64,000 bases of DNA from Verrucomicrobiaceae bacterium (GTDB lineage: Bacteria; Verrucomicrobiota; Verrucomicrobiia; Verrucomicrobiales; Akkermansiaceae), in assembly GCA_027486655.1 (NCBI GenBank), contig JAIXOR010000067.1, forward strand, positions 21,280 through 85,279, given 5' to 3'. The position numbers and the translations under genes were made by a program. The notes under the pieces were generated by a model. The model ran no database searches and was not told the origin of the DNA. It was given only the letters and a program-made list of their open reading frames with translations. Below, in pieces: positions 1-64,000 of the stretch. Within the stretch, counting starts at the first letter, position 1; each line of letters begins with the position of its first letter.

Positions 1-1405
1 CCGCGCCGTCAAAGGTCGCCTGCCCGGGGATTTCCAACGAGACGGGCACACCGTCCTTCACCCGTTGGATCAGATCATCGGAGGTGCCGGTCACCCCATC
101 GTATCCCGGCAGTGAGATCGTGCGCGGGTCCTTCCTCCAGTCCGCAGGCAGCTTGGCTACCGCCTCGCCGAACTGGATGGCGGCGCTGTCCGGGATCTGG
201 ATGAAGTGGTTCACCCCGGCGACGAAGAAGTTGCCGATGGCCACAGCCGCCAGATAGAAACACATGATCAGCGACTTCATCGTCTTCGGTGCCTGGGTGT
301 AGGCATACTCCAGAGCGACGATGGAAACCATGACTTCCGCGACGGTGAGCAGGGCGAAGGCGAGGATCTGCCAGACGATCGAGGGACGATGCCCGGCGTC
401 AATCCATTGCTGGATGAGAGCGACGAGCGCGAAGGACGTCACCATGATGAACAGCCCGATGCCGATCTTGCGCAGCGGCGAGAGTTTCCAGACGCGGTCG
501 CCAAATGGATAGACGATGTAGGCAAAGAGAGGGATGAAAGTGAGGACGAAGACCGAGTTGAGCGACTGGATCTGGGAAGGCAGCCACTCGAAGCCGAGGA
601 AGTTCCGGTCCATGTCCTGCGATTGGAAGATCCAGGTGGAGCCCGTCTGGTCGAAGAGCGCCCAGAACATGGCCACAAACAGATAGAGCGGCAGCAGCTT
701 GAGCATCGCGGTGATGCCGCCGCCCTTCACGAGTTCATGAAAGAACCTGGAGCCGCCGGGAGGCACATGGATGTAGCGGTGGCGGCCGATCCAGAAGACC
801 ACGGTGGCCACCGCCATCAGCACGCCCGGCACTCCGAAGGCCCAGTGAGGACCGTGCCATTCCAACAGCCACGGCGTCACCAGCATCGAGACGAAGGCCC
901 CGAGGTTGATGGAAAAGTAAAACCAGTTGAAGATGCGCGGCAGCAGGTGGGCATTGCGAGCGCCGAACTGGTCGCCGACGTGGGCCGAGACGCAGGGTTT
1001 GATCCCGCCGGATCCGAGTGCGATCAGTCCGAGGCCGGCAGCAAGCCACCAGGGCGATTGCCCGAAGAGCCCCATGCAGGCCAGGGCGGCGTGGCCCGCG
1101 CAGTAGACGAGCGAGAGCGCGACGATCGTGCGGTATTTGCCGATGAAGATGTCCGCCAGCAGTGCGCCCAGCAGCGGGGTGATGTAGACTGCGCCGTTGA
1201 AAAGGTGGACGTTGGCCGTGGCCTCCGCCTGGTTCATGGTGCCCGCGCCGCGTCCATCCATGAGGTGGAGGTATTGGACCATGAACACCGCGAGCACGGC
1301 CTTCATGCCGTAGAACGAGAAGCGCTCGGCGGCTTCGTTTCCAATGATGTGCGGCACGCCAGGCGGCATGCCCTCGAGGTCGGCGGGAGAGGTGCGGTAG
1401 GACAT
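1..1405 (-). CDS. POT/PTR2 family proton-dependent oligopeptide transporter (3' end runs off the window)
   Basis: Not in ORF track (no stop in window). Manual translation from ATG 1405: MSYRTSPADLEGMPPGVPHIIGNEAAERFSFYGMKAVL carries the ExxERFxxYG POT motif; downstream hydrophobic helices include EYAYTQAPKTMKS. Confidence 0.9.
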   Translation of the reverse strand, partial: MSYRTSPADLEGMPPGVPHIIGNEAAERFSFYGMKAVLAVFMVQYLHLMDGRGAGTMNQAEATANVHLFNGAVYITPLLGALLADIFIGKYRTIVALSLVYCAGHAALACMGLFGQSPWWLAAGLGLIALGSGGIKPCVSAHVGDQFGARNAHLLPRIFNWFYFSINLGAFVSMLVTPWLLEWHGPHWAFGVPGVLMAVATVVFWIGRHRYIHVPPGGSRFFHELVKGGGITAMLKLLPLYLFVAMFWALFDQTGSTWIFQSQDMDRNFLGFEWLPSQIQSLNSVFVLTFIPLFAYIVYPFGDRVWKLSPLRKIGIGLFIMVTSFALVALIQQWIDAGHRPSIVWQILAFALLTVAEVMVSIVALEYAYTQAPKTMKSLIMCFYLAAVAIGNFFVAGVNHFIQIPDSAAIQFGEAVAKLPADWRKDPRTISLPGYDGVTGTSDDLIQRVKDGVPVSLEIPGQATFDGA

Positions 1406-1431
1406 GCGGAAATCAGGGTGACGGACGAAGC

Positions 1432-2571
1432 TCAGGAGCTAGCTACCACGGACCGCAGGATCTTTTCAAGTTCCGCGACCACCGAGGGCCATCCGAGCGC
1501 TTCCGCGGTCCGGCGGGCACCGGCCCCAAGCTGCGAGCGCAGCGTGGCATCCATGAGACGGCCAGCTGATGTTAGAAACGCATCCTCATCCGACTTCGGC
1601 ACCTTGAGGCAGTTCTCCCCGTCCACACCGTGCCAGGCGGCCGCGGCGTAATCGTAGGCAAGCACCGCAAGCCCGGATGCCATGCCTTCCAGCAGCACGT
1701 TGCCAAAGGTCTCGGTTTCGCTGGGAAAAAGCAGGATGTCCGCGGAGGCGTAGCAGGAAGCAAGGGCTTCCCCCGTGCGGTATCCGGTGAAGCGGACCCG
1801 CGGATTGCCCCGCTGGAGACGGTCGCGCGCGGGGCCGTCGCCGACCACCACGCAGACCACATCATCGCGCACCGAGCGCATTCGATCAAAGGCCCTGAGG
1901 GCGAGCTTGATGTTCTTTTCCGAGGAGACCCGTCCCACGACGAGGGCCACCGGCGTATCCGGCCCCGCGCCCCATTCGCGGCGGAGTTCCTCGTCCCGCC
2001 GGGATGGATGGAAAAGCGCCACATCCACGCCACGACCGAGAACCGATACCTTGGTGAAACCCGCATCGGTGAGACGGTCGCGTGCATCCGGCGAGGGCAC
2101 CAGGGTGCGCGCGAGGTTTTCATGAAACCATTTCTGATAGGACCAGACCCGCTCGGCGAAGCGCTTCATGCCGTACTTGTGGAGATACTCGCGGAAGTTC
2201 GTGTGAAAGCCACCGACGATGGGGATGCCGAGTTTCCTGGCGGCCCGCATCGCGGAAAAGCCAAGGGGCGACTCGATGGCTACGTAGATGACGTCCGGTC
2301 TCTGGCGGCGCCAGCGGCGGAGGAGTTGCCCGGGAAGCGGCGCGCCCACACGGATCTCCCAGTATCCCGGCAGCGGCCACCAAGGCACCGCCACCTCATG
2401 CTCCCCTCCCCTGCCCGAGCGGACAACCACGACGTGGTGCCCGCGCTGGCGGAGGCCGGTGCAGAGGCGTCCGAGCGAAAGCGCCACGCCATTGATGTCC
2501 GGCACGAAAGTATCCGTCACCACTTCAATCCAAAGTGGCTTGCCATCGGCGGCGGAGGGGTCGGAGGGCAT
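1432..2571 (-). CDS. Glycosyltransferase family 4 (GT-B)
   Basis: VTDTFVPDINGVA N-terminus, VGRVSSEKN, and LFPSETETFGNVLLEGMASG (E-x7-E) motifs. Confidence 0.9.
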   Translation of the reverse strand: MPSDPSAADGKPLWIEVVTDTFVPDINGVALSLGRLCTGLRQRGHHVVVVRSGRGGEHEVAVPWWPLPGYWEIRVGAPLPGQLLRRWRRQRPDVIYVAIESPLGFSAMRAARKLGIPIVGGFHTNFREYLHKYGMKRFAERVWSYQKWFHENLARTLVPSPDARDRLTDAGFTKVSVLGRGVDVALFHPSRRDEELRREWGAGPDTPVALVVGRVSSEKNIKLALRAFDRMRSVRDDVVCVVVGDGPARDRLQRGNPRVRFTGYRTGEALASCYASADILLFPSETETFGNVLLEGMASGLAVLAYDYAAAAWHGVDGENCLKVPKSDEDAFLTSAGRLMDATLRSQLGAGARRTAEALGWPSVVAELEKILRSVVASS

Positions 2572-2652
2572 GTTCGTGCGCGCGCGGGCCTCCAGCTTCC
2601 ATCCCGCAGCCGCTCACTGCAAGCGCCGCCTTGGGGGAAAGCCGCGGTTTTC

Positions 2653-4083
2653 TCAACGCGGGGCGGCGCCATCGGTGGCCAGGGAGGCGGACAGCGCGTC
2701 GAGCCGCCCTAACAAACGCGCGGTGATGTCCGGCTGCTCCGCCGCACGATCGATGCGCTCACCGGGGTCTTCCTCGATGTTGAAGAGAAGCGGTTTGCCC
2801 CGGCTCGCGGAGAACGCGGGATCGACACGCAGCTGGGACGTGGTGCGCACGTGAAGTTTCCAGGGTCCCTCGCGATAGGCGGAGGGCTGGTTGTCCGGTC
2901 CGCTGTAGGCGAAGGAAAACGGAGGCACGCTGCCCTTGAAACGCTGTGGAGCGATCAAGGGGCGGATGTCCCGACCCTCCACTCCGGCGGGCGTCCCGGC
3001 CCCGCAAAGGGCGAGCACGGTGGGCAGCACGTCGAGAGTGCTCGCAGGTTCGAGCTGCCGCAGTGGATCGATCACACCCGGCCAGTGGAAAATGCCCGCC
3101 ACCCGGTGGCCGCCCTCCCAGTTCGATCCCTTGCCATCGCGAAACGGCTGGGCATAGCCGACATGCAGGCGGGCCTCGCCATACTTCGCATCCGAGGCGA
3201 CGTCCTGATAGCGGATCCATGGACCATTGTCCGATGAGAAGATGACCAGCGTGTTTCCCGAGATTCCGTTTTCCTCCAACGCCTTCATCACGCGTCCCAC
3301 GGAATCATCGATCTCCGCCATCACGTCTCCCAACAGACCCCGACGGGAAACCCCGCGGAACTCGTCGCCGGCAAACAAGCCGAGGTGCGGTTGGTTGTGC
3401 GCGATGTAGGCGAAAAAGGGCACATCCTTTTTCTCCCGGATGAACTCGACCGCCGCCGAGGTGTAACGCGCGGTCAACGAAACGGAGGCCGCACGGTCCG
3501 AGGGCAGGTTGCGGGCGATCACCGAGTAGCCGGGAACCGGATCGCGCCCCGATGGATCGGAGCGCAGCAACATTGCGTCGTCGTAATCATGGGAAACGTT
3601 GGTGCCCGTCCAGACATCGAAGCCATGCGCGAGCGGCAGCGCATCGGGAGTCATGCCATTGGCGGGGTTCGGGCTGCCGAGATGCCACTTGCCGAACATG
3701 CCGGTGGCGTATCCCTTCTTCTTCAACGCCTCGGGCAAGGTGGTTTCCGCGAGGCGCAGATGCGGCTTCGATTGCGGACCGATCACCCAGTTCCCGAATC
3801 CTGAACGGCCGGGATAACGCCCGGTGAGCAGGGAATAACGGGACGCACTGCATGCCGGCGAGGTGACCGTGAACTGCGTGAAGTTCGCCCCTTCCGCCGC
3901 CAGCTTGGAAATGTGAGGGGTTTCGATGACCGGATTCCCGGTGTGGGAGTAGTCGCCATAACCGCTGTCATCGAGGAAGAAGACCACCACATTCGGGCGG
4001 TCGGTGGCCTCACGGGCGGCGGCTGCGACCGAGGCCGCCGGGATGCACAGACCAAAAAGCAGACGCAGAAAACCAATCGACAT
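2653..4083 (-). CDS. Sulfatase (arylsulfatase A-like), secreted
   Basis: Signal peptide, RPNVVVFFLDDSGYGD, CSASRYSLLTGRY signature, GKWHLG, SSDNG. Confidence 0.92.
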   Translation of the reverse strand: MSIGFLRLLFGLCIPAASVAAAAREATDRPNVVVFFLDDSGYGDYSHTGNPVIETPHISKLAAEGANFTQFTVTSPACSASRYSLLTGRYPGRSGFGNWVIGPQSKPHLRLAETTLPEALKKKGYATGMFGKWHLGSPNPANGMTPDALPLAHGFDVWTGTNVSHDYDDAMLLRSDPSGRDPVPGYSVIARNLPSDRAASVSLTARYTSAAVEFIREKKDVPFFAYIAHNQPHLGLFAGDEFRGVSRRGLLGDVMAEIDDSVGRVMKALEENGISGNTLVIFSSDNGPWIRYQDVASDAKYGEARLHVGYAQPFRDGKGSNWEGGHRVAGIFHWPGVIDPLRQLEPASTLDVLPTVLALCGAGTPAGVEGRDIRPLIAPQRFKGSVPPFSFAYSGPDNQPSAYREGPWKLHVRTTSQLRVDPAFSASRGKPLLFNIEEDPGERIDRAAEQPDITARLLGRLDALSASLATDGAAPR

Positions 4084-4194
4084 GACAGGACATGCAAGCG
4101 CTTCTGGTCGCGATGGGCAATGCCAAGCAGGAAGATAGCCTGGAAGAAATCACCCGGACTCAATTGATCCAGGGCCGATCACCCGGAAACCGGA

Positions 4195-4269
<75 letters not shown>

Positions 4270-4301
4270 ATGTAACCAAGCCCCTTTCGAGGAGGCGCGG
4301 G

Positions 4302-4331
4302 AGGCTAGGACGGCGGGACCGGGACATGCAA
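4302..4331 (-). promoter_or_regulatory. Putative sigma70-type promoter of tRNA-Val
   Basis: TTGCAT-18 nt-TAGCCT followed by a GC-rich discriminator-like CCCGCGCC, just upstream of the tRNA. Confidence 0.55.
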
Positions 4332-4345
4332 CCCCTTTTTTGGAC

Positions 4346-4380
4346 AAAAAGAGAGGCGGGAGATCCGCAGATCTCCCGCC
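4346..4380 (-). terminator. Intrinsic terminator after the BlaI/H1 gene
   Basis: Perfect 11-bp stem GGCGGGAGATC/GATCTCCCGCC, 4-nt loop, followed on the minus strand by TCTCTTTTT. Confidence 0.75.
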
Positions 4381-4458
4381 GTTGACAAGCTCCGTTGCGG
4401 AACGAGGGCGGGCGCCCTTGCGGGCGCTCCACCTCCGGGTTCCGGTCAGGTGCCGGGA

Positions 4459-5199
4459 TTACTTCTTCTTCGCAGCCTTTTTGGCGGCCTTCTTGGCAGG
4501 AGCCTTCTTCGCGGCTTTCTTGGCAGCCTTCTTGGCGGGAGCCTTCTTGGCTACTGCCTTTTTGGCGGCTTTCTTGGCCGGGGCCTTCTTGGCGGGAGCC
4601 TTCTTGGCAACCGTCTTCTTCACGGCCTTCTTGGCGGCCTTCTTCGCGCTTTTGGCGACCTTCTTCACCGCTTTCTTGGCGGCCTTCTTGGCAACCTTCT
4701 TGGCGGGGGCTTTAGCGGCCTTCTTCGCGGGTGCCTTCTTGGCAGGAGCCTTCTTGGCAACCTTCTTTACGGCCTTCTTCGCTGGTGCCTTCTTGGCAAC
4801 TTTCTTCGCTGTTTTTTTCGCAGCCATGGTTTTGTGTCGTTGGAGTTCGCGTTCTAGTTTGGTTTTCTCTTCCGGCGTTAATGTGCCGACGGAGAGTATC
4901 GCGAGGAGCGCCTCGCCGAGACGTCCTCCAAAAGCATTGGTCAGGAAATCGTGAGTCGCCTTCTGGACGATCACCTCCTGCGAATAGGCGGCCTCGTAAA
5001 CATGGGCGCGGCCAACGCGGGCGCGCTTCACGAGGTTCTTACGCTCCAGGCTCTGCATCACGGAGAGCACCGTGGTGTAGGCCCGGTCCTTTTTGTCGGG
5101 CAGCGTTTCATGTACGGCGGCCACCGTAGATGGTCCCTCATGCCACAGCACCGAGAGGGCCTGCAGCTCGAGATTGGAGGGATGGGAGGGTCTTGCCAT
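4459..5199 (-). CDS. BlaI/MecI/CopY family transcriptional regulator fused to a histone H1-like Lys/Ala/Pro-rich tail
   Basis: PSNLELQALSVLWHEGPSTV..AYTTVLSVMQSLERKNLVKRARVGRAHVY is a BlaI-type winged helix; the last ~120 aa are AKK/PAKK repeats. Start taken at MARPSH. Confidence 0.85.
   Translation of the reverse strand: MARPSHPSNLELQALSVLWHEGPSTVAAVHETLPDKKDRAYTTVLSVMQSLERKNLVKRARVGRAHVYEAAYSQEVIVQKATHDFLTNAFGGRLGEALLAILSVGTLTPEEKTKLERELQRHKTMAAKKTAKKVAKKAPAKKAVKKVAKKAPAKKAPAKKAAKAPAKKVAKKAAKKAVKKVAKSAKKAAKKAVKKTVAKKAPAKKAPAKKAAKKAVAKKAPAKKAAKKAAKKAPAKKAAKKAAKKK
4462..4827 (-). repeat. Degenerate tandem coding repeats (AKKA/PAKK; GCCTTCTTGGC-type units on + strand)
   Basis: Many near-copies of gccttcttggc across 4462-4827. 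Confidence 0.9.
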
Positions 5200-5230
5200 G
5201 CGACACGCAACCTTGTTGCTAATCACGATA

Positions 5231-5243
5231 GAACTAGTAGTTC
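5231..5243. promoter_or_regulatory. Palindrome GAACTA-G-TAGTTC, candidate operator of the BlaI-family gene
   Basis: Perfect 6-bp arms about 30 nt upstream of the ATG, next to a TTGACG -35-like hexamer on the minus strand. Confidence 0.4.
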
Positions 5244-5353
5244 AGAGAGCCGTCAAGTTGAAACGCGACGATTTTCAAGAAAAGTTTACAACGCTCCCGG
5301 ATGTGATTTCCACACCTACGATGGAAACCGTAGTTCGAAAAAGAGATGAAGAA

Positions 5354-6331
5354 TCACTCCTCTTCGCGACCGTGCGGTGACTCCGGACGCTTGATGGAAG
5401 GATCGATGCCGGCAAGCGCATCCCAGAACGCCTCATCGGTTGGCTCTCCATTGAAAAGCACCTTTCCTTCCATCGAGACGAGCACCATCGCAGGCAGCGC
5501 CTGGATGCGCAGATCAACGCCAAGAGGCTTCTGCACTGCGTCCACAAGCCATGATCCGCAGGGTTTTCCCTCCATCGGGCGGATCATGCCGCGGGCGGCT
5601 TCAAGCAGTTTGGGAGAATCATCCGGCACGAGCGAGACCACCGCGATGCCTTTTGTTAGAAACTCGGATGCGGACTTTTCGAAGTCCGGCAGCGATGCCT
5701 CGCACTCCCTGCTGAAGGGCGACCAGAAGTGAAGCAGCAGCGCCTTCCTCCCATCGACGAGAGCCGTGAGCGGCACCGGATCACCACCGGCCACCGGCGC
5801 GAGGCGGGTGGTGAAGTCGAGCTTGATCGAGCGCATGGATTCCTCGAGGCGCATGCGCTCGATGTGCGGCGCGAAGGCGGCGGCCTGTCGCGGACTGAGC
5901 CAGAAGGCCTCGGTGATGTGTTTCTTGAATCCGTCCTTGTCCGACTTGCCGAGGCAGTCGATGGCCTGCACGTATTCAACGACGGCGAGCCAGTCCTCCC
6001 TGTATCCGAAGACCGCGGAGTCCTCGAGGCGGAAGGCGTCGCGGCGTTTGAGAAACTCGGGGAGCAATGCGGCGATGCGCGCGTCCTCGCGCCGGTCCAC
6101 ATGGAACAGGAATGTGGCCTCAAGCACGGCCTGTTCTCCGACACCGTGTTTGCGCGCGGCCTCGACGGCGCGGGCGAAGGCCTCGGGCGATTCGCGTTCG
6201 GCGAGCAGGTCGTCGAGCGCGGCCTCGCGGCGGACGGCCGCCGCATCCCCGGCATCGGCCGCGGGTTGGGCGAGGGAGCCGATGGTTAGAAGCGGGACGA
6301 TGAGGAGCGGGAGGGCGTGGCGCATGGTCAT
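5354..6331 (-). CDS. Secreted protein with C-terminal TlpA/thioredoxin-like domain
   Basis: Signal peptide; LLLHFWSPFSRECEASLP aligns with the TlpA FWAxWCxxC..ELP region; IQALPAMVLVSMEGKV cis-Pro motif. Confidence 0.7.
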   Translation of the reverse strand: MTMRHALPLLIVPLLTIGSLAQPAADAGDAAAVRREAALDDLLAERESPEAFARAVEAARKHGVGEQAVLEATFLFHVDRREDARIAALLPEFLKRRDAFRLEDSAVFGYREDWLAVVEYVQAIDCLGKSDKDGFKKHITEAFWLSPRQAAAFAPHIERMRLEESMRSIKLDFTTRLAPVAGGDPVPLTALVDGRKALLLHFWSPFSRECEASLPDFEKSASEFLTKGIAVVSLVPDDSPKLLEAARGMIRPMEGKPCGSWLVDAVQKPLGVDLRIQALPAMVLVSMEGKVLFNGEPTDEAFWDALAGIDPSIKRPESPHGREEE

Positions 6332-6385
6332 GAAATGAAAAACCGCCGGGAGTGTGGAGCACGCCCGGCGGTGATGGAAGAAGGA

Positions 6386-6850
6386 TTACTGGGGAGGGAT
6401 GACCATCTTGCGGCCGAGCACGACGATGTCATTGGTCATGCGGTTGGCGGTCTTGATGGAGGCGGCGGGCACCTTGTATTTTGCGGCGATGCCGGAGAGC
6501 GTGTCACCCTTGACCACGGTGTGGATGGTGGCGGCGCCATTCGCATTGACCGGCGCGGCGGGAACCGCAGGCACGGCCTGGGCCGAGGTGACGGGTGGCA
6601 CGCCGACGGAAGGCTCCGCGGGGGCACCGGGAACCCCCAATGCGGGCTGTGCCGCGGTGGCGCTGCTTTCCTCGTAGGCAGGCGGCGTGTCATACACCGG
6701 ATTGGAAGGCGCGGTGACCGGAGGATTCACGGCGGATGCGTCCGCGGTTCCATACGGGTTGGCGGTGTCATACTGGCCTTCCTTTTCAACAGCGCAGGAG
6801 GACAGCGCGATGGCGGCAAAGGGAACAACGAGATGGCGGATGTTCTTCAT
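6386..6850 (-). CDS. LysM-domain lipoprotein
   Basis: Start MKNIRHL..., lipobox LSSC, Pro/Ala-rich linker, C-terminal HTVVKGDTLSGIAAKYKV LysM. Confidence 0.88.
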   Translation of the reverse strand: MKNIRHLVVPFAAIALSSCAVEKEGQYDTANPYGTADASAVNPPVTAPSNPVYDTPPAYEESSATAAQPALGVPGAPAEPSVGVPPVTSAQAVPAVPAAPVNANGAATIHTVVKGDTLSGIAAKYKVPAASIKTANRMTNDIVVLGRKMVIPPQ

Positions 6851-6942
6851 GGTTCGGTGGATGATGGGTGGGATCGGTGCGAAAGGTCGCGGCATGCAGT
6901 GGCGGCTTCGCCGGATGAAACGCCGCCGGAGCCTTGGTTTAT

Positions 6943-7755
6943 TCAAAAGGATCCCGGACGGAAACGGAAAAATCCCCGTGCGGTGCCGGTGGTGTGATCC
7001 GCAAGTTGTCCGATTTCCTCACCACGCAGGGCGGCGAGGAAGTTGGCCGTCTCGCGGACGAAGGAAGGTTCGTTGCGTTTTCCGCGATGGGGTTCCGGGG
7101 CCAGATAGGGGGCATCGGTTTCCAGCATGAAGCTCCCTGCCGGGCAGGCCGCGGCGGTTTCCCTTGCCTCGCGGGCATTGCGGAACGTGCACACTCCACC
7201 GAAGGAGACAAGACCACCGAGGGCGATGACGCGCCGTGCTTCGTCGATGGAGCCGATGAAACAATGGAAGACCGCCCGCGTCGCGTGATGGTGGCGCCGA
7301 TAGATCTCCAGCGCATCCTCGAACGAGGCGCGCCCTTCGCGGTCCCGGGTGTGAATCACCACATGGAGCCCGGCCGCTGCGGCGAGTTCGAAGTGCTGTT
7401 CGAGAAAGGACTTCTGCCTCTCGCGGAAACGATCCTCGTCCCATCCATCCGGCGCGGGATGAAAGTAGTCGAGGCCTGTTTCCCCGATCGCGCAGACCCT
7501 CGGATCACCAGTGTGTCGGGCGAGAACGGAAACGGCATCGTCAGGAGCGGAGTGCACATCGCAGGGATGGATGCCGATGCATGCGTGCACGCGGGGATCC
7601 GTGGCAATCGTGAGGTTGGCCTCCAGATCGTGGAGTCCGGTGGCCAGGGTGACGAGGCGCGAGACACCGGACTCTCCGGCACGCCGGATCAACTCCGGCA
7701 CCTCGGCGGCATCGAAGCGGTGCGAGGCAAGATGGCAGTGGGAATCGACAAACAT
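6943..7755 (-). CDS. tatD: TatD family hydrolase
   Basis: DSHCHL, GIHP, AIGETGLDY, IHTR, VFHCF, ETDAPYLAP motifs. Confidence 0.93.
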   Translation of the reverse strand: MFVDSHCHLASHRFDAAEVPELIRRAGESGVSRLVTLATGLHDLEANLTIATDPRVHACIGIHPCDVHSAPDDAVSVLARHTGDPRVCAIGETGLDYFHPAPDGWDEDRFRERQKSFLEQHFELAAAAGLHVVIHTRDREGRASFEDALEIYRRHHHATRAVFHCFIGSIDEARRVIALGGLVSFGGVCTFRNAREARETAAACPAGSFMLETDAPYLAPEPHRGKRNEPSFVRETANFLAALRGEEIGQLADHTTGTARGFFRFRPGSF

Positions 7756-7758
7756 GCG

Positions 7759-8418
7759 TCAGGAGGGTTTCAAGGCGGCAAGCAGCGCGGACACCTTCGC
7801 CATGTCCTTCACACCGGGCGAGACTTCCGCTCCGGATGCGACGTCGAGAGCGGCGGGACGTACGAAGGCCGCGGCCGCCGCGGCATTCTCCGGCACGATA
7901 CCGCCTGCGAGAATCAGCGGAATGCCCGGATGATCCCGATGAAAAGCAAGCGCCGTATTCCAATCGAAGGTCTCCCCCGTTCCGCCGTAAACGCCGGGTG
8001 CGTGGGCATCCAGCAGAACGGCGGCGGCCCCGAAACGCGGCGCGATCTCAAGGTCCGCGGCGGACTTCACACCGATGGCCTTGATGAAGGGCACACCCGC
8101 ATCCTGATAGATCCGGGCGTCCTCCGGGCGTTCGTCGCCATGGAGCTGCACCACATCGATGAAACCCTCGCGGAAAAGCCGCAACGGAAGTTGCGGGTCC
8201 GCATTGACGAACACTCCGACGCGCAGGAAGCGCCCTGCGTGATCCTTCAGCCACCCGGCCGCGGAGGGATCCAGGTAGCGCTTGGACATCGGCCAGAAGT
8301 TCACACCCACCGCCTCCACACCGAGCCCGGCGAGTGCCGTGGCGTCGGCAGCAGTCGTCACGCCGCAGATCTTCAAGGAGACGGCGGAGGGATCGAGGAA
8401 GCGTGCGAGAGTCGGCAT
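7759..8418 (-). CDS. trpF: Phosphoribosylanthranilate isomerase
   Basis: KICGVT, VQLHGDE, LLDA..GGTGETFDW, LAGGI..EN, DVASGAE..PGVKD. Confidence 0.95.
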   Translation of the reverse strand: MPTLARFLDPSAVSLKICGVTTAADATALAGLGVEAVGVNFWPMSKRYLDPSAAGWLKDHAGRFLRVGVFVNADPQLPLRLFREGFIDVVQLHGDERPEDARIYQDAGVPFIKAIGVKSAADLEIAPRFGAAAVLLDAHAPGVYGGTGETFDWNTALAFHRDHPGIPLILAGGIVPENAAAAAAFVRPAALDVASGAEVSPGVKDMAKVSALLAALKPS

Positions 8419-8589
8419 GGCGGGACGCTAGGGAAAATCGGCGTGGAGGAAACCCCGAACTTGCCGGTTTCAATCACCCGATCGGGTTTTTCGCCACCCA
8501 AATGGTTCTTGACGGCCCTCGCCGTCATCCGTGTCTTCATGATTCGTTGCCCGGAACGGGCGGCGGAAACCCGAATCATCCCATCCGAG

Positions 8590-8910
8590 ATGCCACACAC
8601 ACCCCATGACGAATCCGACTTCATCCACAGCGAGGAGTTCCTCCGCGGCTTGATGAAACGACAGTTGAGGCTATCGATCGCCTGCGCTTCCGCCTTTCTC
8701 GTCCTGCTGTTCGGCCTGCCCCTGGCCAACTACCTGGCTCCCGGCCTGATGGCGATCCGCATCGGCGGATTCACCCTGAGCTGGCTGGTTCTCGGCATCC
8801 TGTTCTTTCCCTATGTCTGGGTGATCGCGAAGTGGTTCATCAACCGTTCGATCGCGCTGGAGCACGAGGAGGTCCGCGCCGTCGCGGCAGTCAAGCAACG
8901 CAACTCCTGA
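8590..8910 (+). CDS. DUF485 (YjcH-like) small membrane protein
   Basis: Only the last 106 aa of ORF 6934-8910 look real: two TM helices, directly upstream of an ActP-like symporter, the usual pairing. Confidence 0.8.
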   Translation: MPHTPHDESDFIHSEEFLRGLMKRQLRLSIACASAFLVLLFGLPLANYLAPGLMAIRIGGFTLSWLVLGILFFPYVWVIAKWFINRSIALEHEEVRAVAAVKQRNS

Positions 8911-8922
8911 CCCATCACCGCC

Positions 8923-10698
8923 ATGAACGTCGATCCGTGGATCCTCACCTTCTCCGCCATCACCGTGGTGGTCACCATCATCATGGGATTCCGCTCCGCG
9001 AAATCCTCCAAGTCCGCATCGGACTTCTTCGTCGCCGGCCGTTCGGTTTCCGTCGGCTGGAACGCATCCGCGATTTCCGGCGAGTATCTCTCCGCGGCTT
9101 CCTTCATGGGCATCGCAGGGATGGTCATGTCCTCGGGCTATGACGCGCTGTGGTATCCGGTCTGTTATGCCTGCGGCTACCTTTTCCTGTTGCTGTTCAT
9201 CGCCGGTCCGCTGCGGCGTTTCGGCGCCTACACCATTCCGGACTTCGCGGAGGGCCGCTACGATTCCCCCTTGTTCCGCAAGATCGCGGTGTGCTTCGTA
9301 CTCTTCATCGGGTTCTTCTACACGATGCCGCAGATGAAAGGCGCGGGAGTCACGCTATCCTACATCTTCCAGGGCCTCCCCTACTGGGTGGGCGTGGCGG
9401 TGGTGGGCGTGGTGATCACGCTCAATGTCGCGCTCGGCGGCATGAAGGGCATCACCCTGGTGCAGGCGGTGCAGTATTGGATCAAGATGTTCGCCATCTC
9501 CGTCCCGGTCTTCGTGCTCTTCGCGGTCTATGGTGGCTATGGGAAGAACCTTTCGCTCAATCATTCCGCTCACGACACGAATCCGCCGCCGGCCATCGAG
9601 CGCACGGCGGGTCCGGCGTATGGCGAACGGCTGGTCCTGCCGGAGAAGACCGCACCCAAGGACGAGGCATGGATCGCGCCCTTTGGTCCCCTGACCACCA
9701 AGGCCGCCAAGGCTGCGGATCTCACTCCGGAGGAAACCCGCCCGTATTCCCTGCTCTATACCTTCTCCCTGATCGTCGCCCTCGTCTGCGGCACCGCCGG
9801 CCTGCCGCACATTCTCGTCCGCTTCTACACCAATCCGGATGGCGTGGCCGCGAAACGAACAACCATGTGGGTGATGATCCTCATCGGGGTGTTCTATGTG
9901 TTTCCCCCGGTGTTTGGAGTGCTGGGACGGAACTTCCTGCCGGAGCTCTACACCGGCCTCTCCGGCATCAAGGGCACCGACCAGGTCGTGCTCAAGCTGC
10001 CCACCCTCATCCGGGAGAAATACGGCGTTCTCGGATCCATCCTGAGCGGCATCACCTGCGCCGGGGCCTTTGCGGCCTTCATGAGCACCTTCTCCGGACT
10101 GCTGGTATCCATGACCAGCGCGCTGGCACATGACGTCTATGGACGCATGCTCAAGCCGACCGCCACTCCGGAGGAACGGATGAAGATGTTCAAGTGGTGC
10201 GCGGTGATTGTCGGCAGCGTGTCGGTGCTGCTCGGCTCGCTGGTGGAACCTCTGGAAATCAACTTCATGGTCGGCCAGGCGTTTGCGATCGCCGCCGCAA
10301 GTTACTTCCCGCTGCTCTTCATGAGCGTGTGGTGGCGCGGCATGACCATGAAGGGCGCCGCAACCGGAATGCTCACCGGAGGCCTCTGCGCGCTGGCGGC
10401 CGCCACCGTGGTCAACGTCAGCACGCTGGCTCTCGACAAGGGGCCGATGGGACGGATCTTCGGCGGCTTTGCGGGCATCAATGACTTCTGGAAGGCCCAT
10501 CCGCTGCTGCGCATCCTCGCCGAGCAACCCGCCATCTGGGCGGTGCCGCTCTCGATCGGGCTGATGATCCTCGTTTCCAAAGCCACCCGCCGCACCGTGC
10601 CTGCCGACGTCCGGATGAAGATGCTCGTGCTGCACGCACCGGAAGCGCTTGGATTGAAACAGGAATACATCCAGGAACACCAGGGCGCCGGCCACTGA
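8923..10698 (+). CDS. actP: Sodium:solute symporter, ActP-like cation/acetate symporter
   Basis: SDFFVAGRSV, AISGEYLSAASF, GTAGLPHILVRFYT motifs. Confidence 0.8.
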   Translation: MNVDPWILTFSAITVVVTIIMGFRSAKSSKSASDFFVAGRSVSVGWNASAISGEYLSAASFMGIAGMVMSSGYDALWYPVCYACGYLFLLLFIAGPLRRFGAYTIPDFAEGRYDSPLFRKIAVCFVLFIGFFYTMPQMKGAGVTLSYIFQGLPYWVGVAVVGVVITLNVALGGMKGITLVQAVQYWIKMFAISVPVFVLFAVYGGYGKNLSLNHSAHDTNPPPAIERTAGPAYGERLVLPEKTAPKDEAWIAPFGPLTTKAAKAADLTPEETRPYSLLYTFSLIVALVCGTAGLPHILVRFYTNPDGVAAKRTTMWVMILIGVFYVFPPVFGVLGRNFLPELYTGLSGIKGTDQVVLKLPTLIREKYGVLGSILSGITCAGAFAAFMSTFSGLLVSMTSALAHDVYGRMLKPTATPEERMKMFKWCAVIVGSVSVLLGSLVEPLEINFMVGQAFAIAAASYFPLLFMSVWWRGMTMKGAATGMLTGGLCALAAATVVNVSTLALDKGPMGRIFGGFAGINDFWKAHPLLRILAEQPAIWAVPLSIGLMILVSKATRRTVPADVRMKMLVLHAPEALGLKQEYIQEHQGAGH

Positions 10699-10803
10699 GA
10701 GGCCGGCCTCGAAGGATCCCCCACGATCCGTGCCCGCAATCGCGGGAATCTGCCGCATTCTTGCAATGCCAGATGGCTGTTGTCCGTATGCCCTCGCTCC
10801 GCC

Positions 10804-12567
10804 ATGCACCGCATCCTGACCGCCGCTGTTCTGTTAGTCGCCACCATCGTGACCATCGATGCCGCCCCCGTGCGTCTGGTGGATGAGAAACCGGCCTCCG
10901 TTCAGCGCATCCGCCCGGACACCCTGCTCGTGGATTTCGGGCGGGTCGCCTTTGGCAATCTCCGCATCACTCCGCCCGCCGGGGCCGCAGGGCGCGTCAC
11001 CGTCCATTTCGGCGAAGCCTCGGCAGACGGCCGGGTGAACCGCAAGCCTCCCGGAAGCGTCCGCTACCACCGCGTCGAAGCCACGCTCGAAGCCGGCAAG
11101 CCCCTCGTCATCGCTCCTCCGGCGGACAAGCGGAACACGAATACCAGCGGAAAAAGCCATCCGCCCGCCATCCTTACCCCGGCGACCTGGGGTGTGGTCA
11201 CGCCATTCCGCTGGGTGGAGATCGAGGGCTGGACCGGACCGGATTCCCCCACAGGCTTCATCCGCCAGGCCGGCTATGCCGCGACGTGGCAGGACGATGC
11301 GGCGGACTTCCGCTCTTCCGATCCCCTGCTCGACCGCATCTGGGACCTCTGCCGCCACTCGATCAAGGCCACCACCTTTGCCGGGGTCTACGTCGATGGC
11401 GACCGCGAGCGCATCCCCTACGAGGCGGATGCCTACCTCAACCAGCTCAGCCACTACGCCACCGATCCGGACAAACAGATGGCGCGGGACACCTTCGACC
11501 ACCTGATGAAACACGGGACCTGGCCCACCGAGTGGGCTCCCCATCTGGTTTTCATGGCCCATGCCGACTGGCTCCACACCGGCGATGCCGCATGGCTTGG
11601 GCCCCGCTTTGATTCGTTGAAATCCAAACTCCTGAGCGAACGCGCCGGTCCGGACGGGTTGATCACAAGCGCCGACAAACACATCAAGCGCGAGGACATC
11701 GTGGACTGGCCTCCCGGTGAGCGCGATGGCTACGTGTTCACTCCACTCAACACGGTGGTGAACGCCTTCCACCTGCGCGCGCTGCGGCTCATGGAGGACA
11801 TGGCCACCGGTCTCGGCCGCACGGCGGAGGCCGCCGGATTCCGTGAACGCGAGGCACGCGTCCGCACCGTCTTCCAACAGCGGTTCTTCGATCCCGCCAA
11901 GGGACTCTATCGCGATGGTGCTACGACGGAGCACACATCGTTGCATGCGAACCTCTTCCCGCTCGCCTTTGGCCTCGTTCCGGATGCGGACCGGCAGAAG
12001 ATCGCGGCCTGGCTCGTCGGGCGCGGCATGCGCTGTTCCGTGTATCCGGCTCAATACCTGATGGACGCGCTGTTTGAAAATGAACGCGGTGAGGACGCGC
12101 TGCGCTTGATGATGGCCCCGGGAGACCGCAGCTGGCGGCACATGGTCGAGAGCGGCACGACCCTCACCTGGGAGGCCTGGGACCAGAAGTACAAACCCAA
12201 CCAGGACTGGAACCACGCCTGGGGCGCGGCACCCGCCAACCTGTTACCGACCTACGTTCTCGGGGCACGGCCACTCTCACCCGCTTGGAAACGCACGCTC
12301 ATTCGCCCCCACCCCGGCGGACTCAGCCAGGCTTCCGGCAAGATCCCCACGGCCGCAGGCCCGCTCATGGTTTCATGGAAACGGGGAGCCACGTTCCAAC
12401 TGGACATCGGGCTCCCACCCGGCGTTCTCGCCAAGGTCGAGCTCCCCGCCACCGGAACCAGTGGCGCGGTAACTCTCAATGGCAAAAGCATTTCCGCACG
12501 CCGCGTCGGAAGCCGTTGGATCGTCGATCAGGACATCTCCGGCAAGGCCACTCTCGAAGTGCGCTGA
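10804..12567 (+). CDS. Alpha-L-rhamnosidase (GH78), secreted
   Basis: LVDFG, DGDRERIPYEAD, WEAW, DWNHAWG motifs; signal peptide from MHRIL. Confidence 0.85.
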   Translation: MHRILTAAVLLVATIVTIDAAPVRLVDEKPASVQRIRPDTLLVDFGRVAFGNLRITPPAGAAGRVTVHFGEASADGRVNRKPPGSVRYHRVEATLEAGKPLVIAPPADKRNTNTSGKSHPPAILTPATWGVVTPFRWVEIEGWTGPDSPTGFIRQAGYAATWQDDAADFRSSDPLLDRIWDLCRHSIKATTFAGVYVDGDRERIPYEADAYLNQLSHYATDPDKQMARDTFDHLMKHGTWPTEWAPHLVFMAHADWLHTGDAAWLGPRFDSLKSKLLSERAGPDGLITSADKHIKREDIVDWPPGERDGYVFTPLNTVVNAFHLRALRLMEDMATGLGRTAEAAGFREREARVRTVFQQRFFDPAKGLYRDGATTEHTSLHANLFPLAFGLVPDADRQKIAAWLVGRGMRCSVYPAQYLMDALFENERGEDALRLMMAPGDRSWRHMVESGTTLTWEAWDQKYKPNQDWNHAWGAAPANLLPTYVLGARPLSPAWKRTLIRPHPGGLSQASGKIPTAAGPLMVSWKRGATFQLDIGLPPGVLAKVELPATGTSGAVTLNGKSISARRVGSRWIVDQDISGKATLEVR

Positions 12568-12594
12568 ATTCGGCAAGCCTTCCCGGCCGCAGGA

Positions 12595-13872
12595 TCACTT
12601 CGATTTCTCCTGCGTCGCTTGCGGCTTCTCACCACGGAGCGCCGCTTCTTGGTGGAGCTTCGCCTTATCCATCGATCCCAGCCTCGTATAGGCCTCGGCA
12701 AGGGCCAGATGGGTATCGGCCCGGGGAAACAAGGCAAGCGCCTGCTCCAGCACCAGCGCCGCTTCCTGATTGCGCTCCAGCTTCAGAAGAACGTGCCCGC
12801 GGGTATCGAGGAAGTCCGCGTTTCCGGGATGCTTCGCCAGCACCCCGTCGATGATTGCAAGCGCCCTCTTCGGCTCGGCACCGGTGATGCGGCAGCCGAT
12901 GAGGGATGCAAGGTTGTTCGCCAGAACCGGGTTACCGGGAATCAACGAGTGAGCTTGTTCCAGCCTGCGAACCGCCTCGTCCTGACGGCCACCGCTCAGT
13001 GCCTCCAAACCATCCAAAAGCAGGACGAGCCCAGTGAGCCGCTTTGCTTCCAAGGCCGCACGCGCGTTCTCCTGGAATCCGGGAAGAAACCTCCACGTCC
13101 GGCACCCGGCGATCAGCTCCGACGTCGCATCCAGGTCGGCGGGTTCCAAATGGAGCGCACGGACCACCGTCTCCAACCAGGGCCGGAAGTCACCCGCGCG
13201 CCGCGAGCGCTGGTCCTTCGCGATGGCCACCAGCACTTGCAGCTGGGACATCTTCACCGGGCGTTTTCCCGGCGCATCAGCAATCTCGGAAACCGCTTCA
13301 TGCGCGTTTTCCCAATCTCCGGAAGCCGCAAACAGCCTCGCGCGCATCGCATGCACCTCGTCCGCCACCGGTTCTCCCGTGCGATGGCTTGCGAGCGCCT
13401 CGTGAGCGAGATCCAATGCCTTCGCCGCTGCCTCTTTCATCACACCCCCATCCCCTCCCCCGCTCAGAATCATCTTCGCCCGGAGGAGATGAGCGGGCGC
13501 ATGGACCGGTCGGTCAAAGGGCGCCAATTGATCGAGGATCGCGACCATCGGCCCCAGGGTCTCCATCCCTGCATAGGCACGGACCAGAAGCATTCCCGCC
13601 TCCCGGTTCTCCGGAGAATGGCGAAGCACCTTGCGCGTCCAGATCACGGTTTCCTTGAAATCACGGCGCTCCAACGCCTTGCCCGCCCGCTTGAGAAGCT
13701 CCGAATCGGAGGGCAAACCGACACCCAAGGCCCCCAGAACCACCGCACCTGCCGCCGCCAGCAGCACCGCCCCGACAAGCACCTCAGGCAGCAACCGCTT
13801 CATGCCACTCAGGCGACGGAAAAGATCCGTCCGCTGGAAACGACCCTTCTTGTTAGAGTGCGGAAGCATCAT
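12595..13872 (-). CDS. Tetratricopeptide repeat protein of the exosortase locus
   Basis: N-terminal TM, helical repeats, NNLA..DTRGHVLLKL..EAALVLEQALAL TPR pattern; start may be 13803. Confidence 0.75.
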   Translation of the reverse strand: MMLPHSNKKGRFQRTDLFRRLSGMKRLLPEVLVGAVLLAAAGAVVLGALGVGLPSDSELLKRAGKALERRDFKETVIWTRKVLRHSPENREAGMLLVRAYAGMETLGPMVAILDQLAPFDRPVHAPAHLLRAKMILSGGGDGGVMKEAAAKALDLAHEALASHRTGEPVADEVHAMRARLFAASGDWENAHEAVSEIADAPGKRPVKMSQLQVLVAIAKDQRSRRAGDFRPWLETVVRALHLEPADLDATSELIAGCRTWRFLPGFQENARAALEAKRLTGLVLLLDGLEALSGGRQDEAVRRLEQAHSLIPGNPVLANNLASLIGCRITGAEPKRALAIIDGVLAKHPGNADFLDTRGHVLLKLERNQEAALVLEQALALFPRADTHLALAEAYTRLGSMDKAKLHQEAALRGEKPQATQEKSK

Positions 13873-13878
13873 GGGTTC

Positions 13879-15483
13879 TCAATCGGTCAACTGCCCCGCC
13901 AATCCCCGTCCCAGCAAGGCGCGAGCCTCCTCGAACAGGCGCCTGGACTGGGCTCCGGTGGGCGAATCCAGTGATGGAACCCCCTGGACCACCACCTGCA
14001 CCTGACAGAACGCACCTCGCTCTCCGCCGCTGTCAACCGAGCGCCTGCCGGCAATCTTCTCAAGGGCACGGCTCCAACGGGACGCAAGAGGCCGGGGAAC
14101 ACCTCCAACGTAACGCTTGCCGATCAAATCGTAGTTGTCAAAAAGCACCAGCATCGGAGGACGCTGGCCTTCCTTGGACCGCAGCTCCAAAGTGGCAAAC
14201 GCCCCCCCAGCGGATTCCTTCTCGCTTCCCTCACCGACGACCAGCCAGTCCCGGTTGCGATAACACACTCTCAGCTGGTGAAGATGATCGAAGGGCAGGT
14301 CGGCAGCCACCCAGGCCGTGAGCCCATCCTTGCGGAAGCACCACACATGCTGGTCGAGTCCGTACTTTTCGATCACGCTGACTTCTTTGGCACTGAGATC
14401 CTGTTTCCAGCCGGCGAGATTCTCCGGCAGCTCCACCCGCGCAAGTTTTGGATAGGATCCTTCCGCCCGGAAGAATGCCGGTTCCTCACCGCCGAAAACC
14501 AAACGCCCGGCAAAGCCTGCGGCCGTCATCATGAATATCGCAGCCAAAACGGCTCCGGGCATCTTCTCCACCATCACGACGTGCATCCACGGCCGACCCT
14601 GGATCGGAACCGCATCCACTCGAGATGGAACGAGGTCCTGCTGCGGTTCCGCCCACGGAGTCCTCCAGCGGACGTATGCTGAAGCCAGCCTCTCCTGGAG
14701 TTTCCTCATCCCGGGCAACAAGGCCAGGGCACCGATGAAGACCACCATTCCCGTCGCCTCATGCTGCCATCCGCTTGTCCAATCGATGCCGAAGCGCACC
14801 AACAGCAGTGAAATCACGAAAATCCGGAGGCAGTTCCCGAACATGAGCAGAAGCGCGCAACCTAACAAAAACCACATCGAGAAGAGCAGGCTCTTGCGGA
14901 TCCAAGCCAGATAGGCCTGCCCTGCCACAAGACCGGTGAGCAGAGACCGCATGCCGCTGCATGCCTCTTCCACAAAAAGATCCCCGCGGGGAGTCTCGAG
15001 CACCGCCCCCTGCTGGAGATGCGGCACGGCGGCCAGATCCAGCCCCCATGAAGCCATCCCCGCGGCGAAGCGCTGGAGATGCACGAAAAATGACTCCTGC
15101 ACCAGCCCCTGGGGCATTGAAACAAGACCTAACAGCACCAACAGCGCCCAGGAGCGGGACCATCCCTTGACTCCGATGATCCATGCCGCACCCAGCCCGC
15201 CAATGCCAAGAACCTGGACAAAGGTCGACTCAATAAGAACACCACCGGCATACAGCGTGGCAGACGCGATGGCGATGAGAGGAAGCCCTGCGGCACGAAG
15301 CGGCCTGAGCGGCTCGGTCGCAAGGTCGCGCCACAGCACGGCGAGAACCGCTGCAAGACCCAGCGGCACCGCGCCCAAGGCATCGAGTACCCACATCCGC
15401 CAGAGGATCCACGATGTGAGCACGACAAAACAACCCGCAGCGATCCATCGCCGCGGGTTGTTTTTGAAGGTTTCCACATTCAT
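13879..15483 (-). CDS. Exosortase with C-terminal EpsI-like domain
   Basis: Multi-TM; catalytic triad motifs EEACSG, GNCLRI, WQHEATG; soluble C-terminal domain. Confidence 0.9.
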   Translation of the reverse strand: MNVETFKNNPRRWIAAGCFVVLTSWILWRMWVLDALGAVPLGLAAVLAVLWRDLATEPLRPLRAAGLPLIAIASATLYAGGVLIESTFVQVLGIGGLGAAWIIGVKGWSRSWALLVLLGLVSMPQGLVQESFFVHLQRFAAGMASWGLDLAAVPHLQQGAVLETPRGDLFVEEACSGMRSLLTGLVAGQAYLAWIRKSLLFSMWFLLGCALLLMFGNCLRIFVISLLLVRFGIDWTSGWQHEATGMVVFIGALALLPGMRKLQERLASAYVRWRTPWAEPQQDLVPSRVDAVPIQGRPWMHVVMVEKMPGAVLAAIFMMTAAGFAGRLVFGGEEPAFFRAEGSYPKLARVELPENLAGWKQDLSAKEVSVIEKYGLDQHVWCFRKDGLTAWVAADLPFDHLHQLRVCYRNRDWLVVGEGSEKESAGGAFATLELRSKEGQRPPMLVLFDNYDLIGKRYVGGVPRPLASRWSRALEKIAGRRSVDSGGERGAFCQVQVVVQGVPSLDSPTGAQSRRLFEEARALLGRGLAGQLTD

Positions 15484-15567
15484 CGGATGGAGGGGCACCG
15501 CCGAATTTCTGTGGTTGGATTGCCGGTTTGGGTCCGGCCGGGCCAGTGATGGCTGCGGCCGATTGAA

Positions 15568-16290
15568 TCAGCAGGATTCGATGCGCTTGCCACGGAAGCG
15601 GCGGAGGAACGCGCCAACTCCGAGCAGTGCCGGAGCCGAGCACATCAGGACGCTCGAGGGTTCCGGAACCGAAGTCACCGGAGCGGCGTCATAGGTGTAG
15701 GTCACCACGGCCTTCACCGCACCGGTCATGTCCTGTGTGAGAATGTTCGATGTCGATGCGCCGGAGGTGCCGATCAGCTGGCTCTGGATGCCGCTGTAAT
15801 CGAGTTGTTTACTGTCGCTACCCACGTAGCCGTTGGCAAGCGCCCATGCCGCGGTGTCCGAGAACTGGGACGACGCACTCGCAGGCGAGGTCGGCGTCAG
15901 CGTCTCGGTGCCTGATCCACTGTAATGAATGTCGCCATCCGGAGCCAGATTCTGGCGGGCGGTGGCTTGCAGGGACTTGCCTGCACCTGTGAGGGTCACT
16001 CGCACACCGGCCATGGAATCTTGGGCCAGGGTCACGCTGTTGTTGTGGGTGAAGGTGAAGGTACTGGCCCAGTCATTCAACTGCAACTGGACGGTGATGC
16101 CGGTCAGGGTGCCAAGAGTGGTGTTGAACTTCTGCAGGAAGAGAGAACCGGAGGAGCTCTGGGAGATGGACTCGCTGTCTTCGTAGCTGATGGTGGCGGC
16201 ATTGACGCCACCCACGGACATTCCGAGCGCGGCGATCACCGCGAGGGAAAGGGATTTGCCGGAAAAACCGGTGTTTCGGGACGTTTTCAT
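15568..16290 (-). CDS. PEP-CTERM sorting protein (choice-of-anchor E-like domain)
   Basis: Signal peptide, QKFNTTLGTLTGITV motif, C-terminal VPEPSS-TM-RRFRGKR. Confidence 0.9.
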   Translation of the reverse strand: MKTSRNTGFSGKSLSLAVIAALGMSVGGVNAATISYEDSESISQSSSGSLFLQKFNTTLGTLTGITVQLQLNDWASTFTFTHNNSVTLAQDSMAGVRVTLTGAGKSLQATARQNLAPDGDIHYSGSGTETLTPTSPASASSQFSDTAAWALANGYVGSDSKQLDYSGIQSQLIGTSGASTSNILTQDMTGAVKAVVTYTYDAAPVTSVPEPSSVLMCSAPALLGVGAFLRRFRGKRIESC

Positions 16291-16401
16291 GTGTAGGGAC
16301 TGTTCGATTGTCAGGGTGATCTCAAACGCATTGGATGAACCGCTGCACCCGTATCAATTCATTTTTAGCAGCTACTCACAAGCCGAACAGGCTTTTCATT
16401 G

Positions 16402-16416
16402 ATGCAAATAATGCAC
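16402..16416. promoter_or_regulatory. GTGCAA-N3-TTGCAC palindrome site (2 mismatches)
   Basis: atgcaa ata atgcac between the divergent PEP-CTERM and Hpt genes. Confidence 0.65.
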
Positions 16417-16580
16417 CTTCGACTCCCCAAAAATGGCTGAATGACTTCCACAGCGGCTCCGGATTCCCCCTTGACAGGCATGACGGGATGTTCGACCAGA
16501 TTCCCACGATCGATTCTCTGGAATCACCCGCCTGACACATCCTTCTTGGGTGTTCGGGCGGACCGCGAGTCACCGCAATC

Positions 16581-17000
16581 ATGAGCCAACCCCCCCCCCT
16601 ATTTCACTGCTTGAAAGAGAAACTCATTCCGGACGACCTGCCCGTGCTTGACCCGGGTGTGCTCACCAGCATCAACAAACAGCTGGGGGAGTCCCGCAAC
16701 GTCGCAGGCAAACTGATCGAGACCTTTTCCTCCACCTCGGGCCGCCACCTTGAACAAATCGAGGCCGCCCTCCGAAACCGCGAGGATCACAACGCCGCCC
16801 GCGCCGCCCACGCCCTCAAGGGAGGCTCGCTCACCATCGGCCTCACCAGACTTGCCCATGCCTGTGCAAAAATCGAGAAACGGCTGTCGTCGGACGACTC
16901 GTCAGCAACCGTCGACGACCACGAGCGCGCCATCCTCTCGAAGGAAATCCGCAAAGAGCACGACACGGCTCTCACCGCCCTTTCGCGCTGGCCCCATTGA
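16581..17000 (+). CDS. Stand-alone Hpt phosphotransfer protein
   Basis: PVLD..L N-terminus and AAHALKGGSLTIG with the conserved His. Confidence 0.88.
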   Translation: MSQPPPLFHCLKEKLIPDDLPVLDPGVLTSINKQLGESRNVAGKLIETFSSTSGRHLEQIEAALRNREDHNAARAAHALKGGSLTIGLTRLAHACAKIEKRLSSDDSSATVDDHERAILSKEIRKEHDTALTALSRWPH

Positions 17001-17027
17001 GGCAGGGCGGGAGCAGCATCAGGCGCT

Positions 17028-19127
17028 CTAGCTTCCATAGCTGCCGTAGGATCCGTATCCACTCCGGCCGCCAGGCCTCCTGGAGCCGTATTGATAGTAT
17101 CCATAGGCATGGTTCGCCGCGATCAGACTGCGGCTCTCGCGGTATCCGTTCAAAATCAGTCCGGAGATCCGGCCACGGCCACCACCGAGTATCGAGATGG
17201 ACCGGTCGGCCGCATCCTTCGGAACGTAGGCAGCCCGGACGACAAGGCACACATTGTCCGCAAACCGGGCGATGATGCGGGCATCGGGAACGGCAAGAAG
17301 CGGCGAAGTGTCCATCACGATCACGTCATACGCGGCCCTCGCTTCATCCAGCATGGCCACAAGACGCTCTTCATTGAGCAATTCGCCCGGGTGGGGAAGT
17401 CTCAATCCACCGACAAGCACGTCCAGGTTCGGAGCCACACCTCCAGGAACGATCGCCTCCTGGAGCGAGCACAGTCCCGCAAGACAACCGCTCGTTCCGA
17501 TACTCTCGGAATCCAGTTGGATCCCGAAATACTTGTGCACGGAAGGCTTGCGCAGGTCGAAGTCCATCAGCAGCACCCGTTTCCCCTGGGCAGCGGCCGC
17601 GAGGGCGAAATTGACGGCCATGAAGGACTTGCCCTCGCCTGAAATCGAAGAACTGAACATGGTCACCTTACGACCTCCCTCCGGCCCCAGCAGAGTCACC
17701 GATGCCCTCAACACCCGGATCATTTCGGCATAAGTCGTCATGTAAAGCGCCTTCCGGAAAAGCACGTTCTCCGCCCAATTCCTCTCGTGCTCGGGAGCCT
17801 CTTCCCTGCCAGCCTCCACGAGATCCGCCAGATCCCCGAACGGCACCTGCGATACCGCACCGATCACGGGCAGGCCGCTGCGTTCTTCGAGTTCCATAAC
17901 GGTGTGAAACTTGTTCTCCGCCCGCACCGAAAGGTAGGCGATCAATATTCCAAAAGCCGCGCCCCCGACCAAGCCTGCAGCCATCACCTTCACACGCACC
18001 GGGCTCACCGGCGCACCGGGCAGCAGCGCTCGGCTGCTCACCTCGATTTCGGAGTCCGAAGACGCCTGATTCACATCCGTCTCCCGCATTTTCGTGAGGA
18101 TGGCGTTGAAGACCAATTCCTGGCTTTCGATCTCGCTCTTGAGCACCGCAGTCCGCGCCAGAAGCACCCTCCTTGCGATGTCGAGCCGCTCGTCGAGCGT
18201 TTGCGAGTCCACGGACAGTTCAATGCCGGATTGCTTCCAATAGGCCTGGTCCGCACCGGACTTCACGGCGGCATCGAAGTCGGCCAGAAACCTCGCCTTC
18301 AACGTCGCGATCTGGCCATTGCAGGTGACCATCTTCGGATGCTTCGGCAGATAGCGCCTCGCAAGATCCGCCAGTTCCTTCTCCTTCACTTCAAGCTGGG
18401 AATGGCTTTCCATGGCTCTGATGTAAGAGGTGAAGGCATTCTGCGAGCCCTGCAGTGAAAACCGGGCCTTCTCGGATTCGTTGGTGAGAACCTCGATCGA
18501 ATTGGTCCGCCCGGAACTCTTCTGCTCACCCATCTCCGCGATGTATTCCATGGCGACCGCATCCGCCAGAACCGCAGCCGCCTCCGGTGAACTGTGGGTG
18601 ATCGAAACATCCACCAGACGCGTGCCTCGTCTCACCGAAACACTCATCCATGAGGCGATCTTTGCCGCAAGCACGGGAGTTGGCGGCAAAACGCCCCCCA
18701 CCGCGAGCTCATCCTCAGGCGCGCCGGACATCCACCCGGGAAGCCAGCGGACCGGCTTCGGGTTCAAGCCCTCGAGGCCCGTCACGTCGGTTCTGGCAGC
18801 CACTCGCTCCAGCAGGCTCTGCCTCTTCAACCTTTCCGCCACGGTATTCATGGCCTCGACCGAACGCATGTCGATTTCGTCGTTCTGGTCCTTGGTGAGA
18901 ACCGAAGTGGTCGCCTGCTTCACCAGCAAGGTCGCGTTTGCGGAATACTCGGGACGGGCTTTGGAGAGATAGTATGCCCCTGCGGAAACACCCAGAATAA
19001 TTCCGAAGCCGATCCAATACCAGCGCGCCAACAGGTCCTTCATCAGGCGCCCGGTCGCTTTGTCGGAAGCAGCGCCGGCCCGGGCTTCATCCTCGCCATT
19101 CCCTGGCACTTCCCTCGTTTCGTTCAT
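17028..19127 (-). CDS. wzc: Polysaccharide co-polymerase / BY-kinase (Wzc-like)
   Basis: Two TMs flanking a coiled periplasmic region, Walker A SISGEGKS, DFDLRKP, Tyr-rich C-terminal cluster. Confidence 0.9.
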   Translation of the reverse strand: MNETREVPGNGEDEARAGAASDKATGRLMKDLLARWYWIGFGIILGVSAGAYYLSKARPEYSANATLLVKQATTSVLTKDQNDEIDMRSVEAMNTVAERLKRQSLLERVAARTDVTGLEGLNPKPVRWLPGWMSGAPEDELAVGGVLPPTPVLAAKIASWMSVSVRRGTRLVDVSITHSSPEAAAVLADAVAMEYIAEMGEQKSSGRTNSIEVLTNESEKARFSLQGSQNAFTSYIRAMESHSQLEVKEKELADLARRYLPKHPKMVTCNGQIATLKARFLADFDAAVKSGADQAYWKQSGIELSVDSQTLDERLDIARRVLLARTAVLKSEIESQELVFNAILTKMRETDVNQASSDSEIEVSSRALLPGAPVSPVRVKVMAAGLVGGAAFGILIAYLSVRAENKFHTVMELEERSGLPVIGAVSQVPFGDLADLVEAGREEAPEHERNWAENVLFRKALYMTTYAEMIRVLRASVTLLGPEGGRKVTMFSSSISGEGKSFMAVNFALAAAAQGKRVLLMDFDLRKPSVHKYFGIQLDSESIGTSGCLAGLCSLQEAIVPGGVAPNLDVLVGGLRLPHPGELLNEERLVAMLDEARAAYDVIVMDTSPLLAVPDARIIARFADNVCLVVRAAYVPKDAADRSISILGGGRGRISGLILNGYRESRSLIAANHAYGYYQYGSRRPGGRSGYGSYGSYGS

Positions 19128-19199
19128 GATTTCCTTTGGATTGCTTGCGTTTGGCGGTCACTCACGGCCACCCATGCCGGCATTCGGAGCGGCGGAGTT

Positions 19200-20039
19200 T
19201 TAAAATAGTCGTTCAGGAACAGTGATGATGTCATCCGGCTCCAGACGGAACGGAGTGTCACCCCGCGAGGACATTTCCTTCACATCCAGAACGGTGACGC
19301 GCCCCCCACGGTTGACGCTCACCTTCTTCGGATTGGCGAGCTCCGTGAACCCGCCTGCCCTTGCGATGGCGGAAACCAGATCCAATCTTCCATCCACCGG
19401 AAAGGCCACCGGACCCCGATTGCGAACCTCGCCCACAAATGTCACCGTCTTGTTGACGTAGCGGCTCTCGCCCACGATCACCCGGTCACCGGGCCCGAGC
19501 TGGATCCGAACTCCCTTCTCGATCCCGGTAAGCGCGAACTCCGCCGTGGAACCATCCGCACGAACCAGCGAGATTCGCGAGATATCCGCCGTGGCCGACA
19601 CCCCACCCGCGGTCGCAATCGCCGCGGAGATGTCAAGTTTGCCGGACTGAGGAATCTGGATCTGCCCCGGATTGGCTACCGCACCCAATACCGATACAAA
19701 CAGCAATCCATACTCATCCACGGTGAGCGTCACTTTCGGATCCACCAGATAATCGGCCGCATAAAGACTGCGAATGCGCTCGGTCGCGGAACGGATCGGC
19801 AAGCCCCCGATCTTGACCGCACCGATGAGCGGGAAAACCCCTTCGCCGGTCTGAAGGATCCTGGTCTGCACGGAAAGCTCCGGTTCCTCGAATACGGAGA
19901 TTTTCACCACGTCGTTCGCCTTCAGGACATAAGACGAGTCCGGCTCACCCTCAGGCTCGGCAGCCAAAACACGCACGCCTAACAGCAGGAAGCCAATGAG
20001 GAGGAATCTTGCCAAGGGAAATGACGAGTAACGTTGCAT
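19200..20039 (-). CDS. Polysaccharide export protein (Wza/OPX-like, SLBB domains)
   Basis: YVLKANDVVKISVFEEPELS Poly_export motif, two SLBB repeats. Confidence 0.88.
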   Translation of the reverse strand: MQRYSSFPLARFLLIGFLLLGVRVLAAEPEGEPDSSYVLKANDVVKISVFEEPELSVQTRILQTGEGVFPLIGAVKIGGLPIRSATERIRSLYAADYLVDPKVTLTVDEYGLLFVSVLGAVANPGQIQIPQSGKLDISAAIATAGGVSATADISRISLVRADGSTAEFALTGIEKGVRIQLGPGDRVIVGESRYVNKTVTFVGEVRNRGPVAFPVDGRLDLVSAIARAGGFTELANPKKVSVNRGGRVTVLDVKEMSSRGDTPFRLEPDDIITVPERLF

Positions 20040-20045
20040 CGGCGG

Positions 20046-21260
20046 TCAGAAATTGAGGGACAAGGAAAAACCTGCCTGCATCGCGTCCCAATCCCGCGTG
20101 AGATCGTCGCTGCCACTATGCTGCTGGCGTAGAAAGACCAGACCACTCGCCCGGTCAGCCCAAATCGGAAAGGACAGGCTGAGGTCGGCGGTCAGGTAGT
20201 CGACGTCGGAACGCTCGACACCCCCGTCCTCGACAGGATAAGCGGAATGCTCATAGCCAAGGCCGAAAGACGCGCTCATCCGGCGGATCTCCCGGTTGAC
20301 GCCAAGACGGATTCCGGTCGTTTCGCGAAAGCCTCCCGCCAGCGAGCCATCCGCCTCAGCGGCTCGAACGAACGAGGCATTGAAGCTCCAAAGACGATCC
20401 AGTTCATAAACGGCGGCGATGCGCGAGGAAACAAAGTGGTCTCCCCCTCCCGCATCATAGCGGGTGAAATCAAGACCCACGGAGCCATCGATCGACACCT
20501 TCTTGGAAAGCTGGTAGGCGGCGCTCAGAATGGGACCGATGGAGTTCCTGCTCTGCTGAAGGTCCCCGGTGCTGTTCCGGATTGCAATGCCCGGGCCGAA
20601 CCGGAGCAAGGATGAGTAGCGCCACAGCGCAGAGAGCGAGGCCACGTGGTTCTCGGTCTCGCCGAATCCACCATCGGGCACGCTCCAGGACGAGTCCCAC
20701 GACGCCCTTACCGAGGTCTTCGGACTGAGATCATAGGTAGCCTCGAGACCGGCACCATACGATTTCTGGGAAACGGACGCCGCATAATACCGGTTCACAC
20801 CATCCGAATACGAATGCCTAAACCGGGAAACGAGATCCCATCGCCCGCCATCATAGGCAGCCGAGGCCCCCAGCGCGTAACTGCCGCCACTGTAAGAGTC
20901 GCCATCGAGATACTCGTTGTAGCCGGCCTTCGCGTTGAGTTCGGTCCGCCACTTGGAATCATCCCTGCGCCAACCCAGACTCGGCGAGAACGTGAAGGCA
21001 AGACTACCCTCTTCAGGACTCTCGTCGGTCCCTGGGGCCTGACCTGGATTGCTGTCGTAAAACACGCTTGTCAGCGCACCCAACTTCAGCCCGGAAAGCA
21101 ATTCCTCCCCGGGCACACTCGGGTAGGAGGAAAGCAGATCCCCGCACAATGAATTGTCCGCAAGGGGAGCGGAAGGCCGGACCACGGGGTCTTCAGAAGC
21201 GACTGAGAACGTCACCCCAAAACCGAATCCCACCGCCAGACTGAGCACCAATCGCTGCAC
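20046..21260 (-). CDS. Outer-membrane beta-barrel protein of the EPS export locus
   Basis: Alternating amphipathic strands, terminal Phe (LSLNF). Start uncertain: GTG 21260 chosen because the TTG at 21320 lies inside a regulatory palindrome. Confidence 0.75.
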   Translation of the reverse strand: MQRLVLSLAVGFGFGVTFSVASEDPVVRPSAPLADNSLCGDLLSSYPSVPGEELLSGLKLGALTSVFYDSNPGQAPGTDESPEEGSLAFTFSPSLGWRRDDSKWRTELNAKAGYNEYLDGDSYSGGSYALGASAAYDGGRWDLVSRFRHSYSDGVNRYYAASVSQKSYGAGLEATYDLSPKTSVRASWDSSWSVPDGGFGETENHVASLSALWRYSSLLRFGPGIAIRNSTGDLQQSRNSIGPILSAAYQLSKKVSIDGSVGLDFTRYDAGGGDHFVSSRIAAVYELDRLWSFNASFVRAAEADGSLAGGFRETTGIRLGVNREIRRMSASFGLGYEHSAYPVEDGGVERSDVDYLTADLSLSFPIWADRASGLVFLRQQHSGSDDLTRDWDAMQAGFSLSLNF

Positions 21261-21308
21261 GGCTTCATGATTCGAAAGCCCTGCAAACGCACAATCCAAT
21301 TCACGAAT

Positions 21309-21335
21309 TCGATAGTGCAATTATTGCACTATCGA
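21309..21335. promoter_or_regulatory. Perfect 27-bp palindrome containing GTGCAA-N3-TTGCAC
   Basis: TCGATAGTGCAA-TTA-TTGCACTATCGA, 12-bp arms, between the divergent export operon and marR. Confidence 0.8.
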
Positions 21336-21412
21336 CTCACGGAACATCACAGAATCACAAGCGGAATCGTCGTTTATAGTGAGCCACCCACCCTCGCAAA
21401 TCCTGAATATAC

Positions 21413-21427
21413 GTGCAAACTTTGCAC
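21413..21427. promoter_or_regulatory. GTGCAA-N3-TTGCAC site (perfect)
   Basis: gtgcaa act ttgcac, with c/g extension. Confidence 0.8.
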
Positions 21428-21553
21428 GGGAATCGATATGGTTGAGTTTGTTTTGATAATATTTTCCGGTCATCCTCCACCCCGGACGAAGCATACGGAA
21501 GAGGTTCCTTCCCCCGCCGCTAAGACCGCTGAACACAACCCTGACACACCCCA

Positions 21554-22000
21554 ATGAGCACCATCACCAGAAGATCCCCCCAGAAAACCAAGGGACACTC
21601 CACGGAAGACGGGATCGCCGTCAGGCACGACGGCATCTCCTCACTACTCAGCAAGATGGACTTCATCTTCCAGACACTCCGCTCGCGGAGAATCTCGATG
21701 AGCTCCCTCCACGCAGTGACCAATCTCTACGTGAACCGCAAGAACAACCTCAGCCTGAGCGAGCTGGCCGCCAACCTCGGAATCACCACCGCCGCCGTCA
21801 CCAGCGTTGCGGACTCGATGGAAAAGCTCGGCCTCGCCAAGCGAACCGTGAACACCACGGACCGCAGACTCACCCACATCAACCTCACCCACCGCGGCAT
21901 CGCCTTCGCGGAGTGGCTTCATGACACCATCGGCCGGGATTCATCACCCTCCGGCCCTGCGGAAATGACTGTCGACCGCGAGCCGCAGCTCAGCTGCTGA
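21554..22000 (+). CDS. MarR family transcriptional regulator
   Basis: LSLSELAANLGITTAAVTSVADSMEKLGLAKR..DRR winged helix. Confidence 0.85.
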   Translation: MSTITRRSPQKTKGHSTEDGIAVRHDGISSLLSKMDFIFQTLRSRRISMSSLHAVTNLYVNRKNNLSLSELAANLGITTAAVTSVADSMEKLGLAKRTVNTTDRRLTHINLTHRGIAFAEWLHDTIGRDSSPSGPAEMTVDREPQLSC

Positions 22001-22144
22001 TCCGCAACCCCGCGCACAAGCGCCACACCCACACCCCTGGGCCTGCCTCACGCAGGTCCCGACCTTGTTCGCCCTTTTCGGATGCCCGCATCCGTCATCA
22101 CCCATTCGCACCCTTCCACGTCCGGCCCCAGTGTCGCGACCAAG

Positions 22145-22156
22145 GGCGGTAGCTTG
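22145..22156 (+). promoter_or_regulatory. ops-like element GGCGGTAGCTTG
   Basis: Matches the ops consensus GGCGGTAGnnTG, on the sense strand about 50 nt upstream of the first gene of a ~19-kb polysaccharide gene run. Confidence 0.45.
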
Positions 22157-22203
22157 TCCGGGTGCGGAGGGCGGATTTTCACGCGAGAGGCATCCGCATC
22201 TCC

Positions 22204-23241
22204 ATGATCATCCACCAAGCGACATTTTATCTTGATACGCATCCAGGGGCATTTCTCCAGGCCTACGCGCTGCAGCGCGCCCTCAAGGAGGCGGGGCACC
22301 AGCCCGCCCTTGTTCCACACCACTCTGCCGAAGCGGCCCCACCCGGATGGAAGCGCCGGATCGGAGGCTTGCTCACCGGAGAGCGAGTGATCGAAGCCTC
22401 TTATGCCGCCTTCCGTGCCCGCCATCTAATCGAGGTTCAGACCGGCTCCCGATCAGAAGCCCCGGAGGCCATGGTCTGCGGCAGTGACCAGATTTGGAAT
22501 CCCCACCTGATTCCTGAGAACCAGGTGGATCCCTTCTTCCTTCTGCAATCCGCACCGCCCGGGACCCGCAGGATATCATACGCCGCAAGCATGGGTGGAT
22601 GGAAACCGGAATCCTCCGAGGAAGCATCATTTCGCGACGCCCTGCAAGGATTCAGCGCCATTTCGGTGCGGGAGCCTTCCGCCAAATCCTTGATCGAGAG
22701 ACTTCTCAACCGCGAAGTCCATCTGGTGGCCGATCCCACACTGCTACATTCTTCCTACGATGAATTCTGCCAGACACCCGTCGAAAATGGCGGCCATGTC
22801 CTCCTCTACGGACTCCAGTGGTCGGACCTCCTCCGCCAGACCGTGACCGAAGTCGCACGCAGGCATCGCATGCCGGTTACCGCCATGGGAGGCCCACTCC
22901 TTCCTTGGAAAAGGATCGGACGGAGAGTCGATCCCGCCACTCCCGGAGAATGGATCGGAAGAATCCGCCGCGCGGGAATCGTGGTGACCAACTCCTATCA
23001 CGGCCTCATCTTCAGCATCCTGGCTGGCAAGAAGGTCTACGTCCCGCTGCTCACCGCATCGCTCGTCAGGCGCAACGAACGCATGGAACACCTTTGCGCC
23101 ATGCTCGGCATTACGAAACAGGTCATCGTTTCCGATGCCACACGGCTTCCTCATGACGAGATCGACTGGGAAGACGTCCACAGACGCATCGACGGGACGA
23201 AACGCACATCGCTCGATTTCCTTAAACAGGCTCTTTCCTGA
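22204..23241 (+). CDS. Polysaccharide pyruvyl transferase family protein
   Basis: GAFLQAYAL, VCGSDQIWNP, SYAASMG, ISVRE, ADPTLL, TNSYHG motifs. Confidence 0.88.
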   Translation: MIIHQATFYLDTHPGAFLQAYALQRALKEAGHQPALVPHHSAEAAPPGWKRRIGGLLTGERVIEASYAAFRARHLIEVQTGSRSEAPEAMVCGSDQIWNPHLIPENQVDPFFLLQSAPPGTRRISYAASMGGWKPESSEEASFRDALQGFSAISVREPSAKSLIERLLNREVHLVADPTLLHSSYDEFCQTPVENGGHVLLYGLQWSDLLRQTVTEVARRHRMPVTAMGGPLLPWKRIGRRVDPATPGEWIGRIRRAGIVVTNSYHGLIFSILAGKKVYVPLLTASLVRRNERMEHLCAMLGITKQVIVSDATRLPHDEIDWEDVHRRIDGTKRTSLDFLKQALS

Positions 23242-23884
23242 TTCCGAGCATTCAAAACGCCAAACACCACAAGAATCCTCGAAAGCTTAATATCCGACGG
23301 GCATCGACGTGGTTGTTTCGTGTTTTCAGGGTCCCCACGGTTTCAATTGGGCCAATTGACCCAGCGCAAGCAGATCGAGACAGCCATCCGCGGCCCATCG
23401 AATACAAGCCCCCCTTAACTTTACTCGCTTGACCATAACCTTGGAACACAAAGTTTCCGCTGCCTAACATTCTGCAGCCGGCCAACATTTTCATTACATA
23501 CATTTGCATTACAAAGAAAAAAATACTTCGTGAAATCCATATTAAGTAAGCGGATACCTTTCGAGTTTAAAGCCTGCTTATCCCACATGATTTTAGCAAT
23601 TTCATGTCGTTCGCGATAAGACAAACTTAAGCATGATCACAGGGCTAAATCCGCAGTGGTATTGCATATCAGTAAATGTGGGGAAATCACCAGCAAAAAC
23701 AGGCGTGATTACCTTTCCTACTCAGGAGATATCTACACACTTTATCCAACTCGCAAATTGTTTCAACTTATCCGCTAAATCCCTTGAAACTTTGTAAGAG
23801 ATTAAGCACGGGAAGACACTACACACCTACTGCAAAAGCAACTCAATTAAAGCACACACTAGAATCATTTACATCTGTAATATA

Positions 23885-24736
23885 ATGAATATTGTAACGA
23901 GCTTTAGAATTCTTGCAGCAAACCCAAATATGCTGTTTGCTTGTGTGAGATGGTTGATTGCAAAAATTGTCCTTCGCAGACCACCTCGTCTAGCTCTCGA
24001 TACAGGAGCACATCTTGGGGAGTGGCTATCATTTTCTGAATACTGGAGCTTACAAAATGTCGTTCCTGAGGCCGAACGCCTGTGCATACAAAGGTATCTT
24101 GCCGCTGGAGACTTTGGAGATGGAATCGCATTTGACATTGGGGCCAACGTGGGAGCTTTCACGTGTCTGATAGGTTCGTATGGACACAAGGTTCATGCCT
24201 TCGAACCCATCCCAGAGACATTTTGCAGGATGAAGAACAACGTGAAATCCAACGGTTTACTGAGTAGAACTAAATTAAACTGTCTTGCAGTTGGCAAGGA
24301 GCAAGGGTTCGTTACATTTCAAACCGAGGAGTTTGGTGCAGCAACAAACCGATTGATCGGGCCAGAAGACACAAAAATAGACAGCACAAGCAGCACTCAA
24401 ATGGTTGCGGTAACAAGTCTTGATGATTATTGCCGAAGCCAGAACATCGGCAGAATTGATTTTATTAAACTAGATGTCGAGGGGATGGAACCGCACGCGC
24501 TCCAGGGAGCAAGGACGCTACTAAAGGAACAAAGGATCGCTGCAATTCTGATCGAGATATGCCCCAAAAACCTGTATGCTGTTGGCCTCTCACCCTCTGA
24601 TCTTTGGCGTGAATTTGAAGCAAGCGGCTACTTCCCACACGCCCTCATGCGAGATGGAGGCCCCGGCAAGGCCCTGTCGCTTCAAGATATTGAATCGACT
24701 TCACTGGATAATGTTTTGCTTCTTCCGCGCACTTGA
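23885..24736 (+). CDS. FkbM family methyltransferase (AT-rich gene)
   Basis: FDIGANVG, HAFEP, IDFIKLDVEGME motifs. Confidence 0.9.
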   Translation: MNIVTSFRILAANPNMLFACVRWLIAKIVLRRPPRLALDTGAHLGEWLSFSEYWSLQNVVPEAERLCIQRYLAAGDFGDGIAFDIGANVGAFTCLIGSYGHKVHAFEPIPETFCRMKNNVKSNGLLSRTKLNCLAVGKEQGFVTFQTEEFGAATNRLIGPEDTKIDSTSSTQMVAVTSLDDYCRSQNIGRIDFIKLDVEGMEPHALQGARTLLKEQRIAAILIEICPKNLYAVGLSPSDLWREFEASGYFPHALMRDGGPGKALSLQDIESTSLDNVLLLPRT

Positions 24737-24951
24737 TTCATTAATTTTATTATGTTAATTAACAGCTCACACCAAGTTTGTTTTTAAAAATAATCATTAA
24801 GAATGCACTTCTGAATCACTTTACAGCATTAGTATAGATACTAAGTTTTAATAATAAATACACAATTCGAATGCCGTTCGGTGTATTCACCTAATTCAAC
24901 TGGTTGTATTAGCTTTTGAATATGTGATAATAGACCAAAAGCTTTAACAAT

Positions 24952-26481
24952 ATGTCCCAGTTTATTAAAAATTTGATCGCAAACATTGTTTCCCATGTCG
25001 GCATTCTCCTATTGCAGTTGATTTATACGAGAATTCTTTATCAAGATCTCGGACCCGGCATCTATGGTGTCGTGCCGCTTCTCACGGGAATGGTTTTTTA
25101 CCTTGGCCTCATCACTGCCTCGGTGAGCACCTCAGTACGTAGACATCTCACTGTATCGATGGTAATCGGCGATACCGTTCGCTCACGGGTTATCCTTGGC
25201 GTTGCGATCAAAAGCCTGATGCTGCTTTCCGTTCCTCTGCTCCTCACAGGAGCCTTTTGCATCGCCCGCCTGCCTTCCCTGATTGACATTCCCGCAGGCA
25301 CCGCCTCTTCCGCGAGATTCCTCGCAGCCTCCGTCCTCCTCTCCTTTCTCGTCGCACAGATCTCCGTGCCATTTGGAGCGGCCACCTTTGCGAAGAATCG
25401 CCTCGATATCAGAGGCATGATCTCGCTTGCGGAGACCTTTATCCGGGTCGCTGGAGTCTGGCTGCTGTTCCACTTCACGGGACCTTCTCTGGTCTCGGTC
25501 GGCATCTCGCTCTGCGCCTCTTCACTGCTTGCACTGGCAGCCACGATCCTCATCCAGAACCGGATCATCCCCGGTTACATGCCAAAGCTCTTCGGAGCAT
25601 GGGACCGTGAGGTGTTTCTCGAAATGGTAAGAACCGGTGGTTGGATCACGGTGAATCTGGTCGGTGGCATACTCATGCTCGGCATCGATTTGCTGGTGAT
25701 CAACCGGATCCTCGGCGCGACCGAAGCCGGTTACTACGCACCCATTCTGCAACTCGTTTCCGGTTTCCGCGGAATCGGCGGCATCATCGGTTCACTGTTC
25801 GCCCCGACGCTCACTGGACTGCATGCGAAGGGTGATTCATCCGCCACCGAGGCCTATCTCGTGAGCTCGCTCCGCTTCTATGGAATCCTAATGGCAGTGC
25901 CGGTTGGAGTGGCCTGCGGACTCTCAAAGAATCTACTCCATGTCTGGCTCGGGAACAACCACCACACCAGTCCCATGCTCATGGCCGTGATGGTGGGATC
26001 TCTATGCGTGACCCTTTTTGAGCATCCTCTCAATCAAGTGCAGCTAGCAGCAAACCGGGTGAGGTTACCAGCTATTGCCACATTGGCCGCAGGCGCTTTG
26101 AACGCTTTGCTAGCCATTCCGATCTGCCACCTATACGGCACCATGGGCGTCGCGCTGGTCGGTGTGGTTGTCCTTGCGGCAAAAACCCTTCTATTTGCAC
26201 CGTTTTACAATTCGCGAATCCTAGGTAGCCCCCCGGGAGCGCAACTTCGGGGTATCGCTACATCTGTCACAGTGTTTCTGGTTGCCTTCGGGTGGTCCTC
26301 ACTCGCCGCCCGAATCGCAACTCATGCCAATGTTCTCACCCTCGGAGCGGCCGCTGCATTCTCGGGTGCAGCAGCCTATATGACGCTCTATTCAATGGTT
26401 CTCCGAAGCGATGAACGCAAATCGGTTAACAAGATCATCGCTCGTTTCCGATGTCTGATTTTTAACGCCGCCACACCATGA
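24952..26481 (+). CDS. wzx: Oligosaccharide flippase (Wzx)
   Basis: FIKNLIAN start, about 12-14 TM segments, EAGYYA motif, operon position. Confidence 0.85.
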   Translation: MSQFIKNLIANIVSHVGILLLQLIYTRILYQDLGPGIYGVVPLLTGMVFYLGLITASVSTSVRRHLTVSMVIGDTVRSRVILGVAIKSLMLLSVPLLLTGAFCIARLPSLIDIPAGTASSARFLAASVLLSFLVAQISVPFGAATFAKNRLDIRGMISLAETFIRVAGVWLLFHFTGPSLVSVGISLCASSLLALAATILIQNRIIPGYMPKLFGAWDREVFLEMVRTGGWITVNLVGGILMLGIDLLVINRILGATEAGYYAPILQLVSGFRGIGGIIGSLFAPTLTGLHAKGDSSATEAYLVSSLRFYGILMAVPVGVACGLSKNLLHVWLGNNHHTSPMLMAVMVGSLCVTLFEHPLNQVQLAANRVRLPAIATLAAGALNALLAIPICHLYGTMGVALVGVVVLAAKTLLFAPFYNSRILGSPPGAQLRGIATSVTVFLVAFGWSSLAARIATHANVLTLGAAAAFSGAAAYMTLYSMVLRSDERKSVNKIIARFRCLIFNAATP

Positions 26482-27746
26482 TCCCGAACATGTCCCATCC
26501 CAAACTTGAAACGGAAGGTGTTGCCGGACCCCGGGTAGCCTGGGCGGTCCACCGTTTCACTTCGGGTGGGATCGGCCCGGTCTGCCACTATGCGGCAAAG
26601 GAACTTGCGCTGCGTCATGGATGGCGGACCACCGTGGTCGCGCTTCACGAATCTCCCGGAGAATGCGAAACAGACTCCTGCCAACCCCGCATGGTGGCCC
26701 TCGATTTGCCCGAGCACGATACGACACCCTTTCTCGATTGGCTCGAATCCAACCCACAGGACATCGTCATCACCAACGACGTCGAGACCCTGGCGCCCTG
26801 CATGCCTCACTTTCCGAAGGGCACCCTGCATGTGATCCAGGTCCACGACTCGGGCGCACGCTACATCGCAGCAACCGCACGCAACTCCTTCTTTGCGGAC
26901 GGTATCATCTGTGTGGCGGAACATTTCGCAGGCAAGGTCCGTGAGACTTTGAAACACCGGGGGTTCCTCGGCCCGGTCGCCGCCGTGCACAATGGCGCGG
27001 ATTTCCCTGAGATTCCTCCACGCCCGATTCATCAGGATGCGCTGCGCCTGCTTTTCATGGGACGGATGGATCCTCTGGTCAAAGGAACCTTCGATCTCGC
27101 AGAAATCCTCCACGCCTCCATCTCCATGGGAGTGGACTGCAAGCTCGCAATCGCTGGCGGCTTCTGCGATCGGCTGAATTCCCGCTTCAAACGCCTCCAA
27201 CTCAGTGATCGGGTCGAGTGGCTGGGAAGAATCCCCCACGAAAAGTGCTACGAAATCGCCGCTGCATCCGACATCTTCATGATGACGAGCCGCAAGGAGC
27301 CTTTCGGGATGGTCACCATCGAAGCCATGGCGATGGGATGCGTTCCAATTGCATGGGACGTCGACTCGGGAACCCTCGAAATCATCGTTCCCGGTGAATC
27401 CGGTTTGCTCGCACGTGTGGGAAGTCCGAAGAATTTCGCAGCCGCAATTAACAAGCTCGACAAGGATCGCGACCTTCTCCTGTCCATGTCACGTGCCGCG
27501 TCCCTAAGGGCACGTTCGCGTTTCACTGCTGCCCACATGGCCAACGATCTCGAACATTACCTCGGAGGCCTCGGTCCGAGGGAAGGCAGATTGTTTACAC
27601 CGGGAAAACCGGCGGTTGCAAATCTTCCGGGACTCTCCAACCACTCAGGGTCACAAGGAATCAAGGACTTCCTCCGCGGATTGGTCCGCAGACAACTCGA
27701 GGTCAGCCCCAAGGCAGCGGCCTGGGCGTTGAAACACGTTCTCTAA
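26478..27746 (+). CDS. Glycosyltransferase family 4
   Basis: LFMGRMD..KG, SRKEPFGMVTIEAMAMG. Confidence 0.9.
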   Translation: MIPNMSHPKLETEGVAGPRVAWAVHRFTSGGIGPVCHYAAKELALRHGWRTTVVALHESPGECETDSCQPRMVALDLPEHDTTPFLDWLESNPQDIVITNDVETLAPCMPHFPKGTLHVIQVHDSGARYIAATARNSFFADGIICVAEHFAGKVRETLKHRGFLGPVAAVHNGADFPEIPPRPIHQDALRLLFMGRMDPLVKGTFDLAEILHASISMGVDCKLAIAGGFCDRLNSRFKRLQLSDRVEWLGRIPHEKCYEIAAASDIFMMTSRKEPFGMVTIEAMAMGCVPIAWDVDSGTLEIIVPGESGLLARVGSPKNFAAAINKLDKDRDLLLSMSRAASLRARSRFTAAHMANDLEHYLGGLGPREGRLFTPGKPAVANLPGLSNHSGSQGIKDFLRGLVRRQLEVSPKAAAWALKHVL

Positions 27747-27753
27747 CGGCACC

Positions 27754-29079
27754 ATGCCACAGCCCGAAGCATTCCTCTGGATCTGCATCCTTTGCCCGCT
27801 CGTCTCCTATCTGACGTTCAAGGATCCCCTGCATCCGCATTTTGTCTTCACACTCTGCTGGGTCTACCTGCTGCCCCTCGGTCCTGTGGTGAATCCGGAA
27901 CCGGCGGACGATCTGATTTCACTGGCTGGATGCGATGGCAAAACGCTCTCCGGCATCCATGACCTTGCCACACTCTTCATGGTCGCGCTCTTTGTCGCCA
28001 CGTGGATGCTCGCACGCCGTTCCGGCGGGTCCCTGCCCGGCTCGATGAATGGCTCGGACGCGGTCAAGAAGGCACTTTCCGGATTCTCAAAGTGGGTGGC
28101 CCCCACGGGAGCAATCGGGGCTGCCACTCTCATCGTCCAGATACTGCTTCAGATCTCGAAGAGCGCGTGGTCGCCCACACTTTGGTTCAACTTCCTTATA
28201 GGCCCACGCTTCGAACGACCGTGGGCAGGCACTTACATCGGCGGCACGGAGTACATCCAGAGCCTCGTCGGCAACCTCTTCCCGATGTCGGGCGTGCTCC
28301 TTGGTTACGCCTCGATTTTCGGGAGCAGGCGCATGCGCCCGGTGTTTCTCATTCTCTGGCTCTTCCACCTGTTCATGCTGGTCGGCGACGGATCACGGAC
28401 GCCCATGGTCCTTTCCCTTCTTTCCTGGGGCATGTTCTGGTGGATCTCCAAAAACGGGTGGATGAGACTCACGGGGGCCGCAGCCGCAGTGGCTGGAGCA
28501 GTTGCTCTCATCTCGGTGATGTCGCAATTCCGTCAGGAGGGCATCGCCAGAATGGCAGGAGCTCCCAAGGACAGCAAAGTTGAATACCGTCAGGACGACA
28601 ACTACTTCCGTCTCGTCCACGTCATCCTCACCGATCGCGATCAAACCGCCCCTCGTTGGAGTGCCCGGACTTTTGTGGGTGCCGCCGTGGTCAACCCCAT
28701 CCCCCGATACTTCTGGCCGGGAAAACCCCTCATCGAGCAGAACTTCTACGGTGACTGGAAGCTCTTCTACGTGACAATCACCTTTTTGGGCGAATGTGTG
28801 GCCATGTTCGGTGAAACACTGGGCCTCGCCGCAGCCTTCACGATGGCACTCGGACTCCAACAGATCCTTCTGAAAATCTTCCCTGTGGTGCGCCAACCCG
28901 GCGGCGTCATTCTCTATCTGGCCACTGGATTTTACATCTACTCCATCATGCGCTCCATCACCAACGTGGGCATGAACATGATCTTCTTCGCCTCGGTGGT
29001 CGCATTCTACCTCATTCTCAACCGCAAGGTGACCCGAGACAGCCAAGGGTCACGCAGCATCCCCAGCTTACCGCGATGA
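27754..29079 (+). CDS. wzy: Polysaccharide polymerase (Wzy-like)
   Basis: About 10 TM segments, GSRTP motif, large periplasmic loop with NPIPRYFWPGKP. Confidence 0.75.
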   Translation: MPQPEAFLWICILCPLVSYLTFKDPLHPHFVFTLCWVYLLPLGPVVNPEPADDLISLAGCDGKTLSGIHDLATLFMVALFVATWMLARRSGGSLPGSMNGSDAVKKALSGFSKWVAPTGAIGAATLIVQILLQISKSAWSPTLWFNFLIGPRFERPWAGTYIGGTEYIQSLVGNLFPMSGVLLGYASIFGSRRMRPVFLILWLFHLFMLVGDGSRTPMVLSLLSWGMFWWISKNGWMRLTGAAAAVAGAVALISVMSQFRQEGIARMAGAPKDSKVEYRQDDNYFRLVHVILTDRDQTAPRWSARTFVGAAVVNPIPRYFWPGKPLIEQNFYGDWKLFYVTITFLGECVAMFGETLGLAAAFTMALGLQQILLKIFPVVRQPGGVILYLATGFYIYSIMRSITNVGMNMIFFASVVAFYLILNRKVTRDSQGSRSIPSLPR

Positions 29080-30059
29080 ACATCCTCCTCGACGCCTCTC
29101 CAGGACAACTCGCTCGACTATCAACAAGCCCCGGCTCGCTTCCCCGCTGGTTCGCTGCCCCCATCGCGGCCGCGGATCCGGAACTCAAGATCGGAAGGAA
29201 TCCTCGTGAGGTGTTTTCCTCCCTTGCAGGGGGCCACGCGGCGAAGTCCGCCCTCGTTTTCAACGTCGGTCTGCTTGAGGCCGCAGCATCCGCCATGCCT
29301 TTCCGCCAAACCCGTCTGGTGTCCCTCCATCAGTGGTGGCCGCCCGAATTGCTTCCCGCATGGAAGAATGCCATCTATCAGAACGTCCTCGGCAACAGCA
29401 GGATCATCCTCAGCTACAGCGCGGCGGACGCGGATTCCCTCCGCAAACGCTTTCCCGGTGCCGACGTCCGCTGGATCGGCCACTTTGTAGACACCGATTT
29501 CTTCACTCCTTTCTGCACGGGTGAGCCGGCGGAACAATACATCCTCTGCCCCGGCGACCATCGGCGCCTCGAACCCGTCGTGGTTGCCGTCGCGGAGGCT
29601 CTTTCCATCAAGGTGGTCCGCTTCTCCACCGACCCGCATGTGCTCGATTACCACCGCGAGCACCCATCCCGTTTCGTCGAGTGCCGCGGCAACATCAGCT
29701 TTGACGAGGTCCTCGAACTGTATCGCAAGGCACTTCTTGTCCTGAATGCCGTGGATGATCGCCACTGGCCCGTGGGCATCACCACGTTCTGCGAGGGCAT
29801 CGCCACCAACCGCCCCGTGATCACCTCCGCAGGCCACTCGTGTTCCGGATACACATTCGAGGACGGTTTCCGGCCCTACGCCACTGTGGAAGACATCTTC
29901 AACCCCTCCGCGTGGATCGAAAAGGTCCGTGGGTTGCTGGAATCCGGATCACAGTGGTCCGATGGACGTTCGCCCAGGGACCTGGCCGTCCACATCTCGT
30001 CGTTCCCGAAAATGGTCGAAACCTGGCGATCGGTCATCCGGGATGCGGAGAGCCAATGA
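29076..30059 (+). CDS. Glycosyltransferase (divergent GT-B)
   Basis: VDTDFF, ELYRKA, GITTFCEGIATNRPVI resemble the GT4 C-terminal domain; coupled by ATGA overlaps. Confidence 0.7.
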   Translation: MNILLDASPGQLARLSTSPGSLPRWFAAPIAAADPELKIGRNPREVFSSLAGGHAAKSALVFNVGLLEAAASAMPFRQTRLVSLHQWWPPELLPAWKNAIYQNVLGNSRIILSYSAADADSLRKRFPGADVRWIGHFVDTDFFTPFCTGEPAEQYILCPGDHRRLEPVVVAVAEALSIKVVRFSTDPHVLDYHREHPSRFVECRGNISFDEVLELYRKALLVLNAVDDRHWPVGITTFCEGIATNRPVITSAGHSCSGYTFEDGFRPYATVEDIFNPSAWIEKVRGLLESGSQWSDGRSPRDLAVHISSFPKMVETWRSVIRDAESQ

Positions 30060-30649
30060 TGTTAGATACGATGCCTTCAATTGGAAAGATGGTCTGGGCG
30101 ATCGGACGCCGCGCTTCGTCCTGTGCGCGCTGGTTGTTCTACCGTTTCCTAGGACGCGCCCTCATCCGCACGGTGGGACGCCGAACCCGGTTCTTCGGCA
30201 GGATCCGCTTTGGTTCCGCGGAGAGCAACATCCACGTCGGCTCGGACTGCATGATCGGTCATGATTTGTTTCTTTCCGCCAGTCCAGGTGCCACTCTTCA
30301 CATTGGCAACGGTTGCGGAATCAACACCGGATGTCATATCGTTGCCGTGGAACACATCGAGATCGGCGATCACACTCTCATCGCCGAGTTTTGCTCGATC
30401 CGTGACCAGAACCACGCGTTCGGCGACCCGTCAAAACCGGTTGCCGAACAGGGATTCACCGGTGGTCCTGTAAAGATCGGCAAGAACGTCTGGATCGGAC
30501 GCGGAGTCTTTGTTGGCGCAGGAGTCACCATCGGCGACGGAGCGGTCATCGGCGCCAACAGCGTGGTCACTCGTGACATTCCAGAAAGAGTCGTCGCGGC
30601 AGGAGTCCCGGCACGCGTGATCCGCGAAATTGAAGGAAACCGCCTATGA
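30056..30649 (+). CDS. Hexapeptide-repeat O-acyltransferase
   Basis: IGKNVWIGRGVFVGAGVTIGDGAVIGANSVVT; start set at the ATGA overlap. Confidence 0.9.
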   Translation: MMLDTMPSIGKMVWAIGRRASSCARWLFYRFLGRALIRTVGRRTRFFGRIRFGSAESNIHVGSDCMIGHDLFLSASPGATLHIGNGCGINTGCHIVAVEHIEIGDHTLIAEFCSIRDQNHAFGDPSKPVAEQGFTGGPVKIGKNVWIGRGVFVGAGVTIGDGAVIGANSVVTRDIPERVVAAGVPARVIREIEGNRL

Positions 30650-31902
30650 ATCTTCCAAGAAGTACTGTTCTCTTTGACAATCTAGGGCCTTATCATGTCG
30701 CCAGACTGGCCGCAGCCTCACGGATCATGCCCGTCAGTGCGATCGAGTTCAGCGGACGAAGTGCGGAATACGCCTGGAGCGCCCCGGAAGCTGCCGGCAT
30801 CCAACGCACCACGGTGCATCCAACCGGCCCGGCCTATCAATTGAGCGCGGGAGTTTTCAGGAACCGCCTTAGAAAACTGCTCTCAGAGGCCAAATCGGAA
30901 GTCATCGCCATACCCGGCTGGTCAGGCCGGGGTGCTTTCGTCGCGATGGAGTGGGCCATGGAAACAAGGACTCCATACATCCTCATGTCGGACAGCACCG
31001 AATGGGACGAACCGCGCGTTACGTGGAAGGAAGCCGTAAAATCAAGATTTGTGGCGGGTGCCTCCGCCGCTCTTGTGGCCGGTACTCCGCACGCCGACTA
31101 CATGATCACCCTCGGCATGCCGCCTTCACGCATCTTCAACGGCTACGACGTGGTGGATAATCAAGCCTTCAGCCAGGGTGCCGATAGATGGAGACGGGAA
31201 TCCGCAGAACTGGGTGTAAAGTTCCATCCCTATTTCCTCGCGTCTTGCCGCTTCGTGGCCAAGAAGAACCTTCCGATCCTCCTGGATGCGTTGGCGATGC
31301 TCGCCTCACACTCCGCGACACATTCGAAGACTCCCCCGTGGGATCTCTGCCTGTTAGGCGACGGCGAGCTCCGTGAGGAACTGATCCGGCATGCGGAACA
31401 ACTTGGTGTTGAGGTGCTTCATGGAGCTCCCTGGGAGTGCCCGGCCCCCGACCATGGACGGGGGAGGCTGTTGCTTCCGGGATTCCGGCAGATCGGCGAT
31501 TTGTTCCGGTTTTATGCAGGCGCGGGGGCCTTCGTGCATGCAAGCACCACCGAACAATGGGGTCTCGTTGTCAATGAAGCGATGGCCTCCGGACTGCCCG
31601 TTGCCGTTTCGAACCGTTGCGGATGCGCTGCGGATCTCGTCGAGGAAGCCAGGAACGGATGGACCTTTCCACCCGGAAACCGCCAGGTTTTAGCCGACAT
31701 TCTTGTCCGGCTCTGCACCATGGATTCAGAGGAACGCCAACTCATGGGCGACCAAAGCCGGATCCTGATCGCTTCATGGGGACCGGATCGTTTCCGAGAA
31801 GGATTTGCCAAGGCTGCGGAATGCGCCGTGAGCCACCGCTCTACAAAAGCACCGTTCACCACCCGTCTCGCGCTGCGCGGACTCTCACTGGCAAGCCGTT
31901 GA
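30646..31902 (+). CDS. Glycosyltransferase family 4
   Basis: RFVAKKN, EQWGLVVNEAMASG. Confidence 0.9.
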   Translation: MNLPRSTVLFDNLGPYHVARLAAASRIMPVSAIEFSGRSAEYAWSAPEAAGIQRTTVHPTGPAYQLSAGVFRNRLRKLLSEAKSEVIAIPGWSGRGAFVAMEWAMETRTPYILMSDSTEWDEPRVTWKEAVKSRFVAGASAALVAGTPHADYMITLGMPPSRIFNGYDVVDNQAFSQGADRWRRESAELGVKFHPYFLASCRFVAKKNLPILLDALAMLASHSATHSKTPPWDLCLLGDGELREELIRHAEQLGVEVLHGAPWECPAPDHGRGRLLLPGFRQIGDLFRFYAGAGAFVHASTTEQWGLVVNEAMASGLPVAVSNRCGCAADLVEEARNGWTFPPGNRQVLADILVRLCTMDSEERQLMGDQSRILIASWGPDRFREGFAKAAECAVSHRSTKAPFTTRLALRGLSLASR

Positions 31903-31924
31903 CTGGCGGTAAGGCCCATTCATC

Positions 31925-33154
31925 ATGCATCCGACCCACAAGCCGAGCGTTCTTCACGTTTCCGCATCCCTCAGCCGCAAGGCGGGAGGCATTTTCGAGA
32001 TTGCCGTGGCCGTGGCCAGGCAACTCGGGAAGATGGGCCTCGATGTCTCCGCCGCAGGACTTCACGATGAATCGTGGGAACTCGACAAGGCTCGTTGGAA
32101 TCCGGTGCCCGCAAAGGTCTTCCCGTTTATGGGGCCCTCGTCGTTTGGTTACTCTCCAGGCCTTTCCGCCCACCTGCGTTCATCACAGGCAGAGGTTTTA
32201 CACCTTCATTCCATGTGGATGCACCCGAGTGTGGCGGTCTCGTCATGGGCACGGTCCACAGGGCGTCCTTACGTCGTCACCCCCAACGGCATGCTGGAAC
32301 CCTGGGCCCTCGCCAACTCTGGATGGAAAAAGTCGATCGCACGCTCCCTTTACGAGATGAGGATGCTCCGAGGGGCCGGATGCATTCACGCCAACACCCC
32401 GAAAGAGCTTGCCGACGTCCGCTCATTCGGACTGCACAACCCGGTTGCCCTCATTCCTAACGGCATCGACCTGCATGACGCGCATCGACCAGCCGCACCC
32501 GAATCTCCACCCATTCTCCTGTTTTTGGGAAGACTCCACCCCAAGAAAGGCATCGGCAACGCATTGCAGGCATGGGCCACACTGAGCCGTGAGCAGGAGA
32601 ATCTGCCCAGAGAAAAACGATGGACCTTCGTGATCGCGGGCTGGGACCAGGGCGGCCACGAGGCCGAACTGCACCGCATCTGCTCGGAATCGGGACTCGC
32701 CTTCGAGAACATCGCCGCACGGGATTTCAACATGGGCGAATTGCCTGAGGCATCCGTGATATTCACCGGCCCGGCCTTCGGTGATGAGAAGAACAAACTG
32801 CTTCAATCCGCCTCCGCATTCATTCTCCCGAGTTTCAGCGAGGGACTCCCGATGTCCGTTCTTGAGGCATGGGCCCACGCTCTGCCGGTGCTCATGACCG
32901 ATCATTGCAACCTCCCCGAGGGATTCGCGGCAGGGGCCGCCCTGCGGATCGAGCCGGACGCAGAATCCATCCTTACCGCCATGCGGGAATTCACCCGGTT
33001 GAGTCACGGCCAACGCAACGAAATCGGAGCCAGGGGACGCCAACTCGCGGGAGACAGATTCTCATGGAGCTCCGTCGCGGAGCGACTCTGCCATGTCTAT
33101 CAATGGCTCACCGGCAGGGAGGAAAAACCGGACTTCGTGATCACCAACGACTGA
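31925..33154 (+). CDS. Glycosyltransferase family 4
   Basis: LFLGRLHPKKG, PSFSEGLPMSVLEAWA. Confidence 0.9.
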   Translation: MHPTHKPSVLHVSASLSRKAGGIFEIAVAVARQLGKMGLDVSAAGLHDESWELDKARWNPVPAKVFPFMGPSSFGYSPGLSAHLRSSQAEVLHLHSMWMHPSVAVSSWARSTGRPYVVTPNGMLEPWALANSGWKKSIARSLYEMRMLRGAGCIHANTPKELADVRSFGLHNPVALIPNGIDLHDAHRPAAPESPPILLFLGRLHPKKGIGNALQAWATLSREQENLPREKRWTFVIAGWDQGGHEAELHRICSESGLAFENIAARDFNMGELPEASVIFTGPAFGDEKNKLLQSASAFILPSFSEGLPMSVLEAWAHALPVLMTDHCNLPEGFAAGAALRIEPDAESILTAMREFTRLSHGQRNEIGARGRQLAGDRFSWSSVAERLCHVYQWLTGREEKPDFVITND

Positions 33155-33163
33155 TAGAAACGA

Positions 33164-33742
33164 ATGCTCCCGACTCAGTCATCGGCAGTCCGCAAAAGAT
33201 GGATGATCCTCTTTTCACTGTTGCTTGCGTCTTGTGCTTCATGGTTCGCCTGGGGCACACTGCCGGACCCCAAGTTGTCCCCGATCCCTTTCGAGCCGGA
33301 TGCGATCGTCGTCCTCGGCGGGGGCGACGGCTCACGCGGCCGCGAGGCCTACCGCATGCACCTCGCCCATCCCGCTGCGGCACTCATCGTGACGGGTGAC
33401 GGCAACGAAATCTTCGACAGCCTCGTGAGAAAGGGAGTAAGCCCCACCAGCATCCATCATGAAACGCGGGCGACGAGCACTTGGGAAAACGCCCTCTACA
33501 CCCAGCCCATCCTCAATCGCTGCCACGCATCGAAGGTGGTGATCGTCACCGACTGGTTTCATATTCCACGGGCACTCGCCGTTTTCAGGAGAGCCCAACC
33601 TGACAAGGTGTTCCACGCCTCCTTCGAACCCAAACCCGGAACCCCGAGCAGTTGCGAAATCTCGCACGCACGCCGTGAACGGCTCGCCATGGTTTTTTAC
33701 ACGCTGCGCCACGGAATCAACCCACTCGCCGGATGTCGTTGA
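33164..33742 (+). CDS. YdcF/DUF218 family protein
   Basis: DAIVVLGGG, ATSTWENA, VTDWFHIPRA. Confidence 0.85.
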   Translation: MLPTQSSAVRKRWMILFSLLLASCASWFAWGTLPDPKLSPIPFEPDAIVVLGGGDGSRGREAYRMHLAHPAAALIVTGDGNEIFDSLVRKGVSPTSIHHETRATSTWENALYTQPILNRCHASKVVIVTDWFHIPRALAVFRRAQPDKVFHASFEPKPGTPSSCEISHARRERLAMVFYTLRHGINPLAGCR

Positions 33743-34281
33743 CCGAAACCAATATCAGCGCGAACCGCAGCGTTCGCAAGTGGACCCGCCGTGAACTTGG
33801 CGGACGCGCGCTCTGGGGCCTTTGCCGCCCTCTTTTCCGCTGGAGTCCGCGGCTCTGCTGGGGATGGAGGCGCATGCTGCTGCGTCTCTTCGGCGCGAGG
33901 ATCGGGTCGGGCGTACATATCCATCCCTCCGCAGTGATCTTCATCCCATGGAACCTCGACATAGGCGAACTTTCATCCATCGGGTTTGACTCGATGATCT
34001 ACAACCTCGGCCCGCTGAAGATCGGGTCGCGGGTCACCATCTCCCAGCGGAGCCACCTCTGCGGAGGTTCGCATGATCACCGGGATCCATCGATGCCGCT
34101 TGTCAAATGCCCGATCGAAATCGGTGATGACGCTTGGATCTGTGCAGACGCCTTTGTAGGCCCCTCCATCAAGGTCGGAGCCCACTCGATCGTCGCCGCC
34201 GCCGCCGTGGCCGTGCATGACGTTCCACCGGCCACCATCGTCGCAGGAAACCCTGCAAGACCCGTACGCAAACGATCATGA
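33733..34281 (+). CDS. wcaF: WcaF-like acetyltransferase
   Basis: LLRLFGARIG..IHPS..PWNL, LCGGSHD, GNPARPV. Confidence 0.82.
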   Translation: MSLTETNISANRSVRKWTRRELGGRALWGLCRPLFRWSPRLCWGWRRMLLRLFGARIGSGVHIHPSAVIFIPWNLDIGELSSIGFDSMIYNLGPLKIGSRVTISQRSHLCGGSHDHRDPSMPLVKCPIEIGDDAWICADAFVGPSIKVGAHSIVAAAAVAVHDVPPATIVAGNPARPVRKRS

Positions 34282-35102
34282 TCTCCATCCTCATCCTCAC
34301 TCTCAACGAAGCAAGCAACATCAAGGCCTGCCTGGACTCGGTGTCCTGGAGCGACGATGTCTTTGTTCTCGATTCCGGGTCCTCGGATGCCACAGCGGAA
34401 ATATCCCGCAGTGCGGGGGCCACGGTGGTCACAAGGCCGTTTGACAACTGGGCAAGCCACCAGAATTGGGCGGTCGCCAACATCCCGTTCCGCCACAAGT
34501 GGGTTTTCTATCTGGATGCGGATGAACGCATGACTCCGGAACTGGCCGCGGAGATCCGGCAGATCGCTGCCGATTCCGGGGAGACGCGCAAGGGATTCTA
34601 CTGCGGCCGGATCAACTACTTCATGGGACGCCCCATCACGAGATGCTATCCTCCGGTCCCCATCCTCCGGTTTTTCCAACCCGGGCACATCCGCTACGAA
34701 CGGTTGGTCAATCCCGTGGCGATCATCGACGGGCCTGCCGGGTCACTCTCCCACCGGTTCCTGCACTATAACTTCAGCAAGGGCCTCACCGAGTGGTTCG
34801 ACAAACACAACAAATACTCACTCGCCGAAGCAATCGAAGCCATCAAGATTCTCGATCGGGATTCCGAATCCCCATCGCTGTTCTCCGGTGACGCAGCCCT
34901 TCGAAGAGTGGCCCTGAAGAACGCGGCACTGCGCATGCCGTGCCGGCCGTTCGTCAAGTTCATCTACCTCTATTTCTGGCGCAGAGGCCTGTTCGACGGC
35001 GCGCCAGGACTCACTTACTGCCTGCTCCAATCGATCTACGAATACCTGATTGATCTGAAAATCCGGGAAATCCGCCTCAACCGATCCGGCATACCACTTT
35101 GA
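34278..35102 (+). CDS. Glycosyltransferase family 2
   Basis: ILTLNE, LDSGSSD, FYLDADE (DxD). Confidence 0.9.
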   Translation: MISILILTLNEASNIKACLDSVSWSDDVFVLDSGSSDATAEISRSAGATVVTRPFDNWASHQNWAVANIPFRHKWVFYLDADERMTPELAAEIRQIAADSGETRKGFYCGRINYFMGRPITRCYPPVPILRFFQPGHIRYERLVNPVAIIDGPAGSLSHRFLHYNFSKGLTEWFDKHNKYSLAEAIEAIKILDRDSESPSLFSGDAALRRVALKNAALRMPCRPFVKFIYLYFWRRGLFDGAPGLTYCLLQSIYEYLIDLKIREIRLNRSGIPL

Positions 35103-35123
35103 TCCCTCCCGCAGCCTACGGCC

Positions 35124-35417
35124 ATGAATTTCATCCAGGATCACCCGTCTTTCGACGTCCGGAGTGTCACCAACAAACTTGAACGATCGCTGCCTCCGTC
35201 CTTCCTTGCCACCCACCCCGATTTCGTCAGCAACGCCCTGTGCGGGATCCTTTTCCGCAACGGCATCGAGGATTCCGGACGGATCGAAGCCATCTCTGGC
35301 AAATCCATCGAACAAACCGTTTTCGGTATCGCCGAGATCCTCGCCGACCCGGAGTCCTCCGTCCGCTACTTCGCTGCTCTCGATCAATTCGAAGCCGAGC
35401 TTGGTTTCGATCACTGA
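35124..35417 (+). CDS. Hypothetical protein (97 aa)
   Basis: Fills the gap in the co-oriented operon, ccATG start context; no family recognised. Confidence 0.6.
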   Translation: MNFIQDHPSFDVRSVTNKLERSLPPSFLATHPDFVSNALCGILFRNGIEDSGRIEAISGKSIEQTVFGIAEILADPESSVRYFAALDQFEAELGFDH

Positions 35418-35456
35418 GACCGCATCCCCATTCTCCCAAACTGATAGAAAATCCCA

Positions 35457-35927
35457 ATGAACACACACAAACTCCCCTGGGAAGACGAAAGTCCTGATCT
35501 GCCCGCTTCCGCACCTGCGAAACCAAGGACCACCAAAAGCGCGACTTCGCGTCCTGCCGAAACCCCACCCGCAGAGCCGAAGAAACGTGGCAAATCGCCA
35601 TCCGTGCATTCGAGCGAGTTCAAGCTTACCGTCATTCTCGAAACACTGCGCGGCAGCCTCACCCAGCGGGAGATCGGCGAGAAATACAACATCCCTCAGC
35701 CACTCGTGAGTCTATGGAAATCCAGCGCGATCGAGGCCATCCGCGACGACCTGGACGGCAGGAAGAAACGCAGGACAGAGCGCCCGGCCATTGCCAGCCC
35801 TCTCGACCACCTGATGGCCGCCGCAGACGAACAATCGATCGAACGCCTCTGCAGCACCCTGCGCAAGACCGCGTCCCAGATCGAGATGACGCTGATGAAC
35901 TCCAGACCCAAGGCCGACGAGGATTGA
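35457..35927 (+). CDS. Helix-turn-helix protein resembling IS3-family OrfA (HTH_Tnp_1)
   Basis: HSSEFKLTVILETLRGSLTQREIGEKYNIPQPLVSLWK; no OrfB or terminal repeats seen. Confidence 0.6.
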   Translation: MNTHKLPWEDESPDLPASAPAKPRTTKSATSRPAETPPAEPKKRGKSPSVHSSEFKLTVILETLRGSLTQREIGEKYNIPQPLVSLWKSSAIEAIRDDLDGRKKRRTERPAIASPLDHLMAAADEQSIERLCSTLRKTASQIEMTLMNSRPKADED

Positions 35928-35966
35928 AGGACCTTTCTCACTCATTCCCCCTGCGAGTCCAATCCG

Positions 35967-37175
35967 ATGCACATCGTTTTCCTCAATCAGTATTACCCAC
36001 CCGACGAGGCTCCGACGGGCCTGATGCTGGAGGCCGTGGCTGAAAGTCTCGTCGAACTCGGGCATGAAGTGACCATTGTCTGCGCGAATGGCGGCTACGC
36101 TGGAACGGATTCTTCGATCGAGCGCGGTGGAGCAAGTGATGGGGCCAGCACCGGCCCCCGCGTCCTGAGGATTGGTGCCACCGGATTCGGAAGATCAAGC
36201 TTCATTGGGAAGCTGTTGGACTATCTCACCTACTATCTGGGCGTGGCAGGCATGCTGGCTTTCATGAGGCCGAGTCCGGACCGCATCGTGGCGCTCACCA
36301 CGCCGCCCTACCTGTCGATTCTCGCAAGGATCTTCTCCGGCCTTCGGGGAGCGGACCACGCGCACTGGATCATGGACCTTTACCCCGATGTGATGACCGC
36401 CCACGGCATGATCCGCAGACCATCGGGCACCGCAAGTTTCCTGGAGGGTCTCGCTCGCTTCGGATTCGGCGGCGGCCGTTGCAAGATGGTGCTCACGCTG
36501 GGACCTGACATGGCGGCAAGAACCAAAGTCTATCTAACCGAGAGCACCCCGTGTGAGTGGGTGCCCTTGTGGGGAACGGCGGAAACCGGCCAGGCAAAGC
36601 TGGAACGGGGAACGGTTCCTGAGAACAGGGAGGACCCCGTAGTCCTCATGTATTCGGGAAACATGGGGTTAGGACATCGGTTCGGCGAGTTTCTGGAAGC
36701 GGCCGCCAGCGCGGGTCAAGGATTTCGGTGGCGATTCAATGGAGATGGGAAGAGACGTCCGGAAATCGAGGCCTTTGCCACGAGCCATCCGGAGGCACCG
36801 ATCGAACTCGGACCCTACGTGCCCAGATCGGGTCTGGCCGCACATCTATCATCGGCGGACGTCCATCTCGCCTCCCTGGAGCCTTCCTGGGATGGCACAA
36901 TGGTCCCCTCCAAGCTTCAGGGGATCTTTGCCATCGGGCGGCCGGTTCTGTTTGTCGGTTCCACCACCTGCTCGATGGGGCAGTGGATCCTCCAGAGTGG
37001 CGGTGGCTGGGTCGTCGAACCCGGAAACCCATCGGCCATGCGTGAGGCGCTTGATGAGATTCGCGATCCAAGGATACGGGCAAGCAAGGGAGAGGCCGCA
37101 CGGGTCTACTCCTTCTGGTACTTCAACAGGCGCTTCAATGCCGGGCGCATCGCTGCCCACCTCACCACATCCTGA
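35967..37175 (+). CDS. Glycosyltransferase family 4 (WcaI-like)
   Basis: NQYYPPD, WIMDLYPD, YSGNMG..H, VPSKLQG. Confidence 0.9.
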   Translation: MHIVFLNQYYPPDEAPTGLMLEAVAESLVELGHEVTIVCANGGYAGTDSSIERGGASDGASTGPRVLRIGATGFGRSSFIGKLLDYLTYYLGVAGMLAFMRPSPDRIVALTTPPYLSILARIFSGLRGADHAHWIMDLYPDVMTAHGMIRRPSGTASFLEGLARFGFGGGRCKMVLTLGPDMAARTKVYLTESTPCEWVPLWGTAETGQAKLERGTVPENREDPVVLMYSGNMGLGHRFGEFLEAAASAGQGFRWRFNGDGKRRPEIEAFATSHPEAPIELGPYVPRSGLAAHLSSADVHLASLEPSWDGTMVPSKLQGIFAIGRPVLFVGSTTCSMGQWILQSGGGWVVEPGNPSAMREALDEIRDPRIRASKGEAARVYSFWYFNRRFNAGRIAAHLTTS

Positions 37176-37231
37176 GCCAGTTCCGCCAACTTGTCCTTTT
37201 GTCTTTCTGTTTCACCCGCACCCACACACCC

Positions 37232-39199
37232 ATGATCCCGCACCTCCACGAAGCCATCGCGCTGACGCTCTTCGGGCTGGCCATTTCCCTGGCCTTCACC
37301 CGCATCATGATCCATCTCGGGCCAAAACTCGGGTTGATGGACCAGCCGGACGAACGACGGGTCCACGTCACCCCGATTCCGCGCGCTGGCGGCATTGCCA
37401 TCTGGCTGTCCTTCATGATCACCGTCTGGGTGGGCAAATACCTGGCACCCGGACTTTTCGACGGACAACTGTCGATGCAACTGGCCGCGTTCACACTTTC
37501 CACCGGCATGCTGATGGTCGTTGGAGTGATCGATGACAGGCAAGGCATCCGCCCCTTCGTCAAGCTTGGTGGCCAGATCGCGGCCTCGCTCACGTTTTTC
37601 CTGCTCAATCCGAAAACTGTTGGGATGTTCATGGGATACCAGATTCCCTATCTGGTCGAGCTCGCCTTCTTCACCGGGTGGTCAGTTCTCTTGATCAACG
37701 CATTCAACCTCATTGACGGGCTCGACGGGCTGTGTGGCGGTCTGGTCTGCATCAGCCTTTTCGTGATCGCGGGACTCGAGCTCGCCGCAGGCCACCTTTC
37801 GGATGCGCTAGTGGTCGGCATCATGATGGTGTGTGTCGCGGGCTTCATGAAGTTCAACCTGAACCCGGCGAAAATCTTCCTCGGAGATGCGGGATCGATG
37901 ATGCTTGGATTTTTCCTTGCAAGCGCAGCCACACAGGCGGGCGGCCGCCGGGCGGTCGTGGGATCGATCGTTCTTCCGATCGCGATTGCGGGTGTGCCTT
38001 TGCTCGACGTATTTCTCGCCATCTGGCGGAGAAGTGCACGCAGCACGGTGAGCCACTGGAATGGAGGAGATCGCGTCGGCGTCTTCTCGCCGGACAAGGA
38101 TCACCTGCACCATCGATTCCTTGCCCGCGGCCTGGGCCAGAAAAAGGTGGCGCTTCTCATGCAAGGACTCGCCATTCTGCTCGCCGCCCTCGCGTTCGTC
38201 CCGATGTTGGTGGGCACCCGGGGCATCATGATCACGGTTTGCGGATTGATGATCCTCGGGCTCTTCGGTCTGAGGCACCTCGCACAGGTCGAGTTGAAGC
38301 ACACCGGATCGCTCGTCCATCTCGCTGTGAAGCGGCGCGAGGGGCCGGGCAAGATGCGCACCTGGTACTTCACTTACGATCTGACTGCGCTTTTCATCGC
38401 AGGAACCGGCGCCATCCTCATCGAGACCAACCTTGCGACCCGTGATTTCTCGGTGGAGACCACGATGCGCTTTGTCGCAACCTTCGTGGCTTGTGAAATG
38501 GTCGTCCTGCACTTGATCCGTATCTACAGGCGTGTATGGAGCCGCTCCGCGCTTAGGGAATTCCTGCTGCTATCGATGGGCTTGATGATCGGTGGTCTGG
38601 CCGCGACCGGAATCTTCCAAACTGCGGCCGGAGACATCGCCTGGAGCGGTTTGCGCGCTTCGATCATCGCCATCGGAAGCGCCACCTGGCTTCTGCTGCT
38701 GCCCCGGGCCCTTCCGGATGTGTTGCGGGAGCTCGCCATGGACAGCAGCCACCGACACCTCACCCGTGGCAAGAACAGCGGCAAACAAGTCCTCGTTTAC
38801 GGTGCAGGCGATGTCGGAAACCTCTTTGTGAAATATCTCAAGACATGCAGCCCCGATGATTTCCAACGCTTTCAGATCTCCGGCTACCTCGATGATTCGG
38901 ACGCCCTGAAAGGGAGAACGATCAACGGATTCAAGATCCTTGGGGGCTTGGATGTCCTCTCGACCGTCTGCGCGGAGTATCCCATCCACGGCATCCTCAT
39001 CGCCATCCAGGATCTGCCGGAAGAACGCATGCAGGAAATCCTTAAGGAAGCGGCAGCACTGGATCTGGCGGTGTATTCGTGGGCGTCCGACTTGAAACCC
39101 AGGCGCATCCTGACCGGATACGAACCAATGCAAAACGCTTCGATGCAATCGGTGCGTCCGCTCACCGAGTCCGAAGCGCGTCCCGCCTTCGAAGCTTGA
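37232..39199 (+). CDS. WecA/TagO-type initiating phosphoglycosyltransferase fused to a PglF/CapD N-terminal-like TM plus Rossmann module
   Basis: PRAGGIAI, DD, NAFNLIDGLDGL, FLGDAGS, DKDHLHHR; C-terminal VLVYGAGDVG..GYLDDS..ILIAI. Confidence 0.85.
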   Translation: MIPHLHEAIALTLFGLAISLAFTRIMIHLGPKLGLMDQPDERRVHVTPIPRAGGIAIWLSFMITVWVGKYLAPGLFDGQLSMQLAAFTLSTGMLMVVGVIDDRQGIRPFVKLGGQIAASLTFFLLNPKTVGMFMGYQIPYLVELAFFTGWSVLLINAFNLIDGLDGLCGGLVCISLFVIAGLELAAGHLSDALVVGIMMVCVAGFMKFNLNPAKIFLGDAGSMMLGFFLASAATQAGGRRAVVGSIVLPIAIAGVPLLDVFLAIWRRSARSTVSHWNGGDRVGVFSPDKDHLHHRFLARGLGQKKVALLMQGLAILLAALAFVPMLVGTRGIMITVCGLMILGLFGLRHLAQVELKHTGSLVHLAVKRREGPGKMRTWYFTYDLTALFIAGTGAILIETNLATRDFSVETTMRFVATFVACEMVVLHLIRIYRRVWSRSALREFLLLSMGLMIGGLAATGIFQTAAGDIAWSGLRASIIAIGSATWLLLLPRALPDVLRELAMDSSHRHLTRGKNSGKQVLVYGAGDVGNLFVKYLKTCSPDDFQRFQISGYLDDSDALKGRTINGFKILGGLDVLSTVCAEYPIHGILIAIQDLPEERMQEILKEAAALDLAVYSWASDLKPRRILTGYEPMQNASMQSVRPLTESEARPAFEA

Positions 39200-39250
39200 G
39201 ATCATCGAGATACCGGACAGCCCTTGGGACACCAAGCCACCGTCATCCGA

Positions 39251-41227
39251 ATGAGCCATCACGGACCGCATCCGCGTTGGAGAACTTCATCGCCTTCGCG
39301 GGCTGGAAGGGCGCTGCCGTTCTTCATCTTCGGCGCGATCGTCACCGTAGCCTGCCTCTGCGCCGCAGCCCGGTGGGGGCTCTCGCATGGGATTCTTTTC
39401 ACCGCTTCGGGCGCACTCATCCTGGCTTATCCGCCACGCTTCCGGCAGCATCCCGGATGGGGTGCCCTGGGACTCGCATGGCTGGCCTGTGGTCTTCTGG
39501 CGTTCATGCCGATCTCGTGGGCAGGCGGTGCGGAGTGGCGTGAGCTCGTCGGTTCCGCAGGCCTCGGCATTTCCGGACTCGTAAGCCCGCAGCCGATCGA
39601 GACCGCCGTGGTTCTTGCCCAGCTTGCGGTGCTCGGAATGGTCGCTCTCTGGATCACAGGCCACGGCTGCTCGGATGAAACGAGAGCAACCATCGCCTTT
39701 GCCTTTGTCGGCATGGTGGGGGCCTTGTGCGCACTCGACCTTGCACTTCGCTCGGTCGAGGGAACCCTGCCCCATCAGGCGGACTTCGGATTTTTTCCCA
39801 ATCGGAATCACAGCGCCTGTCTGGTGGTGATGGCGTCCGTCACCGCCCTCGGCCTGCTGGTCCACGGCGTGAGGCGGAGGCGGCCTTCGGAGTTCCTCGT
39901 CGCCGGCACACTGCTCGGATTTCTCGTCTTCTGTTTGTTCACCAGATCCTCCAGCAGGGCCGGCATTATCCTGCTGCTTCCTTCCGTTCTGGCTTGGGTC
40001 ATTCTGCTGGGAAAAGACTATCTCAGAGGCAACGCCGGCAAAGCCTGCGCGCTTCTGCTGCTGGCCACGTCGCTCGGCTTCCTGCTCTCAGAATCCACCG
40101 TCAAGAATCGGATCTCTAACACCTTCCGGGCGGTTTCCGCATCCGCCTATCCATCGAGGAACGCAGATCCATCACCGCCCTCTCCCGAAGAAATCGACGG
40201 ACGATTCCCCATCGCCAGCGAAACGTTCGCACTGATCCGCGAGAACGCATGGACCGGCTGTGGCGCAGGCCAGTTTCGTTATGTGTTCCCCCAGTATCGA
40301 AAGCCATCGCTTTCAACCGATGGAAGCGATGTGCTGCACCCGGAGAGTTCATGGTTGTGGATCGCGGCGGAGACCGGATTGCCCTCAGCCCTGATTGCCT
40401 TCACCCTTGCGGGCTGGATCCTGCTCACAGCCGCCCGCGAGAGCCGGAAGGCGGTCTCCCGATGCAAGGCGCTCCGCGGTGCCTGCGTCGCCTCCGCCTT
40501 AGTTCCGATGATCCATGGTTTTTTCGATGTGTCCCCCCACCGCGCCGGGATTCTTTGGAGCGCGGCCCTCCTCACCGCAATCGCGTTGCCCATCGATAGA
40601 CGACGCGCCGGAACGACCCAATCCTGGGCCTGGCGGATCACTGGAACCACCATCCTCGGATTCGGGATCCTGCTGCTTGCCCGGCACTCGCTGGAATCCC
40701 CCCTTCTTCCCAGCGAAGCTGCGGAACGACTTCTAAAGAAGTCCTGGCATGCATACGAGCGCGACGCGGCCTCAAACGAGCGGGATCCAGCGGAATCCGG
40801 GGAACCCGATCCCCTGCTCAAGGGCATCCGCCACCTGACTGCCGCAGCCGAACTCACTCCGATGGAAGGCAGGGTCCACGGCTTGTTAGGAACCCTGGCC
40901 CTTCATTTCGACGATAAGGACGCCATCGCGGATCAGGCATTCGCCCGTCAGCGACTCCTCAATCCATCGTGGGTCCGCCTGCCCTTGATGCAGGCGGACT
41001 CTTGGCAAAAAATCGACCCCGTCCGGGTCGCCTCTCTCTGGCAGGAGGCCGTCCAACGGGCCCGCGATGCGGATAGCCGCGGGCACGAGACGGGCTTTGA
41101 AGAAGAAATCACCTCACACATCCGGAAAACCGCCGGAAAAGATCCCTCACTGACCGGAGCGTCCCGCGCGGCGCTGGGCCCGCAAGTGGCGTCCGACGAG
41201 GCGAAACCGACCACGCCAGAACCGTGA
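39251..41227 (+). CDS. O-antigen ligase family protein with helical C-terminal domain
   Basis: GFFPNRNH, SSSRAG, TGCGAGQF, HPESSWL..ETG motifs. Confidence 0.85.
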   Translation: MSHHGPHPRWRTSSPSRAGRALPFFIFGAIVTVACLCAAARWGLSHGILFTASGALILAYPPRFRQHPGWGALGLAWLACGLLAFMPISWAGGAEWRELVGSAGLGISGLVSPQPIETAVVLAQLAVLGMVALWITGHGCSDETRATIAFAFVGMVGALCALDLALRSVEGTLPHQADFGFFPNRNHSACLVVMASVTALGLLVHGVRRRRPSEFLVAGTLLGFLVFCLFTRSSSRAGIILLLPSVLAWVILLGKDYLRGNAGKACALLLLATSLGFLLSESTVKNRISNTFRAVSASAYPSRNADPSPPSPEEIDGRFPIASETFALIRENAWTGCGAGQFRYVFPQYRKPSLSTDGSDVLHPESSWLWIAAETGLPSALIAFTLAGWILLTAARESRKAVSRCKALRGACVASALVPMIHGFFDVSPHRAGILWSAALLTAIALPIDRRRAGTTQSWAWRITGTTILGFGILLLARHSLESPLLPSEAAERLLKKSWHAYERDAASNERDPAESGEPDPLLKGIRHLTAAAELTPMEGRVHGLLGTLALHFDDKDAIADQAFARQRLLNPSWVRLPLMQADSWQKIDPVRVASLWQEAVQRARDADSRGHETGFEEEITSHIRKTAGKDPSLTGASRAALGPQVASDEAKPTTPEP

Positions 41228-41336
41228 TTACCATTCAGCATTTCAAGACATTCGGATTCTTTCCGATTGGGAGCAGGATTTCCCACCCGGATTCCGCAGC
41301 CGCCACCCGCGATAGGCTGCTAGACTCGGAATCATG

Positions 41337-41351
41337 GTGCAAATCTTGCAC
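41337..41351. promoter_or_regulatory. GTGCAA-N3-TTGCAC site (perfect)
   Basis: gtgcaa atc ttgcac upstream of the small ORF and the PEP-CTERM gene. Confidence 0.8.
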
Positions 41352-41405
41352 GATTCTGAAAACGCTTTGAATTGAGTGCATTAACATCCGGCGGGATGTT
41401 TGGGC

Positions 41406-41552
41406 GTGAACAAGAAAAGAGCAGCTTTGATTCTTCTGGCGACGCTGACGCTCTCCACACCGCTCCATGCGGCACGCCGCCCCCCTAACGTCACTCCACC
41501 GCCGCCTGTAGTGACACCCATTACCCTAAAGCCTGTGGTGAGCCCAATCTGA
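41406..41552 (+). CDS. Small secreted Pro/Thr/Val-rich peptide (48 aa)
   Basis: Below the ORF-track cutoff. Manual translation MNKKRAALILLATLTLSTPLHAARRPPNVTPPPPVVTPITLKPVVSPI, with a textbook signal peptide. Confidence 0.7.
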   Translation: MNKKRAALILLATLTLSTPLHAARRPPNVTPPPPVVTPITLKPVVSPI

Positions 41553-41564
41553 AGTCCTACACCC

Positions 41565-42449
41565 ATGAAAGCACACCCATTGATCCTGACGGCATTGGCC
41601 ATATGGCCATTGTCCCAACTGCATGCTTCGGTTTACCTTTCCGACTTCTCGGGGCTCTCCGTAAACGGAGCCTTGGAAGGAGTGGACGGTTGGCAGCAGA
41701 ATGAACCCAACGAAACCGATGGGACCTATGTTTATCCCCTCGCCTTCGGCTCACTAATCGGCTCGAATCCAGCGGCTGCGGTAGGTGGTTACTTCCTGAC
41801 CGATCCTCCAAACCCCAATACCGAGTTTCACGCCTATCACGCGCTCTCGCTTCAGGCATCCCGGCAGCTGACGCTATCGATGAATTTCGCAATCAACGAC
41901 AGCACAGGCTTCGACTCCAACGGCATCGGATATGGAGAACCCGGCTTCGATGGATCCGGCACGATCTACGGACAGGAGAGAAACTCATTCCGCATCGGCC
42001 TGCACAATGCCCTGAACGAGGAGTTCTTCGCCCTTGTCTTTGACCCTGTGGTGGGCGATCCCGATCCGAATGCCAGCCCTGACGATGCGTGGAACGTGTC
42101 TTGGTCCACCGGGGGTGTAAAAACCACAGTGATGGGCATTTATGAATCGCAGCTTCACACCCTGACGATGTCGTTCAGTCCGGACGGAGATGACGTGGAC
42201 TTCAGCTTCTCCATCGCCGGTCTCAATACCGCCACCACCGGCGGCACGCTCACAGGTCTTTCCGACGAAGAGATCACGGAGATCCAGGTCGGCATCAGCC
42301 CTACCTACTCAAGTGTGACGGACAGCCAACAACTCGGCACCAACCACCTCGTCTTCAACAACCTCGTGGTCATCCCCGAGCCCTCTTCGCTGATGCTCGC
42401 CGGCTCCGGCGTCATGGCCCTCATGGTGAGACGCAGGCGTCGGGCCTGA
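41565..42449 (+). CDS. PEP-CTERM sorting protein
   Basis: Signal peptide, beta-rich body, IPEPSS-TM-RRRRRA. Confidence 0.92.
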   Translation: MKAHPLILTALAIWPLSQLHASVYLSDFSGLSVNGALEGVDGWQQNEPNETDGTYVYPLAFGSLIGSNPAAAVGGYFLTDPPNPNTEFHAYHALSLQASRQLTLSMNFAINDSTGFDSNGIGYGEPGFDGSGTIYGQERNSFRIGLHNALNEEFFALVFDPVVGDPDPNASPDDAWNVSWSTGGVKTTVMGIYESQLHTLTMSFSPDGDDVDFSFSIAGLNTATTGGTLTGLSDEEITEIQVGISPTYSSVTDSQQLGTNHLVFNNLVVIPEPSSLMLAGSGVMALMVRRRRRA

Positions 42450-42538
42450 ACACGGTGATTCGCTTCAAAACAAACCATTCCATGGAACTTGTTTCCATCG
42501 AATGGTTTTTTTGTCTCCAGCCATCCCGCTTTCGGATC

Positions 42539-44074
42539 ATGCGCCATTCTCTGAGAGGACCGGTATTCTTCCTGATCTCCGTCCTGTGCTGCGGCGGGCA
42601 GGCCCCGGGAGGAGTCCAATTCGACAATCTCGTCCAGACTTACGACGGGACAGCATCCTATCCGGATCTCTCGGTCGACGGATTGGCCTGTACCCCGCGT
42701 TTTGCCTGCCGCCTGATCGATCCATCGAGCACGCAAACCGTCTTCAGCAATATTCCGGCGGCAATCGCGTGGTCTTATGCAAGCCTTTCCTTTTCCGCAC
42801 AGCAGACGAGCGAACTCGGCAACTTTGTTCAATTGGCGGGAAGCCGGCGTGTGGCGGATCACGTCGAGACTGTCATGGTAACCTGGGCTTCTGCGTCCAG
42901 ATATCCGAGTTGGTCTTCATCGGATCCAACCGGTTACACCCACCCGGTCACCGCCCGGATCTATCAGCCGGTGCCCGCCACAGGCGGGGGAACCGCCTTC
43001 CAGCTCGTCGACGAATCGACGGTGCACGTCCACATCCCTTGGAAACCCACAATCCTTCCCACAGGAGCGGCCTACCCCTACAATGGATACGCTTTCAGGG
43101 TGATCATCCCTCTTTCGGCACGCATCGCCCTGCCGGAATCCTGCGTAGTTGCCATCGCCTATTCGACCCAATCGTCCGGGTCCACACCGATCGGTTCACC
43201 AGGCCCATACAATGAGCTCAATGTGGCACTATCCTCGGGAAAGCCAGCGACCGGCACAGACCCGGATCCATCCTCGGTGTTCTGGATCAAGAACGGCCAG
43301 TGGTTCTATCCGGCAACCGGCTGGGGAGGAGTGGGCTCGCCGATGATCACGCTCAACGCGCGTCAGAACGCCCTTCCTCTGCCGGTTCTCAGCAGCGCGG
43401 TCTCACCGCTTCACGCCGGCATCTATCATGTGAGTGCCTCGATCAGTTCGCCCACCGTCGAGGCCGCTGCCGTGCTAAGGGTTTCCAAAGCAACGGCCAT
43501 GATCCAAGCTGGTGGACTCGTGCGATCGGTGGCCGATCCACCTTTGGGGCCTGTCCTCACCACGGATCCACCCGGACTTCCCTGCGAAGTCACCTTCTCG
43601 GGCAACTCCGCATTGCCCGCGATTCCGGGAGTCCATCCTTTCGAGGCCCGCGTTAGCACGCAGGACCACGAAGGAACTCTGAAAGGGAACTTCACCCTCA
43701 CCGCCGAACGTTACGAGCAATGGACCGGAAGAGTCTTCACCGGATTGCCTTCAAGTCTATCAGCCGGCCCGGCGGATCCCGACGGAGACGGACTCTCCAA
43801 CTGGCATGAATACGCCACAGGAGGAGACCCCATGAAGGCGAACCCAGCCATCATGCCAGAGCGGGTGACAGGCGGAATGCGGATCACCTATCCGGTGAGG
43901 CGTGGCATGGACCGCATTCGCGTGAACCCTGAGTTCTCGAAAGACCTGAGCTCATGGACCGAAACGGCCACCACCACCGGCAACAGCTCGGATCTTTGGG
44001 AAACCCGTCACGCAACCGTCAGCGGAACGAACGGATTCTTCCGTTTCAAGGCCTGGGACGCGGCATCCCCGTGA
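42539..44074 (+). CDS. Secreted surface protein with MBG-like domains and a DPDGDG-containing C-terminal domain
   Basis: Signal peptide from MRHSL; SKATA..TTDPPGL..P..PGVH MBG pattern; DPDGDGLSNWHEYATGGDP and terminal FFRF. Confidence 0.7.
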   Translation: MRHSLRGPVFFLISVLCCGGQAPGGVQFDNLVQTYDGTASYPDLSVDGLACTPRFACRLIDPSSTQTVFSNIPAAIAWSYASLSFSAQQTSELGNFVQLAGSRRVADHVETVMVTWASASRYPSWSSSDPTGYTHPVTARIYQPVPATGGGTAFQLVDESTVHVHIPWKPTILPTGAAYPYNGYAFRVIIPLSARIALPESCVVAIAYSTQSSGSTPIGSPGPYNELNVALSSGKPATGTDPDPSSVFWIKNGQWFYPATGWGGVGSPMITLNARQNALPLPVLSSAVSPLHAGIYHVSASISSPTVEAAAVLRVSKATAMIQAGGLVRSVADPPLGPVLTTDPPGLPCEVTFSGNSALPAIPGVHPFEARVSTQDHEGTLKGNFTLTAERYEQWTGRVFTGLPSSLSAGPADPDGDGLSNWHEYATGGDPMKANPAIMPERVTGGMRITYPVRRGMDRIRVNPEFSKDLSSWTETATTTGNSSDLWETRHATVSGTNGFFRFKAWDAASP

Positions 44075-44501
44075 TCACCTCGGCAAGATTCCACTCACCC
44101 GCCCAGGCAGGGTTCGTGAGGCACAGCATCAACGAAAAACCTGCCAGCACGCTGAAATAGACCCATTCGCTCCGGAGCGATGCACCCCGATGCCGGAGAA
44201 GGAATCCGACCAAGTTCAACAGCAGGAATCCCAGGAAGAGAGGTCCGGACACGGATTCCGCCGCACTCAAGCGTCCCGATTGCACCAAAAACCGGCCGCA
44301 AGAAACGGCAGCCAACGCTTGCAGCCCCACCAAAAGCACGCCCCAAACCCCAAGGCGTGAGACATGCGCATGCCAGAAAGGACGTTGCTCGAAGGACGGC
44401 ACGGCTGTGCAAAACAGGTTGTGTGAGTCGATACGTGACCAGAACTCCTCACGGAATTGTTCGGTCAAACGGGCTTCATCGGGGGTTCTTTGTGCGCTCA
44501 T
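44046..44501 (-). CDS. Small hypothetical membrane protein (about 3 TM)
   Basis: Three hydrophobic stretches; palindrome site ~100 nt upstream; overlaps the convergent gene end by 29 nt. Confidence 0.55.
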   Translation of the reverse strand: MSAQRTPDEARLTEQFREEFWSRIDSHNLFCTAVPSFEQRPFWHAHVSRLGVWGVLLVGLQALAAVSCGRFLVQSGRLSAAESVSGPLFLGFLLLNLVGFLLRHRGASLRSEWVYFSVLAGFSLMLCLTNPAWAGEWNLAEVITGMPRPRP

Positions 44502-44603
44502 GGCATCCGGGGGGTGGGGTGGTCGGTTCATGCAAACCGCGGGGGAGTCTTCCTGCGAGCGTCCTCATTCCAATCCGTTATCCACGCAAACCACGCAAAC
44601 GAC

Positions 44604-44618
44604 GTGCAAAAATTGCAC
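44604..44618. promoter_or_regulatory. GTGCAA-N3-TTGCAC site (perfect)
   Basis: gtgcaa aaa ttgcac in a divergent intergenic region. Confidence 0.8.
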
Positions 44619-44774
44619 CATCGGATGGAATCCCCCGCATTCGTGGGGCGACCCGGGAATCCTGTCCTTGGCAAGCCGGGACCGCTCCGCTATCGGATCG
44701 TGCGGAACCCGACGGGATGGCTGAGACCAGAGCAAGGGCTCCAAGGACCCTCCCATCTCATTGCAGATTTCCCA

Positions 44775-45878
44775 ATGAACCCGCCAAACAGCGCCTCAGC
44801 TACAGGTTTATCCACTGTTCCACGGATACCGGTCAGAAAACACGCACGCTCTCTCCGAGTCCGACCGCTGGCCATCGCAGCGGTGATCGCCAGCGGTCAT
44901 CTTGTGTCCTGTGGCAGGAACTCCCCGGACGCCCGCCTCGAAGCCCAGGAGCGGCAACACCTCGAAGCCATGGCTCAGGACATCACCTCGGCCATACGCG
45001 CCACGGAGGAGCAGACCTCGCGCCTCGCCTCGGAGATCGCCGGAATGTATCCGGATCTCCAGCGCAACGCCGCAAACGCCGACCGCTCTCAATACAAGCT
45101 GGAACCCAACGGAGTGCTTCACCGCCCCGCCGCCATCAAGAACGAACAAGCCGCCGTATTCGTCTCCGGGGCCGTCAAGGTCGATGAATCCGTCATGACC
45201 GTCGTGCTCGGCACCGAAGCCCTCGACCCCGTCCTCAAACGCATTCCGGAAGTCCATCCCGCCGTCGTTCAAGCGTATTACAACGACTGTCACAGCTACA
45301 ACCGCATCTATCCCCCCTTCGACGTGCTCACCCAATACCCGCCGGGAATGCCCATTCCGACCTACAACTTCTACTACCTCGCGGATTCAAAACACAACCC
45401 GGAGCGCAAGGCAGTCTGGGTCAAGGAACCCTACGTCGATCCCGCCGGGCGCGGTTGGATGATCTCCTGCATCGCCCCCGTTTATCACGAAAACTCACTC
45501 ATGGGCGTGGCCGGACTCGACATCACCGTCGAAGCCATCGTCAGAAACTTCGATTTCGAAAACGCCAACAAAATGTGCCTTCTCGCGGCGGCCGACGGCA
45601 CCGTCGTTGCCACCGGAGAACACCTCATCCACGTCCTCCGCCTGCCCGCCCTCAAGAACCACCGCTACGTCGACACCGTCCGCTCGGACACCTTCCGCTC
45701 CGCTGACTACAACATGCTCAAGAGCCGCTCCATCGCCATCCGCAACATGGCGGACGCGCTTCTCGTGAAAAACAATCCCTCCGCCATGCTCGAACTCGAC
45801 GATGTGAAATGGACCATCAACTCCACACCCATCCCGGCACTCGATTGGCGTCTTCTTGAGTTCATCCCGCGGCAATGA
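44775..45878 (+). CDS. Stand-alone Cache-domain (dCache-like) lipoprotein
   Basis: Lipobox-like LVSC; FYYLAD..HNPER..VW..PYVDPAG.GWMISCIAPVY..GVAGLD pattern; ATGA-coupled to the downstream kinase. Start uncertain. Confidence 0.78.
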   Translation: MNPPNSASATGLSTVPRIPVRKHARSLRVRPLAIAAVIASGHLVSCGRNSPDARLEAQERQHLEAMAQDITSAIRATEEQTSRLASEIAGMYPDLQRNAANADRSQYKLEPNGVLHRPAAIKNEQAAVFVSGAVKVDESVMTVVLGTEALDPVLKRIPEVHPAVVQAYYNDCHSYNRIYPPFDVLTQYPPGMPIPTYNFYYLADSKHNPERKAVWVKEPYVDPAGRGWMISCIAPVYHENSLMGVAGLDITVEAIVRNFDFENANKMCLLAAADGTVVATGEHLIHVLRLPALKNHRYVDTVRSDTFRSADYNMLKSRSIAIRNMADALLVKNNPSAMLELDDVKWTINSTPIPALDWRLLEFIPRQ

Positions 45879-48409
45879 CCCGCAACGACGTCCATCGCGA
45901 GCTCAAGGGGCGCACCGACTGGCTGCGCTTCTTCAGCGTCGTCAGGAACTGGCACCTTCTCGCGCTTTTCACCCTCTTCGTCGGCTCCGCCATCTGGCTG
46001 TCCGTGCGCATTATGCGCCTCGAACTCCAGGCCGCAACCAACCGCCTCGTCAGCCACTCGGCCGGAGCCTCCCGCAATCTTGAGACCCAGTTCGATTCCC
46101 TGCGCGACGACTTCCGCGTGCTGGTCTCAACCGGTGCCTTCGAAGCCAGTGTCGGCGAACCCGGACGCAACAATCGCGACCTCGCCAGCGTCAAACGCTT
46201 CTTCGCACGCTATCAGGAAATGATTTCCAGCGTCGAAGTCCTCCTCGTCGACGGTGAAACCATCCTCCTTGAAATCGCTCCGGGCAACTACCTGCGCACG
46301 TCCAGACATGCCAAGTCCACCCACCCCATCATTCCCTCCGCCCCCTCGAAAGTGACCCATGCCGACGAACACCTCATCATCGAGGAACTCGTCCCGGCCG
46401 CGGAGTCCACCGTCATCCGCAGGGTCTGCCTGCACATCAATCACAACCGGTTCTTCGGCGAACAACTCGCCAGTTACCTCATGGGCCAGTCGGACCTCTG
46501 GATCTGGTCGATCGAAGAGGCGGGAAAACCCACCCTCATCCGCAATCCGCTCAAGCTGGGGATCGATTCATTCAACGTCGCTCCCGATGCCCTTCACCGC
46601 ATCCACCAAACCCTCGGCCAGGGCTTGGAAGGCGTGGAGGAACACTCCATCCTGGTTCCCGGGGAACGCTCTGTTGTCAGCGCCTACACACCACTGCACC
46701 TGGGCGGAGAACGCATGGGCCTGGTGTTCTCCACGGACAGCGAGGTCCACCTAGGCAGCCTCCACCGCCTTTCCAAGTTCCTCGGCCTCATTTTCCTCGG
46801 GTCCTTGGTTCTGTTAGGATCGTGGTTCGCGATTTCCTACACGCGCATCCGCGAATCCGAAAGGGAACAGGCGGCTGCAAGGCTCCGTGCCGAGGCGGCG
46901 GACCGCGCCAAAAGCGAGTTCGTCGCCGCAATGAGCCACGAAATCCGCACCCCTCTCAACGGCGTTCTCGGCTATGCGGACCTCCTCATGGCTTCCAAGC
47001 TCACTCCCGGCCAGCGGGATCATGTGGAGGTGATCCGCCACAGCGGAGACCACCTTCTGAGCATCCTCAACGACATCCTCGATTTCTCGAAGATCTCCGC
47101 CGGAGACATGAACCTGCGCTGCCTTCCATTCTCCCCGCTCGAATGCACGGACGACGTCATCGACATGATGTCCACCGCCGCGGACGAACAAGGTCTCGAA
47201 CTGAACCTTGAGGCCCGTGGAGAAATCCCCGCACAAGTCATGGGAGATCCGGGGCGTCTCAGGCAGGTGCTCTACAATCTGGTGGGCAACGGACTCAAGT
47301 TCACCCACGACGGGTCCGTCTCGGTCACCATCGAGGCCTTTGACGAAGGCGACCGCTGGCGGCTCGCCTTCGTCGTCAGCGACACCGGCATCGGCATCCC
47401 CCCGGGAAAGCGCGCCCGGTTGTTCGCCCCTTTCAGCCAGCTCGACGCATCCAATACCCGTGAATACGAGGGCACCGGACTTGGCCTCGCGATCTGCAGC
47501 CGCCTGGTCGAAAAAATGGGGGGAGGCATCGACTTCGAATCGGAGCCGGGCACAGGCAGTGATTTCCACTTCTGGATCATGGCCGGCAAGGTCGATGCGG
47601 CGTCCGACGTCGAACCTCCACCTTTGCATGGCAAGACCGTCATGATCATCGACCCCTCCGAACGCTGCCGGGATTCCCTGGCAGCAAGAATCCGCCGCAT
47701 GGGTGCACAGGTGATCACCGCGGAGGACGAATCCGCGGCAATCCGCCTTTCCGAAGGCAGCGACGGAGTGGACCTCGTGATGATGCACTGGAGCGGTGAA
47801 CCCGCTGCCGGCAAGGCCCTGCGCAGCCACCTCATGAAGGGCCGCGCCCATCCGCCCTCGATGATCGCCCTCACCGGAAAAGGCGTGGATCTGGCACCAC
47901 CCGATCCCGCGTTCAGGGAACGCATGGCCAAACCCGTCCGTCTCGCCAGTCTCGCAAGGCGCCTGATCCACCTGATGGAGAACCATCGATCCGATGCCCC
48001 AACCCCAGCCTCCGCCAACCTCCGCGTGCTGATCGCCGAGGACAATCCCGTGAACAGCAGCCTCATGGTCGCCCTCATGGAACAACGCGGAGCCTCGACC
48101 ACACTCGCGGAAAACGGCAACGAGGCCCTCGCCGCGCTCGAACGGGAAGAGTTCGATGTGGTGTTCATGGATGTGGAAATGCCCGGCCTTGACGGTATCG
48201 AGGTCACCCGGAGATACCGTCAGCTTGAGAGCTCATCCGGCTCACCACGGGTGACGATCGTAGGGCTATCCGCTCACGCCTTTCATGAGGACCGCGACCT
48301 CGCCCTGAACGCAGGCATGGACGACTACCTGACCAAGCCCGTGGTATTCACCGATCTCGATCGTGTGCTTGCGGAGTGCGCCGCCGGGAAAAGCCGTCAG
48401 CAGTCATGA
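45875..48409 (+). CDS. Membrane hybrid histidine kinase (TM-periplasmic-TM, HisKA, HATPase, pseudo-REC, REC)
   Basis: SHEIRTPLNG, NLVGNGLKFT, DTGIGI, GTGLGL; first REC has MMHW instead of xxDx, second has FMDVEMP. Confidence 0.93.
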   Translation: MTRNDVHRELKGRTDWLRFFSVVRNWHLLALFTLFVGSAIWLSVRIMRLELQAATNRLVSHSAGASRNLETQFDSLRDDFRVLVSTGAFEASVGEPGRNNRDLASVKRFFARYQEMISSVEVLLVDGETILLEIAPGNYLRTSRHAKSTHPIIPSAPSKVTHADEHLIIEELVPAAESTVIRRVCLHINHNRFFGEQLASYLMGQSDLWIWSIEEAGKPTLIRNPLKLGIDSFNVAPDALHRIHQTLGQGLEGVEEHSILVPGERSVVSAYTPLHLGGERMGLVFSTDSEVHLGSLHRLSKFLGLIFLGSLVLLGSWFAISYTRIRESEREQAAARLRAEAADRAKSEFVAAMSHEIRTPLNGVLGYADLLMASKLTPGQRDHVEVIRHSGDHLLSILNDILDFSKISAGDMNLRCLPFSPLECTDDVIDMMSTAADEQGLELNLEARGEIPAQVMGDPGRLRQVLYNLVGNGLKFTHDGSVSVTIEAFDEGDRWRLAFVVSDTGIGIPPGKRARLFAPFSQLDASNTREYEGTGLGLAICSRLVEKMGGGIDFESEPGTGSDFHFWIMAGKVDAASDVEPPPLHGKTVMIIDPSERCRDSLAARIRRMGAQVITAEDESAAIRLSEGSDGVDLVMMHWSGEPAAGKALRSHLMKGRAHPPSMIALTGKGVDLAPPDPAFRERMAKPVRLASLARRLIHLMENHRSDAPTPASANLRVLIAEDNPVNSSLMVALMEQRGASTTLAENGNEALAALEREEFDVVFMDVEMPGLDGIEVTRRYRQLESSSGSPRVTIVGLSAHAFHEDRDLALNAGMDDYLTKPVVFTDLDRVLAECAAGKSRQQS

Positions 48410-48673
48410 GCCACGTCCTGCCGATGAGGCGATGCCTCGACGGCGGCGACGGATCAGTCCAAGCATCCCGAAAACACCGATGAACGCTGCCGCCGACTCG
48501 GCGGAAAGCAGGTTCATGTCCGCACTCAGGCGGGCCAATGGAAGCGCGGACACCACCCGCGACGCATCCTTCAGGATCGCACCCGGCGGCGGAAGGGACG
48601 CAGCCGGATCGGAGGCCGGAGCATATGCCCAGCCGCCCAGGGCAAGCAACAGAGTGACACGGATCAATCTCAT
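48404..48673 (-). CDS. Small exported protein with a PEP-CTERM-like TM/Arg tail but no PEP motif
   Basis: Signal peptide, then SAESAAAFIGVFGMLGLIRRRRR; palindrome site 71 nt upstream. Confidence 0.6.
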   Translation of the reverse strand: MRLIRVTLLLALGGWAYAPASDPAASLPPPGAILKDASRVVSALPLARLSADMNLLSAESAAAFIGVFGMLGLIRRRRRGIASSAGRGS

Positions 48674-48743
48674 GATTTACAGATTGCAGCTGCATGAATA
48701 GGCACCGCCGCAAACCACCGCGAGGGCAAGCACTCGCCACAAA

Positions 48744-48758
48744 GTGCAAATAATGCAC
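48744..48758. promoter_or_regulatory. GTGCAA-N3-TTGCAC site (1 mismatch)
   Basis: gtgcaa ata atgcac, 3 nt past the nos stop codon. Confidence 0.72.
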
Positions 48759-48761
48759 CCT

Positions 48762-49793
48762 TCATTCCTGCCATGGAGCGGGCATTTTCACGAATGCCGG
48801 CCCTTCCACCTCAGAGGCGTAGTATCGATGGAAAACCGGGCAGGCCGATCCTGACATCGGCGGCACCAGCCATGACCAGTCACCGGGAACCTCACGACCC
48901 CGTGCCTCTTCGTGACGAACGTGCTTCATGAACTGCTCCGATGCCGTGTGGTGATCCACCAGCGTCACTCCCGCCTCACGGAAAGAATGGATTACCGCCG
49001 TATTGAGCTCAACGAGCGCACGGTCCTTCCACAACCCATGTGGAGACTTGAAATCCAGACCCATGCGCCGTGCGACTTCCGGCATCAGGTTGTAGCGGCC
49101 GACATCCCCGAGATTGCGGGAGCCGATCTCCGTGCCCATATAAAACCCGCTGAATGGCGCCGCCGTGAACCGTGCGCCATCCACCACCAAGGCCATGTCC
49201 GAGACGGCTGGCAACGCATGCCACTTCAATCCCAAGTCCGCAAACCAGGTGAAATCCGGATGCTTGAGCGGAACCTCAAGCACGGCCTCCTCTGGAATCT
49301 GATAGAGCCGGGGCTCCTGCCCCGGCATCCCGATCACCAGCGGCAGCACGTCAAACCGTCCGGGCACCGGAGGCGGCGTCCACCCCAGCCCGATGACCCG
49401 CCGGGTGAACTCCTCCTGCTCGGGGTCCCCGAGAACCTCGCCCGAGGCCAGCCGGTATCCCGCGTAGCGGATCAGCTGGCGATTCCAAATCCGGATCCCC
49501 CGCCCGGGCTCATCCTCCGCACGGAACACCGTGATCGCCGGACGAATCCGGCCGCCATGGGTGGAATGAACCAGATGATGGACACACGCGTCGAAGACCT
49601 CGTCCGCGGTTGCAGCCGCCCTTGCATCTAACAAATCAAGGCCCTGCCAGAACAATCGGCCGATGCAGCGGGGATGGTTGCGCCAGGCCAGACGCGCCTG
49701 CACCTCAAGTTCCTCCGCAGCCATCCAGGCCGCCGGAGCGACCCCGCCTTCACGGGGACTGCATCCACCGTCCCTGTTCAACTCCGTCGGCAT
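48762..49793 (-). CDS. nos: Nitric oxide synthase oxygenase (bacterial NOS)
   Basis: AWRNHPRCIGRLFW (proximal Cys/Trp), QLIRYAGY, WHALPAVSDM, FSGFYMGTEIGSRN (substrate Glu), VDHHTASEQF, DWSWLVPPMSGS..PVFH. Confidence 0.96.
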   Translation of the reverse strand: MPTELNRDGGCSPREGGVAPAAWMAAEELEVQARLAWRNHPRCIGRLFWQGLDLLDARAAATADEVFDACVHHLVHSTHGGRIRPAITVFRAEDEPGRGIRIWNRQLIRYAGYRLASGEVLGDPEQEEFTRRVIGLGWTPPPVPGRFDVLPLVIGMPGQEPRLYQIPEEAVLEVPLKHPDFTWFADLGLKWHALPAVSDMALVVDGARFTAAPFSGFYMGTEIGSRNLGDVGRYNLMPEVARRMGLDFKSPHGLWKDRALVELNTAVIHSFREAGVTLVDHHTASEQFMKHVRHEEARGREVPGDWSWLVPPMSGSACPVFHRYYASEVEGPAFVKMPAPWQE

Positions 49794-50276
49794 TCACTCC
49801 TCCTCCGGCCTTTCTTCTCTGAGGGATGAGCCATAAGCTGCAAAGGAATCACTCCCGAACGCCCTGCCCGATACCGGGGTGGGGCGCGATGGATGACCAC
49901 CGTCCGCACCCACCTCATGGCTGAGAAACGGCTCGTTCTGGGACCGAGGCAGCCTTCCGAAGGTCCGGATGAATGACGCGAGCCTGCCACGGAGATCCAC
50001 CCAGCGCCCGGTGGGCGTGGAGGCCAGTTCGTGCAGCCAAACCCTCCTCTGCCGGGACTCCTCATCGTCGTGCCGCTTCGAGAGCTTGTGCAGCTCATGC
50101 CGATGCAGCTCACACCAGGCGGCGAGTCTCCTCAATTCGAGATCCGGAGGCATTCCGCTCGAATCAGCCGTCTCAAGAGCCCTCCGGGCAAGCATCATGA
50201 ACACGGAGGAAACATCCGCACGGACGCGAACATCCGGTTCAAGGGGCAGTTCCTGATCCAAGGTATCGGATTCCAT
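49794..50276 (-). CDS. Hypothetical protein (160 aa), in frame with and abutting nos
   Basis: 5 nt downstream of the Hpt-like gene; its TGA directly precedes the nos ATG. Confidence 0.65.
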   Translation of the reverse strand: MESDTLDQELPLEPDVRVRADVSSVFMMLARRALETADSSGMPPDLELRRLAAWCELHRHELHKLSKRHDDEESRQRRVWLHELASTPTGRWVDLRGRLASFIRTFGRLPRSQNEPFLSHEVGADGGHPSRPTPVSGRAFGSDSFAAYGSSLREERPEEE

Positions 50277-50281
50277 AAGTC

Positions 50282-50671
50282 CTATTTTTCGGTTAGTCTA
50301 ACATCGTTCATCACAACCGGGCCGATCTCCAGAGTGGACCAGGCCGCGATGCTCATTCGAACCACCTCGCGCAGCGCTTCCATCCGCGCGTCGCACGGCT
50401 GCGTTCCATCCGACAGACATTCCGCGGCAACCTTCGCCAAGGCGACGAATCCGCAACTCACCGCAGCCCCCTTGAGCTTCACAAGCAGCGGGCGGGCCTC
50501 CGACACGGTCGTGGCGGACATCATCTTGGACTCAAGCACGTAAAGATATCCCGGAAGCCTGCTGGCAAACTCATCGATGATGTCCTTTATCCGGGGATTC
50601 CTCACGATCCCCATCGTATTCATGTGGGCGAGATCCAGGATGGGATAAATCGCACCGACGCTGTCTTTCAT
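50282..50671 (-). CDS. Hpt-like protein lacking the phospho-accepting His
   Basis: PILDLAHM N-terminal motif; LLVKLKGAAVSCG in place of AHxLKG. Confidence 0.7.
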   Translation of the reverse strand: MKDSVGAIYPILDLAHMNTMGIVRNPRIKDIIDEFASRLPGYLYVLESKMMSATTVSEARPLLVKLKGAAVSCGFVALAKVAAECLSDGTQPCDARMEALREVVRMSIAAWSTLEIGPVVMNDVRLTEK

Positions 50672-50726
50672 GGAGATTTGAGTAACAGTTTCGTCAGAAC
50701 CGCATATCAAATTGTCCATTTGTTTC

Positions 50727-50741
50727 GTGCAAAGGTTGCAG
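50727..50741. promoter_or_regulatory. GTGCAA-N3-TTGCAC site (1 mismatch)
   Basis: gtgcaa agg ttgcag, about 55 nt upstream of the Hpt-like/orf160/nos operon. Confidence 0.68.
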
Positions 50742-50758
50742 GGACAATCCGCAGCCAC

Positions 50759-50798
50759 AAAAAAGGACATGGAGGTGACACCCATCACCTCCATGTCC
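50759..50798 (-). terminator. Intrinsic terminator
   Basis: Perfect 14-bp stem GGACATGGAGGTGA/TCACCTCCATGTCC, 6-nt loop, then T6 on the minus strand. Confidence 0.8.
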
Positions 50799-50957
50799 AG
50801 GATGACTGCAGCCATACCCCATTCGCATGGAGATCAGACCCGATATCGAACAACAATATGAACGTCTTTTCCGCCGCGCATTGGATGTCCCCCGCAGCGT
50901 CAAAGACCCGGATGAGATAACTTCAGGATGAATCACGTTCAACGGAATTCCGCCCGG

Positions 50958-50972
50958 GTGCATCATTTGCAC
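50958..50972. promoter_or_regulatory. GTGCAA-N3-TTGCAC site (1 mismatch)
   Basis: gtgcat cat ttgcac. Confidence 0.7.
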
Positions 50973-50984
50973 GAATTCCTCCTG

Positions 50985-51344
50985 ATCGGCGAATGCATGC
51001 ATTTCATGCATGATATCCCCCACATTTCATGCACTTCGGCATTTCATCGACTCGCGACATGCGCCAGTTTCCCGCCGTCGGCACTGCGGACTCCGCAAGG
51101 ATCCACCGCATGCCGTCAATTCCATCACCGGAAGTTTTCCACGACCACGTGTCGCGGTTTGCCTGTAAGGGGGTAAATGCCCTCCAAGGGTGTGGGGCGG
51201 GAGGCTCCACACCCTTGGAAGACCCTCCCTCGCATGCGGACCCAAAAGATTTCCGGACAGATCCCGGGGGGGAATGTGTCCGGATTGAGGAGCATGCCCT
51301 CAAACGCCGCAGGAGGACTCGTTCCTCCTGCGGCAAACTTTTTT
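50985..51344 (+). ncRNA. Candidate structured small RNA
   Basis: Stems 51183-51219 (13 bp), 51252-51284 (8 bp), 51306-51334 (12 bp) plus T6; no convincing ORF; boundaries approximate. Confidence 0.35.
51306..51344. terminator. Hairpin terminator, possibly bidirectional
   Basis: 12-bp stem GCCGCAGGAGGA/TCCTCCTGCGGC; AAACTTTTTT follows on +, GTTTG on -; 14 nt past the kinase stop. Confidence 0.7.
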
Positions 51345-51348
51345 AAGG

Positions 51349-53586
51349 TCAAACCGGTGCGATGAACTCTCGGATCTTCACGATCATCTCGCCATGAAAC
51401 AAGGGCTTCGCCATGAAGCCGTTCATGCCGGCCTGCATGCACTCGATCTGGTCGGAACTGCGGGCGTTGGCGGTGAGCGCGATGATCGGGGCCCGTGACG
51501 ACTTTCTTCCCGGTTCCGCCCTGAGCGCACGGGTGACCTCGACGCCATTCATCACCGGCATCCAGCAGTCCATGAAGATCAGATCGTACTCTTTCTCTGT
51601 TGCCATCGCGAGCGCCTCGCCGCCATCCATCGCGAGATCCACGCAGAGTCCCGTGCTTTCGATCATCATCCGTCCGAGCACTCCGGAGGTCTCGTCATCC
51701 TCGGCAAGCAGCACCCGGCCCTTGAACCTCTCTGAGCGGGACTCCGGCACGTCACGGACGTCGAGATTCCGAAGGGCTGTCTCCGCCAGCGGCAGACGCA
51801 CCACGAAGTAGCTCCCCACTCCGGGTCGGCTGAAAGCACGAATCGCACCTCCCATCAAGGCGGTGAGTTCCTTGGTGATCACAAGTCCCAACCCGATTCC
51901 GTGGTCACCCGACTCGCTTTTCCTGACCGCCTGGGCAAAGGGCTGGAACATCCGGTTCTTGAATTCGCGGTTGAAGCCGATGCCGGTATCCGAAACGGAG
52001 AACCTCACGGGTTGGATTCCGGATGCTCCCTTGCGCCCCATCGAGACACGCACGCGGATGGTTCCGTTGCGGGTGAACTTGAGCGCATTTCCCATCAGGT
52101 TTGCCAGAATCTGCCGGAGGCGGACCGGATCTGCTAGGACCAGACGAGGCACCGCGTCATCAACCTTCCAGTCCAGTTCGCTACCCTGATCGCGTGCCTT
52201 TTTCTCCTCCATCCCGGCGAGCTCGCCCAGCATGGCGCGCAGGTCGACCGGCTCTGGCCGCAGGTCCAGCCTTCCGGCCTCAATTCTCGCGATGTCCAGA
52301 CTCTCGCCAATGATCTTGAGCATCCACCGGCCGGCACCTTCGCCAAGAGCAAGCAGATGCCGTCTGCGACCTTCGTCTTCACAGGATCCGAGCATTTGGA
52401 ACGCTGCCATCATGCCGTTGAGAGGCGTGCGGATCTCGTGACTGACGGAGGCAAGGAAGGAGCTTTTTGCGAAGCTCTCCTGTTCGGCTCGCTCCTTGGC
52501 AATGCGGTGCATCCTCTCGGACTCGATGAGGCGGCATTCCAGGATCTTCTGTTTGGTCACGTCGATGTGCGTGCCGATCATGCGGTGAATCCCGTCGTTC
52601 GGCTTGGAAATATTGAAGCCACGCGTGTTGATCCAGAGCCACTCACCATCGCGGTTGAGCATGCGGAGCGTCATCTCGAACTGGGTTCCGGGGCGTTTCG
52701 CGCAGCGGCCCGCCACCCGGAGCGCCTCGTCACGCTCATCGGGATGCAAGCGGCCACTCCACTCCTCCGGCAAATCCCCGACATCATCCTCGGACAGTCC
52801 GAGCTGGCGCTTCCATTGCTCCGAGTAATAGACCCGGCCGGAAGAAAGGTCCCAATCCCACAGGCCGACGTTGCTGGAAGCAAGAGCGGTGACCAGACGT
52901 TCTTCGGACACCCGGATCCGTTCGATCTGACCCGCGATGGTCGCGCGACGGCGGAGGCTTTCGATCAATACGCCCACCTGATTGGCAAAGGTGGTGAAGA
53001 CCGCGGAAACACCGCCGGGAAAACCCTGATAGAAACCGGGTTGATGCCGGGTGTTGCAGGCGAACAACATTGCAACCGGCTGCCCCTGGGAGTCGACGAC
53101 AAGCTCGGCACAGAAGTCATCCTGCAACCCGAGCTCACCGGGCAGCGGTGGCAGCGGCAGGACCGCCGCTCCTGCCCTCGCCCTCGATGCGAAGGCCTCA
53201 AGATTGGTAAGGATCCAATCACGCAGTGCACGCCACTGGGTGTAGCTCACCTCGCCCAGACCGGAGTGCGTGAGACAGTCCTCATTCTGCTCGCATTGCA
53301 GGCACCAGCAAGCCGCCACGCCACACTCCAACAACTCGATGATGGCCTCGCAAACCAGGTCGGGAAAACTGTCGCCGCTGTCCACCTGCACGGCCTGCCG
53401 GATGAAGTGCTGGATCGTATTGAACCTCGCCCGCTCCTGATCGAGCCGATGGCTGAGGTCGAGCACCTCCTGACGGAGGCGTTCGATCTGGGAGACCTGC
53501 CGCCGCAACAGCACGATCTCGGGCTCGGGATCCTGCGCTGACATCAGGCCATCCACAGGAGCTCTTGCTGACAATCCTGAATCCAT
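51349..53586 (-). CDS. Cytoplasmic hybrid histidine kinase (coiled coil, GAF-like, PAS, HisKA, HATPase, REC), NahK-like by context
   Basis: GLWDWDL..WSGRLHPDE PAS; SHEIRTPLNG; NLMGNALKFT; DTGIG; GIGLGL; FMDCWMP. No TM. Start uncertain, set just after the FIST stop. Confidence 0.92.
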   Translation of the reverse strand: MDSGLSARAPVDGLMSAQDPEPEIVLLRRQVSQIERLRQEVLDLSHRLDQERARFNTIQHFIRQAVQVDSGDSFPDLVCEAIIELLECGVAACWCLQCEQNEDCLTHSGLGEVSYTQWRALRDWILTNLEAFASRARAGAAVLPLPPLPGELGLQDDFCAELVVDSQGQPVAMLFACNTRHQPGFYQGFPGGVSAVFTTFANQVGVLIESLRRRATIAGQIERIRVSEERLVTALASSNVGLWDWDLSSGRVYYSEQWKRQLGLSEDDVGDLPEEWSGRLHPDERDEALRVAGRCAKRPGTQFEMTLRMLNRDGEWLWINTRGFNISKPNDGIHRMIGTHIDVTKQKILECRLIESERMHRIAKERAEQESFAKSSFLASVSHEIRTPLNGMMAAFQMLGSCEDEGRRRHLLALGEGAGRWMLKIIGESLDIARIEAGRLDLRPEPVDLRAMLGELAGMEEKKARDQGSELDWKVDDAVPRLVLADPVRLRQILANLMGNALKFTRNGTIRVRVSMGRKGASGIQPVRFSVSDTGIGFNREFKNRMFQPFAQAVRKSESGDHGIGLGLVITKELTALMGGAIRAFSRPGVGSYFVVRLPLAETALRNLDVRDVPESRSERFKGRVLLAEDDETSGVLGRMMIESTGLCVDLAMDGGEALAMATEKEYDLIFMDCWMPVMNGVEVTRALRAEPGRKSSRAPIIALTANARSSDQIECMQAGMNGFMAKPLFHGEMIVKIREFIAPV

Positions 53587-53593
53587 CGAGGTA

Positions 53594-54796
53594 TCACAAG
53601 GAGCCATCACGCCTGTACAGGACGTATAGGGCCGTGGTGTAGTTGTGAAACTCATTCTGCCCGCCAAGCCGGGCAAACTCGCCGAATCCGTACATGCCGA
53701 GCCATGGCGGCGTTTCATCTCCCTCGGTGAAGGGAGCCTGCATTCTCGAAACCAGCTCCTCCTTGAGGATCCGGTTGAACATATGCCGCCCCCGGGCGAG
53801 GCAGTCGGCATGGAACACGGCCACGGGAGTCACCCCACCCGTCTCGCGGACGAGCCGTGCGGTCAGCCGGTCCATGTCCGAAAAGATGCGGTCTTCATCG
53901 CGCACCGTAAGCCATAGGTCGGTGCCTTCTTCGATGGTGGTCGCATAATGCATCGCCCCGGAGTCATCGTGACTGGTTACCACTCTCAGGATGTGGGGGT
54001 TTCCATACTCGGCTGCAAGTGCCTCCGGCAGCCGCTCCGCGAGCGCCCCGATCGGGATCGTCTGACCGCAGTGTGCGTCCTCAGCCAGACCGAGGCGTTC
54101 GGTGAATTCCAACCAGGCCGGCCGGCCGTTCAACTCGATGATCCGGTTGCCTTCGGAACGCGTAACCCGCATCGGATCCCCGACTGCGAGAAAGCCATGG
54201 CTCGCCCCCGTGGCCACGTGAAGGTCGGGATCCGCAAAGCCGACCAACCATGCCGAGTGCTCATAGACGTGCTCTCCGAAAATCTGATAACTCTTCAGCC
54301 CCCTCATGTTATCGGCGGAGGTGGCACCGAACACGGTTACATCGGAACCAAGGGAATCCTCGATCGCGCGGATGCATTCGTCATTGGCGATATCGATGCC
54401 GGAGGCCATGAAATACACCATGTTCACTCCCGGCAGGCGGCGCTTCAACTCGTTCGCAAGCTCGCCGACCTTCTCGCGGCTGTTGTGGCCGAACACGCCA
54501 TCTCCATGAACGGCGGCGAGTTCCTTGCCGGTGACGGCCATGATCGCGACGTCCCTCATGGTTTCGCTCACCCCCTCGCGGCCGATGATGCCGCAGCAGG
54601 AAGCGCCGACGACCAAGGCCCGGGGAGCGAGCTTGGCGGCCTCCGATGCGAGCTCGGTGAAATCATGACCCACGGAGGCGTGAATCATCAGGAGATCGCA
54701 ATCCAAGCCGGGATTTCCTCCGGCGATTTCGACGCACTCGGCAATGGCGCGTCTTGAATTGATGACCCGGGTACTTGCGGAAGCGAAGTGCAGCAT
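53594..54796 (-). CDS. FIST N/C-domain protein (NosP-like)
   Basis: GASCCGII, VFGATSAD, GASHGF..VG..MRVTRSEGNRIIELNGRPA, DCLAR, GMYGFGEF, FHNYT. Start MLHFAS. Confidence 0.9.
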   Translation of the reverse strand: MLHFASASTRVINSRRAIAECVEIAGGNPGLDCDLLMIHASVGHDFTELASEAAKLAPRALVVGASCCGIIGREGVSETMRDVAIMAVTGKELAAVHGDGVFGHNSREKVGELANELKRRLPGVNMVYFMASGIDIANDECIRAIEDSLGSDVTVFGATSADNMRGLKSYQIFGEHVYEHSAWLVGFADPDLHVATGASHGFLAVGDPMRVTRSEGNRIIELNGRPAWLEFTERLGLAEDAHCGQTIPIGALAERLPEALAAEYGNPHILRVVTSHDDSGAMHYATTIEEGTDLWLTVRDEDRIFSDMDRLTARLVRETGGVTPVAVFHADCLARGRHMFNRILKEELVSRMQAPFTEGDETPPWLGMYGFGEFARLGGQNEFHNYTTALYVLYRRDGSL

Positions 54797-54962
54797 GGGA
54801 TGATGGTTTGGGGGGGTGGTTGTTGGTTTGGGGAGGAGATCCTGGTGGTTTGTCAGGTCCCGGTGGATGCCACGAGCATCGGTAAAATGGCGCGGCTGGA
54901 CCAAGGTAAGCATCCCGAAACCGATTCTGCACCCGGTTCAAGACACAAATCGCGTACCAACC

Positions 54963-54977
54963 ATGCAAACTTTGCAC
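54963..54977. promoter_or_regulatory. GTGCAA-N3-TTGCAC site (1 mismatch)
   Basis: atgcaa act ttgcac in the FIST/regulator divergent promoter. Confidence 0.72.
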
Positions 54978-54997
54978 TAACCCATCGCTTCGGATCC

Positions 54998-55012
54998 GTG
55001 AAATATTTGCAC
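54998..55012. promoter_or_regulatory. GTGCAA-N3-TTGCAC site (1 mismatch)
   Basis: gtgaaa tat ttgcac, 35 bp from the previous site. Confidence 0.68.
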
Positions 55013-55082
55013 GTCTTCAATGCGCAACGAATCGTCCCATTCGGCATTGAATCCTGTTCACAGCACCCAAAGCACCCACCCC

Positions 55083-56510
55083 ATGAAGAAGCCAGACACC
55101 CCGACCGATGACCGGTCCAGCCCTTGGTCGGTTCTCGTGGTGGAGGACGATTTGACGACCTCCTCCCTCATTTGTGCGGTCCTTGATGACAGGGGCATCC
55201 CGTCGCTGCCCTGTCAAAGCGTCCACGAATCCATGGAAGCGATCCGCGAAAACCTGACGATCGGCGCGGCGGTCATCGATCTCGGTCTGCCGGACGGGGA
55301 TGGCATCGACGTCATCCGCAAGGCACGGCAGGTGTTCCCAGGGCTTCCCTTCTTCGTGCTCACTGCCAAAGAGAGCGTTGAGAGCGCGGTTGTCGCGATG
55401 AAGGCAGGAGCGATGGACTATTTCACAAAGCCCTTCGATACGGAAAAACTCGTCACCGTGCTGGCGGATGCGATGAGTCTCTACCGCGGCCAGAGGGAGC
55501 GTAACCAGACGGGCAAAGAGGATTTCCCCAGCATTCGCCGCTGGAAGTCGCCGAAGATGCGTCAAGCGCTCGAGGTGACCAAACTCGCTGCGAAAACGCT
55601 CTCGCCCGTGCTCATCACCGGGGAACCCAGCACCGGCAAGCGCTCGATCGCCCGCATGATCCACGAGGGCGGCAAGCTCCGGAGCAAGCCCCTCGTCACC
55701 ATCAACCTCGCCAACCTCACTCCGCCGGAAGCGGAGATCGAGCTCTTCGGCAAGCCGCTCTCCAAAGGCGAGGAAGCCCATGAAGCCGGACGCGGGCGGC
55801 TTGAACGCTCGGGTGGATCGACGATCTTCATCGAGAACATCGAGCGGCTCAGCGCACCCGCCCAATCCGCCTTGCTCGAATGGATCCAGGCCGCCGACAA
55901 GGGCGGTCCGGGCGGTGTTTCACCGTGCCGCTTGATCGTATCCGGCCCTGCCGCTCTCGAACGGCTGATCCTCGAAGGCTCGTTCCGCGACGACCTTCGC
56001 TACGCGCTTTCGGTTTATCAGGTCGAAGTGCCGTCACTGGCGGAACGCGCCCAGGATCTTCCCGACCTTTGCGAGACCACGATCACCCGCATCTGTGTCT
56101 CGCGGAAGCTGCGGAGGCCCAGCCTCACCCGCAAGGCAATGGAAGTCATTCTCGATCACGCATGGCCGGGGAACCTCAGCGAGCTTCACAGCGTGCTCGA
56201 ACACGCCGTCACCCACACCGGCGACGGATTGATCGGCCCGGACGATCTCCCGCGCCTGCTTTCTTCGTCCGAATCGACGCGCACCAGTTTCATCCCGCTG
56301 GGCATCTCCAGCATCGATGACATCAACAAAGCCACCCTGCTCGCCGCGCTCGAGGCCTGCGGGGGGAACCGCCGCCGCGCCGCCCAGCGCCTCAAGGTGA
56401 GCCTGCGCACGATTTACAACATGATTCAGCGCTATCAGGTGTCCGATGCCGTTCCCAGCAGCCGGATAAAGAAGCGGTCCAAACTGCCGCCACAGGCCAA
56501 CGCGAGCTGA
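55083..56510 (+). CDS. NtrC-like response regulator (REC, degenerate AAA+, Fis-type HTH)
   Basis: VEDD..IDLGLPDGDG..TKPF REC; GEPSTGK; GAFTGA absent; GGNRRRAAQRLKVSLRTIYNMI HTH. Confidence 0.9.
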   Translation: MKKPDTPTDDRSSPWSVLVVEDDLTTSSLICAVLDDRGIPSLPCQSVHESMEAIRENLTIGAAVIDLGLPDGDGIDVIRKARQVFPGLPFFVLTAKESVESAVVAMKAGAMDYFTKPFDTEKLVTVLADAMSLYRGQRERNQTGKEDFPSIRRWKSPKMRQALEVTKLAAKTLSPVLITGEPSTGKRSIARMIHEGGKLRSKPLVTINLANLTPPEAEIELFGKPLSKGEEAHEAGRGRLERSGGSTIFIENIERLSAPAQSALLEWIQAADKGGPGGVSPCRLIVSGPAALERLILEGSFRDDLRYALSVYQVEVPSLAERAQDLPDLCETTITRICVSRKLRRPSLTRKAMEVILDHAWPGNLSELHSVLEHAVTHTGDGLIGPDDLPRLLSSSESTRTSFIPLGISSIDDINKATLLAALEACGGNRRRAAQRLKVSLRTIYNMIQRYQVSDAVPSSRIKKRSKLPPQANAS

Positions 56511-56553
56511 TCGAAGCTTCCCACATCGCCCGCGATGGTCTATGCCGTGGGCC

Positions 56554-57528
56554 ATGAAACGCCATCTCGTGGCCGTCTTGTGGGTCGCCTCGTGGGTCTG
56601 CGCGGCCCACGCCTCCCCCGCCCTGCCGGAAATGCATTGGGCGGACACTTCGAGCGGCCGACCGTTTTCAAAGGACCCCTCGGTCATCCGCTTCGGCGGG
56701 GCCTATCTGATGTATTACTCACTGCCCGGGCCCGGTGAGGGTATCGGCGGTTGGTCGGTGGGCATCGCCCGCAGCCGGGACCTCGTCCATTGGGAGAAGG
56801 TGGGCTCGGTCAAGCCGACGCAGGAATGCGACCGCAAGGGCCTCGCCGCACCTGCCGCCTGGGTCCGCCACGGCAAGGTCCATCTGTTCTATCAGACGTA
56901 TGGCAACGGCCGCAAGGATGCGATCTGCCATGCCTGGTCGGAGGACGGCGTGAACTTCACGCGCAATCCGGAAAATCCGGTATTCGCGCCGACGGGAGAT
57001 TGGACGGTGGGGCGCGCCATCGATGCCGAGGTCTTCCCCGTGGGCGACCGCCTCTTCCTTTGGTTCGCCACAAGGGACCCGAAGATGGAAGTCCAGATGC
57101 AAGGAGTGGCCGCGGCACCGATCGATTCCGGATACGGCCGGGCCAGCTGGAAGCAGTTGGTCAACGGCCCCATCCTCAAACCCGAACTGCCTTGGGAACG
57201 GAAATGCATCGAGGCGGCCTCCGTGATGCGACGGGATGGCAAGCTGTGGATGTTCTACGCCGGTGGCTACAACAACGAACCCCAACAGATCGGCGTGGCG
57301 AGCTCGACGGATGGCGTGACCTGGAAGCGCGTCCGCGACCAGCCGCTGCTACCCAACGGACCACCGGGATCCTGGAACGCCTCCGAGTCCGGCCACCCCG
57401 GTGTGTTTGTGGATGAGGATGGGACGACCCATCTCTTCTTCCAAGGCAACAACGACCAAGGAAAAACCTGGTATCTGTCCAAAGTGAGGATCGTTTGGAA
57501 AGACGGTCTTCCCGTCGTGGCCGAGTGA
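56554..57528 (+). CDS. Secreted five-bladed beta-propeller glycoside hydrolase (GH43/32/130-like)
   Basis: KDPSVIRF, AIDAEVF, CIEAASV, SGHPGVF repeats; signal peptide. Confidence 0.75.
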   Translation: MKRHLVAVLWVASWVCAAHASPALPEMHWADTSSGRPFSKDPSVIRFGGAYLMYYSLPGPGEGIGGWSVGIARSRDLVHWEKVGSVKPTQECDRKGLAAPAAWVRHGKVHLFYQTYGNGRKDAICHAWSEDGVNFTRNPENPVFAPTGDWTVGRAIDAEVFPVGDRLFLWFATRDPKMEVQMQGVAAAPIDSGYGRASWKQLVNGPILKPELPWERKCIEAASVMRRDGKLWMFYAGGYNNEPQQIGVASSTDGVTWKRVRDQPLLPNGPPGSWNASESGHPGVFVDEDGTTHLFFQGNNDQGKTWYLSKVRIVWKDGLPVVAE

Positions 57529-57549
57529 GCCCCGCCGGATGCACAAGAC

Positions 57550-60333
57550 TCAGCGCGCCTCGAACTTCCACGATCCGGGGCCGACGATGAAGGTGGCGAA
57601 ACCATCCACCGGCGGACCGGCTTCCAGGCCATCGACCGATCCCGCAGCCCGCCCCTGGAGCCAGACGGTGGTCTGGCCGACACGCACCGCACCGAAGCCA
57701 AGCTCACGCAGGGGAATGAACACCGTGGCACGGGTGCCGGCAGGAGACTCCAGCGCCAGATGGAAGCGATCCGCCTGACGCGCGATCCTCAAACCGATGC
57801 GGCCTTTCACCGTGTCGAATCCGGTCTCGATCCGCGCGAGCCCGGCGGGCATCGGCTTGACCTGATAGGTCGCGTATCCCGGTGAGGTCGGTGCCACCCC
57901 GGCGACGTATTCATGCATCAACGTGAGCGGACCGCCGGTCCATGCGTGATTGAGCGTGCCGGCACGGCTGAACAACTCCCAGAGCGTGCTGGTCTCGCTT
58001 TCCACCATCTCCTTGTAACGATTCCGCATGCGCTCAAGGGCCTTGGCCGGTTGGTTCATTTGAAACAAGGATTCGAGGACATACTTCTCCAGATAGGGAC
58101 TCGCATGGAAACTCCCGGCAAGAACCTGTTGGATGGCGGCATGTTTGTCCGCTCCGGCGATTCCGGAAACCACGGCCATGCCCTGCGCCCGGTCGTCCGT
58201 CGCGCCCTTGTAGCCTGGATCCCGATACGAGGTGCCATTCCAGAAGACGCGGTTGGTGGCATCGACGATCGACTGGCGTTGTTTCCGATAGGCCTCCGCT
58301 TCCTGAGGCATGCCGAGCTCCGCAGCGATCCGGGCGGCTCCATCCAGCGCGAGGCAATACCAGGCCTGGTCCAGCACGCGGATGTCCACATTTTCGCCCC
58401 AGTCCGCCCAGTCCCAACCATTCTCGCCGGAGCGGTGGACAATCAATCCGTCGCCATCGATCTGCCAGATCGAAAGATAGTCCCGCACGTGCGGATAGAG
58501 ATCGGCGAGCGCCTGTTTGTCACCGGTATGGAGGTAATACGTCCAGAATCCGTAGGTGCCGATGCTTGCGAGCATCTGCTGGGGCAGTTCCTTGTCCCAG
58601 TTGCCCGCGGGTATGGGCGAGAAGAAGGTTTTGCTGGGGCGCTGCCACTTGGCGAGATTGTACATGCACTTGCGGATCAGCGCGTGGCTCTTGGTATCGA
58701 AGGTCCGGAACACCTGGGCGAGCTGGATCACGATGTCCCCCCACCAGGCGGCACGCTCGCGGTCCGGGCAATCGAAGAACGTGTCCCGCATGTTGATGTA
58801 AAGCGTGCGCTCGCACTTGGCGGCGAGTTGGTTCAGGAACGCATCGTCACAGGCGAAGCGGCCGGTGAACTCGGTGTCGTAGCCGGACTCGCGGTATTTC
58901 AACCCGAGAATCCGCACATCCTCCGGGATCTGATAGATCACGGCATGCCCGCTCATCCAGGCGGGTGTCTCGAATTCCTGCTCGCCCTCCCTCGTGACAT
59001 ACTCGGCGAGGATTTCGTTGGCCGTGTTGTCCGTGCTCATCCGGATCAGGCGGCCCGCCGGAGCGGAGACCTTCAGCCAGGGAGTGATCTGGGCGTTGTG
59101 GGGAAGGACCGCGCGGATCGCCGCATTCCTCCCCTGCCGCGGCAGCTCGGACGCGTTGGTGTAGTCCTTCAGGCCGAAGTCCTTCCACTGCGGGATCGAG
59201 CGCTTCCAAAGCCGGTTCCAGGGGGCGGCGGGCGGCGCGCCGAAGTCCGCCGCCACCGGCCATGCGGCATCGTCAAACGAGGGCTCCGTCCAACCCGCGG
59301 GCTCAAGCCGCGCATCGAACTTCACCGAGCTCTCCGCCAGGCGGAAGTTCGGCGTATTGGAAGCCTGGCCGAACGATGGATGCCGCATCATCTTCCAATC
59401 CGGACCGGTTCCGACGCGCGTTCCATCCGCATCGAGCTCGAAGAGAAAACCCGGCTTGCCACTGTTCTTGTGGGAGAAGCCTTCCTTGCCGAAAAACCAG
59501 GCGAGCACCGCGATCTGGTTGTCCCCGGCCTGGAGATGCGGGGCGAGGTCGACTTCATCATAATACGTGTCCTGCGGGTTGGGTCCGCGTTTCACGCCAC
59601 CCTCGCGCACCACCATCCGGCCGTTGATCCAAAGCCAGTATTTCGAATCCACCGCGATCCGGGCCACGGCTGAAACCGGCTTGCCCGGCAGCTTCAGGCG
59701 CTTGCGGAAACAGGTCCAGAGATTGGAAACCGCCGCATCTCCCTCGGTGCGCAGCCCCTGCCACGGACCGCTGCCCGGGCCGCCGATGACCCGCGCGGCC
59801 TTGGACATCGCCTGCCATGAGCCATCCGTCACCACATCCAGCGCCGGCATGCCATCGAGCTCGATGCGCAGACGACCGATGAGCCCCGCCGCCTGGATGG
59901 CGCCGCTGTCCGCATCATTCTCCGCCTCGATCACGATCTCGTTGGTTCCCGGACGCAGTGAGGCCGATGGATCCAGCAAACCCGGCTGCCGCCAATCGCC
60001 GCCACCACCGACAAGCGTGCCATTCACGATCAGACGAAAGCGGTTGTCCGCGGCGATCAAGGCCCCGGCCCGCTTCACCCGCGAGCCGGCCGGCAGTTCG
60101 ATCACTTTGTGGAATCGGCGCAGCCCCGCAGGCGCGCGTGTGGCCGGATCACTCCCGGGCTCATCCGCCCAGATCCAGTTCGCACCCTCAAGACGCAGCG
60201 GCAGCGGGCCTTCCTGCCCCACCCAGCGGGCGGACCAGACATGATCCGAGGGGGCCTCGGCCCGGAGCAACGGGCAAAGCGCGGCAGGAGCTAACAGAAC
60301 GATCGCGGCAAGTTTCGGGAGTCGGCGGCACAT
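57550..60333 (-). CDS. Alpha-L-rhamnosidase (GH78), multidomain, secreted
   Basis: Two N-terminal WIW/ADN-type beta domains, DCPDRER..WWGD, WADWG, TLWELF, NHAW. Confidence 0.88.
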   Translation of the reverse strand: MCRRLPKLAAIVLLAPAALCPLLRAEAPSDHVWSARWVGQEGPLPLRLEGANWIWADEPGSDPATRAPAGLRRFHKVIELPAGSRVKRAGALIAADNRFRLIVNGTLVGGGGDWRQPGLLDPSASLRPGTNEIVIEAENDADSGAIQAAGLIGRLRIELDGMPALDVVTDGSWQAMSKAARVIGGPGSGPWQGLRTEGDAAVSNLWTCFRKRLKLPGKPVSAVARIAVDSKYWLWINGRMVVREGGVKRGPNPQDTYYDEVDLAPHLQAGDNQIAVLAWFFGKEGFSHKNSGKPGFLFELDADGTRVGTGPDWKMMRHPSFGQASNTPNFRLAESSVKFDARLEPAGWTEPSFDDAAWPVAADFGAPPAAPWNRLWKRSIPQWKDFGLKDYTNASELPRQGRNAAIRAVLPHNAQITPWLKVSAPAGRLIRMSTDNTANEILAEYVTREGEQEFETPAWMSGHAVIYQIPEDVRILGLKYRESGYDTEFTGRFACDDAFLNQLAAKCERTLYINMRDTFFDCPDRERAAWWGDIVIQLAQVFRTFDTKSHALIRKCMYNLAKWQRPSKTFFSPIPAGNWDKELPQQMLASIGTYGFWTYYLHTGDKQALADLYPHVRDYLSIWQIDGDGLIVHRSGENGWDWADWGENVDIRVLDQAWYCLALDGAARIAAELGMPQEAEAYRKQRQSIVDATNRVFWNGTSYRDPGYKGATDDRAQGMAVVSGIAGADKHAAIQQVLAGSFHASPYLEKYVLESLFQMNQPAKALERMRNRYKEMVESETSTLWELFSRAGTLNHAWTGGPLTLMHEYVAGVAPTSPGYATYQVKPMPAGLARIETGFDTVKGRIGLRIARQADRFHLALESPAGTRATVFIPLRELGFGAVRVGQTTVWLQGRAAGSVDGLEAGPPVDGFATFIVGPGSWKFEAR

Positions 60334-60407
60334 GGTCGGAATACGGCGGGATTAGCGGGAAATATCGTCTCACGCCAACGAAAACCGGATCAAAACCGGG
60401 AGTCGTT

Positions 60408-61895
60408 TCAAGCCTCCCGTCCGCCGCTGCGCAGGGCTTCCAGGCGCGTGCGCGACAAGGGATACTTGCGGATCGCAAGGAGCGAGGCCAGGCAGATGAG
60501 CGCGCCCGCCACGAAGGTCACCATGCCGAGATTCCAAACGGCGGAGGCGGACTGGGTCACCTTTTCACCGGCCTTGGGCACCTGATAGCCGATGCCGCTG
60601 AGGCACCACCCGGAGACCACCAGGCTGAAGGAGATCGCCATGCGCATCGCCAGGCTGAAGACCGCCGAATATCCACCATCGCGCACTTCGCCGGTCTCGA
60701 TGCGCCTCACCTCGCTGACGTCCGCCATCATCGCCGTGGAAACCGGCAGCATGATCCCGTTGCCCAGCCAATAGGCGGCATGGAACACGACGAAGAGGAT
60801 GAGGGCCACGGGAACGGTGAACCCGCCCGCTTGCCACTCGGCGCCGGGTTTCACCCAGCCGGTCAGGAAGATCAAGGCCAGCAGGATGTTGCAGACGATG
60901 CTCAGTCCGCCGCCTAACAGAACAGCGCCCTTCTTGTCGAGCACCCGGGTGAGGCGCGTGCAGATCATCGCACCGAGAGCCATGCCGACCATGGTGCTGC
61001 CGTGCGCCACCGAGGTATGGCTCAACTCCAGGCCGCCGAGCAGGATCTTCCCGGCGGTGAAATGCATGAAGTCGTCATACACGAACATCTGCAGCGAACT
61101 GACGATGACCATGCCCGCACAGACGATGAAAATGAAGATGAAGACCCAGCGTGGATTCGGATCGGCGAGGATCTGTTTCATCTCGATGAAGAAGGCCTTG
61201 AACCAGCCGTGCTCCGACGTGGCGGGAGCCTCGCGGGTGTCCTGCCTCCAGCGCAGGGTGAAAAGGCAGACCATCACCACGAAAAGCGCGGTGGCGATGG
61301 CGAAGGTGCCTCCCATGTGGTGGTAGTTCGCCTCGACGGTGGTGGCGGCGACGCCATCCTTGTCCTTGAAGAAAAAGGTCCAGGCCATGGCCGGTCCCGC
61401 GAAGTTGGCGATCATGTTGAACACCCAGCGCATGCCCTGGATCCGCGAACGGTCCTGATAGTCCGTGCACATCTCAAAGCCGAGGGCGAGATACGGAATG
61501 AAGAACATCGTCAACCCGGTGCGGAGCAGCAGGTTCATCGAAACGAGATACCAGAAAATCGACATCTGGTCGTCCCGGAAACCGGCGGGCACGGTCCAGA
61601 TCAGGTAGGAACAAACCGCCATCAGCAGGCCGCCCACGAGCATGTAGGGATGCCGGCGTCCCCAGCGGCTGCGGGTGTTGTCGCTGATGTGGCCCATGAC
61701 CGGCTCGGTGATGGCCTCCCAGAACACGGAAAGCGACATGGCGAAGCCGGCCCATTTGGGGTCGAGTCCGAGCGCCTTGGTGTAGAACAGCATGGCAAAG
61801 CCGAAGATGCCGTTCATCACGAGTGAATTGGCACACTCGCCCAGCGAATAGGTCATCATGCTGCCGGTGGGGCAGGACTTGGGTTTTGGATTCAT
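60408..61895 (-). CDS. MFS sugar transporter, GPH/MelB family
   Basis: YSLGE, EPVMGHISDNTRSRWGRRHPY, MMADV..ETG..RDGGY. Confidence 0.9.
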   Translation of the reverse strand: MNPKPKSCPTGSMMTYSLGECANSLVMNGIFGFAMLFYTKALGLDPKWAGFAMSLSVFWEAITEPVMGHISDNTRSRWGRRHPYMLVGGLLMAVCSYLIWTVPAGFRDDQMSIFWYLVSMNLLLRTGLTMFFIPYLALGFEMCTDYQDRSRIQGMRWVFNMIANFAGPAMAWTFFFKDKDGVAATTVEANYHHMGGTFAIATALFVVMVCLFTLRWRQDTREAPATSEHGWFKAFFIEMKQILADPNPRWVFIFIFIVCAGMVIVSSLQMFVYDDFMHFTAGKILLGGLELSHTSVAHGSTMVGMALGAMICTRLTRVLDKKGAVLLGGGLSIVCNILLALIFLTGWVKPGAEWQAGGFTVPVALILFVVFHAAYWLGNGIMLPVSTAMMADVSEVRRIETGEVRDGGYSAVFSLAMRMAISFSLVVSGWCLSGIGYQVPKAGEKVTQSASAVWNLGMVTFVAGALICLASLLAIRKYPLSRTRLEALRSGGREA

Positions 61896-61916
61896 GGAGT
61901 GACGGTTGGAAGGACT

Positions 61917-63959
61917 TTACTGGAAGCGGCCGAAGGCACGGAGTTCCTGGACAGAGAGCGGAGCACCCGGAACGGCGCGGCGGATGCGGAGGTAGCGGGC
62001 GCGGGTGTCGGCTGGCAGCGCGATCCTGGCGAGCGGCGGGGTGACAAGTTCGAGCGCGGCGTTTTCCGTAGCTTCAAGGACGGTGAGCTGGTCGCCGATC
62101 TTGATTTCCACGCGCAGGCGTTTCACCTGGTTCGGCGCGGGATCACCACCACAGAGCGAGCGGTCGGCGGGGACGGTGGTGACGCCGAACTTCAAGCGCT
62201 CGCGCACCACGGTAGTGACGTCGACTTCCTGGCCGGCGATGCCGTAGGTGGCCTTGACGATCTCGGGGAGAGGCGCGGCGGAGGAAGAAACGGGCAGAGC
62301 TTTGGCGCCGGCGAAATCCGGATCGAGCGAAACCTCGACAACGACGTCCTTGCCGACCCTTCCGAGCACTTCGATGCGGGACAGTTTGGCGGCTTGGCCG
62401 AGGTCGATGCGGCCGGAGGGCGTGGGATCGGCAGGCGGCGCTTCGTTGCCCTCGGTCCGGCCCTCGGGGCGCGAGCGCCAGGCGGTGGCGGGGTCGCCAT
62501 CGACGGCGGCGAAGGCCCAGGCCGAGCCGCCCTGCGGGCCGGGATCCGGGAAGGACGAACCGCGGAAGGCTTTCCACAGCGCGAGGTTCTGCTCGGGAGA
62601 ATCGTCCGCCACCTTGAGGGCGAAGACGGTGTGGAGCGGGTTCCAGCTTTCGCCTTCGGGCAGGGTGAGCTTCACGCCCGTGGCGTCCTGCACCATGGCG
62701 GCGGGCTTTTTGTTAGAAAGCAGCAGGGCCTTGGAAAACTTCCGGCCATCGGCGGGCGGCGGGAGTTGGACGCTGCGAGATCCATCTGCCGGCGGTGTGA
62801 GGATGTGGATGTATTCGATCGAGTCGTCGGTGGCGCGGGTGGCGACACCGCCCCATTTCAGATCGGGGATGCGGGTGCCCTGGGCGGTCGGCCACGAGAC
62901 GCTGGCATAGGTGTTCTTGATCGAGGCCGCGACGGGTTTCATCCAGCCAGCGAGGCGGTCCATCGTTTCGGCGACGCCGGTTTCCCAACCGCCGCCGGCG
63001 AAATTGCCGGCCGCCCACTGGGTGCCGCCACCTTCGTGGTTCGCGCCGGCCTGGAGGACGGTGTAGCGGTACATGTCCTCGGCCTTAAAGTAAGTGGCGC
63101 TCTCGGCGGCGGGCTTGGTGGCCCACCAGGCGGGCGTGAAGATCGTGCCGACCGGCATGCGCCAGGCCGGCCAGGCGTTGCCGTCGCGGTTGGCGAACTC
63201 ACCCCAGTGCGCGTATTCCTTGCAGCCGACGTCGAGCGAGTAGGTGGTGCCGTACCAATTCTGCTCCATCGCGAGATCGGGTTGCAGCGACTTCACGGTC
63301 TGGCGCAGGCGCGGGTAGTCGACCACCCGCCAGCTGTCGCCTGCGGCGCTGCCCTCGTCGGAGAAGATGCCGATGATGTCGTCGCCGTAGCGCTCGATCA
63401 GTTCGTGGTAGAGCTCGTTGGTGAAGTCGTTCCACTTCTTGCGGTCGAACTTCGCCCAATCGGGATCGGTGCCGTTGGGGCCGCCCCAGCCGGTTTTCAC
63501 CTGGTCTTCCGGGCCGAGGTCGTGGCCGTCGCGCGGGTGGGTGTAGAGCATCACCTTGATGCCCTTCGCTTTACAGGCGTCGATCGCGTCGCGCAGCACG
63601 TCGCGCTCGCAGCGGTGTTTTTCGAGGCCCCACTTCTTCATCGTCTCGCTGGGGAAGAGCGGGTTGATGTTGTAGTGCCAGGCGGTGAGGATGACGTATT
63701 CGACGCCCCAGCGGTCGAGGTCGTTGGCGAAACCCTTGGCGTCGAAGGCGCGCGCGAATTCGTCGAAGGTGGCGGGCACCTTGCCGTCGCGGTCGATGGT
63801 GAAGCGTTTCTCAGGTGAGCCGCCCCAGACGTAGTGGACGAAGAATCCGTGCTTCGACTTGAGGAACTCGGCCATGCCATTGGTCTCGGCCTTCAGGCCG
63901 GAAAACGGAACCATCAGCGCGGCAGTGGCGAGCAGGGAAAGGCGGGAGCGGGACGTCAT
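61917..63959 (-). CDS. GH29 (alpha-L-fucosidase)-like hydrolase with discoidin-like and DUF3395-like lectin domains
   Basis: HGFFVHY, FDAKGF, YVILTAWH, GIKVMLY, IFSDEG; AVDGDPATAW; IVKATYG..DVT..GDPAP. Confidence 0.7.
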   Translation of the reverse strand: MTSRSRLSLLATAALMVPFSGLKAETNGMAEFLKSKHGFFVHYVWGGSPEKRFTIDRDGKVPATFDEFARAFDAKGFANDLDRWGVEYVILTAWHYNINPLFPSETMKKWGLEKHRCERDVLRDAIDACKAKGIKVMLYTHPRDGHDLGPEDQVKTGWGGPNGTDPDWAKFDRKKWNDFTNELYHELIERYGDDIIGIFSDEGSAAGDSWRVVDYPRLRQTVKSLQPDLAMEQNWYGTTYSLDVGCKEYAHWGEFANRDGNAWPAWRMPVGTIFTPAWWATKPAAESATYFKAEDMYRYTVLQAGANHEGGGTQWAAGNFAGGGWETGVAETMDRLAGWMKPVAASIKNTYASVSWPTAQGTRIPDLKWGGVATRATDDSIEYIHILTPPADGSRSVQLPPPADGRKFSKALLLSNKKPAAMVQDATGVKLTLPEGESWNPLHTVFALKVADDSPEQNLALWKAFRGSSFPDPGPQGGSAWAFAAVDGDPATAWRSRPEGRTEGNEAPPADPTPSGRIDLGQAAKLSRIEVLGRVGKDVVVEVSLDPDFAGAKALPVSSSAAPLPEIVKATYGIAGQEVDVTTVVRERLKFGVTTVPADRSLCGGDPAPNQVKRLRVEIKIGDQLTVLEATENAALELVTPPLARIALPADTRARYLRIRRAVPGAPLSVQELRAFGRFQ

Positions 63960-64000
63960 GAGTAATTACAGGCGTTCGAGGCGTATCGCGGTGTGGACGG

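Follow-up and report, generated by a model that had tools for sequence, protein, structure and literature searches.

The window, by which we mean the whole 64-kb stretch of DNA analyzed here, has a coding fraction of at least 88% when genes are taken crudely as the longest ORFs, and carries genes for exopolysaccharide (EPS) biosynthesis and export, an exosortase and PEP-CTERM proteins, hybrid histidine kinases and Hpt proteins, a nitric-oxide synthase (NOS) and an NtrC-like response regulator (Table 1). Eleven copies of a 15-bp palindrome are found among these genes, with the consensus RTGCAA-W3-TTGCAY and an invariant TGCA-N5-TGCA core. The 89-aa protein next to site 6 has no Pfam or NCBIfam match.

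Table 1. Palindrome sites and associated features, in order of window position
Feature	Position	Strand	Remarks
PEP-CTERM/EpsH/TPR (exosortase) operon	12595–16290	−	predicted target
TPR protein	12595–13872	−	in exosortase operon
Exosortase EpsH	13879–15498	−	in exosortase operon
PEP-CTERM/choice-of-anchor-E protein	15568–16290	−	in exosortase operon
Site 1	16402–16416		ATGCAAATAATGCAC; 21.3 bits; divergent region, exosortase operon (−) vs Hpt1 (+)
Hpt1	16581–17000	+	single-domain Hpt phosphotransfer protein; predicted target
Export operon	17028–21260	−	outer-membrane protein, Wza-like exporter, Wzc-like tyrosine autokinase; predicted target
Site 2	21315–21329		perfect; 55 nt upstream of likely GTG start (21260) of export operon
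Site 3	21413–21427		perfect; 127 nt upstream of marR, first gene of EPS biosynthesis operon
MarR-family regulator	21554–22000	+	conserved regulon member; alternative binder
EPS biosynthesis genes	22162–41227	+	downstream of marR; pyruvyl transferase, methyltransferase, flippase, glycosyltransferases, Wzy_C polymerase
Site 4	41337–41351		perfect; 55 nt upstream of conserved ~48-aa ORF preceding PEP-CTERM gene
PEP-CTERM target group	41406–44074	+	next three rows
Small secreted Pro-rich ORF	41406–41552	+	
PEP-CTERM protein	41565–42449	+	
MBG_3 protein	42455–44074	+	
Conserved membrane protein	44046–44531	−	divergent from Cache-like operon across site 5
Site 5	44604–44618		perfect; between membrane protein (−) and Cache-like/hybrid-kinase operon (+)
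Cache-like periplasmic protein and hybrid histidine kinase	44775–48409	+	start ~44775; predicted target
89-aa secreted protein	48404–48673	−	PEP-CTERM-like tail (LSAESAAAFIGVFGMLGLIRRRRR); unannotated; predicted target of site 6
Site 6	48744–48758		one mismatch; 71 nt upstream of 48404–48673 (−)
Hpt2/160-aa protein/NOS operon	48762–50626	−	bacterial NOS oxygenase (NO_synthase, 1.3e-135)
Site 7	50727–50741		~100 nt upstream of likely Hpt2 start; promoter region of Hpt2/160-aa/NOS operon (−)
Site 8	50958–50972		distal of tandem pair upstream of small-RNA candidate
Site 9	50997–51011		new; proximal of tandem pair
Small-RNA candidate	51125–51345	+	structured, conserved; intrinsic terminator at end
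FIST-domain/PAS hybrid kinase operon	51349–54796	−	predicted target
PAS hybrid histidine kinase	51349 to ~53619	−	in FIST/PAS operon
FIST-domain protein	~53594–54796	−	in FIST/PAS operon
Site 10	54963–54977		divergent promoter region, FIST/PAS-kinase vs regulator; identical site at L082:9882
Site 11	54998–55012		70 nt upstream of regulator start codon
Response regulator	55083–56510	+	REC, degenerate AAA+ and HTH_8 domains; candidate binder

Distribution and conservation of the palindrome

Ten copies had been listed in a first-pass annotation of this DNA, and our search reproduced every coordinate and mismatch count exactly: relative to GTGCAANNNTTGCAC, four copies are perfect, five carry one mismatch and one carries two. 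The four perfect copies (21315, 21413, 41337 and 44604) compare with none in shuffled sequence by exact search, the nine copies with at most one mismatch compare with 0.16 expected from shuffles, and the ten with at most two compare with 1.96, a count that 0 of 100 shuffles reached. An independent weight matrix, trained solely on sites from other genomes and then run over the window, scored the ten sites at 15.6–24.6 bits and added the eleventh, site 9 (ATGCATTTCATGCAT, 14.6 bits). Its scores are distributed bimodally, as the best remaining match in the 64 kb reaches 9.8 bits and none beyond the eleven sites exceeds 10 bits.

In agreement with the annotation, no copy lies in real coding sequence. 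Eight of the ten listed are clearly intergenic in the longest-ORF gene set, and those at 44604 and 50727 overlap just the over-extended 5′ ends of longest ORFs. These extensions are non-coding, as the lengths of the orthologues show (367 aa for Cache and 101–115 aa for Hpt), and a terminator with a 15-bp stem sits within the supposed Hpt N-terminus. The sites do precede the regulator, FIST, marR/export and PEP-CTERM genes, as had been stated, but site 6 precedes the small PEP-CTERM-like gene rather than nos and is located 3 nt past the nos stop codon, between convergent genes. This site is a conserved island amid otherwise diverged DNA, and its counterpart at position 3684 of L082 (L numbers denote loci from other genomes) is likewise 71 nt upstream of the orthologous gene (3332–3613).

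At least eight verrucomicrobial genomes, whose regulators share just 45–88% identity with that of the window, carry the motif at orthologous promoters. The genes and operons behind these promoters are those for the regulator, MarR, export, the exosortase and PEP-CTERM, kinase and Hpt proteins, together with the structured small RNA, and orthologously placed sites are present in L081, L082, L084, L087, L088, L090–L093, L097 and L165. The arrangement around site 1 (site, 243-aa gene, EpsH, TPR) recurs in L165 at 5270, where site 2 also has an orthologous tandem pair as counterpart (9827 and 9863). Orthologues were further found for site 3 (L087:3788, upstream of a 51%-identical MarR), site 4 (L081:10490, L084:3796 and L088:6583), site 5 (L081:7220) and site 7 (L082:5650), the last of which lies just downstream of a strong terminator. 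Site 8 is also a conserved island when compared with L082:5879, and every one of the four genomes carrying the small RNA has a site that aligns with site 9.

A matrix built from the window sites alone detected 37 sites in 210 kb of family loci and 22 in 1.80 Mb of unrelated loci, or 1.76 versus 0.12 per 10 kb; scanning found no site in L095, and weak ones alone in L094, L096 and L099. Three of the strongest matches in the unrelated "control" loci fall less than 150 bp from a more distant HTH homologue. Being non-random, non-coding and placed at orthologous promoters, the palindrome is a real, evolutionarily conserved regulon signal. It ties the nos/kinase cluster to EPS and PEP-CTERM genes, as the annotation had proposed, and exosortase genes are linked as well. 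The small-RNA candidate directly downstream of sites 8 and 9 is ~200–280 nt long with four helices, is conserved in four genomes and matches no Rfam family; its transcription probably starts near 51060. The first-pass annotation included neither the exosortase operon and conserved small RNA as regulon members nor the loss of GAFTGA and Walker B described below.

The candidate reader

The regulator belongs to a Verrucomicrobia-specific family of NtrC-like proteins with REC, AAA+ and Fis-type HTH domains, members of which adjoin Wzy_C, PEP-CTERM, MBG_3 and EpsH genes in several genera. Its phospho-acceptor Asp is conserved. GAFTGA is absent and Walker B reads IENIE, without Asp-Glu; in an alignment with Aquifex NtrC4, PLSKGEEAHEA stands in place of GAFTGA and EN in place of DE. 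Because of these losses, which are common to all 26 relatives, the regulator is probably sigma-54-independent. Its HTH (GGNRRRAAQRLKVSLRTIYNMI) is nearly invariant across the 26 members, which matches the invariant TGCA core and thereby links motif and regulator.

The motif physically tracks the regulator gene across genera, despite 45–55% protein divergence and differing gene orders (identity to the window protein is 71% in L081, 88% in L082, 56% in L084, 55% in L087 and 51% in L088). In the window, L081, L082, L084, L087, L090 and L092 this gene is preceded by a site at a distance of about 100 bp or less, the positions upstream of the regulator being L081:45, L082:9917, L084:9902, L087:9904, L090:8688 and L092:180/535. 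In the window the regulator's own promoter holds two sites (10 and 11), 35 bp apart centre to centre, and this arrangement is kept in five genomes. These observations uphold the earlier choice of the HTH_8 protein as best candidate binder, and on balance we favor a dimer of it as the putative reader of the palindrome.

With respect to promoter class, matches to −24/−12 elements within 200 nt of the sites are as numerous as in shuffles. TTG[AG] is enriched 13–15 nt and 29–30 nt downstream of the sites, and the sites show no canonical −10 element at constant spacing. A search for RNA-seq runs containing this sequence returned none. The regulator probably acts in a VpsR-like manner on a sigma-70-type promoter.

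Comparison with known systems

VpsR of Vibrio cholerae, which lacks GAFTGA and Walker B, activates sigma-70 RNA polymerase at an EPS promoter from a position just upstream of −35 (PMC6158489). Like VpsR and the atypical sigma-70-dependent NtrC-family proteins NtrX, TyrR, PhhR, HupR and HsfA, the window regulator has a REC-AAA+-HTH_8 architecture, and it shares with the VpsR type the missing GAFTGA, a degenerate Walker B, the (here predicted) control of matrix/exopolysaccharide genes and sites near the promoter rather than at a distant enhancer position. It differs in phylum and operator, in retaining canonical phospho-acceptor residues in its receiver and in being set in a hybrid-kinase/Hpt relay; the VpsR structure (7v2b) scores ~80 bits against it, less than canonical NtrC proteins.

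The PrsK/PrsR/PrsT system is similar in that EpsH and EPS genes are accompanied in the genome by those for a TPR protein and an NtrC-like response regulator, and in having a shared cis-element upstream of PEP-CTERM genes, never within coding regions. That element, which Haft et al. (2006, PMC1569441) found in Proteobacteria alone, is a 17-nt motif ending in TTTACA with a −24/−12 sigma-54 promoter ~63 nt on, whereas the window motif is TGCA-N5-TGCA without a sigma-54 promoter. The regulator also falls below the PrsR cut-off (172.7 bits against 502.6), lacks GAFTGA and has no adjoining PrsK-type kinase.

LuxO/LuxU offers a parallel for the flow we infer from several hybrid kinases through Hpt to an NtrC-family regulator. 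LuxO ChIP sites read TTGCA-W3-TGCAA (PMC10328515), so that TGCA half-sites flank an A/T centre in both cases, and a conserved small RNA gene follows immediately after the sites. LuxO, however, is a true sigma-54 activator with N3 rather than N5 spacing, and the window small RNA is unrelated to the LuxO-driven Qrr.

As annotated, the palindrome has the 15-bp geometry of the E. coli Fis core, namely G/C at ±7, a Y-R step (CA/TG) at ±3–4 and an A/T-rich centre of 5 bp (PMC4784862). Fis recognizes the shape of DNA and has a very loose preference for sequence, whereas the invariance of TGCA here argues that the bases are read directly, by a particular HTH_8 protein (or MarR) rather than by a nucleoid protein.

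Finally, the FIST protein shares an operon with a hybrid histidine kinase and has single-domain Hpt proteins nearby, as in NosP/NahK (NosP/VpsS) relays, and both are linked to outputs of biofilm type. The kinase, however, scores 115–139 bits against NahK models (cut-offs 400 and 1500), and a NOS gene, a predicted target here, is not part of the known systems. The FIST protein likewise falls below the NosP cut-off (36.8 bits against 450). NOS occurs in the closest relatives alone (window, L081, L082) and is absent from the L084, L087 and L088 loci, where motif, regulator and the association with EPS and PEP-CTERM genes all persist; the nos operon would be a lineage-specific target in its own right. 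The nos cluster does share the motif with EPS and PEP-CTERM genes, but for these reasons the earlier inference of an NO relay with EPS and surface proteins as its output is supported only in part.

Alternative readers of the motif

We consider it unlikely that the MarR-family protein is the binder, as an autoregulated repressor or activator with the NtrC-like regulator merely its target. MarR dimers commonly bind short palindromes of roughly 15 bp, MarR orthologues (51–62% identical) stand first in EPS clusters of the window, L087 and L165/L166 and have the motif shortly before them, and one other genome places marR immediately between the genes for a hybrid kinase and the regulator. As MarR is an equally conserved neighbor with upstream sites in three genera (window, L087, L165), co-occurrence cannot separate the two proteins, and the previous ranking of MarR below the regulator does not stand on that ground. 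In L081, L084, L088, L092, L093 and L097, sites and the regulator occur without a marR gene inside 10 kb; this counts only slightly against MarR, since the protein could act in trans. Further against MarR, its orthologues number ~10 versus more than 100 close regulator relatives in a word-based search; phosphorelay genes, including the relay's own Hpt and kinase genes, dominate the regulon, as is typical of two-component autoregulation; and the TGCA half-sites and core geometry resemble HTH_8/Fis-type sites.

A third transcription factor encoded elsewhere, such as an NO-responsive Rrf2/NsrR-type or other global regulator, is an improbable reader; both local regulators would then be no more than targets. 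The view is limited to 64 kb of the genome, a NOS gene is present in the cluster, NsrR-type operators also hold ATGCAT-like half-sites, and L086 encodes a family member (53% identical, in unrelated surroundings) that lacks any site inside 10 kb. Such a factor would sit poorly, however, with the tracking of the regulator gene by the motif across genera; the window contains no Rrf2 gene, its sole other regulator, a BlaI-type protein (4459–5226), has no nearby site, and NOS is missing from most loci that keep the motif.

That the palindromes are RNA hairpins or terminators, a dispersed repeat family or chance occurrences rather than protein operators is scarcely credible: a 6-bp stem with a 3-nt loop could form, but chance is excluded by the shuffles, the aligned sites carry almost no information beyond 15–17 bp and so are not a mobile repeat, the sites precede genes in both orientations rather than lying at 3′ ends, their variation preserves TGCA and not pairing (the changes in ATGCAAATAATGCAC are non-compensatory), and true terminators of the region look quite different.

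Proposed regulon

Returning to the response regulator as reader, we infer the binder, the sign of regulation and the phosphate flow. Several hybrid histidine kinases, one paired with the Cache-like protein and one with the FIST protein, would sense inputs and pass phosphate, via single-domain Hpt proteins, on to the conserved Asp in the receiver of the regulator. The phosphorylated regulator would then occupy single or tandem sites (35–44 bp apart) just upstream of sigma-70-type promoters, acting in the manner of VpsR or NtrX and not as a remote sigma-54 enhancer protein. Its predicted targets are the exosortase operon, PEP-CTERM genes, EPS export, the EPS biosynthesis operon headed by marR, the genes of the relay itself (kinases, Hpt proteins and regulator) and the conserved small RNA; the Hpt2/160-aa protein/NOS operon would be a target in the window's lineage only.

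To judge from sequence, the palindrome is very probably the operator of a conserved regulon in freshwater Verrucomicrobia, most likely read by the NtrC-like regulator that has lost its sigma-54 contact motif; this regulon ties together EPS, exosortase/PEP-CTERM surface proteins, a multi-kinase phosphorelay, a NOS operon and a new small RNA.

Distribution and form of the palindrome

A re-search of the window reproduced exactly the ten coordinates and mismatch counts of the first-pass annotation. Specifically, the pattern GTGCAANNNTTGCAC is found in the 64-kb window in 4 perfect copies, 9 copies with at most one mismatch and 10 with at most two, compared with dinucleotide-preserving shuffle expectations of 0, 0.16 and 1.96, respectively, and is thereby over-represented relative to chance. 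Symmetrised counts from 22 sites in the window and related loci gave the consensus R-TGCA-A-WWW-T-TGCA-Y, in which the core TGCA-N5-TGCA is invariant. As these 22 sites hold no information past ~17 bp, the copies are not those of a dispersed repeat. When a weight matrix trained on the sites of other genomes alone was run on the window, the ten sites scored 15.6–24.6 bits and an extra site was found at 50997-51011 (14.6 bits); the next best match reached 9.8 bits, and scores across the window were bimodal.

The absence of the palindrome from real coding sequence was likewise borne out: at least 88% of the window is coding, yet each of the 11 sites falls in non-coding DNA, 54–230 nt upstream of a start codon. 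Two sites overlap longest ORFs, but only where the 5′ ends of these ORFs are extended too far; compared with these ORFs, the Cache-like orthologue has 367 aa and Hpt orthologues have 101–115 aa, and a terminator with a 15-bp stem sits within the putative Hpt N-terminus. Tandem sites are spaced 35–44 bp apart. The parts of the window outside the cluster (1–16 kb and 56–64 kb) contain no sites, and literature searches found no paper describing the palindrome or the regulator family.

Genes adjoining the sites

Gene assignments next to the sites were made with Pfam and NCBIfam. An EpsH exosortase and PEP-CTERM substrates adjoin EPS genes, the arrangement that characterizes an exosortase system. 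Metagenome runs containing the window sequence are from freshwater, and no RNA-seq run contains it. The regulator, a REC/AAA+/HTH_8 protein, has its closest named relatives in Luteolibacter MAGs.

Features associated with the palindrome in the window and at loci from other genomes that encode relatives of the regulator or of the MarR-family protein (L numbers)
Feature	Position	Strand	Relation to sites; remarks
PEP-CTERM/choice-of-anchor-E protein, exosortase EpsH and TPR operon	12595-16290	-	divergent from Hpt1, with site 16402 between
Choice-of-anchor-E/PEP protein	15568-16290	-	first part of EpsH operon
Exosortase EpsH, 539 aa	13879-15498	-	PF09721, 106.6 bits
Export operon (outer-membrane protein, Wza-like exporter, Wzc-like kinase)			divergent from marR, with sites 21315 and 21413 between
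marR, heading ~19 kb of EPS biosynthesis genes			sites 21315 and 21413 upstream, shared with export operon
~48-aa secreted Pro-rich ORF, PEP-CTERM protein, MBG_3 protein			3′ of site 41337
PEP-CTERM protein	41565-42449		PF07589, 28.6 bits
Conserved membrane protein, divergent from Cache-like protein and hybrid kinase			site 44604 between
89-aa secreted protein, PEP-CTERM-like tail	48404-48673	-	71 nt downstream of site 48744
Hpt2/160-aa protein/NOS-oxygenase operon	48762-50626	-	downstream of site 50727
Structured RNA, unannotated, ~200 nt, four helices	51125-51345	+	intrinsic terminator at end
Small-RNA homologues	L082 6035-6255; L081 1909-1695; L087 ~5947-6154
FIST protein and PAS hybrid kinase, divergent from regulator gene			sites 54963 and 54998 between
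Regulator	55083-56510
Sites upstream of regulator	L081:45 (perfect), L082:9882 and 9917, L084:9902, L087:9904, L090:8688, L092:180 and 535
Sites between Wzy_C and PEP-CTERM gene	L081:10490, L084:3796, L088:6583
Perfect site upstream of PEP-CTERM-like gene	L097:5339
Sites upstream of marR	L087:3788; L165:9827 and 9863		L165 sites a tandem pair in divergent export/marR region
Site upstream of 243-aa/EpsH/TPR operon	L165:5270
Sites upstream of kinase and Hpt operons	L081:7220, L087:12370 and 12414

One placement had to be revised. Site 48744, described as preceding the nos operon, lies past the nos stop codon and next to the 89-aa gene, whose orthologue in L082 (3332-3613) stands at the same distance from its own site. 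This product is unannotated, with no Pfam or NCBIfam match. The 89–93-aa proteins of the window and L082 share a conserved C-terminal tail, [LV]SAE[SA]AAA...GMLGL[IL]RRRRR, which is similar to a PEP-CTERM sorting signal but has SAE where PEP would stand.

Several further genes were noted in passing. The ~48-aa ORF (41406-41552, +) encodes a signal peptide followed by a tail rich in Pro (RRPP..TPPPPVVTP..KPVVSPI); conserved in the window, L081, L084 and L088, it separates the operator from the PEP-CTERM gene in four genera. Long ‘empty’ regions upstream of PEP-CTERM genes were reported by Haft et al. (PMC1569441), and part of the ‘empty’ space here is this small gene. The order of EpsH followed by a TPR gene (12595-15498, -) is also seen in L165, and proteobacterial PrsT may have its counterpart in this TPR protein. 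A tRNA gene (4198-4269, -) and a BlaI/Penicillinase_R-type regulator (4459-5226, -) are not associated with the palindrome. A reading of the two genes at 60408-63959 as a PrsK/PrsR pair was rejected: the 495-aa product is a GPH-family sugar symporter, and the 680-aa protein matched no family.

Conservation in other genomes

Among loci encoding relatives of the regulator or of MarR, the palindrome is kept at orthologous promoters of diverged genomes, and in an alignment with an 88% relative the sites stand out as conserved islands within otherwise diverged spacer DNA. An account of the palindrome that involves no protein binding is barely conceivable. With a matrix built from the window only, 37 sites were found in 210 kb of loci with close relatives of the regulator (1.76 per 10 kb), whereas unrelated loci had 22 over 1.80 Mb (0.12 per 10 kb), 1.3 Mb of this negative control being loci of unrelated NtrC proteins (≤33% identity). 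In the available sequence, the motif is thus neither common without functional bias nor lacking at orthologous places, the two outcomes that would have spoken against a regulon. The housekeeping context of L086 contains no sites. In a metagenome scan with an HTH-only alignment, only L090–L099 were true family members among the matches listed.

Three of the best control matches directly adjoin a more distant HTH homologue, and the pairing of operator and regulator may extend past the family as defined here. Strong palindrome matches (16.7–21.9 bits) were seen at L106:276, L151:441 and L163:10267, in loci retrieved as those of ‘unrelated’ EBPs; each lies at most 150 bp downstream of an HTH-coding end, and these HTHs are 42–50% identical.

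A small RNA downstream of a site

The structured RNA is kept in L082, L081 and L087, in differing neighbourhoods. A four-sequence alignment contains 14 pairs with compensatory changes, compared with 5.6 ± 1.6 in shuffles and at most 5 in slid controls. Since a palindrome site lies ~95–170 nt upstream in four of four genomes, the RNA is likely a member of the predicted regulon, and an analogy with LuxO/Qrr can be drawn. Rfam has no family for this RNA or for a neighbouring block at 50765-50900. A weak possible homologue of the RNA was also seen at L165 955-1133, adjoining a site at 1233.

The block itself (-) lies between sites 50958 and 50727, is ~98% identical between the window and L082 in surroundings of 83%, and ends in a terminator (15-bp stem and T-run, 50798-50765), with a fold z-score of -3.5. 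It may represent a small transcript, or else act as a leader/attenuator for the Hpt2-NOS operon.

The regulator and the promoters near the sites

The regulator contains, in order, PF00072 (REC), PF00158 Sigma54_activat (90.6 bits), PF25601 AAA_lid and PF02954 HTH_8, the domain order of an NtrC-type protein. It falls under the cut-off of every NCBIfam equivalog; against the PrsR model TIGR02915 it scores 172.7 bits (cut-off 502.6), below its scores with the ZraR and NtrC models, and no PrsK-type kinase gene adjoins it. In an alignment with Aquifex NtrC4, the sigma-54 contact loop GAFTGA is absent, with PLSKGEEAHEA in its place, and this position is variable in all 26 aligned relatives. The Walker-B Asp-Glu is also absent (TIFIENIE aligns with GTLFLDEI, DE becoming EN), the consensus of the 26 relatives being IENIE. 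These relatives nonetheless retain the receiver acidic pocket, phospho-acceptor Asp and Lys, and their HTH is nearly invariant. Loss of GAFTGA and a degenerate Walker B within an EBP architecture match the definition of atypical EBPs of the VpsR/NtrX/TyrR type (PMC6158489), and at the level of sequence the regulator carries the signature of their sigma-54-independent members.

With respect to promoter type, a search of the DNA up to 200 nt away from 38 sites, taken from the window and related loci, found -24/-12 elements (GG-N10-GC) no more often than in shuffles, and none near the window sites. In terms of -35-like elements, TTG[AG] starts are enriched 13–15 nt (11 of 67 flanks) and again 29–30 nt (9 of 67 flanks) downstream of the site end, which suggests a fixed register between operator and -35-like element and fits a promoter-proximal activator. 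A sigma-70 consensus scan near the sites gave nothing useful and no clear -10, and where -10-like hexamers lie did not favour a class-II arrangement, in which site and -35 overlap. Verrucomicrobia with this system possess sigma-54 despite the loss of GAFTGA from the regulator. At the P0130 locus (GCA_041443025.1), genes for a hybrid kinase (with Hpt), MarR and an NtrC-like regulator are consecutive, with rpoN 7 kb away.

Recognition of the operator

The regulator had been proposed as the best candidate binder of the palindrome, and we retain it as the front-runner and probable binder, its gene being linked physically with the motif in different genera and under differing gene orders. In addition to this linkage, it is favoured by targets of the autoregulation type (the regulator, kinase and Hpt genes fit two-component autoregulation), by the tandem sites, by a half-site of the LuxO/NtrC kind and by the Fis-type geometry. 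The NtrC operator, TGCACC-N5-GGTGCA, has a half-site in common with the palindrome. The same is true of the LuxO operator, TTGCA-W3-TGCAA (PMC10328515), in which the TGCA half-sites are spaced by N3 instead of the N5 found here. The palindrome also fits the 15-bp geometry of Fis-type proteins, as had been claimed (PMC4784862).

Binding by MarR is possible but unlikely. This protein belongs to its family on PF01047 (38.1 bits, cut-off 24.6), with YusO and FabT as PDB relatives; it is a conserved regulon member too, with sites upstream of its gene in three genera, and that gene directly adjoins the regulator gene in one genome, so that co-occurrence cannot tell the two proteins apart as binders. 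Binding by another factor is quite improbable. An NsrR/Rrf2-type operator, brought to mind by the ATGCAT-like half-sites and the NOS gene, was rejected, since the window has no Rrf2 gene and the palindrome persists in loci without NOS.

With the regulator as the probable binder, one parallel is VpsR, which is without GAFTGA and Walker B, binds just upstream of the -35 and activates sigma-70 RNA polymerase at an EPS promoter (PMC6158489); the present regulator shares both losses and has matrix genes as its predicted targets. A second parallel is the PrsR system, in which proteobacterial PEP-CTERM genes carry a different 17-nt motif and a sigma-54 promoter read by PrsR, a cis-element that Haft et al. 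(2006) found in Proteobacteria and in no other phylum (PMC1569441). Common to both systems are an NtrC-like regulator, a TPR protein neighbouring EpsH and a cis-element that precedes PEP-CTERM genes, whereas the TTTACA motif and sigma-54 promoter of the former are replaced here by another operator and no sigma-54 promoter. The present system is, by prediction, the functional counterpart of the PrsR system in Verrucomicrobia. The operator and predicted regulon are new and conserved; their general kind, an atypical NtrC-family regulator (here a candidate) over matrix genes, is known.

NO synthase and possible NO sensing

The NOS oxygenase of this verrucomicrobium (343 aa, Pfam E 1e-135) shares its operon with Hpt and a 160-aa protein of no assigned function, and has no evident reductase partner. 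In L081, NOS (1999-3417) is directly downstream of the regulator and small RNA. Among the loci compared, NOS is limited to the window, L081 and L082, and is for this reason best regarded as an output of the predicted regulon that is specific to this lineage; more distant loci lack NOS, and some also lack FIST, yet they retain the regulator, the palindrome and the link to EPS/PEP-CTERM genes. The FIST protein has Pfam FIST N and C domains and a hybrid kinase as operon partner; it scores 36.8 bits with the NosP model NF041558 (cut-off 450) and, judged by this score, is a remote relative only of NosP. The kinases fall under the cut-offs of NahK models.

These results divide the proposal that EPS and surface proteins are the output of an NO relay: the link of EPS and PEP-CTERM genes to the palindrome stands, whereas the tie to NO is not supported, given the absence of NOS from distant loci and the score of the FIST protein below the NosP cut-off. 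Taken together, the original observation is confirmed and extended by an eleventh site, and its interpretation is partly supported, in the regulon but not in the NO-relay output or the assignment of 48744 to nos. An NO-sensing input to the relay is possible. A fuller scheme, by analogy, would make the locus a verrucomicrobial LuxO/Qrr counterpart wired to self-made NO. Several hybrid kinases, one with a NosP-like FIST partner, would signal through Hpt proteins to the sigma-54-independent NtrC-like regulator, which would directly drive the conserved small RNA, the entire exosortase, PEP-CTERM and EPS matrix machinery and, in this lineage, the bacterial NOS operon; endogenous NO would in turn act on the relay, giving an autocrine NO-controlled matrix switch. 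That all of these steps hold jointly is unlikely.

Implications

Exosortase/PEP-CTERM systems are widespread in environmental bacteria, and Verrucomicrobia are a poorly studied phylum rich in PEP-CTERM proteins. To our knowledge, regulation of these systems is understood only in Proteobacteria (PrsK/PrsR and sigma-54). For Verrucomicrobia, the present analysis supplies a concrete operator together with a predicted regulon and a candidate family of regulators, and suggests that matrix polysaccharide and sorted surface proteins are put under an NtrC-like regulator without sigma-54, in parallel to VpsR. The same predicted control extends to a bacterial NO synthase and to a conserved small RNA that had no annotation, which provides a handle on the role of bacterial NOS in a Gram-negative environmental organism. 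Exosortase/PEP-CTERM regulation beyond Proteobacteria, as well as bacterial NOS biology, is thereby opened to direct test.

Follow-up and report, generated by a model that had tools for sequence, protein, structure and literature searches.

A nitric oxide synthase gene adjoining a FIST-hybrid kinase phosphorelay in a freshwater verrucomicrobium, and its possible place among the targets of the relay

Gene content of the nos locus

We analyzed a 64,000-nucleotide stretch of DNA (the window) from a freshwater member of the Verrucomicrobiota (Akkermansiaceae/Luteolibacter-like), for which a sequence-only reading had proposed a six-gene cluster of nos, orf160, an Hpt-like gene, a hybrid kinase, a FIST gene, and a divergent NtrC-like regulator. 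All six genes were found, as follows:

48762..49793, minus strand: bacterial NO synthase (NOS), oxygenase domain only, 343 aa (PF02898, E 1e-135)
49794..50276, minus strand: orf160, small helical protein, its stop codon abutting the nos ATG
50282..50671, minus strand: Hpt-like protein (pseudo-Hpt), 129 aa as called in relatives (Pfam Hpt, 20.8 bits)
51349..53544, minus strand: soluble hybrid histidine kinase, 731 aa (PAS_3-HisKA-HATPase_c-REC)
53594..54796, minus strand: FIST_N+FIST_C protein, 400 aa (FIST 1e-30, FIST_C 1e-12)
55020..56510, plus strand: NtrC-type response regulator (Pfam REC-Sigma54_activat-AAA_lid-HTH_8)

A scan of essentially all sizeable open reading frames of the window gave no reductase, flavodoxin, GGDEF, or EAL gene, as had been claimed, and the proposal of a transcriptional output rather than one via c-di-GMP is supported. 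The literature searched contained no paper joining NOS with FIST or describing NOS-FIST/relay wiring and no study of a verrucomicrobial NOS, in line with the earlier reading, which knew of neither a described NOS plus FIST cluster nor a characterized verrucomicrobial NOS. Matches in one metatranscriptome dataset were short fragments only, at 90-97% identity.

The best PDB match of the NOS is the Geobacillus enzyme 2flq (E 1e-108), and the heme-thiolate Cys43, Trp37, and the substrate Glu222 are invariant (32 relatives compared). Like the oxygenases of Bacillus, Geobacillus, Staphylococcus, and Deinococcus, it comprises the oxygenase domain only, without the N-terminal Zn/hook region, and conserves the Cys thiolate and Glu; unlike them, the window enzyme sits in a signaling operon, coupled to orf160, and has Val instead of Ile at the heme-pocket switch position. 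This residue, position 197, is Val in 24 of the 32 relatives, as in mammalian NOS, and Val at the Val/Ile switch favors fast NO release. Judging from the abutting reading frames, orf160 is translationally coupled to nos. Its product matched no Pfam or NCBIfam family, and the orf160 family is tiny, with three clusters in one search and 21 representatives among 1.84 billion proteins in another; the AF2 model (pLDDT 66) has five helices and gave no match in a fold search. At locus L102, an overlapping orf169-NOS pair occurs without any relay gene.

The Hpt-like protein, whose 177-aa open reading frame extends to 50815, falls under the Pfam gathering score of 24.6. In two alignments, the phospho-His column is Val (LVKLKG) in the Hpt-like proteins of the window, L003, and L009, whereas it is His in L010, L055, L056, and the other Hpt of the window. 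The proposed gene is thus present with its phospho-accepting His replaced by Val, so that the nos-adjacent Hpt cannot be phosphorylated at the canonical site. A genuine Hpt is encoded 32 kb away and, with its upstream palindrome (see below), spans 16402..17000 on the plus strand:

16402-16416: palindrome upstream of the genuine Hpt gene (motif scan)
16581-17000, plus strand: stand-alone Hpt, motif AAHALKG (Pfam Hpt, E 3e-15)

The kinase carries the H-box SHEIRTPLNG and the REC Asp, and its counterpart in L003 was also called as 731 aa; its N-terminal region had no Pfam match, and a scan gave no convincing transmembrane segment. The relay parts (H-box, two REC domains, His-bearing Hpt) are all present in L010, L055, L056, L103, and, with the Hpt at 16581, the window.

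The FIST subfamily is strongly conserved, with 64-67% (about 65%) identity across phyla, and has four invariant Cys (C21, C67, C68, and C332) and four invariant His (H200, H268, H329, and H384). As far as sequence can tell, this residue set is compatible with a gas, redox, heme, or metal cue. The AF2 model reached a pLDDT of 90.9, and the nearest solved fold is the FIST domain of FBXO22; no bacterial or heme-bound FIST structure was found among solved structures. The description of the protein as NosP-like holds at the level of fold and architecture, but assignment as a NosP equivalog was rejected (36.8 bits with the NCBIfam NosP model, whose cutoff is 450). The kinase likewise scored 139 against a cutoff of 400 for the NahK/ErcS family.

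The regulator probably starts at 55083, which gives 475 aa, and its REC Asp and Lys are conserved. The REC-AAA+-HTH_8 architecture expected of an NtrC-like regulator is present, but GAFTGA is absent (ELFGKPLSKGEEAHEA) and the Walker B motif is degenerate (IFIENI in place of hhhhDE). Because both elements are missing, the protein is probably sigma-54-independent.

Conservation of the NOS-relay linkage

NOS lies within a few kilobases of relay genes in about nine verrucomicrobial lineages and at least six gene orders. The window and L003 share one order, and L009 is also linked; L007 has RR-NOS, L001 has FIST-HK-RR divergent from NOS, and linkage is present in L051, L036, L055, and L056 as well. 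In L010-13 the genes form a compact FIST-HK-RR-Hpt-NOS operon with 4-bp overlaps between RR and Hpt and between Hpt and NOS, and in L010 NOS is its only enzyme. The nos-fist linkage thus recurs, but only a minority of related NOS genes show it: those of Luteolibacter LG18 and GHJ8 are unlinked, as are those at all 16 metagenome loci whose flanks extend at least 5 kb to each side. Conversely, L103/L104 carry the whole RR<>FIST-HK-Hpt module without NOS, and the FIST-kinase pair (64-67% identical) occurs alone, with no NOS nearby, in Chromatiaceae, planctomycete-like, and other contigs. Occurrence of the module without NOS and of NOS without the module fits recruitment of nos as a target gene. 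That the neighborhood has been kept through rearrangements argues for functional coupling of NOS with the FIST/kinase/regulator relay, beyond chance.

Palindromic motif, non-coding elements and neighboring genes

The relay, nos, and the neighboring exosortase/EPS island have in common a 15-bp palindrome, GTGCAAA-N-TTTGCAC. Scanning with RTGCA-N5-TGCAY gave nine sites in the window against 0.24 expected, every one intergenic. Per 100 kb, relay-bearing loci had 15.4 sites and NOS-only loci 0.77, while FIST-kinase-only loci had 0; these loci come from different taxa, so that lineage effects may contribute. Palindromes and other non-coding elements of the nos-relay region are as follows:

50765..50865, minus strand: 100-nt non-coding block with a strong intrinsic terminator at its end (hairpin 50798-50765 + T6)
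50958-50972 and 50997-51011: two palindromes between the kinase gene and the nos operon (motif scan)
51100..51345: non-coding structured element downstream of the kinase gene, hairpins H1-H6 (conservation and folding)
54963..54977: palindrome between the divergent FIST and regulator genes, in their promoter region (motif scan)
54998-55012: second, relaxed palindrome in the same region (motif scan)

Equivalent paired palindromes were found in L009 and L003. The FIST operon is preceded by a palindrome in the window, L010 (86 bp upstream of FIST), L001, L051, and L103, at the same position in each, and nos or its operon is preceded by one in the window, L009, L007, L010, L051, and L036. The recognition helix of the regulator (VSLRTIYNM-like) is kept in the lineages carrying the palindrome; L055, with the sole GAFTGA-positive regulator, has a different recognition helix and no palindrome nearby. 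A MarR gene adjoins two palindromes in the window and nos in L051.

The 100-nt block, present in a single copy in the window and matching no Rfam family, has a 15-bp terminator stem and is essentially identical in the window and L009, where the flanking proteins are only 55-78% identical. It is a candidate for an sRNA that depends on the regulator, or for a transcription attenuator, and the pseudo-Hpt-orf160-nos operon lies downstream of it. The element at 51100..51345 (folding z-scores -5.4 and -6.4) is conserved in L007 and L009 as well as in the window, double changes having preserved 11-14 base pairs, and its 5' hairpins are recognizable after the kinase gene in L103 too.

On the other side of nos lie a second sensor pair and a small exported protein:

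44604-44618: palindrome upstream of the second sensor pair (motif scan)
44775..48409, plus strand: second sensor pair, convergent on nos
44775-45878, plus strand: Cache-like lipoprotein of this pair
45875-48409, plus strand: membrane hybrid kinase HK2 of this pair, two transmembrane segments
48404-48673, minus strand: orf89, small exported protein whose C-terminus is hydrophobic and rich in Arg
48744-48758: palindrome preceding orf89, just past the nos stop (motif scan)

The sensor pair also adjoins nos in L003, L007, and L009, and orf89 with its site (48404..48758, minus strand) is conserved in L003 and L009. The region from 13.9 to 44 kb of the window encodes EpsH exosortase, Wza, Wzc, many glycosyltransferases, and PEP-CTERM proteins.

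Regulatory model and alternative explanations

Taken as a whole, these data are best explained by nos being an output of the FIST/hybrid kinase/Hpt/regulator relay, a reading to which we assign a probability of about 0.5; control of nos by the relay is itself probable. In the proposed mechanism, nos, orf160, and the His-less Hpt paralog would have joined a self-contained, four-part cytoplasmic phosphorelay at its downstream end; the parts are the FIST accessory sensor, the soluble PAS hybrid kinase, an Hpt, and the divergent NtrC-type regulator, with receiver and Fis-type HTH predicted intact and the AAA+ core apparently dead. FIST would modulate the kinase, and phosphate would pass within the kinase from His to REC, then to an Hpt (here probably the one at 16581-17000), and finally to the regulator REC. 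The regulator, as a sigma-54-independent factor, may bind GTGCAAA-N-TTTGCAC and from there set transcription, in a presumed direction of control, of its own operons and the pseudo-Hpt-orf160-nos operon and, in this lineage, possibly of the exosortase/PEP-CTERM polysaccharide genes. Against this reading, the palindrome could belong to another factor, given the MarR gene noted above; the nos-adjacent Hpt lacks the canonical phosphorylation site; linkage is the minority state among related NOS genes; and the motif statistics span different taxa. In the window, a strong terminator also separates the paired palindromes from the nos operon, and the relay may therefore act on nos indirectly, by way of an sRNA or attenuation.

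Relay control of nos fits the evidence at least as well as the converse, in which NOS feeds the sensor. The sequence-only interpretation of a make-and-sense loop, in which a NosP-type heme FIST binds NO from the neighboring NOS and alters the kinase so that the cell reads its own NO, is partly supported and is a special case of relay control with NO as the ligand; we regard it as tentative. NO sensing by FIST is possible, and if NO is the cue, the circuit closes into a feedback loop. The homology to the NosP model is weak but significant (E 2e-9), and the FIST_N+FIST_C gene stands alone directly upstream of a soluble kinase without obvious ligand-binding input, as in nosP-nahK (Pseudomonas aeruginosa PA1975/PA1976; likewise in Legionella, Shewanella, and Burkholderia NosP-NosK-NosR) and nosP-vpsS; the NosP-NahK and window kinases are both hybrid and depend on an Hpt. 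The sole-enzyme status of NOS in the L010 operon and the Val at the switch point the same way. However, both proteins score far under the NosP and NahK cutoffs, and the window FIST subfamily has its own Cys/His signature and, in tblastn, ~20-27% identity to annotated plasmid FIST proteins, none annotated NosP. The window system also differs in its attached NOS gene and in its output, with an NtrC-type transcription factor in place of c-di-GMP enzymes or HptB/Gac. Moreover, the same subfamily, invariant residues and kinase included, occurs in NOS-less neighborhoods of other phyla and L103, beside which no NO-metabolism genes were seen; solved structures offer none for a heme-pocket check, and how FIST proteins bind heme or NO is unsettled in general (PMC8846402).

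Two precedents bear on such a loop. In the part of the account available for Silicibacter sp. TrichCH4B, a NOS/H-NOX/hybrid HK/Hpt/DGC pathway is described in which endogenous NO is the signal controlling biofilm (PMC4436077); there too one bacterium encodes both an NO synthase and a relay of sensor, hybrid kinase, and Hpt, but the sensor is H-NOX, not FIST, the NOS is a full-length enzyme that includes a reductase domain, the output is c-di-GMP, and nos is not described as adjoining the sensor genes. The NosP-VpsS-LuxU-LuxO circuit of Vibrio cholerae, which includes Qrr sRNAs and the vps polysaccharide genes (PMC6769237), shares the route from FIST sensor to cytosolic hybrid kinase, Hpt, and NtrC-family regulator. 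HK2, a membrane hybrid kinase with a periplasmic Cache-type partner, parallels CqsR; the palindromes by the terminator-ended 100-nt block, a putative sRNA, recall the LuxO-dependent qrr genes; and polysaccharide genes are likely targets in both, our regulon being a predicted one. V. cholerae, however, has no NOS, and its circuit is dispersed rather than clustered. Since it lacks GAFTGA and Walker B, the window regulator cannot work like LuxO with sigma-54.

Somewhat less probable, and in our view unlikely, is a relay that mainly regulates, in a PrsK/PrsR-like role, the adjacent exosortase/PEP-CTERM polysaccharide island and responds to something other than NO (such as a metal, Fe-S/thiol redox, or an amino acid, e.g., arginine), with NOS as one regulon member making NO for cytoprotection or respiration control rather than signaling. 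The wza-wzc operon, orf89, the genuine Hpt gene, and a PEP-CTERM gene do each have a palindrome upstream, and by sequence the four Cys and four His of FIST resemble a metal, Fe-S, or thiol site over a single-His heme pocket. PrsK/PrsR systems likewise place an NtrC-family regulator by an EpsH/PEP-CTERM island, and the PrsR model (TIGR02915) is among the better NCBIfam hits of the window regulator; yet this hit, at 172.7, stays below the model cutoff of 502.6, the window regulator has a degenerate AAA+ core, a FIST/hybrid kinase pair stands in place of PrsK as the sensor, and the relays of L010 and L103, with and without NOS, have no EPS genes within 10 kb.

An absence of any functional link, with NOS and relay neighbors by chance or through a shared mobile/variable island, is very improbable: most related NOS genes are unlinked, linked loci are scattered across the NOS tree, and in L001 and L056 transposase-like HTH_Tnp_1 ORFs separate the relay from NOS, but the linkage survives the rearrangements, overlapping frames in L010 included, and relay and nos share the palindrome in their upstream regions.

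Gene content of the NOS cluster

The gene cluster described in the sequence-only reading is present in the window, with six reading frames between 48762 and 56510.

Reading frames of the NOS cluster
48762-49793, minus strand, NOS oxygenase of 343 aa (PF02898, E 1e-135)
49794-50276, minus strand, orf160, no family; its stop codon abuts the NOS start
50282-50671, minus strand, Hpt-like protein, called with 129 aa in relatives (20.8 bits against Pfam Hpt, less than the gathering score)
51349-53544, minus strand, hybrid kinase of 731 aa (PAS_3-HisKA-HATPase_c-REC)
53594-54796, minus strand, FIST protein of 400 aa (FIST_N and FIST_C)
55020/55083-56510, plus strand, divergent regulator (REC-AAA+-HTH_8)

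The NOS belongs to the NO_synthase domain family (PF02898), with 452 bits against a gathering score of 22.7. The heme-thiolate Cys43 (WRNxxRCIGR), Trp37, and the arginine-binding Glu222 (TEIG) are invariant in 32 relatives, and C43 and E222 both align to Geobacillus NOS 2flq in an end-to-end alignment. Judged from these alignments, the NOS of the window is intact at the enzyme-defining residues. Residue 197, the heme-pocket Val/Ile switch, is Val in the window and in 24 of the 32 relatives (Ile in 7), and Ile in the Bacillus-type NOS; Val at this switch goes with a faster release of NO. Proteins of Akkermansiaceae, Luteolibacter, and Haloferula are the nearest relatives of the NOS. A copy with 96% identity and unchanged gene order occurs in the MAG GCA_027488615.1, and the window sequence was found again in freshwater metagenomes. 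A scan of essentially all sizeable ORFs of the window bore out the earlier statement that reductase, flavodoxin, GGDEF, and EAL genes are absent from it. The literature search, which covered the subscription literature in part, likewise agreed with the novelty claimed for the cluster, finding no paper on a NOS-FIST association and none on a verrucomicrobial NOS.

The orf160 protein has very few homologues and matched no family and no fold; its structure model is helical and of low confidence. At 10001-10492 of L101, one of the loci from relatives and metagenome contigs compared with the window (L handles), an orf160-family paralog (60% identical) lies directly before, and overlaps, the gene for a 2997-aa repeat protein, with no NOS in that place; the small protein is thus not exclusive to NOS.

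Linkage of NOS with the relay across relatives

NOS neighborhoods were compared among close relatives (NOS at least 72% identical) and in more distant lineages. In the close relatives, genes of the relay, namely the FIST protein, hybrid kinase (HK), Hpt, and response regulator (RR), adjoin NOS in differing gene orders.

Gene orders around NOS
L009, HK, Hpt-like gene, orf165, NOS
L007, regulator directly upstream of NOS
L010-L013, compact same-strand operon FIST-HK-RR-Hpt-NOS, with 4-bp overlaps of RR/Hpt and Hpt/NOS
L001, FIST-HK-RR divergent from NOS
L051, FIST (at the contig edge), MarR gene, NOS
L036, RR, ORF of unknown function, NOS
L055, Hpt-NOS with a divergent RR
L056, NOS with Hpt and RR nearby

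Because the linkage has been kept through at least six rearrangements, overlapping frames included, these gene orders provide strong evidence for a functional coupling of NOS and the relay. The association of NOS with FIST that had been proposed for the window recurs in several lineages, but it is the minority state among related NOS loci. In Luteolibacter LG18 and GHJ8, NOS lies beside pheS (with argG nearby in LG18) and the relay is absent from that place, and no relay was found beside NOS in the Limisphaerales genome examined. Among metagenome NOS loci (53-70% identity), only 4 of 80 have any relay gene near NOS, and none of the 16 loci flanked on each side by at least 5 kb does; a scan of genome contigs gave two loci only. 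In the NOS distance tree, the relay-linked loci are scattered within one clade.

In two of the linked loci, a conserved ORF of the HTH_Tnp_1 transposase type separates the relay genes from NOS (L001, 9063-9482; L056, 5265-5696). L056 keeps only an N-terminal FIST-resembling remnant (about 4800-4870), which suggests rearrangement or decay.

A FIST subfamily distinct from NosP

The FIST protein had been called NosP-like. This label is justified for fold and gene context, as the stand-alone FIST_N+FIST_C protein is encoded directly upstream of the kinase, with 49 nt between its stop codon and the kinase ATG. With regard to family or ligand, the label is unwarranted. The NosP equivalog model (NCBIfam NF041558) gives 36.8 bits (E 2.3e-9) against a curated cutoff of 450. 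Members of the same subfamily with 64-67% identity occur in Chromatiaceae/Thiohalocapsa, a MAG labelled Actinomycetes, and planctomycete-like contigs. Wherever the neighborhood was read in those taxa, the FIST gene is followed by a PAS_3 hybrid kinase with only 32-43% identity to that of the window, and no NOS, regulator, or Hpt was found near these pairs.

Among 89 FIST members, the cysteines C21, C67-C68 (GASCCG), and C332 (HADCLARGR) and the histidines H200, H268, H329, and H384 are invariant. They share the C-terminal ends of beta-strands with numerous polar residues that are likewise invariant. With a pLDDT of 90.9, the AF2 model is confident, and its Foldseek matches were only the FIST domain of eukaryotic FBXO22 and weak Toblerone-fold or chorismatase hits. 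As none of these solved matches carries a cofactor, structure gave no cofactor information. A sequence search of the PDB with the FIST protein returned nothing relevant, and tblastn against plasmids only generic FIST proteins at 20-27% identity. The ligand mechanism of FIST proteins has been called unsettled, the candidates being NO and/or heme (PMC8846402).

Kinase, phosphotransfer proteins, and regulator

No convincing membrane segment was found in the hybrid kinase. Its scores against the NahK/ErcS models NF041832 and NF041831 (139.1 and 115.9 bits) fall below the cutoffs of 400 and 1500, and the generic TorS, BarA, and ArcB models outscore both.

The Hpt-like protein encoded beside nos falls short of Pfam Hpt membership (PF01627, threshold 24.6 bits). 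In the alignment, the column of the phospho-accepting His holds Val (LVKLKG) in the nos-side proteins of the window, L003, and L009, and His in the Hpt proteins of L010, L055, L056, and L103. By this residue, the nos-linked gene is a pseudo-Hpt in the window lineage; its role may be that of a decoy or scaffold. A second protein is likely the real phosphotransfer partner, and a separate lipoprotein/kinase gene pair converges on nos.

Further signaling genes of the window
16581-17000, plus strand, genuine stand-alone Hpt with the PF01627 His (AAHALKG; 56.6 bits, Pfam E 3e-15)
44775-48409, plus strand, Cache-like lipoprotein and two-TM membrane hybrid kinase HK2, genes overlapping by 4 bp, convergent on nos

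The genuine Hpt gene, 32 kb away from the NOS cluster, belongs to the EPS island and had gone unmentioned in the sequence-only reading. The Cache/HK2 pair, also found beside nos in L003, L007, and L009, may be a second input to the relay.

The regulator has kept the phospho-acceptor Asp and the conserved Lys of its receiver domain and a conserved Fis-type HTH. It lacks GAFTGA and the Walker B hhhhDE, the window protein having ELFGKPLSKGEEAHEA and IFIENI instead, which makes sigma-54 activation unlikely. The same degeneration is seen in L007, L010, L001, L056, and L103, and only the L055 protein is canonical (ELFGHEKGAFTGA, LFLDEI). The regulator is probably a phosphorylation-dependent DNA-binding factor. 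Its score against the PEP-CTERM PrsR model (TIGR02915) is 172.7 bits, below the cutoff of 502.6.

A palindromic motif in relay-bearing loci

The palindrome RTGCA-N5-TGCAY (consensus GTGCAAA-N-TTTGCAC) occurs at nine sites in the window, against 0.24 expected, all nine being intergenic.

Palindrome sites in the window
54963, intergenic region of the divergent FIST and regulator genes
50958 and 50997, gap separating the kinase gene from the nos operon
48744, immediately past nos, ahead of orf89
44604, ahead of the Cache/HK2 genes
16402, ahead of the genuine Hpt gene
21315 and 21413, ahead of the wza-wzc export operon, with the MarR gene on the other side
41337, ahead of the PEP-CTERM protein gene

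Per 100 kb, the motif occurs 15.4 times in relay-bearing loci, 0.77 times in NOS-only loci, and not at all in FIST-kinase-only loci, and it is about 20 times denser in loci with the NtrC-like regulator. In the window, L010, L001, L051, and L103, the motif precedes the FIST gene by 86-180 bp, and in six lineages it stands upstream of nos or the nos operon. The recognition helix of the regulator is conserved in the motif-bearing lineages; L055 has another helix, and the motif is absent there. The simplest reading of this distribution is that the palindrome is the regulator's candidate operator. The main alternative assigns it instead to the MarR protein, whose gene neighbors two of the nine sites. 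With the regulator as its candidate binding protein, the palindrome would define a regulon that reaches beyond the cluster.

Conserved non-coding elements

Between the kinase and Hpt-like genes lies a gap of 680 bp that is conserved better than the genes on either side and contains two elements.

Elements in the kinase/Hpt-like gap
51100-51345, structured multi-hairpin stretch of about 240 nt, after the kinase gene
50765-50865, minus strand, 100-nt block ending in an intrinsic terminator (15-bp stem, T6 tail) some 95 nt upstream of the Hpt-like ATG

In the structured stretch, 11-14 base pairs are kept by compensatory double substitutions. Counterparts occur in L009 (2560-2800), L007 (1725-1975, there after the regulator gene rather than the kinase), and, in part, L103 (about 7200-7310). 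The 100-nt block is essentially identical in the window and L009, although the proteins there are only 55-78% identical. The block is known from two distinct sequences; since two palindromes stand just upstream of it, it is a candidate for either a regulator-dependent small RNA or a nos-operon attenuator. Its reading as a conserved, Cys/His/Gly-rich small ORF (MGYGCSHPGHGGDGCHLH) was judged less likely, because synonymous positions are invariant too. None of the 4227 Rfam covariance models matched the intergenic elements above threshold (best, P8 sRNA at 33 bits; gathering score 60), and the intergenic element was found in none of the RNA runs searched. One metatranscriptome gave only short fragments at 90-97% identity. 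A sigma-70 promoter scan of the cluster returned no matches, and a possible sigma-54 promoter near the Hpt-like gene was rejected for its wrong spacing by inspection, the regulator also lacking GAFTGA.

nos expression as a proposed relay output

The interpretation is framed by two kinds of loci: L103/L104, with a self-contained RR<>FIST-HK-Hpt module that carries palindromes and no NOS, and L102, with NOS and orf160 and no module. In a subset of lineages, nos has become attached to the relay module and lies behind the module's candidate operator. The best-supported mechanism, to which we assign a probability of about one half, places nos expression among the outputs of the relay. The linkage of NOS with the relay is solid, as are the newly found cis and RNA elements; the central mechanistic claim is one that we infer.

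The step proposed earlier, in which NO itself is the input and closes a feedback loop, is favored by the architecture and has precedents in the NosP-VpsS-LuxU-LuxO pathway of Vibrio (PMC6769237) and in the NOS/H-NOX pair of Silicibacter (PMC4436077). It is not favored by the low NosP model score, nor by the many copies of this FIST subfamily that have no NOS nearby, and we consider an NO input less likely than not. Less probable still is the fullest version, in which a clade of Verrucomicrobia runs an autocrine NO circuit with parts used in this way nowhere else. NO would be made by a NOS that has a Val pocket of the mammalian kind and, in orf160, a small partner dedicated to it, and would be sensed by a so far uncharacterized Cys/His-rich FIST subfamily, other than NosP, through a metal, Fe-S, or heme center. 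The hybrid kinase and Hpt would hand the signal on to an NtrC-type factor with a dead ATPase; through the 15-bp palindrome and a Qrr-like small RNA, this factor would feed back on nos and also switch exosortase-dependent matrix production; the His-less Hpt decoy, co-expressed with nos, would damp the relay.

To our knowledge, little has been established on the regulation of bacterial nos genes, and self-made NO as a signal in free-living Gram-negative bacteria is poorly understood. The NOS locus, and above all the FIST-HK-RR-Hpt-NOS operon of the relatives, offers a defined, testable system with one each of enzyme, sensor, kinase, Hpt, and regulator, plus a candidate operator. The FIST subfamily is unusually conserved across phyla, and its ligand would inform what FIST domains sense.

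The exosortase/PEP-CTERM island

A large exosortase (EpsH)/PEP-CTERM polysaccharide island occupies 13879-44074 of the window, and includes a pyruvyl transferase and several glycosyltransferases in addition to the following genes.

Genes of the island
17028-19127, Wzc-like protein
19200-20039, Wza
21554-22000, MarR
39224-41227, Wzy_C
41565-42449, PEP-CTERM protein

As the putative palindrome regulon would extend into this island, the relay would be linked to matrix production. Should the regulon prove real, it would couple NO synthesis in Verrucomicrobia to the making of an exosortase/PEP-CTERM matrix and so parallel, at the level of transcription, the connection between NO and biofilm in Proteobacteria. 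Within the island, the stretch 23000-26500 has a GC content of 0.50-0.54, compared to about 0.61, and encodes an FkbM methyltransferase and a 509-aa ORF without a family match; the stretch resembles a cassette for polysaccharide modification that was exchanged horizontally.
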